Source: Candidatus Poribacteria bacterium
GTDB lineage: Bacteria; Poribacteria; WGA-4E; PCPOR2b
NCBI GenBank assembly: GCA_965208675.1
Contig: OZ242351.1
Location: forward strand, 1,312,001-1,376,000
Length of the DNA stretch: 64,000 nucleotides
Reading direction: 5' to 3'
The notes beneath the pieces are model-generated. The model ran no database searches and was not told where the DNA came from. It saw only the letters and a list, made by a program, of their open reading frames with translations. Position 1 is the stretch's first letter, and the number at the start of each line of letters is the position of its first letter. Below are positions 1 through 64,000 of the stretch, in pieces. The translations under genes were made by a program, and so were the position numbers.

Positions 1-65
1 AGACTCTGAGCGTGGAAAGTCCGTCAATTGGAATTAAACCTTTTGGACTTAGGCCGCCGCAGAAT

Positions 66-1307
66 TTACGTCCCAACCCATCGCTCCCGCAATACCGAAA
101 TACGTTGGAGCACCGGCGGGTGACTGTAGTTTAGGAATACAGCAAAGGGGTGGGGCGTGAGGTTTCCGAGGTTGGCGACCGATAAATGCTTCAGTGCTAA
201 AATCAAGGGTTCAGCCGAACCGGTCGTCTCGGCCGCAAACGTATCGGCTTCATACTCGTGCTTGCGGGACATGGCGTTCATGGCGACAGATAGCACCAAT
301 TCAATCGGTGAATATAGGATAGAAAAAAACACAAGACCCGCATAGACAGAAACCGATTCCATGCGAAATGCATCAAACAGCCCGCGGTTTTCCACAAACA
401 GAGACAGAAGAAATAGCAGGATTCCCGTATGAATAATGGACAATATCATGCCCTTCAGGACATGCCTTCTCTTGTAATGGCCGACCTCATGGGCAATGAT
501 GGCGACCATCTCCTCAACAGAATGCTTATCCATCAGCGTGTCAAATAGTGCAATCCGCTTCTTGAGAAAACCGCTAAAATAGGCGCTCGAGTGCGCTGAA
601 CGCTTGGACCCATCCATCACACAAATCTCTTTGAGTGCAAATCCCACCTTATCGGCGTAATGCTGAATACCGCTTTTCAAATCACCTTCATCCAAGGGAG
701 TAAACTTGTTGAACAGCGGCGCAATGACTGTTGTGAACAGCGGTTGAGCGGCAATAATGAAAAACGATACAAATGCCCAGGTATACAGCCACGCATAAGC
801 GCCCGCAATTTCAAAGAAGAACAAAATCCCTCCCAGTAAAATCGAACCCAAAATAATTACCAAACCGTAGCTCTTCACTTTATCCAGCACAAACATCTTT
901 GCGGTCATCTTATTGAACCCAAATCGTTCTTCTATGACAAAATTGTGATAGAGAACGAACGGAATTGAGATGATGTCTTGGACAAAATACAGTAAACCAA
1001 AGAATGCAAGACCGGTGAAAATTGGGTTAAATTCAAGTCCACGCACAAATTGATCCACCAGATTGAATCCACCCAGCACAATAAAGGCGGCAATCAACAC
1101 CACATCGAAGCTGGAAGAAAAATACGCAAATTTCGCCTTCGCCTTTGTGTACTCCTGCGACTGGCTGTATTTTTCCTCGTCATAAAATCCGCTAAATTCA
1201 CCTGGCAACGTCTTATCCAGTGAATTGAGGTTTAGGTAGCGTGCTGTGCTGCGGAGCACAAACTCCCCAAATAGTGCGGTGAGAATAATCGCTAGGTATA
1301 GATTCAT
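66..1307 (-). CDS. M48A family zinc metalloprotease (Ste24/CAAX prenyl protease-like)
   Basis: Multi-TM protein with HEVGH zinc motif, DGSKRS.HS.AYF.G..K.KRI.LFDTL block, SRKHEYEAD and YSHPPVLQRI C-terminal motifs. Confidence 0.95.
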   Translation of the reverse strand: MNLYLAIILTALFGEFVLRSTARYLNLNSLDKTLPGEFSGFYDEEKYSQSQEYTKAKAKFAYFSSSFDVVLIAAFIVLGGFNLVDQFVRGLEFNPIFTGLAFFGLLYFVQDIISIPFVLYHNFVIEERFGFNKMTAKMFVLDKVKSYGLVIILGSILLGGILFFFEIAGAYAWLYTWAFVSFFIIAAQPLFTTVIAPLFNKFTPLDEGDLKSGIQHYADKVGFALKEICVMDGSKRSAHSSAYFSGFLKKRIALFDTLMDKHSVEEMVAIIAHEVGHYKRRHVLKGMILSIIHTGILLFLLSLFVENRGLFDAFRMESVSVYAGLVFFSILYSPIELVLSVAMNAMSRKHEYEADTFAAETTGSAEPLILALKHLSVANLGNLTPHPFAVFLNYSHPPVLQRISVLRERWVGT

Positions 1308-1417
1308 AAAACCGGCCCGTTTCTACCCATTTCGTCCAATAAAGGTCGTCTATATACCACAATTCAATGCCATCAGTTTAGCAGATAGGCAGCGCGGGAA
1401 TCAACATCTTTTTGCAA

Positions 1418-1446
1418 TTGTCTTTTAACCCTTGCCGTGATATACT
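1418..1446 (+). promoter_or_regulatory. Putative sigma70 promoter for the EF-G paralog
   Basis: TTGTCT-17nt-TATACT with extended -10 TGn, about 55 nt upstream of ATG 1502. Confidence 0.5.
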
Positions 1447-1501
1447 TCCTTTGAAAGTAGAAAATTTGGACAATGCATAACCAATCAAATGAGAACCTCA
1501 T

Positions 1502-3580
1502 ATGGCACGGGAATACGCGATCGAACGCGTGCGTAATATCGGTATCATGGCGCACATCGACGCCGGCAAAACCACCACCACAGAACGTATTTTATTCTAC
1601 ACGGGCAAGAAACACAAGATTGGCAAAGTAGATGACGGCACGGCTGAGATGGATTGGATGGTGCAGGAACGCGAACACGGCATTACCATCACGGCTGCAG
1701 CCACAACTTGTTTGTGGCATAATCACGCAATTCATCTGATTGACACCCCAGGCCATGTTGATTTCACTGTCGAGGTCGAGCGCTCTCTCCGCGTGCTCGA
1801 CGGCGCCATCGCACTTTTCTGTGCCGTTGGCGGTGTTGAACCCCAGTCCGAAACAGTTTGGCATCAGGCAGATCGGTACCGTATTCCTCGCATCGCCTTT
1901 ATAAACAAGATGGATCGGGTCGGCGCAAATTTTTGCCGTGTCATAAAGATGATGGAAGAAGTGTTAAATGCTAACCCTTTGTTGATACAATTGCCAATCG
2001 GATCTGAAAGCCAGTTTTCCGGAGTAATCGATCTAATCCACATGAAAGCTATCCACTGGAACGTTGACGATCAAGGGTGGACGTTCGATTCGCAGGAGAT
2101 TCCTTCGGAACTGCAATCAGAAGCGCGTGAGGCGCGTGAGGCAATGATTGAGATTGTCGCCGGTGAGGATGATTTCTTGCTTGAGAAATACCTCGAAGGT
2201 GCTGAAATTAATGAAGCCGAGTTGCTAAACGGGATTCGCACCGGTACGCTAAATAATGCATTCTGTCCGGTTTTATGCGGAACCGCCCTAAAAAACCAAG
2301 GCGTGCAACCCTTGCTTGATGCCGTCATCCAATTTTTACCTTCGCCGCTTGATGTGCCTCCGATTGAGGGAACACACCCGAAAACAGAAAAATCGGATAC
2401 CCGCGAAGCAAAAGATAACGCCCCGTTCTCGGCTTTGGCGTTCAAAATCGCAAGCGATCCGAATGTGGACAAGATCATTTACTGCCGTATCTACTCTGGC
2501 ACGCTCAGGCGCGGTGATGTGCTCTACAACGTCGCGAAGAATACAAGAGAGCGTGTGACCCGAATTCTCGAAATGCACGCCAACAAGCAATTGGTCTGCG
2601 ATGAAATGCATGCAGGAGACATTGTCGCCCTTGTAGGCTTGAAAAAAACTACTACCGGTGACACGCTGACTCATGCCAGGCATCCGATTTTGTTGGAATC
2701 GATAACATTCCCCAATCCCGTTATCTCCGTCGCAATCGAACCCACATCCCAAAGCGATAAGGACAAACTTGAAGAGACGCTTCAAGTCTTAATGGAAGAA
2801 GATCCGACGTTCTCCGTCGCCATCGACAAAGAAACAGGGCAGAGAGTAATCTCCGGCATGGGCGAACTTCATCTGGAAATCTTGGCGGATCGGATGATTC
2901 GAGAGTTTGGCGTAAACGCTCGCGTCAGTCAGTTACAGGTTGCGTATCGTGAGACCATCGGTGCGGTTGCGGAAGCACAGGGAAAGTATATCCACAAAAC
3001 GGAAGAGGAGGGCATTTACGGGGATGTTGTGCTGCGCGTAGAGCCGCTACCCAGAAAACAAGGATTTCAGTTCGTCAATGAAAGTAGCGACCTGCAAATC
3101 CCGGTGCAATACATCCCCGCGATTGAAGGCGCGCTCAAAGGCGCAATGAACAACGGCGTTTTGGCTGGCGTCCCGATGCAAGACATCAAAGTCGCGCTCA
3201 CCGGCGGTTCATATCATGAAACCGATTCATCGGAAATTGGGTTTGAGGCTGCTGCTGTCGTCGCATTTGAAAATGCACTTAAGAAAGCACACCCGCTTTT
3301 GCTAGAGCCCATCATGAGAATGCAAGTCATTGTGTCCAGTGAGTTCATCGGAAAAGTGATTGGCGATCTCAGCGCACGGCGCGCGCAAATTAACCAAACC
3401 GAGAGCCGTGGATTGTCAGAAGTTCTCAATGCGTACGTTCCACTAGCGGAGACATTTAAATATACAACCGATTTGCGTTCGATGACGCAAGGACGCGGGA
3501 CGTTCACAATGGAGCTTGCACACTATGACGTTGTACCCGCCAATCTCCGCGACAAAATTTTAAATCGAAACTGGTTTTAA
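1502..3580 (+). CDS. fusA: Elongation factor G paralog (stand-alone, divergent)
   Basis: [17 protein letters not shown] and NKMD GTPase motifs; GMGELHL; [10 protein letters not shown]; LRSMTQGRG; not flanked by rpsL/rpsG/tuf. Confidence 0.93.
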
Positions 3581-3604
3581 GGCCGAAAATACGGTTGAAA
3601 TCAC

Positions 3605-4741
3605 ATGTTCCAAAGGGCAATTGAATTCGCAACGATTGTGAGTTCCTTTATTGTTCAACGTATTCTCTATCGCAATGTATTGCCTGTTGACTTCAAACCC
3701 CGCCGAATCCTAGTCGTAAAGTTGGATCACTTAGGCGATATGCTGCTCGCCACGCCTGTATTCTCAAACCTACGCAGCGCCTATCCGCATGCGCAAATCC
3801 ACGCGCTCGTCGGCAGAATAGGTGTTCTAGTCTTGCAAAACCATCCCGATGTGAACAAAACCGTACGGTATGATGCCCGATTTTTCTCTCGAACGGAACG
3901 ACCGATGCAAATGAGGTATGCATTTCAATTATGCCGTAACCTGCGCCGCAATAAATACGATTTGCTAATTGACCTGCGAGGCGACTGGCTGACAGTCCTT
4001 TTCGCACTGTTAAAAGGCACGTTTTATCGCCTCGATCTCGCATCGCTGCAAACTGAAAACAAACTCGGGATTTTTGAATTCAGTGGTTCGCACCAATTGG
4101 ACCGTAACCTTGATGTCCTTCGTACCGCGCGCATTCCAACGCCACACAGGGCGCCGATATTTCAACCGTCGCTGGCTGATAAGCAGTGGACCGATGAGTT
4201 TCTTAACAGCGCGAATATAGTCAACGATCTCCCCTTGATTGCCATCCATCCCGGCTCCCCAGTTAAGCTCAAGAGCTGGCGCCCTGAACGATATGCGGCG
4301 GTTGCAGATTGGCTTGTTACAAACAAAGGCGCGCAAATACTTTTCGTCGGCGTGAAGTCTGAGGTTTCCGCCATTGCACATGTTCAGGAACACATGCAAC
4401 GGGAATCCGCCAATGCCGCAGGATCAACAAACTTATCTCAACTCGCAGGCATTCTGGGGCGTTGCAATCTGTTTATTGGGAATGACAGCGGTCCTATGCA
4501 CCTCGCCGCCGCCGTAGGCACTCAGACGATTGGCTTATACGGACCTGGCAATCCAGCGCGCTTTGGACCGGTTGGTGCGCACAGCCGCACGATTCGGCGG
4601 ATGCCAAATTGTCCACCGTGTATGGGAACTTCCTGTAAATTTGGCGGGGACGGATGTATGAAGGAGATTGAGGCAGGTGAGGTAATTCACATGGCGGAAC
4701 AACGTTTGATACCGCGCACAGACTGTAACGATGGAACATAG
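3605..4741 (+). CDS. Glycosyltransferase family 9 (heptosyltransferase-like)
   Basis: ILVVKLDHLGDMLLATP and IGNDSGPMHLAAAVG motifs; C-terminal CxPC...C...C. Confidence 0.92.
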   Translation: MFQRAIEFATIVSSFIVQRILYRNVLPVDFKPRRILVVKLDHLGDMLLATPVFSNLRSAYPHAQIHALVGRIGVLVLQNHPDVNKTVRYDARFFSRTERPMQMRYAFQLCRNLRRNKYDLLIDLRGDWLTVLFALLKGTFYRLDLASLQTENKLGIFEFSGSHQLDRNLDVLRTARIPTPHRAPIFQPSLADKQWTDEFLNSANIVNDLPLIAIHPGSPVKLKSWRPERYAAVADWLVTNKGAQILFVGVKSEVSAIAHVQEHMQRESANAAGSTNLSQLAGILGRCNLFIGNDSGPMHLAAAVGTQTIGLYGPGNPARFGPVGAHSRTIRRMPNCPPCMGTSCKFGGDGCMKEIEAGEVIHMAEQRLIPRTDCNDGT

Positions 4742-4756
4742 CCGATAAATAGCGAT

Positions 4757-5488
4757 TCATCCAGAAGCGGCGAGAAACCTTTCAATCTCTGTCTTAAGGT
4801 CTTGATTCACCGCTTCAATGCTGCGAGACGCATCAACCACTGTAAAACCAAATTCCTCGGTCATTCTGTCAAACTCTTGAATGATTCGAGTTTGATACCG
4901 CACAAAACTCTCATACACGTCTCCTGAGAGTCCAATATCCATGCCCGATTCCCAGTAGCTCATGCTGCGACCGGATTCAAATGTGCGCCGAATCAAATCC
5001 TCGACGCCAATCCTCAAGTAGATAACCAGATCCGGTATCAACGCAAAACCGTATACCTCGCGAAGCCAGATTGGATCAATGCCCCGTACGATATGACGTG
5101 CGAACGCAGTGTACATATAGCGGTCGGCAAGAACGATAAATCCGCCCTTAAGCGCCGGAATAATCACATTTTCCAGTCGATCGGCAAAATCAGCGGCATA
5201 CAAGACACTGAAAGTAATCTGGTTTAAGGTATTGCCTTTCTTGACTGAGTCAATTGCCGGGCCCAACAACGGAGAGCGCGTCCATCCGGTATTCACGACG
5301 CCGTAACCTTTCACCTCAAGCCATTTCGTCAAATTGTCACTCAACGTCGGCTTGCCTAGGCTATCGACGCCCTCAATATGTGTCGATCTGCCAACCGCGT
5401 CAGTACCTTCAATTACAATTAATCTGCCGGACAAATCGCTCACATCAAGGTAGGGCATACCATTACCGTAGAACATCCGATCTTTCAT
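4757..5488 (-). CDS. Thymidylate-kinase-like protein with degenerate, duplicated P-loop (candidate regulatory subunit of a PPK3-type enzyme)
   Basis: IEGTDAVGRST then IEGVDSLGKPT; AADFADR, ADRY and YWESGMD motifs shared with the adjacent paralog. Confidence 0.75.
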   Translation of the reverse strand: MKDRMFYGNGMPYLDVSDLSGRLIVIEGTDAVGRSTHIEGVDSLGKPTLSDNLTKWLEVKGYGVVNTGWTRSPLLGPAIDSVKKGNTLNQITFSVLYAADFADRLENVIIPALKGGFIVLADRYMYTAFARHIVRGIDPIWLREVYGFALIPDLVIYLRIGVEDLIRRTFESGRSMSYWESGMDIGLSGDVYESFVRYQTRIIQEFDRMTEEFGFTVVDASRSIEAVNQDLKTEIERFLAASG

Positions 5489-5637
5489 CTGTTTTTCCTT
5501 GCGAAGTTAGGCTCATGTCGAAGGCAACATCTGTAGCCTTGAAGCTTTGCCAAATGCCTGCTCGGCAATAGTCCAAACGCATAATACGTTATAACTCTTC
5601 AAACCAACGATTTCATGAAGAACGGGGGTGTCAAGGC

Positions 5638-6351
5638 TTACGCTTCTTTATGAAATCGTTCAAGCCCCATTGGTCGATGATGCTTATCATAGTCAATCAA
5701 TGCCTTCCGAACAACCTCACGAACAAGTTCCTGCTGTTTGTCAATTGGGCCGCTGCCGTCAATCACGGTCAATCCATATTCAGTCGCCAATCGATCGTAT
5801 TCTTTGAGGACACGGCCCTGGAAGATTTTGAAGCTGGTCGTCGAATCTTCACTTAAACCCAAGTCCATTCCCGCCTCGTAAAATTTGAGCTTTCCCCGTC
5901 CAATTCTAATCCGCTTAATGGACACATCAATTGAAACTTTAAAATAAAACGCTATGTCTGGTTTCACAGCGAAGGAATACAGATTGCGCACCCAATCTGG
6001 GTGGACCCCGCGGGAAACATCTCGCGCGAATGCTGTAAAAGCATAACGGTCAGACATTACAATCATCCCCGCTTCTAGTGGCGGAATAATCATATTTGCC
6101 AATCGATCGGCGAAATCAGTTGCGTGCATGATGCTGAATGTCGTCGGCGTTAGCAAATTTCTCTTTTTGCCTTTCCGGGTAGTCTGCTTCACGAGGGGAG
6201 AAGAATTCCATTCCGTGTAAAACACACTATAACCTTCCGACACCAACCACTTGCGCAAGAGGTCTAATTGTGTGCTCTTTCCTGAACCGTCAATTCCCTC
6301 AACCACGAACAGCCTTCCGGGATACGGATGAGGTTGTGTTAACATGTTCAT
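5638..6351 (-). CDS. Thymidylate-kinase-like protein with intact P-loop (candidate catalytic subunit of a PPK3-type enzyme)
   Basis: EGIDGSGKST P-loop, TEWNSS instead of the Tmk REPG, ATDFADR, SDRY, FYEAGMD; AGGAGG RBS. Confidence 0.8.
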   Translation of the reverse strand: MNMLTQPHPYPGRLFVVEGIDGSGKSTQLDLLRKWLVSEGYSVFYTEWNSSPLVKQTTRKGKKRNLLTPTTFSIMHATDFADRLANMIIPPLEAGMIVMSDRYAFTAFARDVSRGVHPDWVRNLYSFAVKPDIAFYFKVSIDVSIKRIRIGRGKLKFYEAGMDLGLSEDSTTSFKIFQGRVLKEYDRLATEYGLTVIDGSGPIDKQQELVREVVRKALIDYDKHHRPMGLERFHKEA

Positions 6352-6556
6352 CTTTTCCTCCTACTCTCAATCCTGGCTGAAAATAGTACTATCCAAATTG
6401 CATTGAACCATCGACCTCCTATTACCGCACTCACGAAAATTTTAATTGCTTTTCAACGAGCGAAACGGCATCAGTTTCGTTTCTGTGTCAAAGCGCATCC
6501 GACATTGGCCAAATTGATTCGTTACGCTAGCCTGCTCAGAGAAGCACAAGATAGGT

Positions 6557-6955
6557 TCAGTTATGTAGGGTACGGTCGCTAATGTGAGTTATGAGCACCT
6601 CATTGTTCTTCCGCATCTCATCTCGGATTTCTCTCATGTCTCCACGAATTTCTTCTCGGATTTCTTTCATTTCTTCGCGGGATTCTTCTCGGATTTCTTT
6701 CAAATCCTCACGCGTTTCTTTTATTTCCGCTCGCATTACTTTCATTTCTTCTCGAAAAACGCTAAATTGAGTTGCCATATCACTACGCAAATCGTCTATC
6801 CGTTTGCCGAGTGAGTTGCCGAGATCGTCTATTCGCTTGCCGCAATCATCAACCCGCTTTCCCAGCGCGTTGGTGATGTAATAGCCGATAGTACCAATGC
6901 CACCGATATAAGCAATTAACAATACGGCCAATTGCAAGGTGACATTCCAGTCCAT
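6557..6955 (-). CDS. Membrane-anchored coiled-coil protein, short paralog
   Basis: N-terminal hydrophobic helix then D/E/R/K-rich heptad/hendecad repeats; start moved to 6955 to match the paralog (MDWNV) and the GGGGG RBS. Confidence 0.8.
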   Translation of the reverse strand: MDWNVTLQLAVLLIAYIGGIGTIGYYITNALGKRVDDCGKRIDDLGNSLGKRIDDLRSDMATQFSVFREEMKVMRAEIKETREDLKEIREESREEMKEIREEIRGDMREIRDEMRKNNEVLITHISDRTLHN

Positions 6956-7035
6956 TTCCATTCCCCCTGCTTGGTGTGCCATAATATACTATCCCGCACA
7001 AAATTCCGTCCCTTTAAGAGAAGGATGTGCACGGA

Positions 7036-7608
7036 TTAGTTATGTAGCGTATGGTCGCTTATGTGAGTTATGAGCAGCTCATTATTCTTCCGTATCTCAT
7101 CTCGGATATCTCTCATGTCTCCACGGATGTCTTCTCGGATTTCTTTCATTTCTTCGCGGGATTCTTCTCGGATTTCTTTTAAATCCTCACGCGTTTCTTT
7201 TATTTCCGCTCGCATTACTTTCATTTCTTCTCGAAAAACGCTAAATTGAGTTACCATATCACTACGCAAATCGTCTATACGACTGCCGAGCGAGTCACCG
7301 AGATCCGCTGTGTGCTTGTTGCTATCGTCTATCCGTTTGCCGAGTGAGTCACCGACATCCTCAATCCGTTTGCCGAGTGAGTCACCGACATCCCTAATCC
7401 GTTTGCCGAGTGAGTCGCCGAGATCCGCTGTGTACCTGCCGCTATCGTCTACCCGATTGCCAAGTGAGACGCTGACATCCTCTATTCGCTTGCCGCAATC
7501 ATCAACCCGCTTTCCCAGCGCGTTGGTGATGTAATAGCCGATAGTACCAATTCCACCGATATAAGCAATTAACAATACGGCTAACTGCAAGGTGACATTC
7601 CAGTCCAT
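7036..7608 (-). CDS. Membrane-anchored coiled-coil protein, long paralog with expanded LGKRIEDVGDS repeats
   Basis: Near-identical N- and C-terminal parts to 6557-6955; extra 33-nt repeat units; AAGGGG RBS. Confidence 0.85.
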   Translation of the reverse strand: MDWNVTLQLAVLLIAYIGGIGTIGYYITNALGKRVDDCGKRIEDVSVSLGNRVDDSGRYTADLGDSLGKRIRDVGDSLGKRIEDVGDSLGKRIDDSNKHTADLGDSLGSRIDDLRSDMVTQFSVFREEMKVMRAEIKETREDLKEIREESREEMKEIREDIRGDMRDIRDEIRKNNELLITHISDHTLHN

Positions 7609-7673
7609 TTTGATACCCCTTTATGGTGTGCGACAAATCACCATTCTGCATATCATATTTACTTTCGGGCATA

Positions 7674-7702
7674 ATGTACCACATTCAAGATGGAATTGCA
7701 AT
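7674..7702 (-). promoter_or_regulatory. Putative sigma70 promoter for the 7036-7608 gene
   Basis: Minus strand TTGCAA-17nt-TACATT with TGn extension; limits approximate. Confidence 0.45.
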
Positions 7703-7734
7703 TACCATCAATCAGCAAATCATACAGCCTCAGC

Positions 7735-8802
7735 CTAAACGTCACGCGGCGGCGGCGTTATGTCTTCTCCTAACATCTGGCGCGCCAAAACTGCGCCGCC
7801 GATGACACCCGCATTGTCCCCGAGTTCAGCGCCTACGATTTGGACACCCTCCATCGTACTCGGCAATACGTGTTTCGCCGTCGTGCTGCGGATGCCATCC
7901 AGAAAACCGTCTCCCATCGCTTCGATAAGTCCTCCCCCCAGCACAATCATCTCGGGGTTTAAAAAATTTATGATTGAAGCAACCCCGATCCCCAGATATT
8001 TCTGAGCTCGGCGCATCACCTTCGCCGTCAACTTGTCACCGCGGCGTACTGCTTTTGCTAAGGTACTGCTGCGAATCAAACCTAAATTTCCACCGTTCAA
8101 CTTTAGCAAAACGCTCGATTTGCCATGTTTGAGTATGGCTTTCCGTAGTTGCCGCGTTATTGCTGTACGGCTCGCAACAGCTTCCAAACACCCTAAGTTT
8201 CCGCAACCGCAGCGCGGACCGTCGGATTTGACTATAATGTGTCCAACTTCACCGGCAGTATTACTTGCGCCGCGGAACAGTCTACCATCTAAAATTATCC
8301 CGCCGCCGATTCCGGTACCAACGAAAATCCCAACGAGGGATTTGACCCCAAGCCCAACCCCGGAAGCCGACTCCCCTAATGTACATAGATTGACATCGTT
8401 TTCGACGAATATCGGAATACCCATGCGTGCTTCAAGTTTTGCTTTGAGAGGTACATTCGACCAGCCGAGGTTCGGGGCAAAGATAACAACACCTGTCTCC
8501 GGATCAAGCGGTCCCGGGGCGCCAATCCCAATTGCCTGAATCTGAGTGGATTCCAGCCCCGTTCCATCAATCGCATTTCGAATGCACCGAGCAATCCGAT
8601 CAATCACTTCATGCGGGTCTTTATCTGCCTTCGTGGCGATTTTCGATCGAGATAGAATCCTTCCCGCTGCATTGACGACTGACGCCAAAATCTTTGTGCC
8701 GCCCATATCTACGCCGACGACATATTCATTGGAGGAATGAATATCCGTGAATCGTGCTCGTGTATGATTCATCTCGCTTCTCTCCCATTGCAAAAAAGGC
8801 AA
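7735..8802 (-). CDS. ROK family sugar kinase (glucokinase-like)
   Basis: GVDMGGT, ENDVN, GTGIGGG, GEVGH, CGCGNLGCLE; true start probably ATG 8772. Confidence 0.93.
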   Translation of the reverse strand: MPFLQWERSEMNHTRARFTDIHSSNEYVVGVDMGGTKILASVVNAAGRILSRSKIATKADKDPHEVIDRIARCIRNAIDGTGLESTQIQAIGIGAPGPLDPETGVVIFAPNLGWSNVPLKAKLEARMGIPIFVENDVNLCTLGESASGVGLGVKSLVGIFVGTGIGGGIILDGRLFRGASNTAGEVGHIIVKSDGPRCGCGNLGCLEAVASRTAITRQLRKAILKHGKSSVLLKLNGGNLGLIRSSTLAKAVRRGDKLTAKVMRRAQKYLGIGVASIINFLNPEMIVLGGGLIEAMGDGFLDGIRSTTAKHVLPSTMEGVQIVGAELGDNAGVIGGAVLARQMLGEDITPPPRDV

Positions 8803-8817
8803 AAGCCTGTTCCCAAT

Positions 8818-9024
8818 TCAAATGTGAAAGGAATGCGCAATTATGAAGTAAGATAAAATGCCAATAATATTGATTGAAGTCGTGACGAATGGCCCAGTTG
8901 CAATAGCGGGGTCAATCCGTATCCGCTTGAAACGAATTGGAATGACTGTTCCTATCGTGCTGGCGAGGGTCATATTGACACAGATTGACTAAGCGGCGGC
9001 AACTGTAAACCAACCCGCTTCCAT
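8818..9024 (-). pseudogene. mgtE: Remnant of the MgtE magnesium transporter C-terminus
   Basis: Hand translation gives MEAGWFTVAAA*SICVNMTLASTIGTVIPIRFKRIRIDPAIATGPFVTTSINIIGILSYFIIAHSFHI*; the IDPA...GPFVTT motif is MgtE-like; in-frame TAG at 8989-8991. Confidence 0.8.
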
Positions 9025-9072
9025 TCACCATTGAAGCGCTGTTAGTGATATCAATTTAATGAACGTTTTTAC

Positions 9073-10158
9073 CTATTTTTCAAATTTCTTCGCACGCTGT
9101 CGCAAAAAGTGATCGACCAGCACTAGCGAAGCCATTGCCTCGACTATCGGCACCGCACGAGGTAGCACACATGGATCATGCCGCCCGCGTGCGGACAAAA
9201 CAACAGGGTTGCCGTGGATGTCTACCGTTTCCTGCTCCTTGCGGATTGTCGCGGTCGGTTTGAAAGCCACCTGCAGACGGATATTCTCGCCGTTAGAAAT
9301 GCCACCTTGGGTGCCGCCAGAATTGTTCGTACGCGTGCGGATACGCCCTTTTTCTGTGTAAAATAAATCGTTATGCTGCGCTCCAGTCTTTGTCACGCCT
9401 TCAAAACCCGACCCGATTTGGAAACCCATTGTTGCCGGCAGGGACATCATCGCCTTACCCAAATCTGCCTTGAGCTTGTCAAATACCGGCTCTCCCAGTC
9501 CAATCGGGACGTTCCGCGACACTGACTCAATAATCCCCCCTAAGGAATCGCCGTCTCGCCGCGCTTCATCAATGCGTCGCTCCATTAGCTCACTAGCCTC
9601 GTGGTCTGGACATCTAATTATGCTGGATTCAATCGCATCAAGGGTCACCGTATCCGAATCGACATCGGCGGCGATCGTCTGAATCTGTTTTACGTAGGCG
9701 AGAATTTCCGTGCCGCACTGCTCACGCAAAATCTGTTTTGCAATTGCGCCTGCCGCGACACGTCCAATCGTTTCGCGTGCGCTCGCCCGGCCGCTCCCCT
9801 GCCAGTTGTGGATGCCGTACTTCTGACGATAGGTGAAGTCCGCATGTGACGGTCGATATATGTCCTTGAGGTGATCGTAGGCTGAGGGCTTCGCATCCTT
9901 GTTCCATACCAGCATGGAGATTGGAGTCCCAAGCGTCTGTCCCTCGAATACGCCTGATAAAATCTGCACCACATCCGACTCTTGGCGTGGAGTTGTAAGA
10001 TAGCTCTGTCCAGGACGGCGTCGATTGAGTTCCGCCTGAATGCCTTTGGCGTCGATTTTCAGTTGCGGCGGGCATCCATCAACCACAACGCCAATGGCAT
10101 CGCCGTGCGATTCGCCCCACGTCGTGATACGAAAAAGATGACCGAAGGTATTTCCCAC
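9073..10158 (-). CDS. aroC: Chorismate synthase
   Basis: [25 protein letters not shown] and GRHDPCV motifs. Confidence 0.98.
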
Positions 10159-10390
10159 CGTGATACCTCCAATCTAACTGATTGAGTTCCGTATTGATTG
10201 ATTCCCAAATTCCTACTTGACATAGCTTCGAAGATAATTTACTCTATTCACGAAATTTGACTTGCAATACTTTGGGAAATATAGCACATCATCGCCTGAA
10301 TATCAACTGAAAACCTTTGTTACCCCTTGAATCACCCAGCAAACGCCGACGTACCCAAGACCTTGCGGCGGAGTACTCCAGGAGACTGCA

Positions 10391-11089
10391 TTGATAAGGA
10401 AAATTTTCAATAGGATGCAACTAAGTTGGGTGCTCATCTTTATCCTCGTCGGCGTGCTCTGGAATTCACCGGTCGTATATCCGCTAAAAATTCTTGTGGT
10501 CTTTTTGCACGAACTCAGTCACGGAATTGCAGCAGTAGCGACGGGCGGGCGCATTGAAGAAATCGTCGTCGTACCGCAAGAAGGCGGGCATACCCTCACA
10601 ATAGGCGGCTCGCGATTCTGGACGCTTTCAGCCGGTTATCTCGGAAGTCTCGTGTGGGGCGGATTAATTCTCGTAATCGCTGCACGTACACACCTTGATA
10701 AGCTGCTCAGCGTAGTAATCGGTTCTGGTATGATTCTCGTTTCGATAGTCTACGGAGGAAACTGGTTCATCCGTCTATTCGGAATTGCGTTCGGCGGCGG
10801 GCTTATTCTCGTCGGCGGCTTACTCTCGGAGTCCATCAACGACTGGGTGCTTCGGGTCATCGGTTTTACCAGTTGTCTATATGCAATCCTAGACATAAAG
10901 AGTGACGTTCTGGATCGCAGCGGTGTGCGCTCAGATGCACGTATGCTCCATGAAGAACTCACCCCAATGATTCCAACCGTGGCGTGGGGTATACTCTGGA
11001 TTATCATCGCTATCATTGGCACCATCTTCTTCCTGTACGTGTCAGGCGGAAATCAGGCAAGTCCAAAAGTTGATGAAAACGACCATTGA
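10391..11089 (+). CDS. M50B-like membrane metallopeptidase
   Basis: LHELSHG, AGYLG and SDA motifs; multiple TM helices; AGGAG RBS before TTG. Confidence 0.88.
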   Translation: MIRKIFNRMQLSWVLIFILVGVLWNSPVVYPLKILVVFLHELSHGIAAVATGGRIEEIVVVPQEGGHTLTIGGSRFWTLSAGYLGSLVWGGLILVIAARTHLDKLLSVVIGSGMILVSIVYGGNWFIRLFGIAFGGGLILVGGLLSESINDWVLRVIGFTSCLYAILDIKSDVLDRSGVRSDARMLHEELTPMIPTVAWGILWIIIAIIGTIFFLYVSGGNQASPKVDENDH

Positions 11090-11278
11090 GAGCGGGTGGA
11101 TCAGCGATACACGCGTATAGCGAACATCTTCAAGCTGGATGAGTCAGCAGGCATGCACCACAACGAACGACGTGCAAACGAGGTAGGGTTTGCGTGTTAA
11201 ACAGCTTTGGAAGGCCGCAGGCTGGTCTAGCATTGGTGAGAATTTACCGATTTCTCATCGTGCTGCTTTGGACTACTA

Positions 11279-12124
11279 TCAATCAGCGTTCTGATACTCC
11301 GGTGATTGCCTGAGCCACGGTTGAAAGAATTTCCGCTGGTCTTCATCGTAGCGCGCCCACGTCGTCGGTTGGATATACTGCAGTTCGTCCCAAGTAGCAA
11401 TGTTCTGTGACATCATCCAACCCGGACCGTAGCCCACGTGTAACGTCTTACGGGGTTCGCCCGACCGGTTAGTAAACCCGCCGTGCCGCAAGTTTTCGGT
11501 AAACACTATGGCGTCGCCCGAGTTCACTTCCAGTCCAATCATGCCGGGATCCTCGTCTACATGACATTGATAAGGTACCGGAAACTCCGACTTATGAGAG
11601 CCAGCTTCCACACAAAATGCTCCGTCCGTGTTGCTAACATCGTGAGTGAAGTAGATAAAACGCACCATCATGCAATCAATCCCCTTTGCATTCACCGAGT
11701 AGCGGTATTTGTAACTTCGGCAATATCCCCCGCCATGGGTACTGCTGCAATTGCCGGGATATCGTATGCGCAACTCGGAGTTGTTGATGCCGATTTCTTC
11801 CTGCACAAGGCTGGAAATATAGGAATTGGTCTTGGGATGGTTGACGAGGAAATCGAACGCCGAATCGAAATTGAAAAAGTCTTCAATAATGAATGTCTGG
11901 CCGTATTGGTGGCCCCCCGTAACGTGGTACCCGCGCTCTGCATTGAGATGATACTCGCTGCCAAAATTCCCGCTTTTGCGCGGCTCTAACTGGTAATGCT
12001 CCATAGCATGCTGTTCCAATGAATCAATTGCCAGTCTTAATCGGCTGACCTCTTCGTCAGTTAGAAAATTTCGCAGTACCAGAAAGCCCTGACGGTCAAA
12101 TTCGTACTGTTCCGTCTCCGTCAC
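11279..12124 (-). CDS. PhyH-family Fe(II)/2-oxoglutarate enzyme, HGG variant
   Basis: FDRQGFLVLRNFL N-terminus, G.F.V.AGSHK, GDAIVFTENLRHG, R.TL; first metal motif is HGG instead of HxD. Confidence 0.88.
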   Translation of the reverse strand: MTETEQYEFDRQGFLVLRNFLTDEEVSRLRLAIDSLEQHAMEHYQLEPRKSGNFGSEYHLNAERGYHVTGGHQYGQTFIIEDFFNFDSAFDFLVNHPKTNSYISSLVQEEIGINNSELRIRYPGNCSSTHGGGYCRSYKYRYSVNAKGIDCMMVRFIYFTHDVSNTDGAFCVEAGSHKSEFPVPYQCHVDEDPGMIGLEVNSGDAIVFTENLRHGGFTNRSGEPRKTLHVGYGPGWMMSQNIATWDELQYIQPTTWARYDEDQRKFFQPWLRQSPEYQNAD

Positions 12125-12216
12125 TTTTTACCTACTCCTATGCTAATTCATTGTGCCTGACAACATTATTGAGGCAACCTGTGTCCGGTCTTATTCTTAA
12201 ACATTATACCACAGGC

Positions 12217-12245
12217 TTGACACAGCCCCCAAATGAAGTTATTCT
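12217..12245 (+). promoter_or_regulatory. Putative sigma70 promoter for the ABC exporter
   Basis: TTGACA-17nt-TATTCT. Confidence 0.55.
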
Positions 12246-12460
12246 TTTAGCGCGTGGTTATAGTCGTGTCAGTATGTCCAAGATTATTCGACATTCTCAT
12301 CACGCACCCATCATGAACGCCAAAACCTCCGCTGAAAAGCTGATGTTATTAGGCACACGTTGAACTGAATCAAACCAAAACTGGAGCGGCTCCGATTCGT
12401 AGTTTACTTCGCTTAAACAAATACGTCGTCCACTACCGGCTTCAAATCATCTTCAGCTTC

Positions 12461-14137
12461 ATGCTAGTTCTAGTAACGAACGGGCTTCTACTGGTTAGCC
12501 CTAAAATCCTGGAGCTGGTCTTCGATGACTTGGAGAAATCCATTACCCCGCGGAAGGTTTTTCTCTATGCTCTCCTCATTTTCGCAGTCGCCCTCGGCGG
12601 CGGTGCAATTCTCTTCGCACAGCGCCGTATCATAAACGGTATCGCTAGGCGAATCGAATACCATCTGCGCAACGATTTCTTCACCCACCTTCAGAAACTG
12701 TCGGCGGCTTACTATAATCGTGTCGATACCGGCGATTTGATGGCGAGAGCGACAAGCGATATTAATGCAGTCCGCATGGTGCTCAGCAACGCAATCATGT
12801 TCACGGCGGATGGTATCGTCTTTTTTGCCATGGCGTTCGTCATAATGCTAAGAATTGATGTGACCTTGACCCTGCTCGCCGTGCTCCCATACCCCATTCT
12901 CGCACTTCTGATTCGAGAACTAGGAAAGCGTATCTATAGAAGTTACGAACGGATTCAGGAATCGTTTGCAACCATGAATACGAAAGTCCAGGAAAACCTC
13001 TCCGGCGTGCGCGTTGTCAAAGCATATACCCTTGAAAAGAGTGAAATTGACAAGTTCCGCGAACTCAACCAGAAATTTGTGGATTGCAACCGAGCACAAA
13101 TTCGTCTCTTCTCCGTGTTCTTTCCACTATTCCGGTGTCTGCCGGGAATTGGTCATGTCGTTCTTCTCTATTTGGGCGGAATCCGTGTCATTGAAGAACA
13201 GATTACATTCGGTGAATTTGTGGCGCTCCTCGCATATTTAATACTTCTTGTCCGTCCGATGATTCGACTCGGCTTCGTTGTCAACGCTTTTGAACGGGGC
13301 GCGGCATCAATGGAAAGAATAAGCAAAATTCTCGATGAACAACCAGAAATTTTCGATGGCGAGAAAGTGAAGCGCGGCATAGAGTCCATTCAGGGTGGCA
13401 TTGAATTTAGAAATCTCAATTTTGCCTATCCTGACGGCGCGCCCGTACTCAGAAATATCAACCTGAAAGTCGATCAGGGAAGGACTGTTGCTATTGTCGG
13501 TCCGACAGGCTGCGGAAAAACAACGCTTGTCAACCTAATCCCCCGCATCTACGAAGCCGACCGGGGAACTGTTTTCATTGACGGCGTGGACGTTCAGGAC
13601 ATTCCCGTGCAGGCGCTGCGGTCAAATATCGGATTCGTTGAACAGGAACCGTTCCTCTTTTCCGGTACGCTGCGAAATAACATCGCCTACGGCGTGGATA
13701 ACGCGGGCGGCGCCGAGGTTAATGGTGTCGTGCGTACTGCCGATCTACAGGGACAAATCGAGGAGTTTCCCGATGGGCTAGACACTTACTTGGGTGAGCG
13801 GGGAATCACAATCTCTGGCGGACAGAGACAGCGGACTGCGCTCGCACGAGCCATCGCAATCCATCCGAAAATCCTCATCTTGGACAGCGCATTTGCCAAT
13901 GTAGACACGCACACGGAAGACACCATCCTAAGTCGTTTAAAGGAGGTCATGGAGAATCGAACCACCATCATCATTTCTCATCGAATCTCCACCGTCAAGT
14001 CAGCCGATTTCATCATTGTTATGAAGAATGGCGAAATCGTTGAACGCGGCACCCACGACACTCTCCTCGAACGCAACGGAATCTACACGGGCATCTACGA
14101 AAAACAACTCCTTCAAGAAGAGCTAGACTCCCTTTAA
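12461..14137 (+). CDS. ABC exporter half-transporter (TMD+NBD), degenerate Walker B; true start probably upstream (12365 CTG or 12395 ATT)
   Basis: GPTGCGKT, ISGGQRQR, ILILDSA, ISHR; six TM helices. Confidence 0.93.
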   Translation: MLVLVTNGLLLVSPKILELVFDDLEKSITPRKVFLYALLIFAVALGGGAILFAQRRIINGIARRIEYHLRNDFFTHLQKLSAAYYNRVDTGDLMARATSDINAVRMVLSNAIMFTADGIVFFAMAFVIMLRIDVTLTLLAVLPYPILALLIRELGKRIYRSYERIQESFATMNTKVQENLSGVRVVKAYTLEKSEIDKFRELNQKFVDCNRAQIRLFSVFFPLFRCLPGIGHVVLLYLGGIRVIEEQITFGEFVALLAYLILLVRPMIRLGFVVNAFERGAASMERISKILDEQPEIFDGEKVKRGIESIQGGIEFRNLNFAYPDGAPVLRNINLKVDQGRTVAIVGPTGCGKTTLVNLIPRIYEADRGTVFIDGVDVQDIPVQALRSNIGFVEQEPFLFSGTLRNNIAYGVDNAGGAEVNGVVRTADLQGQIEEFPDGLDTYLGERGITISGGQRQRTALARAIAIHPKILILDSAFANVDTHTEDTILSRLKEVMENRTTIIISHRISTVKSADFIIVMKNGEIVERGTHDTLLERNGIYTGIYEKQLLQEELDSL

Positions 14138-14185
14138 TGCGAAGTTCTTATCTTTAACAAGAAGGTGTTTGTTTTTGCAGGCTCG

Positions 14186-14458
14186 GTAGGAGCGATCTCC
14201 GAATCGCGACACACACTTCCTCAATCACAGTTCTTGTAGGTTGGGTAGAGCGGGTAGTATCAAAACCGTTCCGATAGCATTAACCGTCCAGAACACTAAA
14301 CATTGCACTTTGTCTATTACATGTAGCGAAACCCAACGATCAACTGAGCGAATAGCGAAGGCGATTGTCTTCAGCATTAAAACCTCCTGACAACCAAATG
14401 ATTACCTGCTCCCGTAATTACACCCCATCATTTAATCACACGAATCACACTTCAACCA
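14186..14458 (+). repeat. Mosaic REP-like repeat locus 1 (module A, split module B with 70-nt insert, 9-nt-period module C)
   Basis: GTAGGAGCGATCTCCGAATCGCGAC 14186-14210; GTAGGTTGGGTAGAGCGG 14236-14253; TAGCGAAACCCAAC 14324-14337; AATCA nonamer tract 14416-14458; all recur elsewhere in the window. Confidence 0.9.
14225..14377 (-). CDS. Putative 50-aa repeat-embedded micro-protein
   Basis: AGGAGG-5nt-ATG; MLKTIAFAIRSVDRWVSLHVIDKVQCLVFWTVNAIGTVLILPALPNLQEL*; N-terminus shared with 25435-25539. Confidence 0.35.
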   Translation of the reverse strand: MLKTIAFAIRSVDRWVSLHVIDKVQCLVFWTVNAIGTVLILPALPNLQEL

Positions 14459-14478
14459 GTCTCATTACCATAATCTCA

Positions 14479-15387
14479 TCAATCAATATACTCATAATCC
14501 CACGTTTGCGTCCAATTCGGAAGGTAACCTTCGGTCTCCTCAAACCCGTAGGACCTCGCAATTTGGCGGGAATGCACGTGCGGCCACGCCTGTCCGCCGA
14601 TTAATCGAAATTCGTCTCCCTTGCCGGATAGCCAATAGAACATATGCGCAATATATCTGGATAACTGATGCCCTCCGTAATAAGCTGTCTGAAAGTCGAA
14701 GTCGGGCTCAACAATCCAATCCCGTGTCGGCGGTACGGTTCGCCAGTAATTATATTTCAGCATATGGCGCACGCCCTCTATTGTAGATTCGCCCTTGCGG
14801 TGCAAAATACTTTGATGATGGACGATAAGTGATCCCGCCGGTGCGGCGGTTGCAATCCCTTTGTCCCCCGCATGCCACGGCTGAGGACGCAGATGTGACT
14901 CCGGCACAATCCCGGTAGGTCCCAATTCCACGGGCGTGTCCTGAGGATAATAAAACACTTCGACAAAGTTGACTTCCGGCCCAAATATGCAGTCGTGGTC
15001 TTGATGCCAATTCTGAGGCGGTCCCGGACATTGGGCGCGGTGATGGCTAACTAGTATCGGCAAGCCGATGTGCCGCCCCAGTAGCGACCGCAATACACCC
15101 GATAATTGCGGATTGAGTAACGCATGTTCAATAAACCAATCCTCAAGCAGAAGCGTGCTATTCGTGGCTTTACGAATTCGCTCCAAATCTTCAGTTGTCA
15201 TCCCTTCCGGAATGTAACTCGGATTAGCCGGCAGCCTACCTTCCAAATATTCAATCGCCCGCAGATTGATTTCATCGGGCACCACACTCTCCAAAATCAG
15301 ATACCCACTGCGGCAAAATTCGAGCACCTGTGAATCCGTTAGTGTCGGTTCACAGTCAAACGTCCTATTCTCTTTATCGTATTTCAT
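14479..15387 (-). CDS. PhyH-family Fe(II)/2OG dioxygenase
   Basis: F...GYLIL, WHQD, GPTGIVPESH, ILHR; GAGGGG RBS. Confidence 0.88.
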   Translation of the reverse strand: MKYDKENRTFDCEPTLTDSQVLEFCRSGYLILESVVPDEINLRAIEYLEGRLPANPSYIPEGMTTEDLERIRKATNSTLLLEDWFIEHALLNPQLSGVLRSLLGRHIGLPILVSHHRAQCPGPPQNWHQDHDCIFGPEVNFVEVFYYPQDTPVELGPTGIVPESHLRPQPWHAGDKGIATAAPAGSLIVHHQSILHRKGESTIEGVRHMLKYNYWRTVPPTRDWIVEPDFDFQTAYYGGHQLSRYIAHMFYWLSGKGDEFRLIGGQAWPHVHSRQIARSYGFEETEGYLPNWTQTWDYEYID

Positions 15388-15515
15388 TTGTGTTCCCCTC
15401 CATGGTTGTAAAGCATTTGCGGTAAATAACTAACGTTAATGATGCAGGCCGCTATCAAAATTAAGTCTCATTCACACCGCCGCGTAATAATACAAAGAAT
15501 TTCAACATCCGTTTC

Positions 15516-17129
15516 TCATAAGCGGAATTCCCGCAAATAACGCAACTGGAATTCCAACTCATTGCTCCGTTTTCGAACGCCAATCTGATGCGCTTCATTC
15601 CGCGTGATTGCATACTGGTAAACGATGTCCAACTGCCATGATCTCAGCGGTTCGTAGACTAGCCGAAATCCCGCGCCGTCTCGGCGTTCAACCACCCCGG
15701 ACGGAAAAGGAATCGATTCAGAATCCTCGCTGCGAAACCGGTCCGCAACGCCCGCCTCGCCCTGACGCTCGAATTCGTAGAAAACGCTAATGAATGTATC
15801 GGCGTTGATTAGGTATCCTCCCTCCAAATAGAAGGTATCCGCATCTGTGCCGATGCGATGACCGATGAAAGATCCGAAATGTGTGAACTGATTTTCTTGC
15901 ACGAGGTGCGTATACGCCCAACGATTCACGCGGGCGTACTCGACGCGAACGCTCAGTTTTTTTGATGTGAGCAAACCGTTGCATTCCAGTCCCGCTAACC
16001 ACGCAACTGCGTTTGGGTCGTTGGTATCCGCGTACTGAAAATCGTCAATTAACCACTCGCCGTACAATCGCGCCCCATCAATTGGGCGAATCGCCCCTTC
16101 CAACAGAAACATAACATTATCGTCGGAATCGGAGTTGTATTGGCTCGCGTAATACGGCAGAATCGGATTCAGGTACTGCCATTCAACATCTCTTGCATTA
16201 CCGCCGTACAGGATAAACTCGGAAATACCAACTTCAATTCGGTCGTTCACCTGCCAATCCAGCCGGTGCCCCGCAAGATACCGATTCGCAAGGTAACGCC
16301 GCGTTGGACCGTCCTGATCATGCCACATCTGATCCAACTGCGCCGTGAACGCCGTGCCTTTTACCCGCCCAAACTGTCCCGTTAACAGGATGAGGTCAAA
16401 CGGCGGTGAGTTGTCAGAAATTCCAACCGCCCCGCGAAATCCCGTACCCCAAAAGATTTGGTCCCGCCCAATTTTTACATCAATTTGAGAGACCGGAAAT
16501 CGTAAGTAGACTCGTTTGAAGTCCGCAGTATAACCGCTGTGCCACGACTTTATGCGTCTGGAAGTCGATTTCGATTCAATAGGATATTTTTCTGCAAACT
16601 TCCCAACCTCGAATTCTTGATACAGCGTAATTCGCCTGCCTACGTCATAATGGAAAGCCCCTTCGTACGCGGGCGAAATCCGCGAATTCGTTCTTGGCGT
16701 GCGCAACTGTACTGCCCCGCGCATACGCAGTTGATGCCCGGTTTTCTGCTTGGATAGGATGCCAAGTTCCCGCGCAAACTCTCGCTTTAATTTATCAAGC
16801 AGATGAACGTGGATTAGCGCCGGATTCACACGACAATCGGCAATTCGTTCGTCCGCGCGGCCAATCACTTCCGCAACCTCCCAGCGCGTGCGGGGTCGCG
16901 TGTGCCGATGAAAACCGCCCGTTACGCCATCGGTTTCCAACTTCTCTAGTGCAGAATCTACCCAACCGTCAAAATGAAGCGTTGTATTTGGAATGGCGTT
17001 AGTAGATTTTGGTGCGAAGAAGGCGCTGACGCCAATAAAAACAAGAAAGCCAACAAACGGACGCGCTCCCGCGCCGAAAAGCCGTTTTTGGAGTGTGGAG
17101 CGTGGGAGTGAATATAGAAGCCGTTTCAT
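15516..17129 (-). CDS. Capsule assembly Wzi-family outer-membrane beta-barrel protein
   Basis: Signal-like N-terminus; IGRDQIFWG.G..G...ISDN.PP, AGHRLD and LYGEWLIDD motifs; terminal beta-strand. Confidence 0.8.
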   Translation of the reverse strand: MKRLLYSLPRSTLQKRLFGAGARPFVGFLVFIGVSAFFAPKSTNAIPNTTLHFDGWVDSALEKLETDGVTGGFHRHTRPRTRWEVAEVIGRADERIADCRVNPALIHVHLLDKLKREFARELGILSKQKTGHQLRMRGAVQLRTPRTNSRISPAYEGAFHYDVGRRITLYQEFEVGKFAEKYPIESKSTSRRIKSWHSGYTADFKRVYLRFPVSQIDVKIGRDQIFWGTGFRGAVGISDNSPPFDLILLTGQFGRVKGTAFTAQLDQMWHDQDGPTRRYLANRYLAGHRLDWQVNDRIEVGISEFILYGGNARDVEWQYLNPILPYYASQYNSDSDDNVMFLLEGAIRPIDGARLYGEWLIDDFQYADTNDPNAVAWLAGLECNGLLTSKKLSVRVEYARVNRWAYTHLVQENQFTHFGSFIGHRIGTDADTFYLEGGYLINADTFISVFYEFERQGEAGVADRFRSEDSESIPFPSGVVERRDGAGFRLVYEPLRSWQLDIVYQYAITRNEAHQIGVRKRSNELEFQLRYLREFRL

Positions 17130-17234
17130 CGCATATCAGCTTAATCGAATTTCGGACAAAAGTCAAACACGATTACCACCCGGTTTCCGCCGCTCAAGCC
17201 TACCCGCCAGGTCTCGCACCTTGCGCACCCAACT

Positions 17235-19616
17235 TTAGTTGTCTTCCGCGAGTTTTGGGTTATTGAGTTTGATTGTCGTGTATCGGTCCTCCCCCTCTAC
17301 AATCTGGATAAACTGATTCGACGGAACATTGTGAAATATCTGTGTCTTGCCAGTAGTTGGCCAAAATATCTCTAAACGCTCAATGTTCGATGCTTTTCCT
17401 AAGCCGATGGCTTGCCGTAACGGATTCGCACCAAAAGTGCCGCCGCTGTTAACATGCTTGTAGATAGAGCGGCGATCCCCGTTTTCGACGACGTTTGCAC
17501 AGATGCGCGCACCTATTGCCGATCGGTTCGTTTGAACGCCGATGAGTTTTATCGTAATCCAATGATTATCGAAACCCGGATTTTCATACAACACGTTATT
17601 GTATGCGTCGCCCGGGAGTGCACCGCCCATCTGCTCAAAGACTTCCTGATCGCCGTCGTTGTCAAGGTCAGCGAAGACCGCCCCGTGCCCTTTCTGCACG
17701 TGGCTGAACCCGCCCGAAACACTCACGTCTACGAACCGATTCCCGCCCTGATTCCGGCACATCACGTTCGGCATTATATTCTCATAGTCCGGGTATCCGG
17801 TGCCAAGATAAAAATCCAGGTAGCCGTCGTTGTCCAAATCCCCGAAGTTAGACCCCATCGGCGCCGTGGGGCGAATCAAGTTATATTGCCGTGCGACTTC
17901 ATCAAATCCCCCGACGCCGTTCCCCCGGTAAAGACACGCAAATTCAGTTTCCACAGGTATATCAAGCCAACTCGCCGCAAGGTGTTCGATGTTGGCGGAA
18001 TATGCCGACACATACAAATCAAGTCTCCCGTCATTGTCAAAGTCCCAAAACCACGCAGGAAAGCTGACCTCGGGTAGGTCAACCTTCAGTTTTCGCGCGA
18101 CATTCGTAAATGTGCCGTTCCTATTGTTGTGATATAGTCGATTCCCGCCTTTATAATTGGATATGTACAAATCTAGCCAACCATCGCCATCGTAGTCTCC
18201 CCAGATAACAGATTTCGAGAACCGATAATTCCGTACGCCCGCCTTTGCAGCCACATCGGTAAATGTCCCGTCGCCGTTGTTGCGAAACAGTTGGCACGGC
18301 GCACGCAGCGCTTTGGAAGATTCGTTGCCAATGTACAAATCGAGATAACCGTCATTGTCGTAGTCGCCCCAAGACGCTGTCCCGCTGGGATAATGCGCCG
18401 TCCCCAGACCCGCTTCGAAAGTGACATCCGTGAATGTGCCATCCCCGTTATTGCGCAGTAAGGAGTTCGGGTGTTGTCCTTCGTTCTCAATCCATGCGCC
18501 GCGCAGCACCAGGATATCAGTGTCTCCATCGTTGTCATAGTCCGCTTGAACCATGTTCAACCCGCCGTATAGTCCAATCAGCCCCGTTTCCATTGTCCGT
18601 TCCGTGAACGTCCCGTCCTGGTTGTTTCCGAAAAAGCGAAGCTGCCCGTCGGTATCCCAGGTCGATGTCACAATATCAAGGTAGTCATCATTGTCAAAAT
18701 CGTCGATAATCGCGCCGCCTGACAAATCGAACGTATCCAGCCCAAGTCGCGGCGCAACATTCGCAAAGCGTGGAATTTCTTCCTCCGATTCAAACGCTTT
18801 CCGCGGAATAAGATAAGACTCGGGCACCCGCTCGGGATAGCCCCCGATAGTCATATACGCAATGTTAATCAACCATTGGGCGCCCAGATGAAGTGACGCC
18901 TGTTGCGGTGTTCGTTGGAGCACCTCCCCGAAAAATGCAATCGCTTTTAGAGAAGATTCTTGCTGCGTATGAATTCCGCCGCCTCGTAGTGGTAAAATAC
19001 AGCTCTCCGGTTTGTTGCGTAGGCAGCAATTCTCTGTTTCGCCGCGCCGCATGTAAGCCACGCCAAGGCGATAGTGAGTATGATTTAATACCTCCACCGG
19101 AACCGCATCCTGTTGTGTCCGTGTGAGGTGAAGTGCGCGCTCAAGATAGTCAATTCCTTCGAGTTCATGCCCCAAGTGGAGTAATTCGTGTCCCAATTGC
19201 ATATAAGCCATCCATTTCGTCCGATCGGATGTTCCGGTCGGAAACTCGGCAATCTGCTTACGAAGCGTGCGCGCCTTTGCATCTCCTAGGAAAGAGTTTT
19301 CGTCCGGCGTTTCATCTGCAATCTGTTGCAACAATCTCAGCATCCGTTGGTGGCCTGGCGATGATGTAAAGGAAGATTTCTCAGGAGGCTCTGATACCTC
19401 CGCCCTCAAAGCCGCCGATGCTGTACCATTTTCGCTAGAGGAGCCCTCACCTGCCGCAGGCGAACTTCCCATGCCAACACCCGCCGTCCAGAGGACAGTT
19501 AGCGCTCCCAAAACCACTCGACAAGATAAGAATGCCGTTGGCCGTAATCGATCAGATTTATCCAACACGCCGCGATGTGGAGATGTTTCAATGTTGCGGA
19601 ACTTGAATTTCGCCAT
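17235..19616 (-). CDS. CRTAC1/ASPIC-UnbV family protein with TPR-like N-terminus and FG-GAP repeats
   Basis: Repeated D(Y/F)DNDGxLDL and NNGDGTF; C-terminal NRSAIGA...GLG...I.WP. Confidence 0.92.
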   Translation of the reverse strand: MAKFKFRNIETSPHRGVLDKSDRLRPTAFLSCRVVLGALTVLWTAGVGMGSSPAAGEGSSSENGTASAALRAEVSEPPEKSSFTSSPGHQRMLRLLQQIADETPDENSFLGDAKARTLRKQIAEFPTGTSDRTKWMAYMQLGHELLHLGHELEGIDYLERALHLTRTQQDAVPVEVLNHTHYRLGVAYMRRGETENCCLRNKPESCILPLRGGGIHTQQESSLKAIAFFGEVLQRTPQQASLHLGAQWLINIAYMTIGGYPERVPESYLIPRKAFESEEEIPRFANVAPRLGLDTFDLSGGAIIDDFDNDDYLDIVTSTWDTDGQLRFFGNNQDGTFTERTMETGLIGLYGGLNMVQADYDNDGDTDILVLRGAWIENEGQHPNSLLRNNGDGTFTDVTFEAGLGTAHYPSGTASWGDYDNDGYLDLYIGNESSKALRAPCQLFRNNGDGTFTDVAAKAGVRNYRFSKSVIWGDYDGDGWLDLYISNYKGGNRLYHNNRNGTFTNVARKLKVDLPEVSFPAWFWDFDNDGRLDLYVSAYSANIEHLAASWLDIPVETEFACLYRGNGVGGFDEVARQYNLIRPTAPMGSNFGDLDNDGYLDFYLGTGYPDYENIMPNVMCRNQGGNRFVDVSVSGGFSHVQKGHGAVFADLDNDGDQEVFEQMGGALPGDAYNNVLYENPGFDNHWITIKLIGVQTNRSAIGARICANVVENGDRRSIYKHVNSGGTFGANPLRQAIGLGKASNIERLEIFWPTTGKTQIFHNVPSNQFIQIVEGEDRYTTIKLNNPKLAEDN

Positions 19617-19841
19617 AATTTTCTTTAAGTGCAGGTTACTTGAGCCTTCGTTTAAGGTGATATTATATGCGGAAAGCCTATTATTTTCAATATAATTAAA
19701 CGCTGGGATTCATAAATCCTCTGTAATCTCGACAATTGCCGCCCAATTGACGGCGGCTTCCGCCGAATCACGAAAACCAAGGACGCATTAACAAACACTC
19801 GCTTGGCGTAATGCCTTTCCGATGCGTGTTATTATGTTTTT

Positions 19842-19871
19842 TTGCATTGTTACCAGGTATATAGGTATAAT
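19842..19871 (+). promoter_or_regulatory. Putative sigma70 promoter upstream of the PhyH gene and leuS
   Basis: TTGCAT-18nt-TATAAT. Confidence 0.4.
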
Positions 19872-20071
19872 AGTATTATGAACTTGGCGCGAGTCCATCG
19901 AAAATGACGCATTCGCCAGCAAGCAGGCGATATGCGCTAGCATTCATAGCATACCTGCCGCACGCCACGCTAACTCGAAGAAACGAATCTCAGCATCACG
20001 TGATATTATTTAAGATGGTTGGAGAAGAGAAAACGTAGAATTGGAGATAACGTACATGCGAGGAAATCATT

Positions 20072-20127
20072 TTCCCGTCTTCGCGTCTTCTCGTTTTCTC
20101 CCTTTCTCCTTTTCCCGTCTTCTCCAT
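20072..20127 (+). repeat. Degenerate 8-nt tandem repeat (7 x TTC-N-C-N-N-Y)
   Basis: ttcccgtc ttcgcgtc ttctcgtt ttctccct ttctcctt ttcccgtc ttctccat. Confidence 0.75.
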
Positions 20128-20146
20128 CATAATGGGGGTAGTGCAA

Positions 20147-20905
20147 ATGTCTACGAGTACGGACCTTAATGCCGCAATCGATCACCTTACGGTCTACGGC
20201 TACTGTATATTGGAAAATCGCATTCCCGAGGACATGGCGCTGAGCATGGCTGAGCGATTCCTCGAATTGCACGCAGACCCGCAGTGGAATTCCTTCAAGA
20301 TAGGTGATGAATACTATCAGACATTGTTTGGGATGCTTAACCTTGACGACCGTGTGTGGAACTGTTCCGGTCATCCCGACGCGGTCGCAATCGCAGAGCA
20401 TTTTCTCGGGCCAAACTGTCGAATCCCCGATGCGTGTTCCAAGCCAACTTGGCCCGGTGCGCCGCACGGTCCTCTGCATGTTGATTCCGCCAGCACTTTC
20501 GCTAGGGTACCAAGTGTGCCGTGGATGATCAACGGTATGTGGATGTTGACGGAATTCACCGTAGAAAACGGCGCAACAGGCGTGGTACCGCTGAGCCACC
20601 GCACGCGCTTGCACGGTCCGCCGCCGGACATTACGCCAGACAGTCCGCTAATCAAGACCATCACCGGACGTCCCGGTACGGTGATGTTGTGGCATGCCGG
20701 GCTATTCCACATGTCGCGCGCCAACACCACATCCGACGAAATTCGTGTCGGGCTGAATTCAGGTTACTGCCCACGCTGGTTCAACAACTGGGCTGAAGGA
20801 TGCCATCAGCCGGTTTGGCCCGAAACATACGAGCGAATGCCGCCCGAAATGAGGCGTCTGTGTCCAGGCCGTCTCGGACGCAACCGCGCAGATCTTTACG
20901 AATAA
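20147..20905 (+). CDS. PhyH-family Fe(II)/2OG dioxygenase
   Basis: GYCILEN, LHVD, FTVENGAT.VVP.SH, LFH...N.T...R; start at 20147 follows a GGGGG RBS. Confidence 0.9.
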   Translation: MSTSTDLNAAIDHLTVYGYCILENRIPEDMALSMAERFLELHADPQWNSFKIGDEYYQTLFGMLNLDDRVWNCSGHPDAVAIAEHFLGPNCRIPDACSKPTWPGAPHGPLHVDSASTFARVPSVPWMINGMWMLTEFTVENGATGVVPLSHRTRLHGPPPDITPDSPLIKTITGRPGTVMLWHAGLFHMSRANTTSDEIRVGLNSGYCPRWFNNWAEGCHQPVWPETYERMPPEMRRLCPGRLGRNRADLYE

Positions 20906-20919
20906 CAACCCATGCACCC

Positions 20920-20989
20920 GTAGGAGCGATCTCCGAATCGCGGCTTCGCCAACCTACATTATTCCGGTTGAATTCGGAGATAATTCTGC
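20920..20989 (+). repeat. REP-like locus 2 (module A plus inverted degenerate A, with a B fragment between)
   Basis: GTAGGAGCGATCTCCGAATCGCGGC 20920-20944; CCAACCTACA 20949-20958; inverted GCAGAATTATCTCCGAAT about 20972-20989. Confidence 0.8.
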
Positions 20990-21033
20990 GCCGAAACACC
21001 TAAGATTTATGAGACGAATTAAGGAGCGCCTAA

Positions 21034-23586
21034 ATGCCAAAACACATCTACAATCCCGCCGCCATTGAACCGAAATGGCAGAGCATATGGGAGAAACGTG
21101 AGACCTTTCGCATACCCAACGACCCCGAGGCATGGAAAGGAAAACCAAAATTTTACATACTGGGCATGTTCCCGTACGTTTCAGGCTCCGGCTTGCATGT
21201 CGGCCATCCCAAGGGGTATCTTGCGACCGACGTCATCGCCAACATGCGGCGAATGCAGGGCTACAATGTCCTCCATCCAATGGGTTGGGACGCGTTCGGG
21301 CTCCCCGCGGAGCGCGCCGCTGAACGCGGAAACGTGCACCCCGCGACGATCACCGGCAAAATGGTGGATATGTTCCGCCGGCAAATCAAGCGGCTCGGAT
21401 TCTCATATGACTGGAATAGGGAAATTAACACCTCCGCACCCGAATATTACAGGTGGACGCAGTGGATTTTCCTCAAACTCTACGAGAAAGGTTTGGCATA
21501 CCTTGAAGATGTGCCCGTTAATTGGTGTCCTGCGCTCGGCACCGTCCTCGCCAACGAAGAAGTAAAAGACGGGAAATACATTGAGACCGGCGACCCGATC
21601 GAGCGGCGTCACATGCGCCAATGGATGCTGAAAATCACAGCGTATGCCGACCGGTTGCTTGGAGACCTGAATCAACTCGATTGGCCCGAGGGTCTCAAGG
21701 AGATGCAGCGCAATTGGATCGGGAAATCGGAGGGGGCAGACATACAATTCTCCATCAAGGAAACCAATCTCAATTTTACCGTTTTTACAACCAGACCCGA
21801 TACACTTTTCGGCGCCACATACTGCGTCTTTGCTCCTGAACACCCGCTCGTTTCGCAGATTGCGTCCGATGACCGGAAGGACGCGGTCAAGGCGTACATC
21901 GCAGAATCCAAGAACAAATCAGACCTTCAGCGAACCGATCTCGCGACAGAGAAGACCGGGGTTTTCACCGGCGCCTACGCAATCAACCCCGGCAACAATG
22001 CCGCCATTCCAATTTGGATCGCCGACTATGTGCTGATTTCCTACGGTACTGGAGCAATCATGGCTGTGCCGGGGCACGATGAACGCGATCACGAATTTGC
22101 TGCCGCGTTTAACATCCCCATAGTCGAAGTCATCAGCGGCGGCGAGAAGCCGATTGAGGTTGAACCATTCACCGACGACGGTATCTGTGTGAACAGCGGT
22201 TTCCTCAACGGCTTGCGTGCAACTGACGCAAAAGAAAAGATGATTGCATGGCTTGAACAACAAAACAAGGGCAAACGACAGGTACAGTATCGCCTACGCG
22301 ACTGGCTGTTTTCCCGCCAGCGTTATTGGGGCGAGCCGTTCCCAATTGTGCACCTCGAAGACGGAACCATTACTACCATTCCTGACGGCGGGCTTCCCGT
22401 GGAACTTCCATCAATTGATGAATACCGCCCCACACCCGACGGCAAACCTCCCCTCGCCCGCGCGGGGGATGACTGGCTTTTGGTGTCCCTGCCCGATGGG
22501 CGCATTGGGGTGCGTGAAACCAATACCATGCCGCAATGGGCAGGTTCCTGTTGGTACTATTTGCGGTATATCGATTCGCAGAACCACGACGCCCCGTGGT
22601 CCGCCGAAGCCGAACGGTATTGGCTGCCGGTAGACCTATATATCGGCGGCGCAGAGCACGCTGTATTGCATCTACTCTACGCACGGTTCTGGCACAAAGT
22701 GCTGTTCGACTGCGGACTTGTGTCCACGAACGAACCGTTTCAAAACCTCTTCAATCAGGGGACAATCCTTGCAGAATCGTATCAAGACGATAACGGCAAA
22801 TACTACTATCCGCACGACGTAGAGAAAAAAGGCGATAAATGGTTCATTAAGGCATCCAATAGACCTGTAAGCACGCAACTCGAAAAGATGAGCAAGTCCA
22901 AATTCAACGTCGTGAACCCAGACGATGTCATTGACAAATACGGTGCGGATGCGGTTCGGCTCTACGAACTTTTCATCGGTCCGTTGAGCGTCAGTACGCC
23001 GTGGCAGACCGCCGGCGTAGAAGGCGTTTACCGCTTCCTCAACCGCGTCTGGAGGCTGGTCATTGACCAACACACGGGGGAATTGACTGAGAAATTAACG
23101 GACGCTCCCGGCGACAGCGATGAAGCATTGTGGAAAGCATTGCACCAGACCATCAAAGTCGTCACGGAGGACACAGAATCCATAGACAAATTAAACACGG
23201 CTATTAGCCAGATGATGGTGTTTGTCAACACCGCGACGCAATCCCGTACGTTGCCAAAAGAGTCGATAAGCACCTTTCTGCGGTTACTTTTTCCGTACGC
23301 GCCGCACATCGCCGAAGAACTGTGGGAACGTCTAGGCAACACTGATCTGGTCGCGAAGGCGTCCTGGCCAACGCATGATGCGAAAGCGCTCATCCGGGAA
23401 GAGGTAACAATCGTCGTCCAAGTCAACGGCAAGCTGCGCAGCCGAATTCAACTGCCCGTGGATGCGGGCAACCAAGAAGCTGAAGCTGCTGCGCTTGCGG
23501 ACAAGCGAATCCAAAGCCACGTTGCCGGGAAAACCGTACGAAAAGTGATTGTGGTACCGAACCGGCTGATAAACATCGTCGTGTAA
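21034..23586 (+). CDS. leuS: Leucine--tRNA ligase
   Basis: MFPY.SG.GLHVGH (HIGH), TTRPDT editing motif, [14 protein letters not shown]. Confidence 0.99.
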
Positions 23587-23666
23587 CCCGCAGAAAATGC
23601 AGAACGTAGTTCGAATTTCGTAAGGGTTCAACACTCGTCAGAGAACTAAGGAGGAAATCGAAAGTA

Positions 23667-25337
23667 ATGTCTGAAACCCAAAATGAAGGCGTACTTATCA
23701 CTCCCATCGGCGGACTGGGAGAGTTCGGATTGAACATGATGACCTATGAGTACGCCGACGACCTCATCATCATCGATGCTGGTATAATGTTTCCCGAGGC
23801 GGACACCCCGGGCGTAGATTTGGTTGTTCCCGATATAACATACTTAATCGAGAATCGGCGCAAAATCCGCGGAATCGTAGTCACACACGCGCACGAAGAT
23901 CATACCGGTGCACTCGCGTTTCTGCTTCGCCAAATAAACATCCCGGTCTACGGTACTGAACTCACGCTAGCGCTCGCCCAACGTAGATTACAAGAGTACA
24001 ATGTTTTAAAGGATGCCCAACTGAGCGTCATCAATCCAGATCGCCAATTGACACTTGGATGCTTCACACTTGAATTCATCCATGTGGCGCACAGCATTCC
24101 CGGTACAGTATCAGTCGCCCTTCATTCGCCCGTCGGTACAATCGTACATACCGCCGACTTTAAGTTTGACCTCACTCCTGTCGACAATCGCCGCACAGAA
24201 ATACACAAACTTGCCATCCTTGGTGAAAAAGGTGTGCTGATGCTAGTATCGGATAGTACCAATGCTGATCGCCCCGGATTCACGCCCTCTGAACGCGCGA
24301 TTTATTCAGATATGGATGGAATTTTTCAGAGCGTTGACCGGCGACTTTTCCTTTCTACATTTTCATCTAGCTTACACCGTATGCAGCAATTCATCGATCT
24401 AGCTGTCCAACATCGCCGCCTGATAGCCGTCACCGGACGTTCCATGGTAAACAACATCCGAATCGCTTCAGAGTTAGGTTACTTAACCGTGCCCCCAGAC
24501 CTCCTCATCGATCCCAGAGAGGTAAAGCAGTTTCGACCCCACGAGGTCGTGGTCTTGAGCACCGGCAGTCAAGGCGAACCGCGTTCCGCAATGGCGTTGA
24601 TGGCGATGAACAATCACGCATTTCTGAATATTGAACCCCAGGACACAGTGGTACTGTCCGCCCGAATCATCCCTGGCAATGAGCGGTCGGTCGGGCACAT
24701 GATAAACCACCTGCTTCGGCGCGGCGCACGAGTCCTCCACGAGAAAAACGCCGATGTCCATGTGTCCGGACATGGCGCACGGGAAGATCTCAAGTTGATG
24801 ATTAACCTCGTGCGTCCCAAATATTTTGTGCCGATGCACGGTGAATACAGCCATCTTGTTCATCATGCCGAAATCGCTGAGGAGATTGGAATTCCTTACG
24901 AAAATATCACAGTGGCTGAAAACGGCGATCAGCTACTGCTAAACCCCGACTTCTGCGGCATCCAGGCGCGCGTTCAATCGGGACGCGTTTTCGTTGATGG
25001 CAAGCTGGAAATGGGTGTTGAGGACATGGTGTTGCATGATCGGCAGGCGCTCTCGCAGGACGGCATGGTAATCCCGATTGTTGTGCTCGATCGCAACACC
25101 GGCAAAATCGCCGCGGGTCCCGACATGGTTTCACGCGGCTTTGTTTACATGGACGATTCAAAACCGCTCATAGACGAAGCCAAAGAGATTGTCATCAATT
25201 CCATAGACGGACTTAGCGAAGAGGTCAAAAGCGAAACAGAGACCGTGCAAGAGGAAATCCGTATAGTCCTCCGCCGTTTCTTCTCAAAACGAACAAAACG
25301 CCGCCCCATGGTGCTCCCCGTAGTCATGCGCGTCTAA
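23667..25337 (+). CDS. rnj: Ribonuclease J
   Basis: GGLGEFG.NM, THAHEDH, TGSQGEP, HVSGH, PMHGEY. Confidence 0.97.
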   Translation: MSETQNEGVLITPIGGLGEFGLNMMTYEYADDLIIIDAGIMFPEADTPGVDLVVPDITYLIENRRKIRGIVVTHAHEDHTGALAFLLRQINIPVYGTELTLALAQRRLQEYNVLKDAQLSVINPDRQLTLGCFTLEFIHVAHSIPGTVSVALHSPVGTIVHTADFKFDLTPVDNRRTEIHKLAILGEKGVLMLVSDSTNADRPGFTPSERAIYSDMDGIFQSVDRRLFLSTFSSSLHRMQQFIDLAVQHRRLIAVTGRSMVNNIRIASELGYLTVPPDLLIDPREVKQFRPHEVVVLSTGSQGEPRSAMALMAMNNHAFLNIEPQDTVVLSARIIPGNERSVGHMINHLLRRGARVLHEKNADVHVSGHGAREDLKLMINLVRPKYFVPMHGEYSHLVHHAEIAEEIGIPYENITVAENGDQLLLNPDFCGIQARVQSGRVFVDGKLEMGVEDMVLHDRQALSQDGMVIPIVVLDRNTGKIAAGPDMVSRGFVYMDDSKPLIDEAKEIVINSIDGLSEEVKSETETVQEEIRIVLRRFFSKRTKRRPMVLPVVMRV

Positions 25338-25356
25338 TGCCAAGGAATCAACTCCG

Positions 25357-25644
25357 GCAGAAACTATCTCCCAACCGCGGTATTTACACGATATTTCTTG
25401 TAGGTTGGGTAGAGCGGATAACCCCAGTCCGTAACTATTGCAAATTCACACTCGGAATATCCAAAGGACGCCCTTTACAAAATAGATGTAGCGGAACCCA
25501 ACGATCAACTGAGCGGATAGCGAAGGCGATAGCCTTCAAGTTCATTCCTCCAGCGAATCCTAACGCTTTTTTACTTTCAAAACCGAATAACATCGTACTC
25601 CCACAATCACAGCCCATCATTTAATCACACAAATCACAGTTCAG
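25357..25644 (+). repeat. Mosaic REP-like repeat locus 3 (degenerate A, split B with 71-nt insert, extra B right arm, C)
   Basis: B-left 25400-25417; B-right TAGCGGAACCCAAC 25489-25502; CAGCGAATCCTAACGCTTTT 25551-25570; C tract 25605-25644. Confidence 0.9.
25435..25539 (-). CDS. Putative 34-aa repeat-embedded micro-protein
   Basis: GGAGG-7nt-TTG; MKAIAFAIRSVDRWVPLHLFCKGRPLDIPSVNLQ*. Confidence 0.3.
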   Translation of the reverse strand: MKAIAFAIRSVDRWVPLHLFCKGRPLDIPSVNLQ

Positions 25645-25650
25645 GAAATT

Positions 25651-26439
25651 ATGGGATTCCCAGTGAAAGCGCTGATTAGCACAATCTGCTTTATCACGGC
25701 AATCACCGCCCACGCGTCTAACGATTTGGTTGTCGGTGTATGGCTTTTCAACGAAGGCAAAGGTTGGTACACCTACAACGAAGCGGTCATGCGTTCATCA
25801 GTTTTAGGCGATCGGTCATGGGTAGACGGCAGGTTTGGAAAATGCTTGGACTTTAGCACAAACCAGCTCTCAAGGATCAGGGATTTGCCTCAACAAATGC
25901 CAGCAGAGGAAATAACGGTTACGGCTTGGGCAAAGATTCTCGACTTTCGTAACGCCCGACTATTCGACTCGACGCCAGACTTCGACAATCCAAATTGGAC
26001 TATCGGCGTGTTATTGCCTTGGGACAACAGTGTACGGTGGCGGTTCGGATCGCCGTACATCGAATTGACCGCCGAATTTGATACAGATGTCAAAGACATC
26101 TGGCGGCACTGGGCGTTTGTTCATAGCAGGCGCGACAACCTAATGGCTATCTATCTCGACGGTGAATTGCTTGCATCACTGAATACTTCGACAAGATTTA
26201 TTCCGCCTGAGGATGCTTCCAGTCTTGTAATTGGCGGGCCGGATAGGTTTCACGGGCTTATCGACGAGTTCGCGATATTCAACATCCCGCTCGCTGAACG
26301 CGATATCCGGTCCGTCATGGCGCGCGGGCTAGCAACCGTACTCACCGTCGCTCCAAATTACAAGCTCGCAACGTCATGGGGCAATATCAAAAGCGGACTG
26401 ATCTCACTTAACAATATAATACGAGACACACGCTGGTAA
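25651..26439 (+). CDS. Secreted LamG-like jellyroll protein with C-terminal KLATSWGNIK motif
   Basis: Signal peptide, LV..WLFNEGKG, W.DGRFGK.L.F, WRHWA, IYLDG, F.GLIDEFAIFN. Confidence 0.9.
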   Translation: MGFPVKALISTICFITAITAHASNDLVVGVWLFNEGKGWYTYNEAVMRSSVLGDRSWVDGRFGKCLDFSTNQLSRIRDLPQQMPAEEITVTAWAKILDFRNARLFDSTPDFDNPNWTIGVLLPWDNSVRWRFGSPYIELTAEFDTDVKDIWRHWAFVHSRRDNLMAIYLDGELLASLNTSTRFIPPEDASSLVIGGPDRFHGLIDEFAIFNIPLAERDIRSVMARGLATVLTVAPNYKLATSWGNIKSGLISLNNIIRDTRW

Positions 26440-26466
26440 TTTAAATTTTTCCCGGGTCGGCAACAA

Positions 26467-26538
26467 CGATCTCCGAATCGCGGCACATACTCCCCTAATC
26501 ATCGCCCATCATTCAATCACACTAATCACGGTACAGGC
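26467..26538 (+). repeat. REP-like locus 4 (module A core plus module C)
   Basis: CGATCTCCGAATCGCGGC 26467-26484, TACTCCC linker, then AATCA nonamer tract. Confidence 0.85.
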
Positions 26539-26632
26539 TACCGCACAATGCGCCGTGGTTTAGGCAAAATGGTATAACCACTCGCCACAGGCCGCTTTTT
26601 ACTGTTTATTTTGCAAACCATTGTAAATTTTC

Positions 26633-26662
26633 TTGACAAGCAAAATAACTATTCCGTATAAT
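26633..26662 (+). promoter_or_regulatory. Consensus sigma70 promoter
   Basis: TTGACA-18nt-TATAAT with AT-rich upstream sequence. Confidence 0.75.
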
Positions 26663-26711
26663 TTTACAAGATTCCGAACTGTTTGATTTAAAATTCTAAA
26701 ATGTTATCTAC

Positions 26712-26755
26712 AGCGAGGCGAGGGCGCTGCACAACTTCCACCCTCGCTTGTTTTG
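26712..26755 (+). terminator. Putative intrinsic terminator/attenuator hairpin
   Basis: GGCGAGGG...CCCTCGCT stem followed by TGTTTTGT. Confidence 0.5.
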
Positions 26756-27352
26756 TGTGAGCGTAAATCGGTATATTGCGTCCAACGAATCTGGATTGGC
26801 AACTAGCACCGCAGCATTTAATCAGAACTTAATTTCGGGCGTGCAACCTGATGAATGCGAAGTGTCCGAAAAATGAAACCTCGATTTAGGGCACAAAAGG
26901 GCACTTTTCGGCATATCGAGACCGTCGCATTGCGCACGGTGCCGGACACGCCGCGGATCCAGTGTCTGAGCGGGCCCTCAAGCATTCTTCAGATGCGCAA
27001 ATCAGTTGACATTTTGCGTATAGAGGGCAGTGCCCCCGGGGACACAATCTCGCTAGTGGGGACACCTTTCCCGACCCCAAAATTTTGCTATTTTCCGTAA
27101 ACGGTGAATCGCCCTAATCATGAAAACTGACGACTATAAATCCGAATGTTCCTGATGATAGCTGGGTAGCAGTTCCGTTGTCGTTCTCCTCCCGCGAGTG
27201 CAGCGATTAAGAATCAGTATCAGATTGCGCTCCTCCCTCCTTCTCAAAATCACATCAAAACAAACCTTCCAATTCAAAAAAGTGCGAATAAACCCCATGA
27301 ATTTTGCCTCTATTAGAGCATAGAGATACTTCTCTGTTTTAATGGAATAAAA

Positions 27353-27901
27353 ATGGGAATTTCCGACGAAATTTTAGTGCGGCACGCACAACGTGGTGTT
27401 GAACATGCCTTTAGGCAGCTAGTCCAGCGGTACAACGAACGAATCTTTAATGTCTGCTTTCGGATTGTTGGAAACGAGCAGGACGCCGAGGAAGCCGCGA
27501 TGGACGCATTCTTGGCATGTTACCAAGGCCTTGCTAGCTTTGAAGGCCGCTCCCGTTTTTCGACCTGGCTCTATCAGATTGCCCGGCGCTGCTCCTACAA
27601 AAAGATTCGTAGACGTCCACCGGTAAGTGAACCGATTGACGAACTTGAGATTTCTGAGGACGGCATGGCGATGCAGCCGGACAGAAATCTTCAGGAGCAC
27701 GAGATTCGAGAAAGGCTTGAGGAAGCGGTGGAAGCACTCCCCGATCACTTGAAAGAAGTCGTAATCTTCTACTTCTTAGAGGGGCTGTCTTACCATGAGA
27801 TTTCGGAAATTCTTGAGCGCCCAATCGGAACCGTTGCTTCGCGGATTAACGCCGCACGTCATCTGTTGCAGCGAAAACTTCAACATTTTTTTGAGGAGTG
27901 A
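27353..27901 (+). CDS. ECF sigma factor (SigW/RpoE-like)
   Basis: AF..LV.RY, DAEEAA.D.F, FSTWLYQIA (region 2); GLSY.EISEIL..PIGTV.SRI..AR (region 4). Confidence 0.95.
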   Translation: MGISDEILVRHAQRGVEHAFRQLVQRYNERIFNVCFRIVGNEQDAEEAAMDAFLACYQGLASFEGRSRFSTWLYQIARRCSYKKIRRRPPVSEPIDELEISEDGMAMQPDRNLQEHEIRERLEEAVEALPDHLKEVVIFYFLEGLSYHEISEILERPIGTVASRINAARHLLQRKLQHFFEE

Positions 27902-27905
27902 TACC

Positions 27906-28199
27906 ATGGCAGCGTTAGACCAAATACTCCGGCGTTTACCCCGAAAAACGCCCGGTGCCGGTTTTGTGGATAGGCTTGTTACGCAGATTCGCGGCAATGA
28001 CCTCCCGCCGCCCGCACCATCTATAACCCATCCAAATCTTTTTTTACCTAAACCCGACTGTATCGAATCAGCCCGATTGGATATGCAGGAAGGTGAAGAA
28101 TTCATGCCGCCCGAGTCCAATTTTTTTCCGCCGCCCGTAATGCAGAGAGCGTCATCTCCCGACAGCTCCCGGTTCACTAAGTTTAGTCATCGGTCTTAA
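27906..28199 (+). CDS. Small soluble Pro-rich protein, candidate anti-sigma factor
   Basis: GAGGAG RBS within the end of the sigma gene; LRRLP..TP..GFVDRLV helix resembles anti-sigma N-termini; no TM helix. Confidence 0.6.
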   Translation: MAALDQILRRLPRKTPGAGFVDRLVTQIRGNDLPPPAPSITHPNLFLPKPDCIESARLDMQEGEEFMPPESNFFPPPVMQRASSPDSSRFTKFSHRS

Positions 28200-28231
28200 A
28201 CCGTTCCAGTTCAAACAAGGAGAAACATACC

Positions 28232-30388
28232 ATGATTTTGACGGATGTACCGATAGTCCGCTGTGACGGAATATTCGACATAATTTTCTATGATATCAAA
28301 GGAGAACTCTTTCCTGAAAACCACCGTTTGGCTTGTCAGGTTGATGTAACCTTTCGCAGTCTGATGAAGGCGTTGGACAAAGTGACATTCGCTTTGCATC
28401 CAACGCTAGAGGTTACTGAGGTGAAGGCGGCGGGCGAGGCACTGGCTTTCAATCGGGATACCAAAGGTATCGACCAACACGGGGACGGAAGCGTCCTTAA
28501 CATTTATCTAAAACGGCCATTGCTGCATGACGGTGAACTCACAATTACAATCAACTACCACGGTGAATTCATCGCTGGCGTGGAATCACGCTACGACGGA
28601 TACATCGGCGAGGAAGGGGTCTTCATCAGCCCGCACGCCGGATGGTATCCATACTGTGTTTATGCCGCTGTGCCGAACTATTTCCCTGATGTCCCCTACC
28701 TCTTGGAGATGCGCGCCCCATCGGGGTGGATGCTGTTTTTATATCCAGGCGATCCGGAGGTGACAGAACAGAATGGCAAGGTGACTTACAGTTGGGATTC
28801 CCGCCAGCCGCACCGGCGGCCGAGGGCAAATTGGGGAATAACAGTCATCGGCGGGAAGTATCATAAAATTGAGCGAAACATTGACAGCCACAAACTTACG
28901 TTTTTCAGCCTCGATAAAGACAGTACATCCGTTAATAAAATCCTCAACCCGTTGAATGAATGGTTAGAATGGACGGATAAAGTTGGCGGCACGGCTTCTG
29001 TGCCGCGCCACATCCAACTGGGAGAAACGGTGCACTTTTTTCAACCCAACCACGCAATGCCATACATAAAATTTTTTTCCCGGCACCTGATAGAGAACTA
29101 CCCGCGAAAATGGTTGACGATGCAATGGTTTGCGAGGGAAGAGATTCTGCGGCATTGGGGAGCATTATCCGGCACCGATTTGGGAGGCCTCTGGATGCTC
29201 GGGAACTATATCCTACTCCTGTTTCAGGCGAGTCGAGAGGATACGCCGGAAGGCTGGTTGGCAGCGGACTTGGAAAAACGCTCGCGTATGTATTTGTGGT
29301 GGCGAATTAGGAATCCATGGCTCGGACACAGCGAGCATTTGTTTGGCACACGAGATTATTGGATATTGTGGATGTGGCATCAAATCATCGGCGATGATTC
29401 GTTTTATCGCTCCCTCGCTCGATTGAGTGCCGGACCTCTGCCACAAGACCACCCCTTCACAATGAAAGATTTCTATCAATTGACCAGCGACGATTCAGGT
29501 ATTCCGTTCGAATGGTTTTGGGAGCAGTGGGTCGAAGGGGTCGGTGCAATGCAGTTTTGGTTCGAGAAAACAGCCGTCAAGGCGGACGGCGACGGCTATT
29601 CTGTAGAAGTATGGCTGGATCAGACAGGAGACCTGTATCAGGCGCCGCTAGTAGTGCTGTTGCGAACCGAAACAGAGGAAATACGCCGAAGAATCTTTAT
29701 TCGAGAGCGGATGAATCACCTAGTGTTTCGATGCCGCGGGAAACCTTTGGAAATAGAAATCGATCCGGAGAGGAAGGTTTTCAAAGCCTCGACGGTGAAT
29801 AGGTGCAAACCCATCGACATCGGGTTTTCGTTTCCGTTTGGAGAGGATAGATGGTCAGAGGCGTTTCGCCACGGAAAACGGCTAGTGATTGCGCCATCAG
29901 AATTGAAATCTGTTGCCGAAGCATTGAAGCCCTATCTGGAAAAGCGAGCGCGCCATGCGAGCCAGATAGTTAGTGCCGACCCGAACTTCGATCGCAGCCA
30001 GCGGTTTAGGGTTCCTGTAGAAATCCTCACGCCTGACGAAGTCAATGCTGAAATGTTGAGGTCGCATAACCTTGTATTAGTTGGCAACCCGCAGAATAAT
30101 CCTCTCATTAAAGAATATGGGTTAGACTCGCTTAGTTTTGGCGCGGACCGAATCGCCGCAGGAGAAATCGTAATTCGCTGCACCGATCAAGCCTTAATCG
30201 TCCTTGGCGAACATCCGATGAACCCGGAACGATTCTGTTTGCACGTCACGGGTTTATCCAATGAAGCCATGCAAGAACCACCTGACTTCACAGAGATGCC
30301 AGGCGATTTCCTCATTTATCGAAATGGAAAAGCATTAAAGGTAGGATATCAGAATCCGTACCGGCTGAAGTGTAAGTTCCAACTATGA
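28232..30388 (+). CDS. M1 aminopeptidase-fold protein lacking the HExxH zinc motif
   Basis: M1-like N-domain (YDI.GEL.P, I.YHG, GWYP), IGDD.F..L and WFWEQWV blocks, EIDP; AREEILRHWG in place of AHE.AHQW.G; C-terminal NLVLVGNP..NPLI domain. Confidence 0.7.
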   Translation: MILTDVPIVRCDGIFDIIFYDIKGELFPENHRLACQVDVTFRSLMKALDKVTFALHPTLEVTEVKAAGEALAFNRDTKGIDQHGDGSVLNIYLKRPLLHDGELTITINYHGEFIAGVESRYDGYIGEEGVFISPHAGWYPYCVYAAVPNYFPDVPYLLEMRAPSGWMLFLYPGDPEVTEQNGKVTYSWDSRQPHRRPRANWGITVIGGKYHKIERNIDSHKLTFFSLDKDSTSVNKILNPLNEWLEWTDKVGGTASVPRHIQLGETVHFFQPNHAMPYIKFFSRHLIENYPRKWLTMQWFAREEILRHWGALSGTDLGGLWMLGNYILLLFQASREDTPEGWLAADLEKRSRMYLWWRIRNPWLGHSEHLFGTRDYWILWMWHQIIGDDSFYRSLARLSAGPLPQDHPFTMKDFYQLTSDDSGIPFEWFWEQWVEGVGAMQFWFEKTAVKADGDGYSVEVWLDQTGDLYQAPLVVLLRTETEEIRRRIFIRERMNHLVFRCRGKPLEIEIDPERKVFKASTVNRCKPIDIGFSFPFGEDRWSEAFRHGKRLVIAPSELKSVAEALKPYLEKRARHASQIVSADPNFDRSQRFRVPVEILTPDEVNAEMLRSHNLVLVGNPQNNPLIKEYGLDSLSFGADRIAAGEIVIRCTDQALIVLGEHPMNPERFCLHVTGLSNEAMQEPPDFTEMPGDFLIYRNGKALKVGYQNPYRLKCKFQL

Positions 30389-30522
30389 ACTTAGATTCTG
30401 AGTACGAAAGAATTAACGGATTTGCAATGCTGGGCTCTTGAAGGTTGCGGAGTTGGCTAGGACGGGAATGATTCTTGCGTCCGATTCTTATTCAACAGCT
30501 CTCCAGCGTGCATCGGATTAAT

Positions 30523-30969
30523 CCTCCCCCTTACTATCGGGGAGCAAGAGGGGCATTGACAAATCGTCGGGAACCAGAATTCCCTCTTACCAAAATCCAA
30601 CCCCAGAAGGAGCCATCTCCGTATCGCGACGCGTACTCCCTCAATCATAGCCCATCAGTTAATTACACGAATCACAGTCTTTGTAGGTTGGGTAGAGCGG
30701 GTTATACCAAAACCGTTCCGATTGCTTTGACGGTTCAGTACCAAAAACATTGCTCATTGCAAATTACGTGTAGCGAAACCCAACGCTTTTCTGACCTCTC
30801 GAGTTTTCAAAAGCGTTGGGCTTCGCTACCCACTACCAATGCTTGAACGCAATCAACTCACCATCCTCATGCGTCATAACTCACATATTTCATCAATCCC
30901 GCTTTACTCAACCTACAGGAATTTTAAATCATAGCCCATCATTCAATCATACAAATCACAGTTCAGACC
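30523..30969 (+). repeat. Mosaic REP-like repeat locus 5 (GC hairpin, A, C, inverted pair of split B modules, C)
   Basis: A 30606-30630; C 30643-30678; B 30683-30784; inverted B 30815-30916; C about 30927-30968. Confidence 0.92.
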
Positions 30970-31015
30970 ATCTCTACGGATGTCCCCAGCCTATTTTGCG
31001 TGGTCGGTTTCTCCA

Positions 31016-31783
31016 TCAAACCGTAACGTTGCACCTATCGAAAGCCGCTTTCATTGCGTGGAAGGCATCGCCTTTCGGATTGAACTCATGACCCACATAG
31101 AGATTGTATCCGGTTTCCGCAATCGCGCGCGCAACCCCCGGATAGTAAATCTCCTGTGCGTCGTCAAGGTCGTTACGCCCCGGATTCCCCGCTGTATGAA
31201 AATGTCCGATATACTCGATGTTGTCCCGAATCGTGCGAATGAGATCGCCCTCCATAATCTGCATGTGGTAGATGTCATAGAGCAATTTAACCCGAGGCGA
31301 ATTTGCCCCTTTACAAACCGACACACCCCATGCGGTACTGTCGGACTGAACGTCTGGATGATCTACTTTACTGTTGAGCAACTCGAGGCAAAGATTGACG
31401 CCTTTTTCCTCCGCCGATTTTACCACGCGCAGCAGCCCCTCAACGGTATTATCCCGACCTTCTTCGTCCGATTTCCCCTCTCGGTTGCCCGGCAAACAGA
31501 TGAGTCCGGAGATATCATTCGCAGCGGCGAGCTCAATATTCGCCAACAATTCTTGTTCAATCCGATTGTGATTTTCGCGTTTATTCAGTCCGTCCGGGAG
31601 CGATTTATGTCCAACGATTATGCCAATTCGCATTCCATGCTCCCGAACAAGATCCCAGTGTTCTTGACCAAGCATCTCGACGGACTTATATCCGATTTTT
31701 GCAGCCTCGCGAATCACCTGTTCCGGCGTCGCACCACCGCGGGAAAAACAGCTGAAAACGATGGACTGGTTGATTGAACTCAT
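31016..31783 (-). CDS. Hydroxypyruvate isomerase-like TIM-barrel protein
   Basis: LELLNSKVDHP, LLYDIYHMQIMEGD, HFHTAGNPGR, VGHEF. Confidence 0.92.
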   Translation of the reverse strand: MSSINQSIVFSCFSRGGATPEQVIREAAKIGYKSVEMLGQEHWDLVREHGMRIGIIVGHKSLPDGLNKRENHNRIEQELLANIELAAANDISGLICLPGNREGKSDEEGRDNTVEGLLRVVKSAEEKGVNLCLELLNSKVDHPDVQSDSTAWGVSVCKGANSPRVKLLYDIYHMQIMEGDLIRTIRDNIEYIGHFHTAGNPGRNDLDDAQEIYYPGVARAIAETGYNLYVGHEFNPKGDAFHAMKAAFDRCNVTV

Positions 31784-31883
31784 GAATGCTCCTTTCCGTT
31801 ACGGTACCAGTTGCAGACGCCTAGAGATTTTCGCAAAAATAGCGGCGGTTTCACTTTACATCGGACAGAAACCGGGCGTTGGC

Positions 31884-33041
31884 TTATCTGTCCTCAACCG
31901 GAATAATTGTATCGGTGATTGCTCCGATTAACCCCTGATCGTTCCATCCTACCGGCCCCGCTCCAACGCGAGCGACGACCAAATCGAGCGAAGGTATAAC
32001 ATAGCAATTATTCGCGTTGTAACCCCTTAACGCAAAGGCATCCCTCGGCAAACCCGCCATCATAGGTAGATTCGGCCAACTTGTCCCCTCGCTATTCACC
32101 CACCATGTGTAGCCATAGTTGGGGTTCATTGATTGAGAGGTTTTGGTGGCGAGTTCCATCCACCACGCAGGCATGAGTTGCTTCCCGTCCCACACCCCGT
32201 TGTGGAGCGCAAGGTAACCGAAACGCGCCAGCTCTCTCGACGAAATATAAATTCCGCTATCCCCGTTCGTGTGAGGTCCGATGAACCCGCGGCCCCCTAG
32301 TAAATTCCAACTCAATTCTTCTATGCCGATCGGCGCAAACACTCGCTCCTGCATGTAATCTCTCATTTCGACGCCCATAATATTAGCAAACGCCAGCGAC
32401 AGATGCTGCAACCCGAGGTCGCTGTATTCCCAGTGCGTCCCTGGATCGGCCGCCAATGTCTCTGCCCAATAACCGTGCCGGTTCGGGCATCTTCCAAGCA
32501 CGTGTTCAAAGGCGCCCTGTCCCTTTTCCATCGGCATGCCGACGCAGCCTGAAGAATGGCCGGCTACCCCCGATGTCATAGTAAGCAAATGTCGTATCGT
32601 GATATGCTCTTTGCGGGAATCGGTAAGCGGATACCCCTCGGGGATGAACGGGTATGCCGGGCTATCTAGCTCCACTTTCCCGCCTTTTGGCAGGTCGTTT
32701 CGGCGGCTAGCCTCAAGTAAAAGCCCCCACGCCGTACCCGTGAAGGACTTGGTACCCGACCAAATGTTGAAGCGCGTGGGAATTGGGATATTGAAAGTGT
32801 GATACTCACGGACTAGATAGCCGTGCCGAATGATTACTACCGACCACTGGTCGCCGCCGTAATGAAAGGCTTGGCTCTGGAGAACGAGATCGAGCTTGTC
32901 CGGGTCCATACCTGTCACATCGCGCACCTGATCGTCATTTTTGGCATAACGCCATTCACCAATTGACTCTGGAGGGGGATAATAGCGGTCGACATCTCGC
33001 GACGGGATTAACAACCCTGAACCTCCTCCTTGGATGGACAT
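31884..33041 (-). CDS. Serine hydrolase, beta-lactamase class C-like fold
   Basis: SGTK (SxxK), HLLTMTSG, PG..WEYSD, LARFG.L.L..G.W.G, YGY.WW. Confidence 0.9.
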   Translation of the reverse strand: MSIQGGGSGLLIPSRDVDRYYPPPESIGEWRYAKNDDQVRDVTGMDPDKLDLVLQSQAFHYGGDQWSVVIIRHGYLVREYHTFNIPIPTRFNIWSGTKSFTGTAWGLLLEASRRNDLPKGGKVELDSPAYPFIPEGYPLTDSRKEHITIRHLLTMTSGVAGHSSGCVGMPMEKGQGAFEHVLGRCPNRHGYWAETLAADPGTHWEYSDLGLQHLSLAFANIMGVEMRDYMQERVFAPIGIEELSWNLLGGRGFIGPHTNGDSGIYISSRELARFGYLALHNGVWDGKQLMPAWWMELATKTSQSMNPNYGYTWWVNSEGTSWPNLPMMAGLPRDAFALRGYNANNCYVIPSLDLVVARVGAGPVGWNDQGLIGAITDTIIPVEDR

Positions 33042-33278
33042 CTAATCCTCCTTAAACCGCTGCGGGCGATTGATGAAAACGCCTCTCGGCATCCAACCGA
33101 ATCGCCAAAGTGCGTCTACAGCGTTTATTCAGATGGAGGCGTTCATCCGACTATAGAAGCGCCATTATATCAGTCGTTTCTTTTCGCTGTCAACCGTTTT
33201 CCACAGGGTAGCGTAATGAAGGTTGGGTCACTAATTCAGGAGCATACGCCGTGCAAGTCGCCGAGATTGAAATTGCCC

Positions 33279-33473
33279 TTACTCGGCTTGCATTGTGCGA
33301 AGCAGCAGAGCCGGTCGGCTTGCCGCCAACCGATTGAAATTCGCGTTAACCTCGTACACATGGCCGTCAACACATTGGTCCCGGCCAATTCGCACCGCGC
33401 CGCCATAAACGCAATCTACTTGACACAGATTCTGCCAACGAGTAAAATATTTAGCATCCACGGTGCATTTCAA
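33279..33473 (-). CDS. Hypothetical 64-aa protein with 4 Cys
   Basis: AAGGAG-9nt-TTG start; no recognisable domain. Confidence 0.3.
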   Translation of the reverse strand: MKCTVDAKYFTRWQNLCQVDCVYGGAVRIGRDQCVDGHVYEVNANFNRLAASRPALLLRTMQAE

Positions 33474-33640
33474 TCTCAGTTGCTCCTTGAGCTACGGCTT
33501 CTGCCAAATCCCAAACCACGCAATCATGGCTAATGGGTCAACAAACGATTGGATACTACCCGTGAAAAATCAGATTCTGTACTGATGGATTAGGTCTGCC
33601 AAGTGTCACCTAATTTACCGTAAGGAGGTACACACAAACT

Positions 33641-34894
33641 ATGAACGCCTTTAGTGCTTGCTTAAATCCCTTCTCAAAGATAAACAGGTACGCAGCAATA
33701 ATGTTATTGCTGGCAATTTTGCCCGCAGTGGATGGTATCGCAGCATCAAAGCGAGTCGCGGTCTTATATTTTGAAGACCACAGCCGATTCGATTCCGCGA
33801 CCGGTTGCGGCTGCATCCCAAATCCATTTGGGATATTTGGCACTGGTAAGGGTCGAACAAAGTGGAATTTGAAAGAAGGATTCCCATATCTTTTGAACCG
33901 CAAACTTAAACAGACTCAAGTGTACGAACCGGTTTCCAATGCGGAAATCAAAGATGCCATGGCGAAATTAGGATTATCTCTAAAAGACGTTCGGTCAAAG
34001 GCTGAGAAGCGGTCACAGTTGGCAAAAGCGTTAAACTTGGATGCTTTTATTGTGGGGGACATACGGAAGTTTAAACAAGAGAGAGCCAAGGCAACGCGTT
34101 TTCAGACACTTAAAGGGGCAGCAGGAAGCGGGTTTAATATGGCTGCGGGGTTCGTCGGCGGCGCACAACTTGTAGGATATTATTATAGCGCTACCGTTCA
34201 CCTGAAAATGAAATTCTACGGCAGTTCCGGAGATGAAATCACAACTCGCAAAATTGCTGCGACCAAAAGGCACCAACTTGGCGGCGCAAAGATTGCCGCC
34301 TTAGAAGCTGTTGTTAGCGAACAGGGAACGGAGTTTCAACTTGGACAGATGCCGAATCCCGATAAAAAACCCCGCCCAATCGTTAGCTACATGAAGCTGA
34401 ACCAGATAAAATTTCCCAGCCCTGAATACGATAAGACCTTATTTGGGCTTGCCACTGACGAGGCATTAACGAAGGTGGTGCTGGCACTCGGCGATACCAT
34501 CGGCCCCGAATTCGTCATGCCGGGAACCACGCCTTCACAGGAAGAGGGCTCAAAGGAAATCGCCTCGGTTAAACACCACGGTCCTCTTAAAGCAGATGTC
34601 ATTTTTGTCAATCCGGACGATCCCGAAGATGCCTATATTAACGCTGGCTCGTCCAAGGGTGTTCTGGTGAGGCAGCAACTAGCGGTTTATACGGATGGCG
34701 AGGCGTTAATTGATCCAAACACTAAAGAAATACTTGGCAATGTCCCCAAAATGATTGGTAAAGTCGAGGTTGTTGAAATCAAAACCGACCGTCTCTCCCG
34801 AGTCCGAATCATCGAAGGTTCGGGCACAATTAAAAAAGGGGACAAAGTCGAACGGACACAGTCCTCACCATCGGAGACCCAGACAGCAAATTAG
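33641..34894 (+). CDS. Exported CsgG/TolB-N-like protein with FlgT-like C-terminal domain
   Basis: Signal peptide, RVAVLYFED, D..IVG.I..F; C-terminal YINAG...GV......V...GE.LIDP.T.E.LG. Confidence 0.65.
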   Translation: MNAFSACLNPFSKINRYAAIMLLLAILPAVDGIAASKRVAVLYFEDHSRFDSATGCGCIPNPFGIFGTGKGRTKWNLKEGFPYLLNRKLKQTQVYEPVSNAEIKDAMAKLGLSLKDVRSKAEKRSQLAKALNLDAFIVGDIRKFKQERAKATRFQTLKGAAGSGFNMAAGFVGGAQLVGYYYSATVHLKMKFYGSSGDEITTRKIAATKRHQLGGAKIAALEAVVSEQGTEFQLGQMPNPDKKPRPIVSYMKLNQIKFPSPEYDKTLFGLATDEALTKVVLALGDTIGPEFVMPGTTPSQEEGSKEIASVKHHGPLKADVIFVNPDDPEDAYINAGSSKGVLVRQQLAVYTDGEALIDPNTKEILGNVPKMIGKVEVVEIKTDRLSRVRIIEGSGTIKKGDKVERTQSSPSETQTAN

Positions 34895-34929
34895 GGCTAG
34901 CATTCGCGGCGAAGCTGCCGGAGGATAAG

Positions 34930-35961
34930 ATGATTGGCAAAATTAGAATCTTCTCTGCTGCCGTTTTTTTCATGGCAGGCTTCATGAGTTACGGCGGTGA
35001 AAATGAACGGCTGCACAGGGTCGGAGATGGCATCAAAATTGGGCTGTCAATGGACTCGTTGCGGGTTGAACGTTGGCGAAAAGACCGAGATATATTCATA
35101 AAACGTGCGGAAGTGCTGGGCGCAGAGGTGATTGTACAGCACGCGGACGGAGATGCGCGCAGGCAAAATGAGCAAGCGGAGAACATGATTACGCAGGGCG
35201 TTGATGTTTTAGTGGTAATCCCGAAAGACGGCGTTGCCGCGGCGCAGATTGTAGAAATCGCTCACAAAGAAGGGGTCAAGGTCTTGGCTTATGATCGGTT
35301 AATTATGAAGAGTGATGTGGATCTTTATATCTCCTTCGACAATGAACAGGTCGGCTATTTGCAGGCGGAATATGTTGCTCGTAAGATTCCTAAAGGGAAC
35401 TACTTTTTGCTTGGCGGCGCCCCGACAGACAACAACGCGCATCTTCTGAGAAAAGGACAGATGCGGGCGCTGCAACCGCTCATAGATCGTGGGGAAATTA
35501 AGGTTGTTGCAAAACAGTGGGCGATTGATTGGGACGCGCGGGATGCGCTAAAAAAGACCGAGCAGGTTTTGACGCGTCATGATAACCAAATTGATGCGGT
35601 CGTCGCTTCAAACGACGGTACCGCAGGCGGGGTTATCCAAGCGCTGGACGCACAAAAGCTGACGGGTAAAGTGCCAGTTTCCGGGCAAGATGCGGAGAAA
35701 GCCGCGTGCCAACGCATTCTCGCAGGGACGCAAGCCATGACCGTTTACAAGCCGATTCACCTAATCGCAATTACTGCTGCGGAAGCAGCGGTTGCTCTAG
35801 CCAAAGGGGATGCAATCCCGCAAGCAACTCAAACAGTAAACAACGACAAAACGGAAGTCCCCGCCATCCTCTTAACCCCAATCCAAGTGGATAAAGATAA
35901 TCTTGACGTGGTCATCGAAGATGGGTTTCACAAGCGAGAAGATATCTACAAGAAAAAGTAA
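34930..35961 (+). CDS. xylF: D-xylose-type ABC transporter substrate-binding protein (XylF/ChvE-like)
   Basis: SMDSLR.ERW.KDRD.F, AYDRLI, YISFDN, APTDNNA, ASNDGTAGG, SGQDA, MTVYKP. Confidence 0.85.
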   Translation: MIGKIRIFSAAVFFMAGFMSYGGENERLHRVGDGIKIGLSMDSLRVERWRKDRDIFIKRAEVLGAEVIVQHADGDARRQNEQAENMITQGVDVLVVIPKDGVAAAQIVEIAHKEGVKVLAYDRLIMKSDVDLYISFDNEQVGYLQAEYVARKIPKGNYFLLGGAPTDNNAHLLRKGQMRALQPLIDRGEIKVVAKQWAIDWDARDALKKTEQVLTRHDNQIDAVVASNDGTAGGVIQALDAQKLTGKVPVSGQDAEKAACQRILAGTQAMTVYKPIHLIAITAAEAAVALAKGDAIPQATQTVNNDKTEVPAILLTPIQVDKDNLDVVIEDGFHKREDIYKKK

Positions 35962-35966
35962 AGCCG

Positions 35967-37661
35967 TTGAAAGTTATCCTACAATCGACTAAGCCACTGA
36001 AAACGCGGGAAATATTTCTCATTTGCGTTTTGCTGAATCTCGCCGTCTTCATGCAGAATCCCAATTCTGCAAATGCGCTTCCCGAATATGTCGAGATTAC
36101 CGAAGCCGCCGGTATCGATTTTGTTCACAATACAGGCGCATTTGGCAAAAAGTACCTGCCGGAAACTATGGGATCCGGTTGCGCATTCACTGACTACGAC
36201 AACGATGGTTGGGTTGACATTGTATTGGTAACCTGTAAAGATTGGGAAGGCCACCCTACCGGAAAGCGGCAGACTATGGCGCTTTATCGTAACAACCGCA
36301 ACGGGACGTTTTCGGATGCCACGGCGGGCGCCGGGCTTTCCGTGGAAATTTACGGGATCGGCGTCGCGGCTGCTGACTACGATAATGACGGCGATGACGA
36401 CCTCTATGTCAGTTGCCTTAAGGCGGATCGGTTGTTCCAAAATCAAGGCGATGCAACCTTTCTTGATGTGACGGAGCAAGCAGGCATTGACAACCCCGGC
36501 TTCGGAACGAGTTGCGCATGGTTCGACTATGACAAGGACGGCTATCTCGATTTATACGTAGCCAATTATGTGGAGTGGACCATTGAAACAGATATTTTCT
36601 GCACCCTAGACGGTACGAACAAGGCATATTGTACGCCCGAGTCATATCAAGGGCAATCGAGCCGCTTGTTTAGAAACCGGGGCGATGGCACCTTTGCTGA
36701 TGTGTCACGGATTTCCAGGATTGAAGATCCGACCAGCAAATCGCTAGGCGTCTGCATCTTCGATTACAATTCTGATGGATTGCCGGATATTTTTGAGGCT
36801 AACGATACACAGCCCAATAAGCTCTATCACAACAATGGCGACGGAACTTTTATCGAAACGGGACTAAACGTGGGCATCGCGTTTAGCGAGAATGGTGTTG
36901 CAACCGGTGCAATGGGCATTGATGCGGGCGATTATGACGGCAGCGGCAGGGAAAGTTTGGTAATTGGCAATTTTTCTAATGAGATGATGAATCTCTACAA
37001 TAACGAAGGAGAGATTTTTATTGATGATGCCCCCATTGCCAACATTGGACATGCCAGCTTGTTGACGCTGACATTTGCGTGTTTCTTCTTCGATTTTGAT
37101 CTTGATGGGTGGCTTGACATTTTTGCGGCGAACGGACACGTTGAAAATGAAATCAACGCCGTGCAGAGTGAGGTCACATACGCACAAGTGCCTCATCTGT
37201 TTCGTAACACTGGTAAAGGGACGTTCCGGGATGTCGCGCTGAAGGTCGGCGCTGACCTAGCGAAACCGATAGTCGGACGCGGCGGCGCGTACGGAGACAT
37301 TGACAATGACGGCGATTGGGATATCCTGGTCACCACGTCTAACGGTCCCGCCCATTTATACCGAAATGACGGCGGAAATCAGAACCACTGGATAAAACTG
37401 AAATTTATCGGCACCGAAAGCAACCGCAACGGTATCGGCGCTAAAGTTTCGATTACGTCGAAATCCGGGACGCAAACGCGAACGTTAAAGAGCGGCTGCA
37501 GTTATTGCTCACAGAGCGAACTGTCTCTAATCTTTGGAATTGGACAAACTCCCCTAGTTGACATGATTGAGGTGAATTGGCCCAGCGGGATTGTCGATCG
37601 ACTTGTCAACGTAAAACCGAATCAACTTATTGTTGTTGAAGAAGGGGAAACCAAAGATTGA
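35967..37661 (+). CDS. CRTAC1/ASPIC-UnbV family protein with FG-GAP repeats
   Basis: ETMGSG.AF.DYDNDG, repeated DxDxDG, NRNGIGA...SYCSQSE...FG.G...WPSG. Confidence 0.93.
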   Translation: MKVILQSTKPLKTREIFLICVLLNLAVFMQNPNSANALPEYVEITEAAGIDFVHNTGAFGKKYLPETMGSGCAFTDYDNDGWVDIVLVTCKDWEGHPTGKRQTMALYRNNRNGTFSDATAGAGLSVEIYGIGVAAADYDNDGDDDLYVSCLKADRLFQNQGDATFLDVTEQAGIDNPGFGTSCAWFDYDKDGYLDLYVANYVEWTIETDIFCTLDGTNKAYCTPESYQGQSSRLFRNRGDGTFADVSRISRIEDPTSKSLGVCIFDYNSDGLPDIFEANDTQPNKLYHNNGDGTFIETGLNVGIAFSENGVATGAMGIDAGDYDGSGRESLVIGNFSNEMMNLYNNEGEIFIDDAPIANIGHASLLTLTFACFFFDFDLDGWLDIFAANGHVENEINAVQSEVTYAQVPHLFRNTGKGTFRDVALKVGADLAKPIVGRGGAYGDIDNDGDWDILVTTSNGPAHLYRNDGGNQNHWIKLKFIGTESNRNGIGAKVSITSKSGTQTRTLKSGCSYCSQSELSLIFGIGQTPLVDMIEVNWPSGIVDRLVNVKPNQLIVVEEGETKD

Positions 37662-38005
37662 TATCAGGAAGCGTTTTCCGCCCATACACCACCTCGCGCG
37701 GCAAAATACCGCATGCGAACCGCTACTCACCTAGCATTAATCACCGCCCAACCTTGTGCAGGGATTTCTGCATCTATCCAATCCGATAATGAGAGCGACG
37801 CCGCGCAGACGTTTTCCGTAACGCGGCGTATACGAGCACACTGTGTCTCGAATTTGGCTCGTAATCTAGCGCACAGCCTTCGAACTTTCACGTTGGCGCT
37901 TTATTTTTGGAGCGAACAAGTTCCTAAACCTCACCTCACCTGCTGCGTCTAATTAGAGCAATTTGGAGCTAGGTAAGCCGCAAAATTACATAGGCAGGTT
38001 CCCTT

Positions 38006-39760
38006 ATGCAAAATGCACCAGCTAAATCATTGGCTCAAGCGATGCTTGATTCACACCTCATTTCCGACGACACGTATCGGCAGGTTTTTGAAGAGGTAGA
38101 GAATACAGGCGTTTCGATGGATGAATCGCTGAAAAAGCGCGTCGGTGAAGGCATGCTTGCACTTGCCAGAAAGAGCATTGAGTATGATGTCCCGTGCGTT
38201 TTGTTGGAGCGAGCTATTCCGGAGTCTGAGGCAACAGCCAAGGTTCCCGCAGGCTTTGCCTATAAAAACAAGATTTTCCCGATTCGCCTAGAGAACGAAA
38301 CGTTAACCGTGGCAATGGCTGACGCGCTTGATGTCGTCTTGATCGATGAAATTCGACTGGTTGCGGGGTGCGAGATAAATCCGCTCCTCGCGGACGAAGA
38401 AGACATCGAAGCCGCAATCATCCGCTTCTACGGCAAGACGGCAGCCCAAATTCTTAGTGAGAGTATTAAAGGGCCAGTCGGGGCGGTTGCCACACTTGAA
38501 CGGGAGACAATAGAAGATTTTGGAATTGATGAGAAGGACCTAATCCAAGATCCAACGGTGATACACGCAGTTGATCAGATGATTATTGACGCCGCACGCT
38601 TAGGTGCGAGCGACATTCACATCGAGCCGTTTCCGAGTGAACTAAAGATTCGTTTTCGAATTGACGGTGTTTTGGAGGAACAACCGCAGCCGCCGCCGCA
38701 TCTGCAATCCGCAATTACATCCCGCGTCAAGATTATGTCGGGAATGAATGTCGCAGAGCGGCGCCGTCCGCAAGACGGAAAGATAAGCAGGGAAATTCGA
38801 AGTGTAGGTAACCGCCAGATAGATCTCCGTGTTTCGACAGTGCCAACCGTCGCGACGCTCCATGGCGAAAGCGTCGTCCTCCGAATCCTAGACAAGCAAT
38901 CCATTTCCTACGGCTTAGAAGAACTAGGTTTAATGGAGGACAATCTAGAACAGTTTGACCGAATGATTCGCAAACCTCACGGCATCATCTTGGCGACGGG
39001 GCCGACGGGGAGCGGAAAAACAACAACACTATATGCCTGTCTAAAAGAGATAAATACACCGGATATCAAGATTATCACTATTGAAGAACCGGTCGAGTAT
39101 GAGTTGGAGGGAATTAACCAGATTCAGGTCAATCCAGATATTGGTGTCACATTTGCGGCCGGGTTGAGACACATTCTACGGCAGGATCCGGATAAGGTGC
39201 TCGTGGGTGAAATTCGAGACTATGAGACAGCAGAGATGGCAATTCACACGTCGTTGACCGGACACCTTGTGTTCAGTACACTGCATACGAACAATGCGCC
39301 GGGGGCAATTACACGGCTCATTGACATGAGTGTGGACGCCTATCTTGTGGCTTCAACATTGGAAGGAATAATCGCGCAGCGGCTCGCTCGGCGTGTCTGT
39401 CGAAATTGTTGTGACATGTACCAACCAGAATCGCATTACATCCGAGAGATTTTCGGCGGCCAGTCGTTAGCTGTCGATTCAAATTTGGTGATTCCGAGGG
39501 CTGTCGGCTGCAGTGAATGCCGAGGGCGGGGATATAAGGGGCGTATCGGCATTTTTGAGGTCATCTTGATGAGTGAGGAACTTAGAGAAATGACACTGCA
39601 TCGCGCCTCGACAAGCCAACTCAGACGCGCAGCAATGCGGTTAGGCATGAAAACGCTGCGTGAAGACGGATGGAGAAAGGTCGCCGCCGGCTACACGACT
39701 GTCGATGAAATTGTGCGCCTCACCCAAGAGGATGATTTTGACACCCGGGAAGTCGTATAG
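38006..39760 (+). CDS. gspE: Type II secretion ATPase GspE/PilB family
   Basis: ASDIHIEP, GPTGSGKTTT, LRQDPD..VGEIRD, STLHTN, tetracysteine CxxC...CxxC. Confidence 0.95.
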   Translation: MQNAPAKSLAQAMLDSHLISDDTYRQVFEEVENTGVSMDESLKKRVGEGMLALARKSIEYDVPCVLLERAIPESEATAKVPAGFAYKNKIFPIRLENETLTVAMADALDVVLIDEIRLVAGCEINPLLADEEDIEAAIIRFYGKTAAQILSESIKGPVGAVATLERETIEDFGIDEKDLIQDPTVIHAVDQMIIDAARLGASDIHIEPFPSELKIRFRIDGVLEEQPQPPPHLQSAITSRVKIMSGMNVAERRRPQDGKISREIRSVGNRQIDLRVSTVPTVATLHGESVVLRILDKQSISYGLEELGLMEDNLEQFDRMIRKPHGIILATGPTGSGKTTTLYACLKEINTPDIKIITIEEPVEYELEGINQIQVNPDIGVTFAAGLRHILRQDPDKVLVGEIRDYETAEMAIHTSLTGHLVFSTLHTNNAPGAITRLIDMSVDAYLVASTLEGIIAQRLARRVCRNCCDMYQPESHYIREIFGGQSLAVDSNLVIPRAVGCSECRGRGYKGRIGIFEVILMSEELREMTLHRASTSQLRRAAMRLGMKTLREDGWRKVAAGYTTVDEIVRLTQEDDFDTREVV

Positions 39761-39796
39761 TGCAATCCCTCGTTTCCCCTATAACGTGAGTTTTTA

Positions 39797-41023
39797 ATGC
39801 CAAGATTCCGCTACGAAGCGCTCACAAGCACAGGCAACACTGTAAGTAACACCCAAGAGGCGCACTCTAAAGCCGAACTTGTGTCTAACCTGAAAACAGA
39901 AGGGTATTGGGCAACAAGTATTGTTGAAGAATCTGCGTCGGAAATGCAGGAAAAGCGGTTTCAATTTTCGCTATTTCGTGGACGAATCAAAGCATCGGAA
40001 GTTGAATTCTTCACTTATCAGATGGCAACGCTCATCAATGCTCATGTGACTTTGCCGCGGGCATTGGGAATCACCCTCGAACAGATTTCGAATCCGAAAC
40101 TCAGAAGCGTTGTTGAGCAGGTCAAATACGATGTCGAACATGGCGCGATATTCAACGCTGCACTTGCACAACACCCTAATGTTTTTTCCGATCTCTATGT
40201 TAACATGGTGAGAGCAGGCGAGGCCGGAGGCGTGCTCGGCGTTGTACTCGAACGGCTATCTGAATTTGCTGAGCGGCAGCGCTTGCTGAGAAACGAAGTC
40301 ATTTCATCCTTATTTTATCCTGCGATTCTTTTGGTTTCTAGCATCATTGCTCTTGCTGTGTTAACCATTTTCGTCATTCCCAAACTCACTGTTATGTACG
40401 CAGACATGGGGGTTGACTTGCCTTATCTGACCCAGTTTCTGATTGCCGCCACTGATTTTGTTAGCGTGTACGGGTGGATTGTTTTGGTAGCGTGTGTTGC
40501 TGCGTTTTTTGGGATTAGGCAATTCGTGCGTACAGAAAACGGCCGCCTAATGTCCGATCGCCTGAAACTCAGGCTTCCTCTCGTCGGAAGTGTTTATAGT
40601 AATGTTGCACTTGTGCGTTTTACGCGCACAATGGCAACCCTCCTCGAAAATGGAGTCGTATTGCTGTCGGCGCTTCGAGTTGTGAAGGATTCAATTGGAA
40701 ATCAAGTTTACACCGGTGCGGTAACGGAATCCGAAAAAGGGATTGAACGGGGTTCCACCTTATCAAAAGAGTTGCAGGAATCCAATGTCTTCCCACGCCT
40801 CGTTACTCACATGATTACAGTTGGAGAAGAATCAGGCAATCTCGAACAGATGCTAGCAAAGCTATCAACATATTACAATTTGGAAATAAAGAAAGACTTG
40901 GAACGGTTGACGAGTTCAATTGGGCCTTTGGTGATCTTGGTTATGGGAGTAGTGATAGGGTTTCTCGCGGTCGCAATGATACTTCCGATTTATGGAGCCA
41001 CTGACTTGGTGGCTGGGCAATGA
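39797..41023 (+). CDS. gspF: Type II secretion platform protein GspF/PilC
   Basis: LYVNMVRAGE.GG.L, YP, VGEESG.L..ML duplicated domain; three TM helices. Confidence 0.93.
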   Translation: MPRFRYEALTSTGNTVSNTQEAHSKAELVSNLKTEGYWATSIVEESASEMQEKRFQFSLFRGRIKASEVEFFTYQMATLINAHVTLPRALGITLEQISNPKLRSVVEQVKYDVEHGAIFNAALAQHPNVFSDLYVNMVRAGEAGGVLGVVLERLSEFAERQRLLRNEVISSLFYPAILLVSSIIALAVLTIFVIPKLTVMYADMGVDLPYLTQFLIAATDFVSVYGWIVLVACVAAFFGIRQFVRTENGRLMSDRLKLRLPLVGSVYSNVALVRFTRTMATLLENGVVLLSALRVVKDSIGNQVYTGAVTESEKGIERGSTLSKELQESNVFPRLVTHMITVGEESGNLEQMLAKLSTYYNLEIKKDLERLTSSIGPLVILVMGVVIGFLAVAMILPIYGATDLVAGQ

Positions 41024-41050
41024 CAATCTAGAATTTGGGAGGGAAAACCG

Positions 41051-41497
41051 ATGTTGACACGATTGAAAGCACATGAAGCTGGTGTGACGCTCATCGAACT
41101 TTTGATCGTTATCGTAATTCTTGGGCTGTTGGCTGGGGTGATAGCCTTAAATGTGATGCCCCAAAGAGACAAAGCAAAGGTTGCTACAACCAAACAAAGT
41201 ATTGATGCGCTGGACATGGCGCTTCAGATTTATTCTATCGATGTTGGCGATTATCCGACGACTGAACAGGGGTTAGATGCGCTGCGAAATCCCCCCAATC
41301 CTCTGCCTGCGGATTGGAATGGGCCTTATGTGGGAAAAACAACATTCAAGGACGCATGGGGGAATGATTTCATATATCAATACCCTGGCATTCACGCGGG
41401 TTATAGTTATGACCTATATTCGCTAGGAAAGGACGGCAAAGCGGGAGGTGAAGACCATAACGCCGACATCACAAACTGGATTGAGGAAACGCAGTAG
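41051..41497 (+). CDS. gspG: Major pseudopilin GspG
   Basis: G|VTLIEL, YPTTEQGL.AL, WNGPY, DAWG..F.Y..PG, YDLYSLG.DG. Confidence 0.95.
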   Translation: MLTRLKAHEAGVTLIELLIVIVILGLLAGVIALNVMPQRDKAKVATTKQSIDALDMALQIYSIDVGDYPTTEQGLDALRNPPNPLPADWNGPYVGKTTFKDAWGNDFIYQYPGIHAGYSYDLYSLGKDGKAGGEDHNADITNWIEETQ

Positions 41498-42167
41498 CTG
41501 CCGTAATTTCGATTCAGCTTTTACGCTAATTGAAATTATGATAGTGCTGACGTTGATTGTAATTTTATCTTCGATTGCGATGCCTTCCCTACGCGGCTTC
41601 ACCGCGTCATCGCGTTTAAAATCATCAGCGCATGGGGTGCGAGACATGCTGCGTTTTGCACGCGATATGTCGATTACTGAACGGTCGCCATATCTTGTAG
41701 TGTTTGATTTTGAATTGAACAAATACTGGCTCGCTTCCAGCGAGACTTTCGAAATCACGGACGTGTCCGCGTCTTCGATTGCCAGTCCTTCAAGCACGGT
41801 TATATCGGTCATAAATCAGCAAAGACTGGAAAGCGAAAGTTCTGTAACGGGTCGCCCAATGGTTTCGCGCACAAGTAATATCCTCGGTCATCCGCAGTCT
41901 CTGGGCAAACATGTGACCTTATCTCACATGACAACTAACCATAATTTACAATCAAGGCAGGTAGACTCCGGTGTCGATTATATTTACTTCTCCCCAACGG
42001 GTTCTTCGGAAGAAACAACGCTGTACATTCAAAATCGACAGGGAAAACTGATGTCCATCACCGTCGAGGGCGCTACAGGTCGCACTCACACTGAAGGACT
42101 CAGTAGTCAGCAAGCTGGATCATTGGGACATGCTAATACCGGGGATTCCAATCTCAATAGTGATTAA
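41448..42167 (+). CDS. gspH: Minor pseudopilin GspH-like (start probably TTG 41481)
   Basis: A|FTLIEIMIV...AMP motif, F.PTG, TGR; position after gspG. Confidence 0.8.
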   Translation: MKTITPTSQTGLRKRSSCRNFDSAFTLIEIMIVLTLIVILSSIAMPSLRGFTASSRLKSSAHGVRDMLRFARDMSITERSPYLVVFDFELNKYWLASSETFEITDVSASSIASPSSTVISVINQQRLESESSVTGRPMVSRTSNILGHPQSLGKHVTLSHMTTNHNLQSRQVDSGVDYIYFSPTGSSEETTLYIQNRQGKLMSITVEGATGRTHTEGLSSQQAGSLGHANTGDSNLNSD

Positions 42168-42324
42168 AACCTTGGGTTTCTATTGATCACTGCGAGACAT
42201 TCCACGTATCGGGGGATCTTTTATATATACTTGGCTATCCAACAGATGATACTTGAATTCGTTAAGTTCGAGACCCTTCACGCACGAGCAAACTGCCTAA
42301 ATTGCCTGAAAGGAAATTGGGGTT

Positions 42325-42771
42325 TTGTACATGACTCCTCTGAAGGTTTCCGTTTCGTATCTCCATAAATCGGCGCGAAGCAACGGCGGATTTACATTGA
42401 TTGAAATTGTCGTGACTTTAGCAATTCTGTCCCTCGGATTGCCAGTGCTCCTCCAATCATTTTCTAACGCGGCAAACAATCAAAGGAATTCGCAAGATAT
42501 GACGACTGCAATTTTCCTCCTCAAAACCCGCATGGCGCAAATCGAACTTGAGGGATATCCGGATATTGGTCAAGAATCGGGAGACTTTGGTGAATACTCG
42601 CCGTACCGTTGGCGCTCGGAAGTTCACGACGTGGTATCGGATGAGTTCGAGGAAGGGCTTCGTGCTGTCAATGTAACAGTCATGTGGCTAGAGCAGGGAA
42701 AGGCGGAGTCAACATCAATGATGACATATTTCGCCAATCGGCAGATGCCGCAACCGGAAAATGGCAGGTAG
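42325..42771 (+). CDS. gspI: Minor pseudopilin GspI-like
   Basis: G|FTLIEIVV.LAIL, YRW, V.V.V.W; position in cluster. Confidence 0.82.
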   Translation: MYMTPLKVSVSYLHKSARSNGGFTLIEIVVTLAILSLGLPVLLQSFSNAANNQRNSQDMTTAIFLLKTRMAQIELEGYPDIGQESGDFGEYSPYRWRSEVHDVVSDEFEEGLRAVNVTVMWLEQGKAESTSMMTYFANRQMPQPENGR

Positions 42772-42802
42772 ATAAAGTTAAAGTGGAGGATGAAAGGGCG
42801 GT

Positions 42803-43708
42803 ATGGGGAAATTTGCCTCACTAGCCACGCCTGACGTTTCACACGAGGGCGGACTAACATTGATTGAACTGCTTATAGCGGTGAGTATTCTTGTCATCAT
42901 CAGCGGTTCTACCTACACCGCTTTCAATATGGCGATGAATGTATATCAGAAAACAGGATCGCGGATAGTAATGTCTCAGAAGTGTAGAATTGCGTTAGAC
43001 CGAATCGTCACAGATTTAAGCAATTTGCAGGCGGTGCAGGGAGATGATGCACTGGCGCTCATCTCGCAGGAAAATTCGAATGAAACCGGCGAGTGGGATC
43101 TGGTTAGCTTTGTAACACTCGCTCATACGGCTCCCGATCCGTTCCTTGCTGAATTGAACGCAGCGAGAGGATTGGTAGATGAAGGCGGCGAAATACAGGA
43201 AACGCTCGCCGGCGACGTGCAGCGCGTCAGCTACTATATTGGTAGAGATCCGATTCGGGAACAGGGCGGTTCGGCGTTACGCGGCGAAATGTTAGGCATA
43301 AATGGCCAAGCAGATGAGACGACGGCGCTTTTACGGGTGACAACAGCATCACTGAATCCTGAAACAGTGGTGCTGCCGCTCATTGAAACTGGATCAATCC
43401 CGCCCGAAGATGACGAGGGCAATCCTATAGAGGTGGACATTGTTCCAATTATCAATCAGATTGCCTCCCTCGACCTAAAGTATTTTGACGGAGAAACCTG
43501 GTACGATTCATGGGAGAGCGGAGAGATGATTCCAAAGGCAGTTGAAGTGACAATTACCGTTGCTAGCGAGAATAGCATTCAATCGAGAACACAAGCCGCA
43601 CGCCAAGGTGTTGCGCACGAGACCCAATCCACTATGGTGTATCTGTTAATGAGCGCGAATTTTAACGAGCAACCGCCCAGTAGCCCCAACGCCGCACCGG
43701 GCGGCTGA
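42803..43708 (+). CDS. gspJ: Minor pseudopilin GspJ-like
   Basis: G|LTLIELLIAV, V.YY, L.YFDG..W.DSW, PKAVEV.I. Confidence 0.85.
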   Translation: MGKFASLATPDVSHEGGLTLIELLIAVSILVIISGSTYTAFNMAMNVYQKTGSRIVMSQKCRIALDRIVTDLSNLQAVQGDDALALISQENSNETGEWDLVSFVTLAHTAPDPFLAELNAARGLVDEGGEIQETLAGDVQRVSYYIGRDPIREQGGSALRGEMLGINGQADETTALLRVTTASLNPETVVLPLIETGSIPPEDDEGNPIEVDIVPIINQIASLDLKYFDGETWYDSWESGEMIPKAVEVTITVASENSIQSRTQAARQGVAHETQSTMVYLLMSANFNEQPPSSPNAAPGG

Positions 43709-43716
43709 ATGGGTGA

Positions 43717-45276
43717 ATGAATAATTTTAGGAAACCACATCTATACTTTTCAGGTGACAAATTAGGTGTCCCGCATTGCCGCTCCTGCCCGGTATGCAAC
43801 TGCGAATTAGGCTTGTCGCTGATCGCCACGCTGTGGATATTGACAATCCTCTCTGTGCTAGCAACCCAGTTTCTCTATTCAATCCGCCTCGAACAACGAG
43901 CGCAGGCTAATTTTGTTGAACGAACGAAGTTCTACTATACGGCGAAAGCAGGTTTTGAGAAGTCAATCGCAATTCTGCGCGGGGATACAACGTCCTACGA
44001 TGCGCTCGGCGAAAACTGGGCACAGGACATGGAAGAGCAGATTGAAGAGGCAAGCAGGGTTGGGAACGCGCTAACCTATCGAGTGTCTATCACGGACGAA
44101 GAATCAAAAGTCAATTTGAATTCGGCGGATGTAAACGTAATACGAGGGTTGCTTGGTACTGTAGGCCATGACGTGGCGGAATCGGCAGAACAATCGCCGC
44201 TTGCAGACGCAATCGTAGAGGGGCGCCCCTATCGGACAGTATTGGACGTGGCGCGAATTGAAGGCATGACACAGGAATTACTCTACGGCCGGCGACGCCT
44301 CACCCAAGGATTCTCCGCCGTAAATCGGAATCAAGACGCAGCGGAAGGATCCAACACGAAAGGTCTAATTGATTACGCGACAATTTATTCTATTGACAAA
44401 AACACCGACGCTAACGGGCAACCGAGGGTAAACGTCAACAGTGCAGACGCTCAACAGATATCACAGATCCAGGGCTCGAATAATCAGCCGGTGTTTTCAC
44501 AAGGCGAAGCGGAGTCACTAATCCACCAGCGATCGCTCAAGGGTATAGGCGATCTGATAGACGCTCAAGCTGTTTCAAATCAAATTTTTGACAATATTCG
44601 CGCTCGAATCACCGTAGAAGACAGCGATGGGGAAAACAACCAGGAAAACGCTGAGAACGACAATGAGAATAGCGATAAGGAAAGCGGTGAGAACAACCAA
44701 GAACAGGTCAACATTAACACCGGCGATGCAGGCAATTTAGCATCACTTGACGGCATCGATCAAGGAATTGCCGAACGGATCATAGAACATCGCGAAAACG
44801 AGGGCGCGTTTGAAAATGTGGATGAACTCAAGGAAGTTAAATTAATTACGTCAGATGAGTTCAAGAGCATTGTCGATCGAATCACCACCGTTGACGATGC
44901 GACGCGTAGCGGACTAATTAACGTCAATACCGCGTCCAACGAGATTTTACAGTTGTTGCCGGGGATGGATTCAAATAAAGCCCAAGCAATTGTTAACCGC
45001 CGTGAGGCAGCCCCGGCAAGCGGACAACAGAATCAGGCATTAGTGCAAAATGCAATTACCGGAAACCCATTTACAAACACCGCTCAACTGCTTGATGTAG
45101 AAGGAATTGATCTAAACACGTTCCGGCAGATTGTAGATCTCATTACCTACCGGTCGCACGGCTTTCTCATCGAATCTTCCGGTGTCGATTCACGAGGAAA
45201 ATCGCTTGCGTCCTGTGTCGGCGCGATTGATCGGACTGGACCTCAGGTTGTCGTCAAGTATTGGAAGCAGGATTGA
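43717..45276 (+). CDS. gspK: Minor pseudopilin GspK-like with four HhH/ComEA-like repeats
   Basis: G|LSLIATLW (no Glu5), D.L.E.W, DEESKVNLN, four (V/I)N(L/V/I)N(S/T) repeats, YRS..F.I. Confidence 0.85.
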   Translation: MNNFRKPHLYFSGDKLGVPHCRSCPVCNCELGLSLIATLWILTILSVLATQFLYSIRLEQRAQANFVERTKFYYTAKAGFEKSIAILRGDTTSYDALGENWAQDMEEQIEEASRVGNALTYRVSITDEESKVNLNSADVNVIRGLLGTVGHDVAESAEQSPLADAIVEGRPYRTVLDVARIEGMTQELLYGRRRLTQGFSAVNRNQDAAEGSNTKGLIDYATIYSIDKNTDANGQPRVNVNSADAQQISQIQGSNNQPVFSQGEAESLIHQRSLKGIGDLIDAQAVSNQIFDNIRARITVEDSDGENNQENAENDNENSDKESGENNQEQVNINTGDAGNLASLDGIDQGIAERIIEHRENEGAFENVDELKEVKLITSDEFKSIVDRITTVDDATRSGLINVNTASNEILQLLPGMDSNKAQAIVNRREAAPASGQQNQALVQNAITGNPFTNTAQLLDVEGIDLNTFRQIVDLITYRSHGFLIESSGVDSRGKSLASCVGAIDRTGPQVVVKYWKQD

Positions 45277-45314
45277 CGTATAAATTTGGTAACCATCGGA
45301 CTTAAGGCATAAAT

Positions 45315-47069
45315 GTGGCTAAGCACCAGGTTGTATCTATTGACATAGGCGCAAGCGCAATAAAATTATCGCGGCTAGAGCAAACGCCGGCAGGGCTGCA
45401 ATTGGTTTGTGCAGGAATAGAACAGTACCCGCAAGATAACCCAACGGGGGAGATTGACGACAAGACGATTCAACAGACGTTGCAGAAACTCTGGAAGAGG
45501 ATTCTAGGTCGAAAAAAAATTCCAGTCGTCTTATCCATTCCCAGGCTGTTGGTGACTTCACGGCGTTTAACTAACCTGCCAGATGCCGTGACCAACGATC
45601 AGCTCGCAAGTCTTGTTGCTATCCAAGCGGAAACTGAATTGCCATTCACGCCGGAACAGGCCGTCTTCGATTATCATGATGTGCGCCGTGACGGCGAGAC
45701 TGGGGTGTCCGTGGAACTCATTGCGGCGCGGCGAGACGCGGTGCAAAAACAGATAGATTATCTGCAACCACTTGGAATTCTGCCAAGGGCGATGCTGCCT
45801 TCGACGTTAGCAATTTGTGTGTTGGCGGGCATGGAACTCAACGGTAATTCGTCCGATCAGCGAATATTGGTCGTGGATATTGGGGCAAGCCGGACGGATT
45901 TGTGTGTTATGCGAGGGAAGGTCCTTCAGTTTTCGCGGAGTTTTCCTATCGGTGGAGATTCATTAACGCGCTACTACCAAAGTGAAACAGGTGACGACTT
46001 TGGGAGCGCTGAACGTAATAAGATTGCTAACGCTGAACTAAACGGGAGGTATCAAAGCGCAACACCTACTTATGTATGGGCTAAAGAATTCATTACTGAA
46101 CTGAAACGGTCGATTGGCGCGGCAAGCCGGGAACTCGATTTGACGGAGAGTGAACTCGTCCGTGAAATCTGGTTATGCGGCGGAGGTGTCCAAATCTCCG
46201 GCTTTTCGACTTACGTCGCTGCTCAACTGCAAATTCCCGCACGTCTATGGAACCCACTCGAAGCACTTAGGTCTTCAATCCCCAACCAATCCTTGGAAAA
46301 TCTGGATGAATTACAGCCGAACCGCCAATCTATTGAGGGTTTTGGAAGCAGTCTAGCTGTATCGCTCGGGCTCGGAGTGAATGCCCTCACTCGTCAGATT
46401 ACGCTGGATCTCCTGCCAAAGGAAGAAAAAGCTAAGCTCACGCAAGCGGAAAGAAAGTCGCAGATGTTCATGGGTATCGCGGCAGGAGCGGTGCTGCTCT
46501 TCGGTTTGGCATTAGGTGGGTTGACATGCCGCGCATCCCACCAATCGAAAATCGATGACTTGGACGACGAGATTCGAAGTATAAAAGGGGCGGAATCTCG
46601 CGCAAAAAATGCATTAGTCAAAAATTTGGCAATAGCAGACCTATTGACGCCTCGCAGCTCGCCCTTAGATATTTTTCGTGAATTTAGCCTCCGCTTCACC
46701 GATCGCACGAAAATCGCCTGGACAAATTTGAACATCAGCCATCTTGATGACCCCGATAAAGCGAAAATTGTGTTTAGTGTAGAAGCTAGCTCCCATCAAG
46801 AAATTAGCAAGATGCTCAGCACAATGGCCCAATCTGGGCTGGTCAAGGACATTAAATCTGGACAGATTACAAGTATCGATCGTGACAAAAAACAGATTTC
46901 CCAGGTGCAAGTGACTTGCAACCTGTCACCGCAATCTGTACGACTGTTTGCTCAAGCGCGGCACCGCCATCCGGTTGTGGGTCAGATTGAGACAGAAGAG
47001 ACGGATATTTGGTCAGAAAAAGACGAAAAACAGTCTGAACCGGCAGAAGGCGACTACAACGAAGAATAG
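45315..47069 (+). CDS. PilM-PilN fusion (GspL-like) assembly protein
   Basis: SIDIGA..IK, VDIGA..T, GG..LT and LCGGG actin-like motifs; LGL..DLLP, one TM helix and a periplasmic domain. Confidence 0.85.
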   Translation: MAKHQVVSIDIGASAIKLSRLEQTPAGLQLVCAGIEQYPQDNPTGEIDDKTIQQTLQKLWKRILGRKKIPVVLSIPRLLVTSRRLTNLPDAVTNDQLASLVAIQAETELPFTPEQAVFDYHDVRRDGETGVSVELIAARRDAVQKQIDYLQPLGILPRAMLPSTLAICVLAGMELNGNSSDQRILVVDIGASRTDLCVMRGKVLQFSRSFPIGGDSLTRYYQSETGDDFGSAERNKIANAELNGRYQSATPTYVWAKEFITELKRSIGAASRELDLTESELVREIWLCGGGVQISGFSTYVAAQLQIPARLWNPLEALRSSIPNQSLENLDELQPNRQSIEGFGSSLAVSLGLGVNALTRQITLDLLPKEEKAKLTQAERKSQMFMGIAAGAVLLFGLALGGLTCRASHQSKIDDLDDEIRSIKGAESRAKNALVKNLAIADLLTPRSSPLDIFREFSLRFTDRTKIAWTNLNISHLDDPDKAKIVFSVEASSHQEISKMLSTMAQSGLVKDIKSGQITSIDRDKKQISQVQVTCNLSPQSVRLFAQARHRHPVVGQIETEETDIWSEKDEKQSEPAEGDYNEE

Positions 47070-47080
47070 GGTGAGCGTGG

Positions 47081-48610
47081 ATGAAAAAATTTACGAAGCG
47101 TGAAAGAGTGTTGCTGGTTATTGTCGTCGTTGTTGTTGTCGCCATTTTAATTGTGCAGCTTGGACGCGCAGCTCGTCAAGGGTTTTCAGGAGGAACGCTG
47201 GCTGATAAACGCAGCGCGCTGCAGACCGCTCGTGAACTAGTTTCACTCTCCGAAATAATCGAACGAATTGGCGGAAACCTACGGGAGAACGTCGGTCTTC
47301 AGGGACAAATTATCTCCGATTCCTTATATGATGTGCTTGCAAGTCAGATTGACCTAGACGACCTCAATCGTGTGCAGCACGCGTCCGGTCTGGCAGTTTT
47401 GCACCCCGCACTCGGTGGAAAAGCGGATACACTTGTTGCGTTTAAGAAACGGAATGGAGATTTCAAGAGTTTAGATGAGTTGAAAAAGGTGCGTGGCCCC
47501 ATTTTTGAGGGAGAGCAACCCGAGGCGGTGATATCACGGCGAATTGCTATTCTAGCTGGGAAAGCGGGGCTTCGGCCGAACTATCAACTGAATATGAAGG
47601 CTAGGCCGGGCAGGAACACTGAGGCGATTGCATCTCACGTGAAAAGAAGCCTCGTGGTTTATTTATACAATAGTGAGTTAAACGAGGAATTAAAACAGCT
47701 ACAGGCGCGGCAGAAATCAATTGAGGAGGAAAGCAATACCAGAATGGCGGAAATGGACGAGGAGGCATCGGATGCTATGCTTGATGCATGGCTGAATGAT
47801 GATAAATCTGATGCGGGGAAATCAGAAGCAATGGAAAACTCCGCGGCAGACAAACCCCAGACAGAGGGAGAAGTGAACGATATTTCCGTGGATGAGCAAG
47901 ATGTAGAAATGAATCTACCTAACGGATCCGAAGAAAATTCGCCGTCGAATCTAGATTCTCAGTTAGTGGCTTCTAGCATGAACAAGAGCGATTATGCGGT
48001 AAGAACGGTGCCATCCGATCGTCAATTCATTCCATTGCCCGAGGTAATTGATTTACCGGTGCGTATTCAGCTAATCCAATTTATACAACACAACTTAAAA
48101 CTTGAGATGGCGGGTGCCGCGGAATCTAAGGAAGGGTTTGTTGCAAATGAGATTGCTTCCGCGATGGACGTGGTACAGAGTAAGTTCTTGGGGTTTGGCT
48201 CAAAACGGCAGACAGTACGAGTTCAGTTGAGACCGGATAGCGAACTGCGGCTAAAACTCTGGGAATTGGTCAATCGGCGTGAAAGCGAACAGAGCATGTT
48301 TGAAAGCGAGATTGAAGAAGCAGTCGATTTTGATGAACAACTAATAGCACTCACCGCATACGTAGCTGACATTCAACAGCGTATAGAGGAACTGCTGGGA
48401 TTGCTTGCAAAAATCCCTTCAACCTACCACCCGGAAAAATATATTGTTGAAATGAACTTCAAAGGCGAAATGGGTAAGATTGTCGAACTGATGAGATTAA
48501 TCGAATCGTCATCAAGATGGTTGTTTCTCAGAGATCTCAGAATTTCCATCGCTGACAGGAAGGAAACAGTGCTCAGTGCCGATTTGTCCATGATTGCAAA
48601 GGTGCTTTGA
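47081..48610 (+). CDS. GspM/PilO-like protein with HhH module and acidic insertion
   Basis: T.RER.LL plus TM N-terminus; C-terminal ferredoxin-like V...F.G...I..L...IE...L.I; internal KA...V.F...NG.FKSLDELKKV.G. Confidence 0.6.
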   Translation: MKKFTKRERVLLVIVVVVVVAILIVQLGRAARQGFSGGTLADKRSALQTARELVSLSEIIERIGGNLRENVGLQGQIISDSLYDVLASQIDLDDLNRVQHASGLAVLHPALGGKADTLVAFKKRNGDFKSLDELKKVRGPIFEGEQPEAVISRRIAILAGKAGLRPNYQLNMKARPGRNTEAIASHVKRSLVVYLYNSELNEELKQLQARQKSIEEESNTRMAEMDEEASDAMLDAWLNDDKSDAGKSEAMENSAADKPQTEGEVNDISVDEQDVEMNLPNGSEENSPSNLDSQLVASSMNKSDYAVRTVPSDRQFIPLPEVIDLPVRIQLIQFIQHNLKLEMAGAAESKEGFVANEIASAMDVVQSKFLGFGSKRQTVRVQLRPDSELRLKLWELVNRRESEQSMFESEIEEAVDFDEQLIALTAYVADIQQRIEELLGLLAKIPSTYHPEKYIVEMNFKGEMGKIVELMRLIESSSRWLFLRDLRISIADRKETVLSADLSMIAKVL

Positions 48611-49455
48611 CCCCCATGAAAAGACACTTGCTATTTTACATTACCATTGCATTGTTCACCATTAGAATATTGCCGGCAAACGGCGATATGGACATACCCC
48701 CATTTGCGAAAGATATACTTGAAAAAAAAGGCATTTCAATAGCCGACTTACAAAACGACCCGGAACTTCGCAAAAAGTGGTTAAGGAAATTCCGGGACAT
48801 GGGCGGCAATAAGCAACACGACAAAACACCAGACGACGTTGGCGTAGATTTGAGCCCTGATCCTCAATTCTATAAGGTCATCACTGAAAACAACCTATTC
48901 CGTCCACTCGGATACCGCAAGGAAAAACCGGGACCGCCATTTGAACTCCTTGCTACCGTCGTCAATCATGAATCTGCCGGAAGCAAAGTTTTAATCCGAA
49001 GCAATGCTGATCGGCAAGTCTATTATGTAGGGGTTGGTGAAGAGTTTGCTGGCGCAAAGGTTGAGTTGATTGAACCACTAAAAGTGATGGTTTTCCACCA
49101 CGGGAAATCACAGGAATTTCGAGCTTCAACAGGAGAATTTCTTGGAGGTGGCGGTCATGAGCGCAAACATCAGCACCGCACGAGAAATCGCGAATCCGCG
49201 GCGAAATCGGAGGGCAGAGAATCCAATTTTGGCCGCGGAGACCGCGAATTTGAAGGTATGGAACGAAAACTCAGACATCTGCCGCCAGAAGAACGAAGGA
49301 AATTTATGCGTGAAATGATGCGAAAGCGGAGGGAAGCATCCGGAGGCAAACGTCGAGGGAATCGAGGCAAGGAACGTGAAGAAAAAGAGGAGCGAGATGA
49401 CGAAGATGAGAAGAAAGATGACAATCGCACCGACGAAAAGAAAGACAGAAAGTAG
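48607..49455 (+). CDS. GspC/PilP-like protein (HR domain, charged C-terminal tail)
   Basis: N-terminal hydrophobic helix, NLF.P, L.ATV...K.LI...VG...GAKV..I.P..V; located just before the secretin. Confidence 0.7.
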   Translation: MTPMKRHLLFYITIALFTIRILPANGDMDIPPFAKDILEKKGISIADLQNDPELRKKWLRKFRDMGGNKQHDKTPDDVGVDLSPDPQFYKVITENNLFRPLGYRKEKPGPPFELLATVVNHESAGSKVLIRSNADRQVYYVGVGEEFAGAKVELIEPLKVMVFHHGKSQEFRASTGEFLGGGGHERKHQHRTRNRESAAKSEGRESNFGRGDREFEGMERKLRHLPPEERRKFMREMMRKRREASGGKRRGNRGKEREEKEERDDEDEKKDDNRTDEKKDRK

Positions 49456-49667
49456 TTGCAATTGGTAGATGCTCATATAAATCGTAAATGTAGCACTCTT
49501 CGCTATGTCATTAGGAATTCAAACAGTAAGATTTAGAAATCATTGACGAAGGTTTTCCGTATTTCGCCATACTTAATCGGCACCAGGGGCGGGCTGAAAA
49601 TCCAAAGTTATTCCATACATTGAGTAGATATTTAGATTAATTTCATGAATCAGTCCAGGGGTATTCT

Positions 49668-52600
49668 ATGAAAATACGTTCCGAAGCAATTCAGAGGTTA
49701 GAAATCTTAATATTCTTGGTTTTAGCGGCGATTGTTACTGCGGGCACTGCCGGGTATGTAACGCCTGCCTTAGGCGAGGAAGACAATCGGAAGGGGATGA
49801 AGGTCGCGGAACGGGATGAAGCCGGAAAAGCCGTCAGATTCGACTTCGACTTCACAAGTGGAGATTTGCAAAACCTAATTAAGTTCATCAGCGAAGAAGC
49901 CGATCTCACGATTGTCGCCGCCGAAAACGACATTAAAGACAAGAAGTTCGCTCTTACTAATCTCAGAAATGTGACAATTGAGGAAACGTTGGAAGAAATC
50001 AAAACTGTTTTATCACAATACAATCTGACAATGATACGTACCAATAAAACAGTACTTATCACCACATTTAACAAAGCAGTACAGATGAAAGTACCCGTCA
50101 AACGCGTCACTGCTGATCCCAATCTAATTGAGCCGACTGACGAAATCCAAACCTACATCATCCAGTTGAATAGCGCTACGGCATCGGAGTTGGTAGGAGG
50201 CATTAAACCGCTACTGAACAGTGCAGCGAACATTTTCGCCGACGCAAACAGTAATTCGCTGATAATCACCGATCTCGCCTCCAATATTCGCAGGATTGTT
50301 ACCATTTTGCAGGTCGCGGACGAAGATCCGGACGTACCGTTAAAGGTCGAGGTAATTCCATTGACCAATGCAACAGCCAGGTCCTTAGCACAAACCCTTA
50401 GCGAAGTGTTTCGCCAAGAAGAACAAGTTACTAACATACTCAGGAAAATGAGCTATACCAGCAATCCGGATGAAATGCGTGAGATGATGGAAAAAGCCAA
50501 GAACAGCGGCGCGGGTATTGACATGATTCGCGGCCGCATCCAGATTGCTGCAGACGAAAGTTCAAATTCGCTCATCATTAAAGCGTCCGAGCCGAATCTT
50601 GTTGTGCTTAGGGAACTGATTCAGCAATTAGATACGGCGCCGAGCGTCCAAACAGAAATGCGTATCTTCCGATTGAAACATGCTATAGCTGAAGACATCG
50701 CTCAAACACTCGAAGAAATCATTACTGGCCAAACCGCCGGGCGTCGTCCGGGTCGATACGCCAGTAGGTGGGAAAGACGCGAATGGCAGAACCGGCGCAG
50801 CCGTTTACGCAGAGAGACTGCTGAACAGGAACATCAAGGCATTATCGGTACGGTAAATATTGCATCAAGCGATCACTTGAATGCTGTGGTTATCGCCTCA
50901 GATCCGCGAAACTTCCCAATTATCGAAAAACTCATTACAGAACTCGACCAATCCGACCCGCAAGAAGAGATTCGACTCTACTTTATGAAATTTGCACAAG
51001 CCGTGACAATAGCGCAGAATCTTCAAGATCTCTTTGAAGGCGGCAGCGCGGGGCGCGATCAAAACCGAACCTGGTGGGATCGGCAAGAGCTTTCTCGGAC
51101 AGATACAGCGGGGTTTGGCATCCAAGGGCCTGTCCACCTTGTGCCGGATGCGAGATTGAATGTTTTGATGGTTTCCACAGCGGAACAGAATTTTGAAACC
51201 ATTGAGGATCTCATTAAACGACTTGACGTGAGCATGCCGGACCAAGAATGGGCGACACGGGCTTACTTCTTGGAATATGCAGACGCCGAGAATGTCGAGA
51301 CGATTATCAATAACCTATACCGCCAAGGCGGCGGTACATCACGCGCGTGGTGGATGCCTAATCAACCGAACCAAAACCGGAGCGCGCTTGCCGGAAATGT
51401 GACGGCCGAGGCTTACCCAACGCTGAATGCAGTCTTCATTTCAACCGCGACACAGCGTAATTTCGAACTCATTTGGGAGGTTATTGAGCAGATAGATGTG
51501 CCAACACCGGAAGCGCAGAAGGAGATTACAAAACCCATTCGCCTCGAATACGCTAACGCAGAGCAGATAAAGGATGTGTTGAGTGAAGTATGGGAAGGTG
51601 ATGACGAACGCCAAGGTTTCAGTTGGAGACGCTACTTCACACGCGGTGGACGCGGTGAACAGAAAGATATCAATTCCCTGCGCGGTAAAGTCACCGTCTT
51701 CGCCGACCCAGACACCAATTCGCTCATCGTAACCACGGCTCAGCGCTATCTGCCAGACGTTGAAGCCCTGATTCGAGGCCTTGATTTCGTGCGCGGTCAA
51801 GTCTGGATCGACATCCAGATTCTTGAGGTGACGCTGGATGAAACCACGAAATTAGGCCTTGAATTGACCGCACAAGAAAATAGGCTATTCGGTGAGGAAC
51901 TGCGCGCTGGCAATCCCCTGGTCGGGGGTTTAAATACTAAATTCGCTCTTGATCAGGAAATCAGTGGTTTCACCTACAGCGTGGCGACGAAAGAATACAT
52001 GGCGCTTCTTCACACACTAATGCGGGAAAACAAAGTCAAGACGTTATCGACCCCTTCACTGCTAACGCGGGATAACCAGGAAGCGACGTGGAGCCGCGGA
52101 CGTTCGATTCCGTATCTACAGAGTGTTGATACCAGAAGCCTTTTGGGCGACACGGTCAATCAGCCCTTGTTTAATTACGATTTCATTACGCCGCCCGTCG
52201 GCATCAACATCACGATTAAGCCCCACATTGCAAAGTCTAAAGCGGGACCAGACGGCAAACGCACGATAGGGTTGGAGATTGTGCAAATCCAAGCCAGTAA
52301 CTTTATTGAGTTTACAGACTTCAACGCGCCAATCACGGAAGATAGCTCCATCAGCGCTTACATTGACGTGGAGGACGGACAGAGAATTGTGGTAGGGGGA
52401 ATGATCAAGCAAAAACAACAGAAAATTGAAAGTAAAATGCCAGTCTTGGGTGACATTCCATTTTTGGGCAACTTGTTCAGAAGGACAGAAACCGTGACTG
52501 AAAATTCTGAGATTGTCATTATTATCACCCCCCACATCATTGATATTAAAAACCCGGACGATCTCCGCAGGCTAGAAGAACAGGCAAAGGAGTGGCGTTC

Positions 52601-52694
52601 AAACAACAATAGTACGCCAATTGAACAAGGGCAAGGTGAAGGTGAAACCAGCCGAGCCATCAGCGAAGAAGCGGGCGAGAAAATGGACAAGTAG
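49668..52694 (+). CDS. gspD: Type II secretion secretin GspD with N0 plus six Secretin_N repeats
   Basis: Repeated I.L..A.A..I...L / D..SNSLI units; QV.I...ILEV, LSTP.LLT.DN..A, K.P.LGDIP.LG.LF, IITP.II. Confidence 0.93.
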   Translation: MKIRSEAIQRLEILIFLVLAAIVTAGTAGYVTPALGEEDNRKGMKVAERDEAGKAVRFDFDFTSGDLQNLIKFISEEADLTIVAAENDIKDKKFALTNLRNVTIEETLEEIKTVLSQYNLTMIRTNKTVLITTFNKAVQMKVPVKRVTADPNLIEPTDEIQTYIIQLNSATASELVGGIKPLLNSAANIFADANSNSLIITDLASNIRRIVTILQVADEDPDVPLKVEVIPLTNATARSLAQTLSEVFRQEEQVTNILRKMSYTSNPDEMREMMEKAKNSGAGIDMIRGRIQIAADESSNSLIIKASEPNLVVLRELIQQLDTAPSVQTEMRIFRLKHAIAEDIAQTLEEIITGQTAGRRPGRYASRWERREWQNRRSRLRRETAEQEHQGIIGTVNIASSDHLNAVVIASDPRNFPIIEKLITELDQSDPQEEIRLYFMKFAQAVTIAQNLQDLFEGGSAGRDQNRTWWDRQELSRTDTAGFGIQGPVHLVPDARLNVLMVSTAEQNFETIEDLIKRLDVSMPDQEWATRAYFLEYADAENVETIINNLYRQGGGTSRAWWMPNQPNQNRSALAGNVTAEAYPTLNAVFISTATQRNFELIWEVIEQIDVPTPEAQKEITKPIRLEYANAEQIKDVLSEVWEGDDERQGFSWRRYFTRGGRGEQKDINSLRGKVTVFADPDTNSLIVTTAQRYLPDVEALIRGLDFVRGQVWIDIQILEVTLDETTKLGLELTAQENRLFGEELRAGNPLVGGLNTKFALDQEISGFTYSVATKEYMALLHTLMRENKVKTLSTPSLLTRDNQEATWSRGRSIPYLQSVDTRSLLGDTVNQPLFNYDFITPPVGINITIKPHIAKSKAGPDGKRTIGLEIVQIQASNFIEFTDFNAPITEDSSISAYIDVEDGQRIVVGGMIKQKQQKIESKMPVLGDIPFLGNLFRRTETVTENSEIVIIITPHIIDIKNPDDLRRLEEQAKEWRSNNNSTPIEQGQGEGETSRAISEEAGEKMDK

Positions 52695-52883
52695 CAACTG
52701 CCGACTGAATACGCCTCGCATTTCACAGTTTAAATTTATCGCATCGGCATTCTGTGCACTCGGTAAACCTCGGAGACGTCAGCAAATCTCGTTAAACACT
52801 CCCGACTTGATGTATACGATCTGAGTTCGCGAAAGGATAACATCCTCCTGCGAAAATATAGCGCTTACCTTCCCGCCCTCCTG

Positions 52884-54014
52884 ATGGATTTCTGTTTTAG
52901 CGCGGTGTTCACAAATACCGCATTCTATTCAAGCTACCTCCATCTCACTTCAACTTTTTTAGGTACGCTCACGGCGATAAGCTCTGCAATATACGTTATA
53001 CTTGCCATTCCCTTCGGACGGCTATCCGATCGAATTAACCGAACTCACAATCTCGCCGCAGGATGCCTGTTACTCGCGATCCTTAGCTTTTCACTTCCGT
53101 TCTGTTTCCGTAAGCTCCATCTGGCGTTGGTCTTCCCGTGCGTTGGCATAAGCCAAGCGTTGTTTTGGCCCGCCTACGAAGCGTGGCTTGCGGAACGAGG
53201 TAGCGGCAGGTATCTGATTAAGCGGCTGCGGCTCTTCAACCTGTTTTGGAGCACTGGCATTACAGCCGGACCAGTTACATCGAGTTACCTGTATCGGGGC
53301 ACAAATCCGGTTATACCTTTCTATCTTGCGGGCGGTTTTAGTCTGCTCAATTGGTTCACCATTTATTCCCAACCAAAGATTCATAAAGGCGTAGGAAACC
53401 GTGCAATGCCCGCCTCACGTTCCGAGAGCACATGGGTGGAAGCGCAGCCAACTCCTACATCGCAACGCGTTTTTTTGCAGATTGCGCGGATTTCTAACTT
53501 TGCATCGTGGTTTTGCTTGGGCGTCTTGCGGCGAATAGCGCCAAAATTAACGCTAGAGATGGGCATCTCTGCGAAGATGTTCGGCAATCTTATGTTGACG
53601 CTGGGTGGTGTGCAAACGCTCACGTTTCTTTGGTTCGGCACGGATTACTCGACGCGGTGGCATTACCGGTTAACCCCTCTGGTATGTGTGCAATTACTAG
53701 CTGTGATGGGGTTTGTGGGATTGTGGTGTTGGACGCACGCCGTAATCTGGGCGTTCGCGTTTGCATCTATTGCAGTGTGTGCTGCCGTTACCTATTTCAG
53801 CAGTTTGTATTACAGTTTACATGAGGAGGAAAGCAAGGGCGACAAAAGTGGATGGCACGAAGCAATACTTGGGAGTGGAATTTTGTTAGGCCCCTTTCTG
53901 GGTGGGGTATTTGCGGATTCAGCGTTGGGAATCAAGAGTCCCTATCTGCTTTGCGCCGGCGTAATTGCAGTTTGCATCTTCCTCGAAGGATTGAAACGGT
54001 TGCGGGCACGGTAA
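52884..54014 (+). CDS. MFS transporter (start probably CTG 52848)
   Basis: G.LSDR..R motif A; about 12 hydrophobic segments. Confidence 0.85.
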   Translation: MDFCFSAVFTNTAFYSSYLHLTSTFLGTLTAISSAIYVILAIPFGRLSDRINRTHNLAAGCLLLAILSFSLPFCFRKLHLALVFPCVGISQALFWPAYEAWLAERGSGRYLIKRLRLFNLFWSTGITAGPVTSSYLYRGTNPVIPFYLAGGFSLLNWFTIYSQPKIHKGVGNRAMPASRSESTWVEAQPTPTSQRVFLQIARISNFASWFCLGVLRRIAPKLTLEMGISAKMFGNLMLTLGGVQTLTFLWFGTDYSTRWHYRLTPLVCVQLLAVMGFVGLWCWTHAVIWAFAFASIAVCAAVTYFSSLYYSLHEEESKGDKSGWHEAILGSGILLGPFLGGVFADSALGIKSPYLLCAGVIAVCIFLEGLKRLRAR

Positions 54015-54064
54015 CGCCGCATCAGGTACGCTCTCCCGCGAGTCCTTTGTCCTACCAGATTTTC

Positions 54065-56314
54065 TCATTCCGAAAGCATCTTCTGCATCTCATCAATCTG
54101 TTGACGCGCATAAGCAACGACGACGCTCTCCGGATGACTATCAATCAACGCTGAATAAACTTGCATTGCTTTTCTAACGTCCCCCAGTTGCCAGCGATAG
54201 GTATCGGCAATCTTTGACTGTGCTTCCGGCGCACGTGGACTCTCCAAAGTGACAACCTGGTAATACGCCTCGATCGCGCTTGTGTGGTCGCCTTGTTTCA
54301 GATAAATATCCCCGAATAACAACCTGATCTCATCAATGATTAGCGCATGAGGGTATAAGTCGATCGTTTCCGCCCCTTGTTCTAATGCTTTTTCCGTTTT
54401 CCCATTTATGTATGCGTGTAATGCTTTGACGTACCGCTTGAGTGGTTCGCGGTTAAAATCTGAATTGGAGTTGATTAGGACGATTCGATCCAGAGCATCA
54501 TTGCTCGCGGGATGAAATGCGGCAACTTCCAACACGTTATTGTACGCCGTAACTGCATCCTCAAAGCGTTCCTGAAAAAGTAATGAATCTCCAATTAACT
54601 TCTGGGCTTCAGCTTGGAATTTGCCATGTCCTCCAGCAATTGGGCCCAGCACATTTTGAGCCAGATCATGCTGACCTTGTAGAATGTGGCATTCTGCCAA
54701 ACGCAGTTGAACTTCCGTCTGTTGTGCAGATGTCAAGGGCTGACTGATTAACGATTGGTAGGTTCGCATTGCTGACGCAACATCACGGATGCCATGCAAC
54801 CATACATGTCCTAAGAGGAGCAGTGTGTTTACATCCTCGTGCCGACGCGTCATCTGGATCAAAACCGCTAACGCATCCTGCCAGCGTGCCGTCTGCACGT
54901 AGATTCGCGCCAACTTCATCTTTGAAGTCCAAGCCAAAACACTATCTGGAAAAAGCGAAATGATTGTTTCGTAATAGTCACCGGCTTTTGGATGCTTTTG
55001 CCGTTCCAAAATGTGCGCATATTTCTCTAAGAATTGACCGCGATCCGGTGGATAAATCTGATGAATTCGGGCAAGACTCTCAAGCGCTAAATCCAAATTC
55101 CCTTGATGAAAGTAAATTTCGGCCAATGCTAAAACGAGCTTCGGATTCTGAGGACTTTTCCGGAGTTCGGTTTTTAGGCGTGCAACAATCTTCGCAAATA
55201 AGCGCGCCTGTTGCTCTCCTTCATAAATCTCGGCGATGTTCACAATAAGTCTGTCACGACTGCTATACCCAATATCAACCGCATTCAACGCTCGTAGATA
55301 GGTGTTGATTGCATTTTCGATTTGGCCCTGAATTTTGTAAACATCAGCAAGGTTAGTATAGAGAGAAACGCTTGTTGTATCGCGTTTCAGTGCAGTCTGA
55401 TATACTTCAATCGCCTCATCATACATGTGATGGGAAACATAGATTTCACCGAGTTGTTGGTATCGGTGTGGTTGAATTGAACCACGCTTGATGATTTTCG
55501 ACCACTCGTGAACAGCTTGATTACGTTCGCCGCGCTCCGCGTGTAATTCACCAATTTTTTTTAAGAGATTTATATCGTTCGGATTGTGCTCAAGTGCCGC
55601 ATGGTAAAGGCTCAACGCTTCACTATGCTTACCCTGTTGTTTGTATAGGTCTGCCAGTTGCTCCATCAAATCTGTATCACCGGAATTTTGGCGGAGATAA
55701 TCTTGAAGTAATTCGTGCGCCTCGTCGTGCCGGTTTCGAGCGAGGTATAGCCGTACGAGACTGTGCAGCGCGCTGACATGGTAAACAGAATTCGGAAAAT
55801 CCTTCAAAAACCCACGGTAATTCTGAATTGCCTTATCGACCATGCCGCCGGAGTTCATATACTGTGCGATTAAGTAGCGCGCAATTTCTGCTGCGTGAGT
55901 ATTCGGATATTTTTGTACGAGTTCATTGCACGATCGAATTGCCTCTTTGTATTGATACCGCTGAATATAGAGATTTCCAATTTGGTGAACCGCTTGGTTC
56001 GCGTATGAACCGCTTGGATTATCATCAATTATGGCGCGGAAAGTTTGGGCGGCAAGCGCATCCTCACCGAGATGCACATAGCAGCGTCCCATATTTATGC
56101 GGATGGCATCTCTCGTATTCGGACGCAGTGGTGTTTTCAAAAGGGGCTGATACGCCGCAATCGCCTCTGAATATTTCCGAATGTAGAAGAGATCATGGGC
56201 AGACTGGACGGCCTCGACATCTTCCTGCACGTCGTGGTTTTGGGCAGACACCGTCAGTGGGATTAACACAGAAAGGATAAATTGCGCACAAATCAACAAT
56301 TTTCCAATCAACAA
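54065..56314 (-). CDS. Exported tetratricopeptide-repeat protein
   Basis: Signal peptide; many TPR units (A...Y......P); AAGGAG RBS. Confidence 0.88.
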   Translation of the reverse strand: MLIGKLLICAQFILSVLIPLTVSAQNHDVQEDVEAVQSAHDLFYIRKYSEAIAAYQPLLKTPLRPNTRDAIRINMGRCYVHLGEDALAAQTFRAIIDDNPSGSYANQAVHQIGNLYIQRYQYKEAIRSCNELVQKYPNTHAAEIARYLIAQYMNSGGMVDKAIQNYRGFLKDFPNSVYHVSALHSLVRLYLARNRHDEAHELLQDYLRQNSGDTDLMEQLADLYKQQGKHSEALSLYHAALEHNPNDINLLKKIGELHAERGERNQAVHEWSKIIKRGSIQPHRYQQLGEIYVSHHMYDEAIEVYQTALKRDTTSVSLYTNLADVYKIQGQIENAINTYLRALNAVDIGYSSRDRLIVNIAEIYEGEQQARLFAKIVARLKTELRKSPQNPKLVLALAEIYFHQGNLDLALESLARIHQIYPPDRGQFLEKYAHILERQKHPKAGDYYETIISLFPDSVLAWTSKMKLARIYVQTARWQDALAVLIQMTRRHEDVNTLLLLGHVWLHGIRDVASAMRTYQSLISQPLTSAQQTEVQLRLAECHILQGQHDLAQNVLGPIAGGHGKFQAEAQKLIGDSLLFQERFEDAVTAYNNVLEVAAFHPASNDALDRIVLINSNSDFNREPLKRYVKALHAYINGKTEKALEQGAETIDLYPHALIIDEIRLLFGDIYLKQGDHTSAIEAYYQVVTLESPRAPEAQSKIADTYRWQLGDVRKAMQVYSALIDSHPESVVVAYARQQIDEMQKMLSE

Positions 56315-56418
56315 AATTCTCCTTAACTCAGCGTTTATCCTCGGTTATTGGATTAGATTGCAAGGTTAACCGGGTGGGAAACGGCCGTTATGGAATTTTC
56401 AGCCGCGAATGCAATTTT

Positions 56419-57399
56419 TCATGAACTAGGCAACAACTTTAAAACCATGACTTCTAATGCCAACGTGCTGTTGACGTTACGTTTAAGCAAATCCTTGGTT
56501 TCAAAGACTGTTTTGATGGCTGTTTGCAGTTTCATCCGCGAATATCGGGAAGTCAGTTGTTGAAGACGCTGCGCGTGATAGATATGAGTCAATGATTCCG
56601 CCGGGGCACCCTGGTGCAACAGTAACAAATCTCGATACCAAGTTACAAGTTGTTCAAGCGCCTCCGGATTCTGATTGAACTTCTCGGCTATGCGAAAAGC
56701 CGTCAATCTGTCGCTAGACTCTATAATTTCCGGTATTTCTTGTTGAGAAATATCTACATTTTCTCTCAGTCGGGTCAACGCATTTCCAACTGCACCGCGT
56801 GATAACGATGCGATGTGAAACGCTTTGTGTTCTTCAAGGTTAAATTGTTGAACAAGGTACTCTGCAAGTTCAGGAATTGCAAGCGGGTGAAAGTCAATAA
56901 TCTGGCACCGGGATCGGATCGTAGGCAATAACGCATCTAAATTTGAAGTAATCAATACTAAAACCGACGCCGCTGGCGGTTCTTCTAAAGTTTTGAGTAA
57001 GCAATTCGCCGCCTCCAGATTCATGCAATCTACTTCAGTCAGGATATATACTTTTCGTTTACCCTCAAGCGGCCGGTAGACAATCCATTTTTGTAAATCT
57101 CGAATTTGATCTATTTTCATCCATGCGCCTAATGGATTGATTTTTTTCACATCTGGATGGTTTCCATTATCGATTTTTCGGCAAGACAAACACGAGTTAC
57201 ACGGCCTCTGTTCCGACGCAGTGCAGTTAATCGTTTTCGCAAAGTAGATGGCAATGGTTTCTTTGCCAATATTTGCGGGTCCTGCGAATAGATATGCTCC
57301 TGCCACACGATTCGATTCAATGGCATGGAGTAGTTGTTCGATTATCTGTTCGTGACCAATGATACGTGACTGCATAGGCAGTGAATCAGCGGATCGCAA
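56419..57399 (-). CDS. holB: DNA polymerase III delta-prime subunit
   Basis: AYLF.GP...GK, C..C.SC...HPD, AAN.LLKTLEEP, LPTIRSRC; follows tmk. Confidence 0.95.
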   Translation of the reverse strand: MRSADSLPMQSRIIGHEQIIEQLLHAIESNRVAGAYLFAGPANIGKETIAIYFAKTINCTASEQRPCNSCLSCRKIDNGNHPDVKKINPLGAWMKIDQIRDLQKWIVYRPLEGKRKVYILTEVDCMNLEAANCLLKTLEEPPAASVLVLITSNLDALLPTIRSRCQIIDFHPLAIPELAEYLVQQFNLEEHKAFHIASLSRGAVGNALTRLRENVDISQQEIPEIIESSDRLTAFRIAEKFNQNPEALEQLVTWYRDLLLLHQGAPAESLTHIYHAQRLQQLTSRYSRMKLQTAIKTVFETKDLLKRNVNSTLALEVMVLKLLPSS

Positions 57400-57401
57400 T
57401 C

Positions 57402-58055
57402 TTACAGTTTACGTTCCATCCCTTTCGTTAGCAATAGGCCGTCTATTTCCGCCTTAATCAATTTATGTATGCTATCTACCTTGGCTAGGGCATCAATTAC
57501 CGTAATACGATTGGGCTCTTGATTTGCAATTGCAAGATAGGCTTGGCGGATTCGATTGTGAGATTCGAAATCCTCTAAATCTAAGCGATTCATTGCACTC
57601 TGCCTTTGTTGTACACGTTTTAAGCCGATTTCTACCGGCAAATCTAACACAAAAGTTCGATCTGGTGACAACTCGCGTGCCGCGATACGATTCAGCTTGC
57701 GAATCAGATTCAAATCCAATCCGCACCGATAGCCTTGGTAAACGACCGTTGCGTCAGAAAATCGATCGGAGATAACAATCTTCCCACTATCCAGCGCAGG
57801 CAAGATAACATCGGACACATGTTGCGCCCTCGCCGCAGCAATCAGCAACAGCTCCGTCGTTGATGCCATTTCATTGTGATTCGGATTCAAGAAGATTCCG
57901 CGGATTTCTTCTGATATGGGTGTCCCGCCAGGTTCACGTGTAACGCATACGGCATAGCCCGTTTGACTGAGAAACGCCGACAATTTTTGAATTTGCGTCG
58001 TTTTCCCTGAACCTTCCATACCCTCAAATGTGATAAGTAGACCGTCTTTTGCCAC
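57402..58055 (-). CDS. tmk: Thymidylate kinase (canonical)
   Basis: FEGMEGSGKTTQ, TREPGGT, AARAQH, SDRF.DAT..YQG. Confidence 0.97.
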   Translation of the reverse strand: MAKDGLLITFEGMEGSGKTTQIQKLSAFLSQTGYAVCVTREPGGTPISEEIRGIFLNPNHNEMASTTELLLIAAARAQHVSDVILPALDSGKIVISDRFSDATVVYQGYRCGLDLNLIRKLNRIAARELSPDRTFVLDLPVEIGLKRVQQRQSAMNRLDLEDFESHNRIRQAYLAIANQEPNRITVIDALAKVDSIHKLIKAEIDGLLLTKGMERKL

Positions 58056-58342
58056 AGTTTACCTTATTTTCTTGATTCATGTGATAGCATAGAAATTGCC
58101 ACTTGCGAGCATGGTCATGAGGAATAATGGAAATGCGGATTTATACTGAGCATACCGCTGGCTTATTTGACGGCGAGATTGGTCTGAAATGATTCTAAAC
58201 TCACCCTGTGGCGGCATCTATCTGAAATCCTCCCGAACCGCGCCGCTAAAATTGGCGCAATATAATGGGAGGCGGATAGTCGCTAGAGGTGCGTGTAGCG
58301 TGGCACTGGCGAACACCTAGTTGGTGAATCGGTTTTGCAGGA

Positions 58343-59251
58343 TTATAACTGTACCAATTTCTGGATTTCAGAATAGCGTTGGTTGATATCCAAGCGCGTA
58401 AGGGTGCGTTGTCGGTTTAGACTGAAATCCTCAACGTCGAATGAGGCGATGACCGTCCCGTAGATTATGGCTTTGCGAATTGTCGGCTCTGACATGTCGC
58501 CGGTAGACGCCAAATAACCCAGGAATCCGCCTGCAAAACTATCGCCGGCACCGGTTGGATCCGACACGCATTCCAGTGGATAAGCCGGCGCGGAAAAAAA
58601 AGTGGAATCCGTCAACGAAATCGCACCGTGTTCACCCTTCTTGATAATCACTCGGTTCGGTCCACGAGTTAGGATTTCCTTTGCGGCGCGAATAAGATTG
58701 CTTTCATATGTTAAAAGACGGGCTTCGGTATCGTTGATAATCAGTATATCGACCCTACTCAAAGTGCGCATGAGTGCATCGCGGCTGTTATTTATCCAGA
58801 GATTCATTGTGTCGCAAACAATTAACTTTGCATCCGTTGTTTGCTGGAGGACGCTCAACTGTAGTTCAGGATTGATATTCGCTAAAAATACGTAGGGTGT
58901 ATCTTTATGATTTACCGGCAATTTCGGGTTAAAGTCGCCATAGACATTCAAATCCGTGAAAAGTGTAAGCGCAGCGTTCGGATCGTCCGTATAACGACCG
59001 CCCCAACGAAAGGTACTGCCGCCTTGAATCTGCTCCAACCCCGTTAAATCTATTCCGCGTGACTGGAGGAAGTTTATGTGTTCTTGAGGAAAATCATCTC
59101 CGATGACAGCCACCAAGCGGATTGGATTGTGGAAAAAACTTGCTGCTACAGAAAAATAGATTGCCGATCCACCGAGTGCGTTCTCGACATGACCGGCGGA
59201 TGTTTCAACTGAATCCAGTCCAACGGATCCAACAACCAATATGCTCATCAA
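58343..59251 (-). CDS. PfkB-family carbohydrate/nucleoside kinase
   Basis: LGGSA, DTMN.WI, N..EA, KKGEHG, DPTGAGDSFAGG. Confidence 0.92.
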   Translation of the reverse strand: MMSILVVGSVGLDSVETSAGHVENALGGSAIYFSVAASFFHNPIRLVAVIGDDFPQEHINFLQSRGIDLTGLEQIQGGSTFRWGGRYTDDPNAALTLFTDLNVYGDFNPKLPVNHKDTPYVFLANINPELQLSVLQQTTDAKLIVCDTMNLWINNSRDALMRTLSRVDILIINDTEARLLTYESNLIRAAKEILTRGPNRVIIKKGEHGAISLTDSTFFSAPAYPLECVSDPTGAGDSFAGGFLGYLASTGDMSEPTIRKAIIYGTVIASFDVEDFSLNRQRTLTRLDINQRYSEIQKLVQL

Positions 59252-59330
59252 TCAACCTTTCAGATTGGCACGGCCCTTTGGCTATAGTTTTTTGAGGTAT
59301 CGAAGCGTTCGGTAGCCCATAATGGAAAGT

Positions 59331-59549
59331 TCATTGGCGGTTTTTGTTCCGCAGCGCATACACAACGCGGCGAACGCGGCGAACCAGGATAACGACGAGA
59401 GTCACCAACAAAACCCCCTGGAGTATTTGACCCAACCGAAACATACTTTCAGATAGTCGCGACGGATCGGATTGTAACAACCAGATGGGCAAAAATAAAA
59501 TCGCCGCTAAAAGCAATATTATACTTTCCCATAGCTCCGATTTCTTCAT
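59331..59549 (-). CDS. Small two-TM membrane protein
   Basis: Two hydrophobic helices, basic C-terminus, GAGGA RBS; inside the metK-ahcY-pfkB run. Confidence 0.7.
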   Translation of the reverse strand: MKKSELWESIILLLAAILFLPIWLLQSDPSRLSESMFRLGQILQGVLLVTLVVILVRRVRRVVYALRNKNRQ

Positions 59550-59587
59550 CGGCCGGATATCCTCAAGTTATGCGCATGACACAACTT

Positions 59588-60850
59588 TCAAGTGCCCATC
59601 GTCCAGGAATTTAGATAAGTGCGCTGTTCTTCTGTCAACTCATCAATAGTAATGCCGAGTGCTTGCAATTTCAGCTGGGCAACGGATGCATCAAGTGCGG
59701 GCGGTACGAGGTAAACACGATTTTCCATTTGCGACTCGTTCTTGACGATGTACTCGGCAGACAAAGCCTGATTAGCAAAACTCATATCCATGACACTCGC
59801 GGGATGGCCTTCGGCCGAGGCTAAATTGATTAACCGCCCTTCACCAAGCAGACAGAGTCTGCGTCCATCTTTCAAAGTATATTCCTCGACATATTCCCGG
59901 GCTGTTCTCACTTCGACGCTCAAATCTTTTAGTGCGGGGATATCGATCTCAACATTAAAGTGCCCCGAGTTACAAATAATTGCGCCATCCTTCATCACCT
60001 CAAAATGTTCGCGGCGCAACACATGGATATCCCCCGTCAGCGTGACAACAACATCCGCCTCCGCAGCCGCATCAATCATCGGCATGACACGGAAACCATC
60101 CATCACCGCTTCCAATGCACTCAATGGGTCAACCTCTGTAACGATGACGTTCGCTCCGAGTCCGCGCACTCTGTTAGCAAATCCACGACCACACCAACCG
60201 TAACCGACAACGACAACGGTTGTACCAGCAATTAGCAAATTGGTCGCACGAATAATTCCGTCCAACGTGCTTTGCCCCGTACCGTACCGATTGTCAAAGA
60301 AGTGCTTTGTCTTGGCGTCATTCACGGCGATAATTGGGTACCGAAGAACGCCTTCAGCAGCCATGCTTTTTAGCCGAATCACTCCGGTTGTCGTCTCCTC
60401 TGTCCCCGCAAGCACCTGTTCGGCGTGAGCGGGGTTCGTGTTTTCGGAATGGAGTTGAGAAACCAAGTCGGCGCCGTCATCCATCGTAATTAAAGGCTGA
60501 AAGTTCACGGCTGCATCAATGTGTTGGTAGTAGGTGTCATTGTCCTCGCCTTTAATCGCAAAGACAGAGATGCCCTCATGCGCGACGAGGGATGCAGCAA
60601 CAGCATCCTGGGTGCTCAGTGGATTTGAAGCGCACAGCGCAATCTCCGCGCCGCCGGCTTTCAAAGCTCGCATAAGGTTAGCGGTCTCCGTTGTAACGTG
60701 CAAACACGCAGAGATTCGAACCCCATCCAATGGACGTTCCGCAGCAAACCGTTCACGGATTAGGCTGAGAACCGGCATAAAACGTTCCGCCCAATCAATC
60801 CTCTGTTTCCCTTCCTCTGCTAAGTCAACGTTTCTAATATCGTAATCCAT
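59588..60850 (-). CDS. ahcY: Adenosylhomocysteinase
   Basis: [52 protein letters not shown]. Confidence 0.98.
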
Positions 60851-62038
60851 TTATTCTCCTGTACAGCGCTGTGCCTCGGATCTGAGGCGTTCGACATAAT
60901 CGGTCAATTCCCAGGTAAAACCGTCTTCTTCGCGTCCGAAGTGACCATAAGCCGCCGTCCTAAAGTAAATTGGTCTGCGCAGTTGTAGACGTTTGATAAT
61001 TCCGGCGGGTGTTAAATCGAAAACTTCCTTCACAACACAAGTCAATGTTTCATCTGATAGCCTCACGCCGTCAATAGTTCTTCCGGTACCAAAAGTATCA
61101 ACCATGACTGATATTGGTTCGACAACGCCAATGGCGTAAGATATTTGGACTTCACACCGTTCTGCCAGCCCTGCCGCCACGATATTTTTCGCAACATGCC
61201 GGGCAGCGTAGCAAGCGCTGCGATCGACCTTCGTTGGATCTTTACCGGAAAACGCGCCGCCGCCGTGCCGTCCCATACCGCCGTAGGTATCAGCAATTAT
61301 CTTTCGTCCAGTTAAGCCGGCATCGCCTTGGGGACCGCCGACGACAAATCTCCCCGTGGGGTTAACATGGATTACCATATCCTCGCCGCGCAGATTCGGC
61401 GGAATCACACGGCAGATAACTTCTCTAATTATGTCGTCTCTCATAACGCTGTCTGTCAACCCACAGCTCTCAAGTGGGTGGTGCTGGGCAGAAATGACAA
61501 CCGTGTGGACATACTCAGGATGCCCATCAATATACTGAACCGTAACCTGCGACTTTCCATCAGGACGCAGATAGTTGAGTGTACCGTCTCGCCGAACTGC
61601 TGCCAAACGCCGGGTCAGTTGATGAGCCAGCATAATCGGCATCGGCATCAATTGGGGGGTTTCACGGCAAGCATAACCGAACATCATGCCTTGATCGCCA
61701 GCGCCGAGTTTATCAACACCCATCGCAATATCGGGGGACTGCTGATCAATCCTCGCCTGCACCTCACATTCTACGGTGTCAAATCCGTAATCGGCTTGGG
61801 TATATCCAATCTGCCGAATCACTTCAATAGCGATTGAGCAAATATCAATGTTGGTGTTTGTAGTGATTTCACCCGCGACGAGTGCAAGCCCGGTTGTCAC
61901 CAAGGTCTCGCATGCAACGCGTCCATTTGGATCTTCCGCCATAACGGCGTCAAGCACCGCGTCAGAAATCTGATCTGCAATTTTGTCAGGGTGACCTTCA
62001 GTTACAGACTCTGATGTAAATAAATAATTTTGGCTCAA
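60851..62038 (-). CDS. metK: S-adenosylmethionine synthetase
   Basis: [28 protein letters not shown]. Confidence 0.99.
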
Positions 62039-62636
62039 TTGATTGCTCCTAACCTCAACTTTAGGTAGATGTATTTTGCGTGTTTACGCGATTAACCGTA
62101 TCAATGTTGTTCGTGTTTGTCCCCGCCAAATCTTCAATACCGCATTTGTAGTAGACACTTATGGTTTCCCTCAATGTATTTAAACCAACTCAATTTTTAT
62201 GTTCCGACTTCATCAAATCTATTCGCGAATATTCTCCGAATTCAATTCAATGACTGAGCAAGTTTAGACCATCTGGACGCTTCGCAATACCCGGCTCGCA
62301 ACCGCCATAGTAATCTGCCCGGATTTGCATCCAAATACAGCGATGTCTACGGTCCCTATCTAGCCTAAGGAAAGAGGACAAATTACGGGTCTGTTATTTA
62401 CCTAAATCCACGTCAAAGAGGGAGGCGGGAAAGTCACCGGTAAGGTTATAAATGGAAAGGAATAAAAGCCGTTTTCAACAGTGATACCATCACAGAACAC
62501 ACTGCACAAGATTCTTGTTTCCTAACGACATAAATCTAGCGTATCGCACGGACACTCAGCCTCCCGCACGACTAGCAGTTAATTTGTTCAATGGCGTAAT
62601 TCAAGGATTCAGTGATCGCGTATCATTCCCGTTCTG

Positions 62637-64000
62637 TCACTCCTCAGAACCGGATTTATCAAGTTCTTCTCTAAGCAAGGCGCCCAACGTAGTGGTTGGC
62701 TCTTCGGGATCCTCCGTTTCTTGCTGTTCCTGATATTGTGTTACGGTTGCACGTTCTTGCTCTGCGCGTGCTCCTTTCAGACTCAAACCGATGCGGCGTT
62801 CCGTTGCATCAAGATGAATCACTTTCAGGTCAAATACGTCGCCAATCGAGACTACATCTTCAGGCTTATCAATACGTTGGTTAGCAAGTTCAGAAATGTG
62901 AATGAGTCCCTCAATGCCATCCTCAAGCTTTGCGAATGCGCCGAAATTCGTCAAATTCACAATTTCCCCGCGTACAATTGAATCAATATTGTACTTCTCG
63001 GGAACCTGCAACCATGGATCCGGTTCAATCTGCTTAAGGCCCAATGAAACCTTTTGCTCTGCGGGATCTATACTTAAAACCATAACTTCAACTTCATCAC
63101 CTTCCCTGAGAATCTCACGCGGGTGGACATCTCGCTTGACCCAAGAGAGGTCTGTAGTATGAATCAGACCATCCACCTCATCTTCAATTTCAACAAAGGC
63201 GCCAAAATCTGTCAGGTTTCTTACACGGCCAACAATTTTTGTACCAATCGGATACTTGGTTTCCAAGAGTTCCCATGGATTGGGCTGGAGTTGTTTTAAC
63301 CCGAGCGAAATTCTTTTGCTCCCTCTATCAATCTCAAGCACAACTGCCTCAACCTTGTCCTCTTTACTGAAGATTCTTGAAGGCGCAACATTTCTTTTAG
63401 TCCATGACATTTCCGATACATGAATGAGTCCTTCAACCCCTTCCTCAAGTTCAAGGAAAGCACCGTAGTTGACAATATTGACAACTCGCCCTTGAACCGT
63501 GGATCCAACCGGAAATTTTTCTTCAACTGTGAGCCACGGATCTGTGGTTTTCTGTTTCAAGCCGAGCGATATTTTTTCGCTTTGGTGGTCAATGTCAGTA
63601 ATTTTCACTTCAATTTCGTCGCCAATCGAAATCATCTCGGAAGGGTGATTCACTCTACTCCACGACATATCCGTTTTGTGGAGCAGCCCATCAATGCCGC
63701 CGAGATCGACAAAAGCGCCGAAGGAGGTAATGTTCTTAACCACCCCGGACCGAATCTGTCCAATTTCAAGTGCACTCAGCAATTCCGCCTTTTGCGAAGC
63801 CAATTCTTCTTCGAGAAGAATTCGGCGCGACAAGACAATGTTGCGGCGGCGCCTACTGACTTTAACTACCTTCATCTCAAGCGTTTTTCCAATATACCGC
63901 TCGAAATTCTGAACAGGACGCAATTCAATCTGTGAAGCCGGTAGAAATGCGCGTAATTTACCAACCTCTACCCGAAGTCCCCCTTTGATGTGTTCTACAA
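62637..64000 (-). CDS. rpsA: 30S ribosomal protein S1 (5' end outside the window)
   Basis: Tandem S1 domains (FGAFV....I.GL.H.S...W; ISLGLKQ...PW); frame stays open to the window edge (KGGLRV...AFLPASQ). Confidence 0.97.
   Translation of the reverse strand, partial: VEHIKGGLRVEVGKLRAFLPASQIELRPVQNFERYIGKTLEMKVVKVSRRRRNIVLSRRILLEEELASQKAELLSALEIGQIRSGVVKNITSFGAFVDLGGIDGLLHKTDMSWSRVNHPSEMISIGDEIEVKITDIDHQSEKISLGLKQKTTDPWLTVEEKFPVGSTVQGRVVNIVNYGAFLELEEGVEGLIHVSEMSWTKRNVAPSRIFSKEDKVEAVVLEIDRGSKRISLGLKQLQPNPWELLETKYPIGTKIVGRVRNLTDFGAFVEIEDEVDGLIHTTDLSWVKRDVHPREILREGDEVEVMVLSIDPAEQKVSLGLKQIEPDPWLQVPEKYNIDSIVRGEIVNLTNFGAFAKLEDGIEGLIHISELANQRIDKPEDVVSIGDVFDLKVIHLDATERRIGLSLKGARAEQERATVTQYQEQQETEDPEEPTTTLGALLREELDKSGSEE

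Follow-up and report, generated by a model that had tools for sequence, protein, structure and literature searches.

A probable GTAG-tagged REP/REPIN-type repeat family of Candidatus Poribacteria with a long, length-constrained spacer

The window analysed here is a 64-kb stretch of the 4.89-Mb genome (G000) of a Candidatus Poribacteria sponge symbiont. It carries four copies of a repeat unit in which a left and a right arm enclose an interior of about 70 nt, together with smaller repeats that adjoin them:

14229 to 14235, plus strand: conserved 7-nt left flank of unit 1, AGTTCTT, matching the left-flank consensus AGYTYTT of 203 units
14236 to 14337, plus strand: unit 1, 102 nt, made up of a left arm (14236-14253), a 70-nt interior (14254-14323) and a right arm (14324-14337)
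14338 to 14371, plus strand: 34-nt mini-repeat directly 3' of the right arm of unit 1, holding the "empty junction" at 14346-14359
25400 to 25502, plus strand: unit 2, 103 nt, with a 71-nt interior
25503 to 25536, plus strand: 34-nt mini-repeat adjoining unit 2, with the "junction" motif at 25511-25524
30643 to 30682, plus strand: 40-nt "AATCA...CACAGT" module (repeat family D2) directly left of the unit 3/4 doublet
30683 to 30784, plus strand: unit 3, 102 nt, of the same interior subfamily as unit 1
30785 to 30814, strand not applicable: 30-nt spacer, GCTTTT...AAAAGC, separating the convergent units 3 and 4
30815 to 30916, minus strand: unit 4, 102 nt, of an interior subfamily other than that of unit 3, with which it forms a convergent doublet
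30927 to 30966, plus strand: second copy of the 40-nt module (repeat family D2), directly right of the doublet

On re-reading the window, we found the four units at the positions and on the strands reported in the first-pass annotation, with inserts of 70, 71, 70 and 70 nt. Mismatches of the left/right arms to the consensus number 0/0 in unit 1, 0/1 in unit 2, 0/0 in unit 3 and 2/1 in unit 4. The earlier count of 18 differing sites out of 70 between inserts 1 and 3 was reproduced; insert 4 differs at 53 of 70 sites from insert 1 and at 52 of 70 from insert 3, and is by eye unrelated to them. The subfamily pairing of the unit 3/4 doublet recurs at further loci in the same genome, and its spacer is spanned by an inverted repeat (I4) whose arms, 30770-30790 and 30809-30829, are 95% complementary. 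An apparent empty junction, GAGCG(G/A)ATAGCGAA, had been placed about 8 nt downstream of units 1 and 3. The spacing is correct; the loci, however, are those of units 1 and 2, and the motif belongs to the separate 34-nt mini-repeat.

Genome-wide, the family comprises 203 units of 100 to 104 nt with GTAG+GTTGGGT...ACCCAAC ends and a mode at 102 nt (22, 52, 89, 33 and 7 units of 100, 101, 102, 103 and 104 nt, respectively, under a looser criterion that gives 472 arm cores, 203 of which begin such a unit). The 472 cores are the genome copies, at no more than one mismatch, of the 11-mer core; in the family consensus, GTAG precedes GTTGGGT. When left arms with up to two mismatches were scanned, 249 were followed by a right arm; 130 of the inserts so delimited measure 68 to 72 nt (n = 5, 20, 69, 27 and 9, respectively), and the remaining spacings are 0-2 nt (n = 4), 32-33 nt (n = 3), 100-282 nt (n = 10) and at least 400 nt (n = 102). 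The reversed pattern, used as a control, gave no match in any of the 31 genomes searched; the pattern is real and far above chance. Conservation extends slightly beyond the element as first described, to about 7 nt upstream (AGYTYTT) and, in 98 of the 203 units, GCTTTT downstream. Units are scattered across the whole chromosome, some of them in tandem arrays, and only 9 of the 203 lie inside gene proxies, though these proxies make up 81% of the genome, so that the family is mainly intergenic.

Neither arm is self-complementary by itself; it takes both to form one palindrome, as is apparent from "empty" hairpins of 33-34 nt with unit-type ends and flanks, of which the genome holds about 24 copies. 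The arms are thus the halves of a single hairpin, whose stem, as read from the sequence, would have about 12 bp (G5-C102 to C16-G91) and include an internal non-Watson-Crick patch. In the short state (31-34 nt in total) this stem is closed by a loop of about 4 nt, and in the long state (100-104 nt in total) the two halves stand about 70 nt apart. The same two states are present in a genome from another family of the same order (G029), where, among the 81 matches listed, 16 are 31 nt long, 60 are 98-105 nt (26 of them 102 nt) and 5 are of other lengths; the interiors are unrelated. That insert length is constrained, as initially proposed, is borne out by the 70-nt peak in the genome scan for both arms, by the absence of interior indels in orthologues (see below) and by the recurrence of the length pattern in the order. 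The unit lengths of the whole genome show no secondary peak one helical turn from 102 nt, and helical phasing alone therefore does not account for the length.

The insert had also been described as fast-evolving, and here the comparison of orthologous sites reversed the picture. Among 14 orthologous pairs between G000 and a congener, G002, 13 of 448 arm positions have changed (2.9%), as against 138 of 978 in the interiors (14.1%) and 2675 of 20178 in the flanks (13.3%); the interiors thus evolve at the flank rate, and the arms are the conserved part. The flanks of these pairs contain 83 indel events and the interiors none, where about 4 were expected. In a stricter set of 9 pairs, changes numbered 5/288 in arms, 66/630 in interiors and 483/4239 in flanks. 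Hence, at resident orthologous loci, the arms are about five-fold conserved while their surroundings drift.

Outside the arms, no match to the interiors was found in the genome. At an identity that the null never attains, the interiors chain into three components of 116, 33 and 14 of the 203, which indicates that most of them belong to one diverged superfamily, now split into dozens of subfamilies. The unit 3/4 doublet, the one part of the family searched in this way, had no match among phage and plasmid records. These observations speak against captured DNA or a guide-like segment, two of the contents suggested for the insert in the first-pass annotation. A coding cassette, also suggested, fits poorly with unit lengths that change in single-nucleotide steps, with an interior drifting at the background rate and with stop-free frames that are only weakly enriched. 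Of the options offered, that of a ruler, i.e., a spacer of fixed length, is the one that survives.

The view that the units are of REP type, with a GTAG tag and pairing arms, was supported, and in related genomes a RAYT gene is flanked by such units. A 180-aa ORF in the relative G001 scores 201.6 bits against the NCBIfam model NF047646 (REP_Tyr_transpos; cut-off 80) and is, by this sequence match, a bona fide RAYT. All five orthologues with at least 72% identity (G001, G003, G011, G012 and G018, from two genera) have arm motifs beside the gene. In G012, a 102-nt unit, a 24-nt spacer and an inverted 101-nt unit precede the RAYT, which is followed by a 32-nt empty hairpin, a 28-nt spacer and an inverted 99-nt unit; the G003 gene has a 104-nt unit 66 nt ahead of its start and a perfect hairpin 14 nt beyond its stop. 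A convergent doublet like that of units 3 and 4 thus flanks the RAYT in relatives. Among more distant RAYT homologues (35-48% identity), only one of seven has arms close to the gene. As noted at the outset, the window lacks a RAYT, and no orthologue of the G001-type gene was found in the rest of G000 or in G002 (the best tblastn match in G000 is about 25% identical). G000 does encode two further Y1 transposases that are intact. NCBIfam identifies L002 as a RAYT, L001 scores as IS200-type, and both are flanked by hairpin families other than the split-unit family. Exact-pattern copies number 94 in G000 and 141 in G002, where no cognate RAYT was found, versus 41 in G001 and 42 in G003, where the gene is present. 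Since the two unit-richest genomes gave no cognate RAYT with this query, ongoing RAYT-driven spread is not established in G000.

Comparison with G002 also revealed turnover in the window. Unit 1 has an orthologous copy there (1/32 arm and 8/70 interior positions changed), whereas unit 2, with its mini-repeat and adjoining modules, and the entire unit 3/4 doublet are absent from the orthologous sites. At neither of these two polymorphic sites was a clean insertion junction or a target duplication seen; the junctions involve duplicated neighbouring modules. The 40-nt module, single in G002, stands on each side of the doublet in G000, and recombination between repeats therefore fits as well as transposition. 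The 34-nt mini-repeat is present in 66, 116 and 175 genome copies at up to 2, 4 and 6 mismatches, respectively, and elsewhere in the genome is also nested in empty-hairpin loops, against unit ends and inside itself. It is a separate family, distinct from the 70-nt interior, which it does not explain. The small dispersed repeats of Nostoc are nested, very small mobile repeats, and the mini-repeat resembles them in being very small and nested.

Taken together, we consider it likely that the units form a non-autonomous, GTAG-tagged REP/REPIN-type family of Candidatus Poribacteria, with an unusually long, unstructured, length-constrained spacer and a specific RAYT that was lost from G000. The interior would carry no information of its own, as it drifts at the background rate, shows no fold, reads as non-coding, and occurs exclusively between arms with its length held within 1-2 nt. 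The association of single units, empty hairpins and convergent doublets with one RAYT in relatives corresponds to a REPtron arrangement, and G000 would have lost the gene and kept about 200 units. By analogy with other REP systems, the RAYT would spread or maintain the units through single-strand (HUH) chemistry; selection or conversion may conserve the arms at resident loci, and the spacer may be a ruler that fixes how far apart the two half-sites lie. Five-fold conservation of the arms at resident loci is not what a purely selfish element would lead one to expect. The units may have a function for the host, or one that depends on the RAYT.

The REPINs treated in the sections cited here of Bertels & Rainey (2011; PMC3116915), which include a 71 bp spacer between GI 16-mers, share with the present units invariant inverted ends, a less-conserved spacer of characteristic length, a high copy number, an extragenic location, a cognate RAYT flanked by repeats (here in relatives) and frequent convergent doublets. 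In contrast to the REPINs of those sections, each end here makes up one half of a palindrome instead of a full REP, hairpin capacity and compensatory changes are missing from the spacer, a spacerless short form coexists with the long one, the interiors fall into dozens of subfamilies and G000 has no cognate RAYT. With the GTAG-tagged REP superfamily, as covered in the corresponding sections of Di Nocera, De Gregorio & Rocco (2013; PMC3733652), the family shares GTAG at the 5' end of a stem-loop and, in relatives, a repeat-specific RAYT flanked by repeats; REPtrons can, according to the same source, disappear by deletion. The longest loop named there reaches 27 bp, though the supplement may list more families, and those sections neither describe a single REP hairpin with an unstructured loop of 70 nt nor mention Poribacteria. 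Our short form agrees with the size of palindromic REPs, about 20-40 bp, and the long form (203 copies) does not.

Other explanations of the units were weighed against this reading. Guide scaffolds do look like conserved ends around a variable middle of fixed length, and the units might be small structured or guide-like RNA genes, with the ends as a scaffold stem and the interior as target specificity; tandem G.A pairs appear possible in an extended arm stem, and one unit strand folds better than its shuffles (z -2.86). Over the 203 units, however, mean fold z-scores are -0.20 and -0.03 on the two strands, with no excess stability, foldback of the spacer gives 15.84 complementary pairs versus 15.33 in shuffles, and neither Watson-Crick nor i+j-constant covariation was seen in the interior. 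Nor do the units prefer one strand relative to genes (61 versus 59), and in the 64-kb window no Rfam match reached the gathering score, those around unit 1 being at chance level. As, in addition, the interiors change as fast as the flanks and have no matches elsewhere in the genome, and the doublet has none among phage and plasmid records, RNA genes appear most improbable. Integron-type recombination sites or mini-cassettes came into consideration through the agreement of the stem GTTGGGT/ACCCAAC with the attC core consensus GTTRRRY/RYYYAAC; as in attC, short conserved inverted cores enclose a variable centre, and some units stand in tandem. In attC, RYYYAAC lies at the 5' end of the site and GTTRRRY at the 3' end, whereas here the order is reversed on both strands; moreover, the best match in the genome to the integron-integrase model TIGR02249 reaches 41.2 bits, where the cut-off is 265, and the units are spread along the chromosome rather than arrayed. 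This idea is close to refuted.

Movement of the units as a MITE by a DDE-type transposase, with the arms as terminal inverted repeats and the RAYT neighbourhood arising from repeat clustering, would agree with ends that are imperfect inverted repeats, with the fully symmetric ...ACCCAAC-CTACAA end of 8/203 units and with a Desulfobacterales MAG that carries the same arms as a 128-nt palindromic element. We regard it as very unlikely: no arm pair in G000 encloses a transposase-like gene (those of the enclosed ORFs that were inspected by eye are ordinary or spurious), no target-site duplication was seen at the two polymorphic sites, and the family has hallmarks of REPs, namely a GTAG tag, a short hairpin form and units that closely flank one RAYT clade in two genera. 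Partly compatible with the REP reading, and rather unlikely as an explanation in its own right, is that the host keeps the arms as binding half-sites for a nucleoid protein, gyrase or a domesticated RAYT, the spacer setting their distance, so that the units would serve the chromosome and would not be merely parasitic. The five-fold arm conservation amid drift, the constancy of unit length across an order and the persistence of many units in genomes that yielded no cognate RAYT all favour such a role. Against it stand gains and losses of units between congeners 88-94% identical, a three-fold variation in copy number within the genus, the lack of a second length peak one helical turn away, by which helical phasing alone is insufficient, and the lack of a candidate protein.

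Within the REP-type reading, one quite speculative and, in our estimate, improbable extension concerns what the spacer measures. SSB tetramers have a 65-nt binding mode. The 70-nt interior could be a sequence-independent ruler on single-stranded DNA, allowing a loop of either about 4 or about 70 nt and nothing between, with the long state sized for one SSB unit; the half-arms would meet on the lagging-strand template, and the RAYT would see the GTAG hairpin only in a replication-dependent manner. If true, this would explain the strict length, the freedom from sequence and structure constraint, and the conservation across order-level divergence.

REPs and REPINs are among the commonest bacterial repeats, and the role of their spacers is poorly understood. 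In the family described here, two constraints that have been proposed for REPIN spacers come apart: across an order of bacteria the spacer varies in length by no more than 1-2 nt, but it has no hairpin capacity and its sequence drifts freely. The arms stay about five-fold conserved at resident loci, also in genomes in which no matching RAYT was found, which raises two questions, namely what measures 70 nt and what preserves the arms without the transposase. For annotation, the family accounts for some 200 intergenic blocks of G000, and for similar numbers in related Poribacteria, which might otherwise be taken for genes of small RNAs or peptides or for CRISPR-like cargo.

The four split units described in the first-pass annotation are all present in the window, and a script check returned total lengths of 102, 103, 102 and 102 nt with inserts of 70, 71, 70 and 70 nt. 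Each unit consists of a left arm, an interior (the insert) and a right arm, the two arms of units 1 to 4 departing from the consensus given in that annotation by 0/0, 0/1, 0/0 and 2/1 mismatches. Between inserts 1 and 3, 18 of 70 sites differ, as had been claimed; insert 4 shows 53 differences over 70 sites from the first and 52 from the third. An "empty junction" had been placed at loci 1 and 3; the motif in fact follows units 1 and 2 at a distance of 8 nt, and forms the core of a distinct 34-nt mini-repeat, of which G000, the Candidatus Poribacteria genome holding the window, contains 66, 116 and 175 copies at up to 2, 4 and 6 mismatches.

14236-14337, plus strand: split unit 1
14338-14371: 34-nt mini-repeat, with the "empty junction" motif at 14346-14359 (after unit 1)
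25400-25502, plus strand: split unit 2
25503-25536: 34-nt mini-repeat, with the "empty junction" motif at 25511-25524 (after unit 2)
30683-30784, plus strand: split unit 3
30815-30916, minus strand: split unit 4, forming a convergent doublet with unit 3
14172-14227, 14392-14455, 25581-25644, 26446-26536, 30592-30682 and 30927-30966: GGTAGGAGCGATCTCCGAATCGCG/CCCATCATTTAATCACACAAATCACAGTTCAG module mosaic
17644-18701, minus strand: repeats of families D4, D10 and D13

The module mosaic, a second intergenic one (GGTAGGAGCGATCTCCGAATCGCG... plus AATCA-phased ...CCCATCATTTAATCACACAAATCACAGTTCAG; repeat families D1, D2, D5 and D6), recurs between genes and occurs both with and without units placed between its parts. 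The D4, D10 and D13 repeats, spaced 150-340 nt within the gene of a 793-aa FG-GAP/ASPIC-UnbV protein, are that protein's own FG-GAP repeats.

The window sits in a single 4.89-Mb contig of G000. A scan of the genome for both arms found 249 left arms (up to 2 mismatches) with a right arm after them. In 130 the insert measures 68-72 nt (5, 20, 69, 27 and 9 at 68, 69, 70, 71 and 72 nt); the others fell at 0-2 nt (n = 4), 32-33 nt (n = 3), 100-282 nt (n = 10) and 400 nt or more (n = 102). The 11-mer core occurs at 472 sites at up to one mismatch. Units of 100-104 nt begin at 203 of these (22, 52, 89, 33 and 7 for the successive lengths), an empty hairpin of 33-34 nt with the same arms and flanks begins at about 24, and a form of 61-67 nt, in most cases an empty hairpin whose loop contains the 34-nt mini-repeat, begins at about 20; 126 have no right arm within 400 nt. 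The proposed length constraint therefore holds, and the family occurs in two main states. Its conserved element extends beyond the arms, by about 7 nt upstream (AGYTYTT) and, in 98 of the 203 units, by GCTTTT downstream. G000 also harbors a separate 24-nt hairpin family, GTAGGTTCGGTTTCCYAACCGAAC, whose head resembles the arms of the split unit (e.g. at 678566, 2303899, 3112363, 3396253 and 3502845).

The exact arm pattern was found in 94 copies in G000 and in 41, 141 and 42 copies in its congeners G001, G002 and G003. Of 10 genomes from a sister genus, 6 contain 1-3 copies, and all three from a genus of another family contain 2-11; the reversed-pattern control gave 0 matches. A looser pattern, with a gap of 8-200 nt, is present in 24 of 31 genomes, with copy numbers from dozens to over 100. 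Among the 81 matches listed for G029, a genome from another family of the order, 16 measure 31 nt, 60 measure 98-105 nt (26 at 102 nt) and 5 have other lengths, and the unit interiors are unrelated to those of G000. Because the same lengths appear in G029, both the 102-nt mode and the existence of two states are conserved at the order level.

The insert had been described as fast-evolving. G002 is syntenic with G000 at 88-94% identity, and 14 orthologous unit pairs with aligned flanks were compared between the two genomes.

Changes in arms, interior and flanks of 14 orthologous unit pairs, G000 versus G002
Arms: 13 of 448 changed, 2.9%, 0 indel events
Interior: 138 of 978 changed, 14.1%, 0 indel events
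Flanks: 2675 of 20178 changed, 13.3%, 83 indel events

The interior thus changes at a rate close to that of the flanks, and the description fails. At the flank ratio about 4.3 interior indels would be expected, against none observed (Poisson p ~0.014), and under stricter selection 9 pairs showed rates of 1.7% for arms, 10.5% for interior and 11.4% for flanks. Within G000, pairs of units showed arm identities of 0.84, 0.94 and 0.97 where interior identity was 0.69, 0.79 and 0.89, arm identity being measured on arm columns left out of unit selection. With a flank-like interior rate, slow arms and no interior indels, the contrast between arms and insert is therefore one of arm conservation and indel avoidance, not of accelerated insert change.

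Several origins and functions were weighed for the interior. When all 203 interiors were compared with G000 by BLAST, 58 had no relative at E < 1e-4, and the matches inspected outside the units were units with degraded arms or the nested mini-repeat, which does not bear out the suggestion of captured DNA. Nor are the inserts independent sequences, as clustering at a gapped identity of 0.65 (shuffled-control maximum, 0.634) gave three components of 116, 33 and 14, with 26 singletons. The unit 3/4 doublet, the one query used for phage and plasmid similarity, had no match. The suggestion of a coding cassette was likewise contradicted by length steps of single nucleotides, by the flank-like rate and by the weak enrichment of stop-free frames (minus strand, 45, 47 and 38 of 130 vs 24, 35 and 31 in shuffles). 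An ATG with an RBS-like motif beside unit 1 on the minus strand was considered for a coding or RiPP-like peptide; the ATG sits in the 34-nt mini-repeat and is not conserved among copies, and the peptide reading was rejected. Units are intergenic, only 9 of 203 lying inside gene proxies that cover 81% of G000. They show no preferred orientation relative to flanking genes (61 vs 59); a tentative comparison by replication strand, on a cumulative GC skew that is not clean (minimum ~3.2 Mb, maximum ~4.75 Mb), gave no orientation bias. An 8-kb stretch was found in four DNA-type runs of one study, with no RNA run listed.

A hidden common fold was rejected, APC-corrected mutual information over 77 non-redundant 102-mers revealing no covariation in the interior. 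Single units fold no more stably than shuffles, with one exception. Averaged over the 203 units, z was -0.20 for the unit strand and -0.03 for its complement; interiors have 15.84 foldback pairs, vs 15.33 in shuffles; and Rfam gave nothing at gathering score in the window, with chance-level matches alone around unit 1. The sole strongly coupled pair, columns 12/94, is A/A or T/T in 64 of 77 sequences, that is, identity and not complementarity. We read this coupling as reflecting two lineages of arms in an extended stem: one would carry T12-A95 and G13.T94, the other A12.A95 and tandem G.A pairs, with G15-C92 and C16-G91 next. The stem also fits the attC core consensus, hence the idea of an integron origin, which was rejected on the order of the two cores and the lack of an integrase.

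Comparison with orthologous sites in G002 revealed turnover. Unit 1 is common to both genomes; unit 2, the mini-repeat and modules that adjoin it, and the unit 3/4 doublet are absent from the corresponding sites in G002. At the doublet site a 40-nt "AATCA...CACAGT" module stands on both sides in G000 and as one copy in G002, and no simple target duplication is visible. As the flanking module is duplicated in G000, both transposition and recombination between dispersed modules fit, and either could have been the event. Tandem arrays also occur in G000:C1. At 1190500-1192300, four 346-nt periods each contain a convergent doublet, made of two different 102-nt units and a 58-nt GCTTTT...AAAAGC spacer; at 1708600-1709600, three periods of ~220 nt each hold a truncated arm, a mini-repeat and a full unit in succession.

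A transposase flanked by the arms, which the first-pass annotation had proposed to look for, was not found in G000 (0 of four Y1_Tnp matches) and is present in relatives. The two intact Y1 transposases of G000 are flanked by other hairpin families:

Locus L001, 1462-1962, plus strand: intact Y1 gene, IS200-type score (NCBIfam, 69.5 bits), GCCCCAGCGGGGC-type hairpins
Locus L002, 1363-1854, minus strand: intact Y1 gene, RAYT (REP-associated tyrosine transposase; NCBIfam, 132 bits), CTGTGGGAGGGAAATCC-type hairpins

The best 30 Y1 loci of the order, tried as the cognate RAYT, were IS200-type and uninformative, and arm pairs enclosing genes in G000 held, by eye, ordinary or spurious ORFs alone. In G001, a 180-aa ORF within the densest unit cluster scores 201.6 bits on NCBIfam REP_Tyr_transpos (cut-off 80). 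RAYT orthologues at identities of at least 72% are found in G001, G003 and the related genomes G011, G012 and G018, with arms beside the gene in all five. The layout in G012 is a 102-nt unit, a 24-nt spacer and an inverted 101-nt unit, then the RAYT, then a 32-nt empty hairpin, a 28-nt spacer and an inverted 99-nt unit; in G003, a 104-nt unit precedes the start codon by 66 nt, and a perfect GTAG hairpin follows the stop codon at 14 nt. The first element after the stop codon is a long unit in G018 and an empty hairpin in G011 and G012, so that the short and long forms replace each other at apparently one position beside the RAYT. More distant homologues (35-48% identity) have arms near the gene in 1 of 7 cases, and the one examined in detail, in G026, carries another repeat family. 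A G001-type query retrieved no orthologue from either G000 or G002, and its best tblastn match in G000 is ~25% identical; E. coli strains are reported to have lost REPtrons through deletion (PMC3733652, section 16). Two RAYT fragments at G001:C1:3184721-3185031 (L228 and L229), ~1.7 kb from the intact gene and 86% and 95% identical over residues 53-118 and 6-47, suggest a broken second copy.

REPINs, as defined by Bertels & Rainey (2011; PMC3116915), comprise two invariant inverted ends with a less-conserved spacer between them. With the published REPIN and GTAG REP systems the Poribacteria family has in common its tag, conserved ends in inverted orientation, a spacer of constrained length, doublets, a location outside genes and a cognate RAYT. 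In contrast, each end of its unit is half of one palindrome, short and long forms exist with none between, the 70-nt spacer lacks hairpin capacity, and the interiors split into dozens of subfamilies at a length fixed across the order. With a RAYT of its own, the split-unit family is of REP/REPIN type and so a known kind of system; its novelty lies in the two states and in a spacer that is long, unstructured and length-measured. A search of the Poribacteria literature on repeats and RAYTs, judged on the titles of the papers listed, found no earlier description of the family.

The strict arm pattern also matches Desulfobacterales and other Thermodesulfobacteriota MAGs, at the following loci with the same two arms:

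L022, L037, L048, L057, L067, L092 and L097: one Desulfobacterales MAG
L044, L056, L084 and L091: other Desulfobacterota MAGs

These matches were not counted as the Poribacteria split unit, as the arms are arranged differently. One Desulfobacterales MAG contains a palindromic element of ~128 nt, A-8-B'-50-B-9-A', partly in tandem periods of ~195 nt, and an alternative layout in Thermodesulfobacteriota places a reversed empty hairpin inside the loop. With the arms occurring in another phylum, one may ask whether the REP/RAYT system was transferred horizontally.
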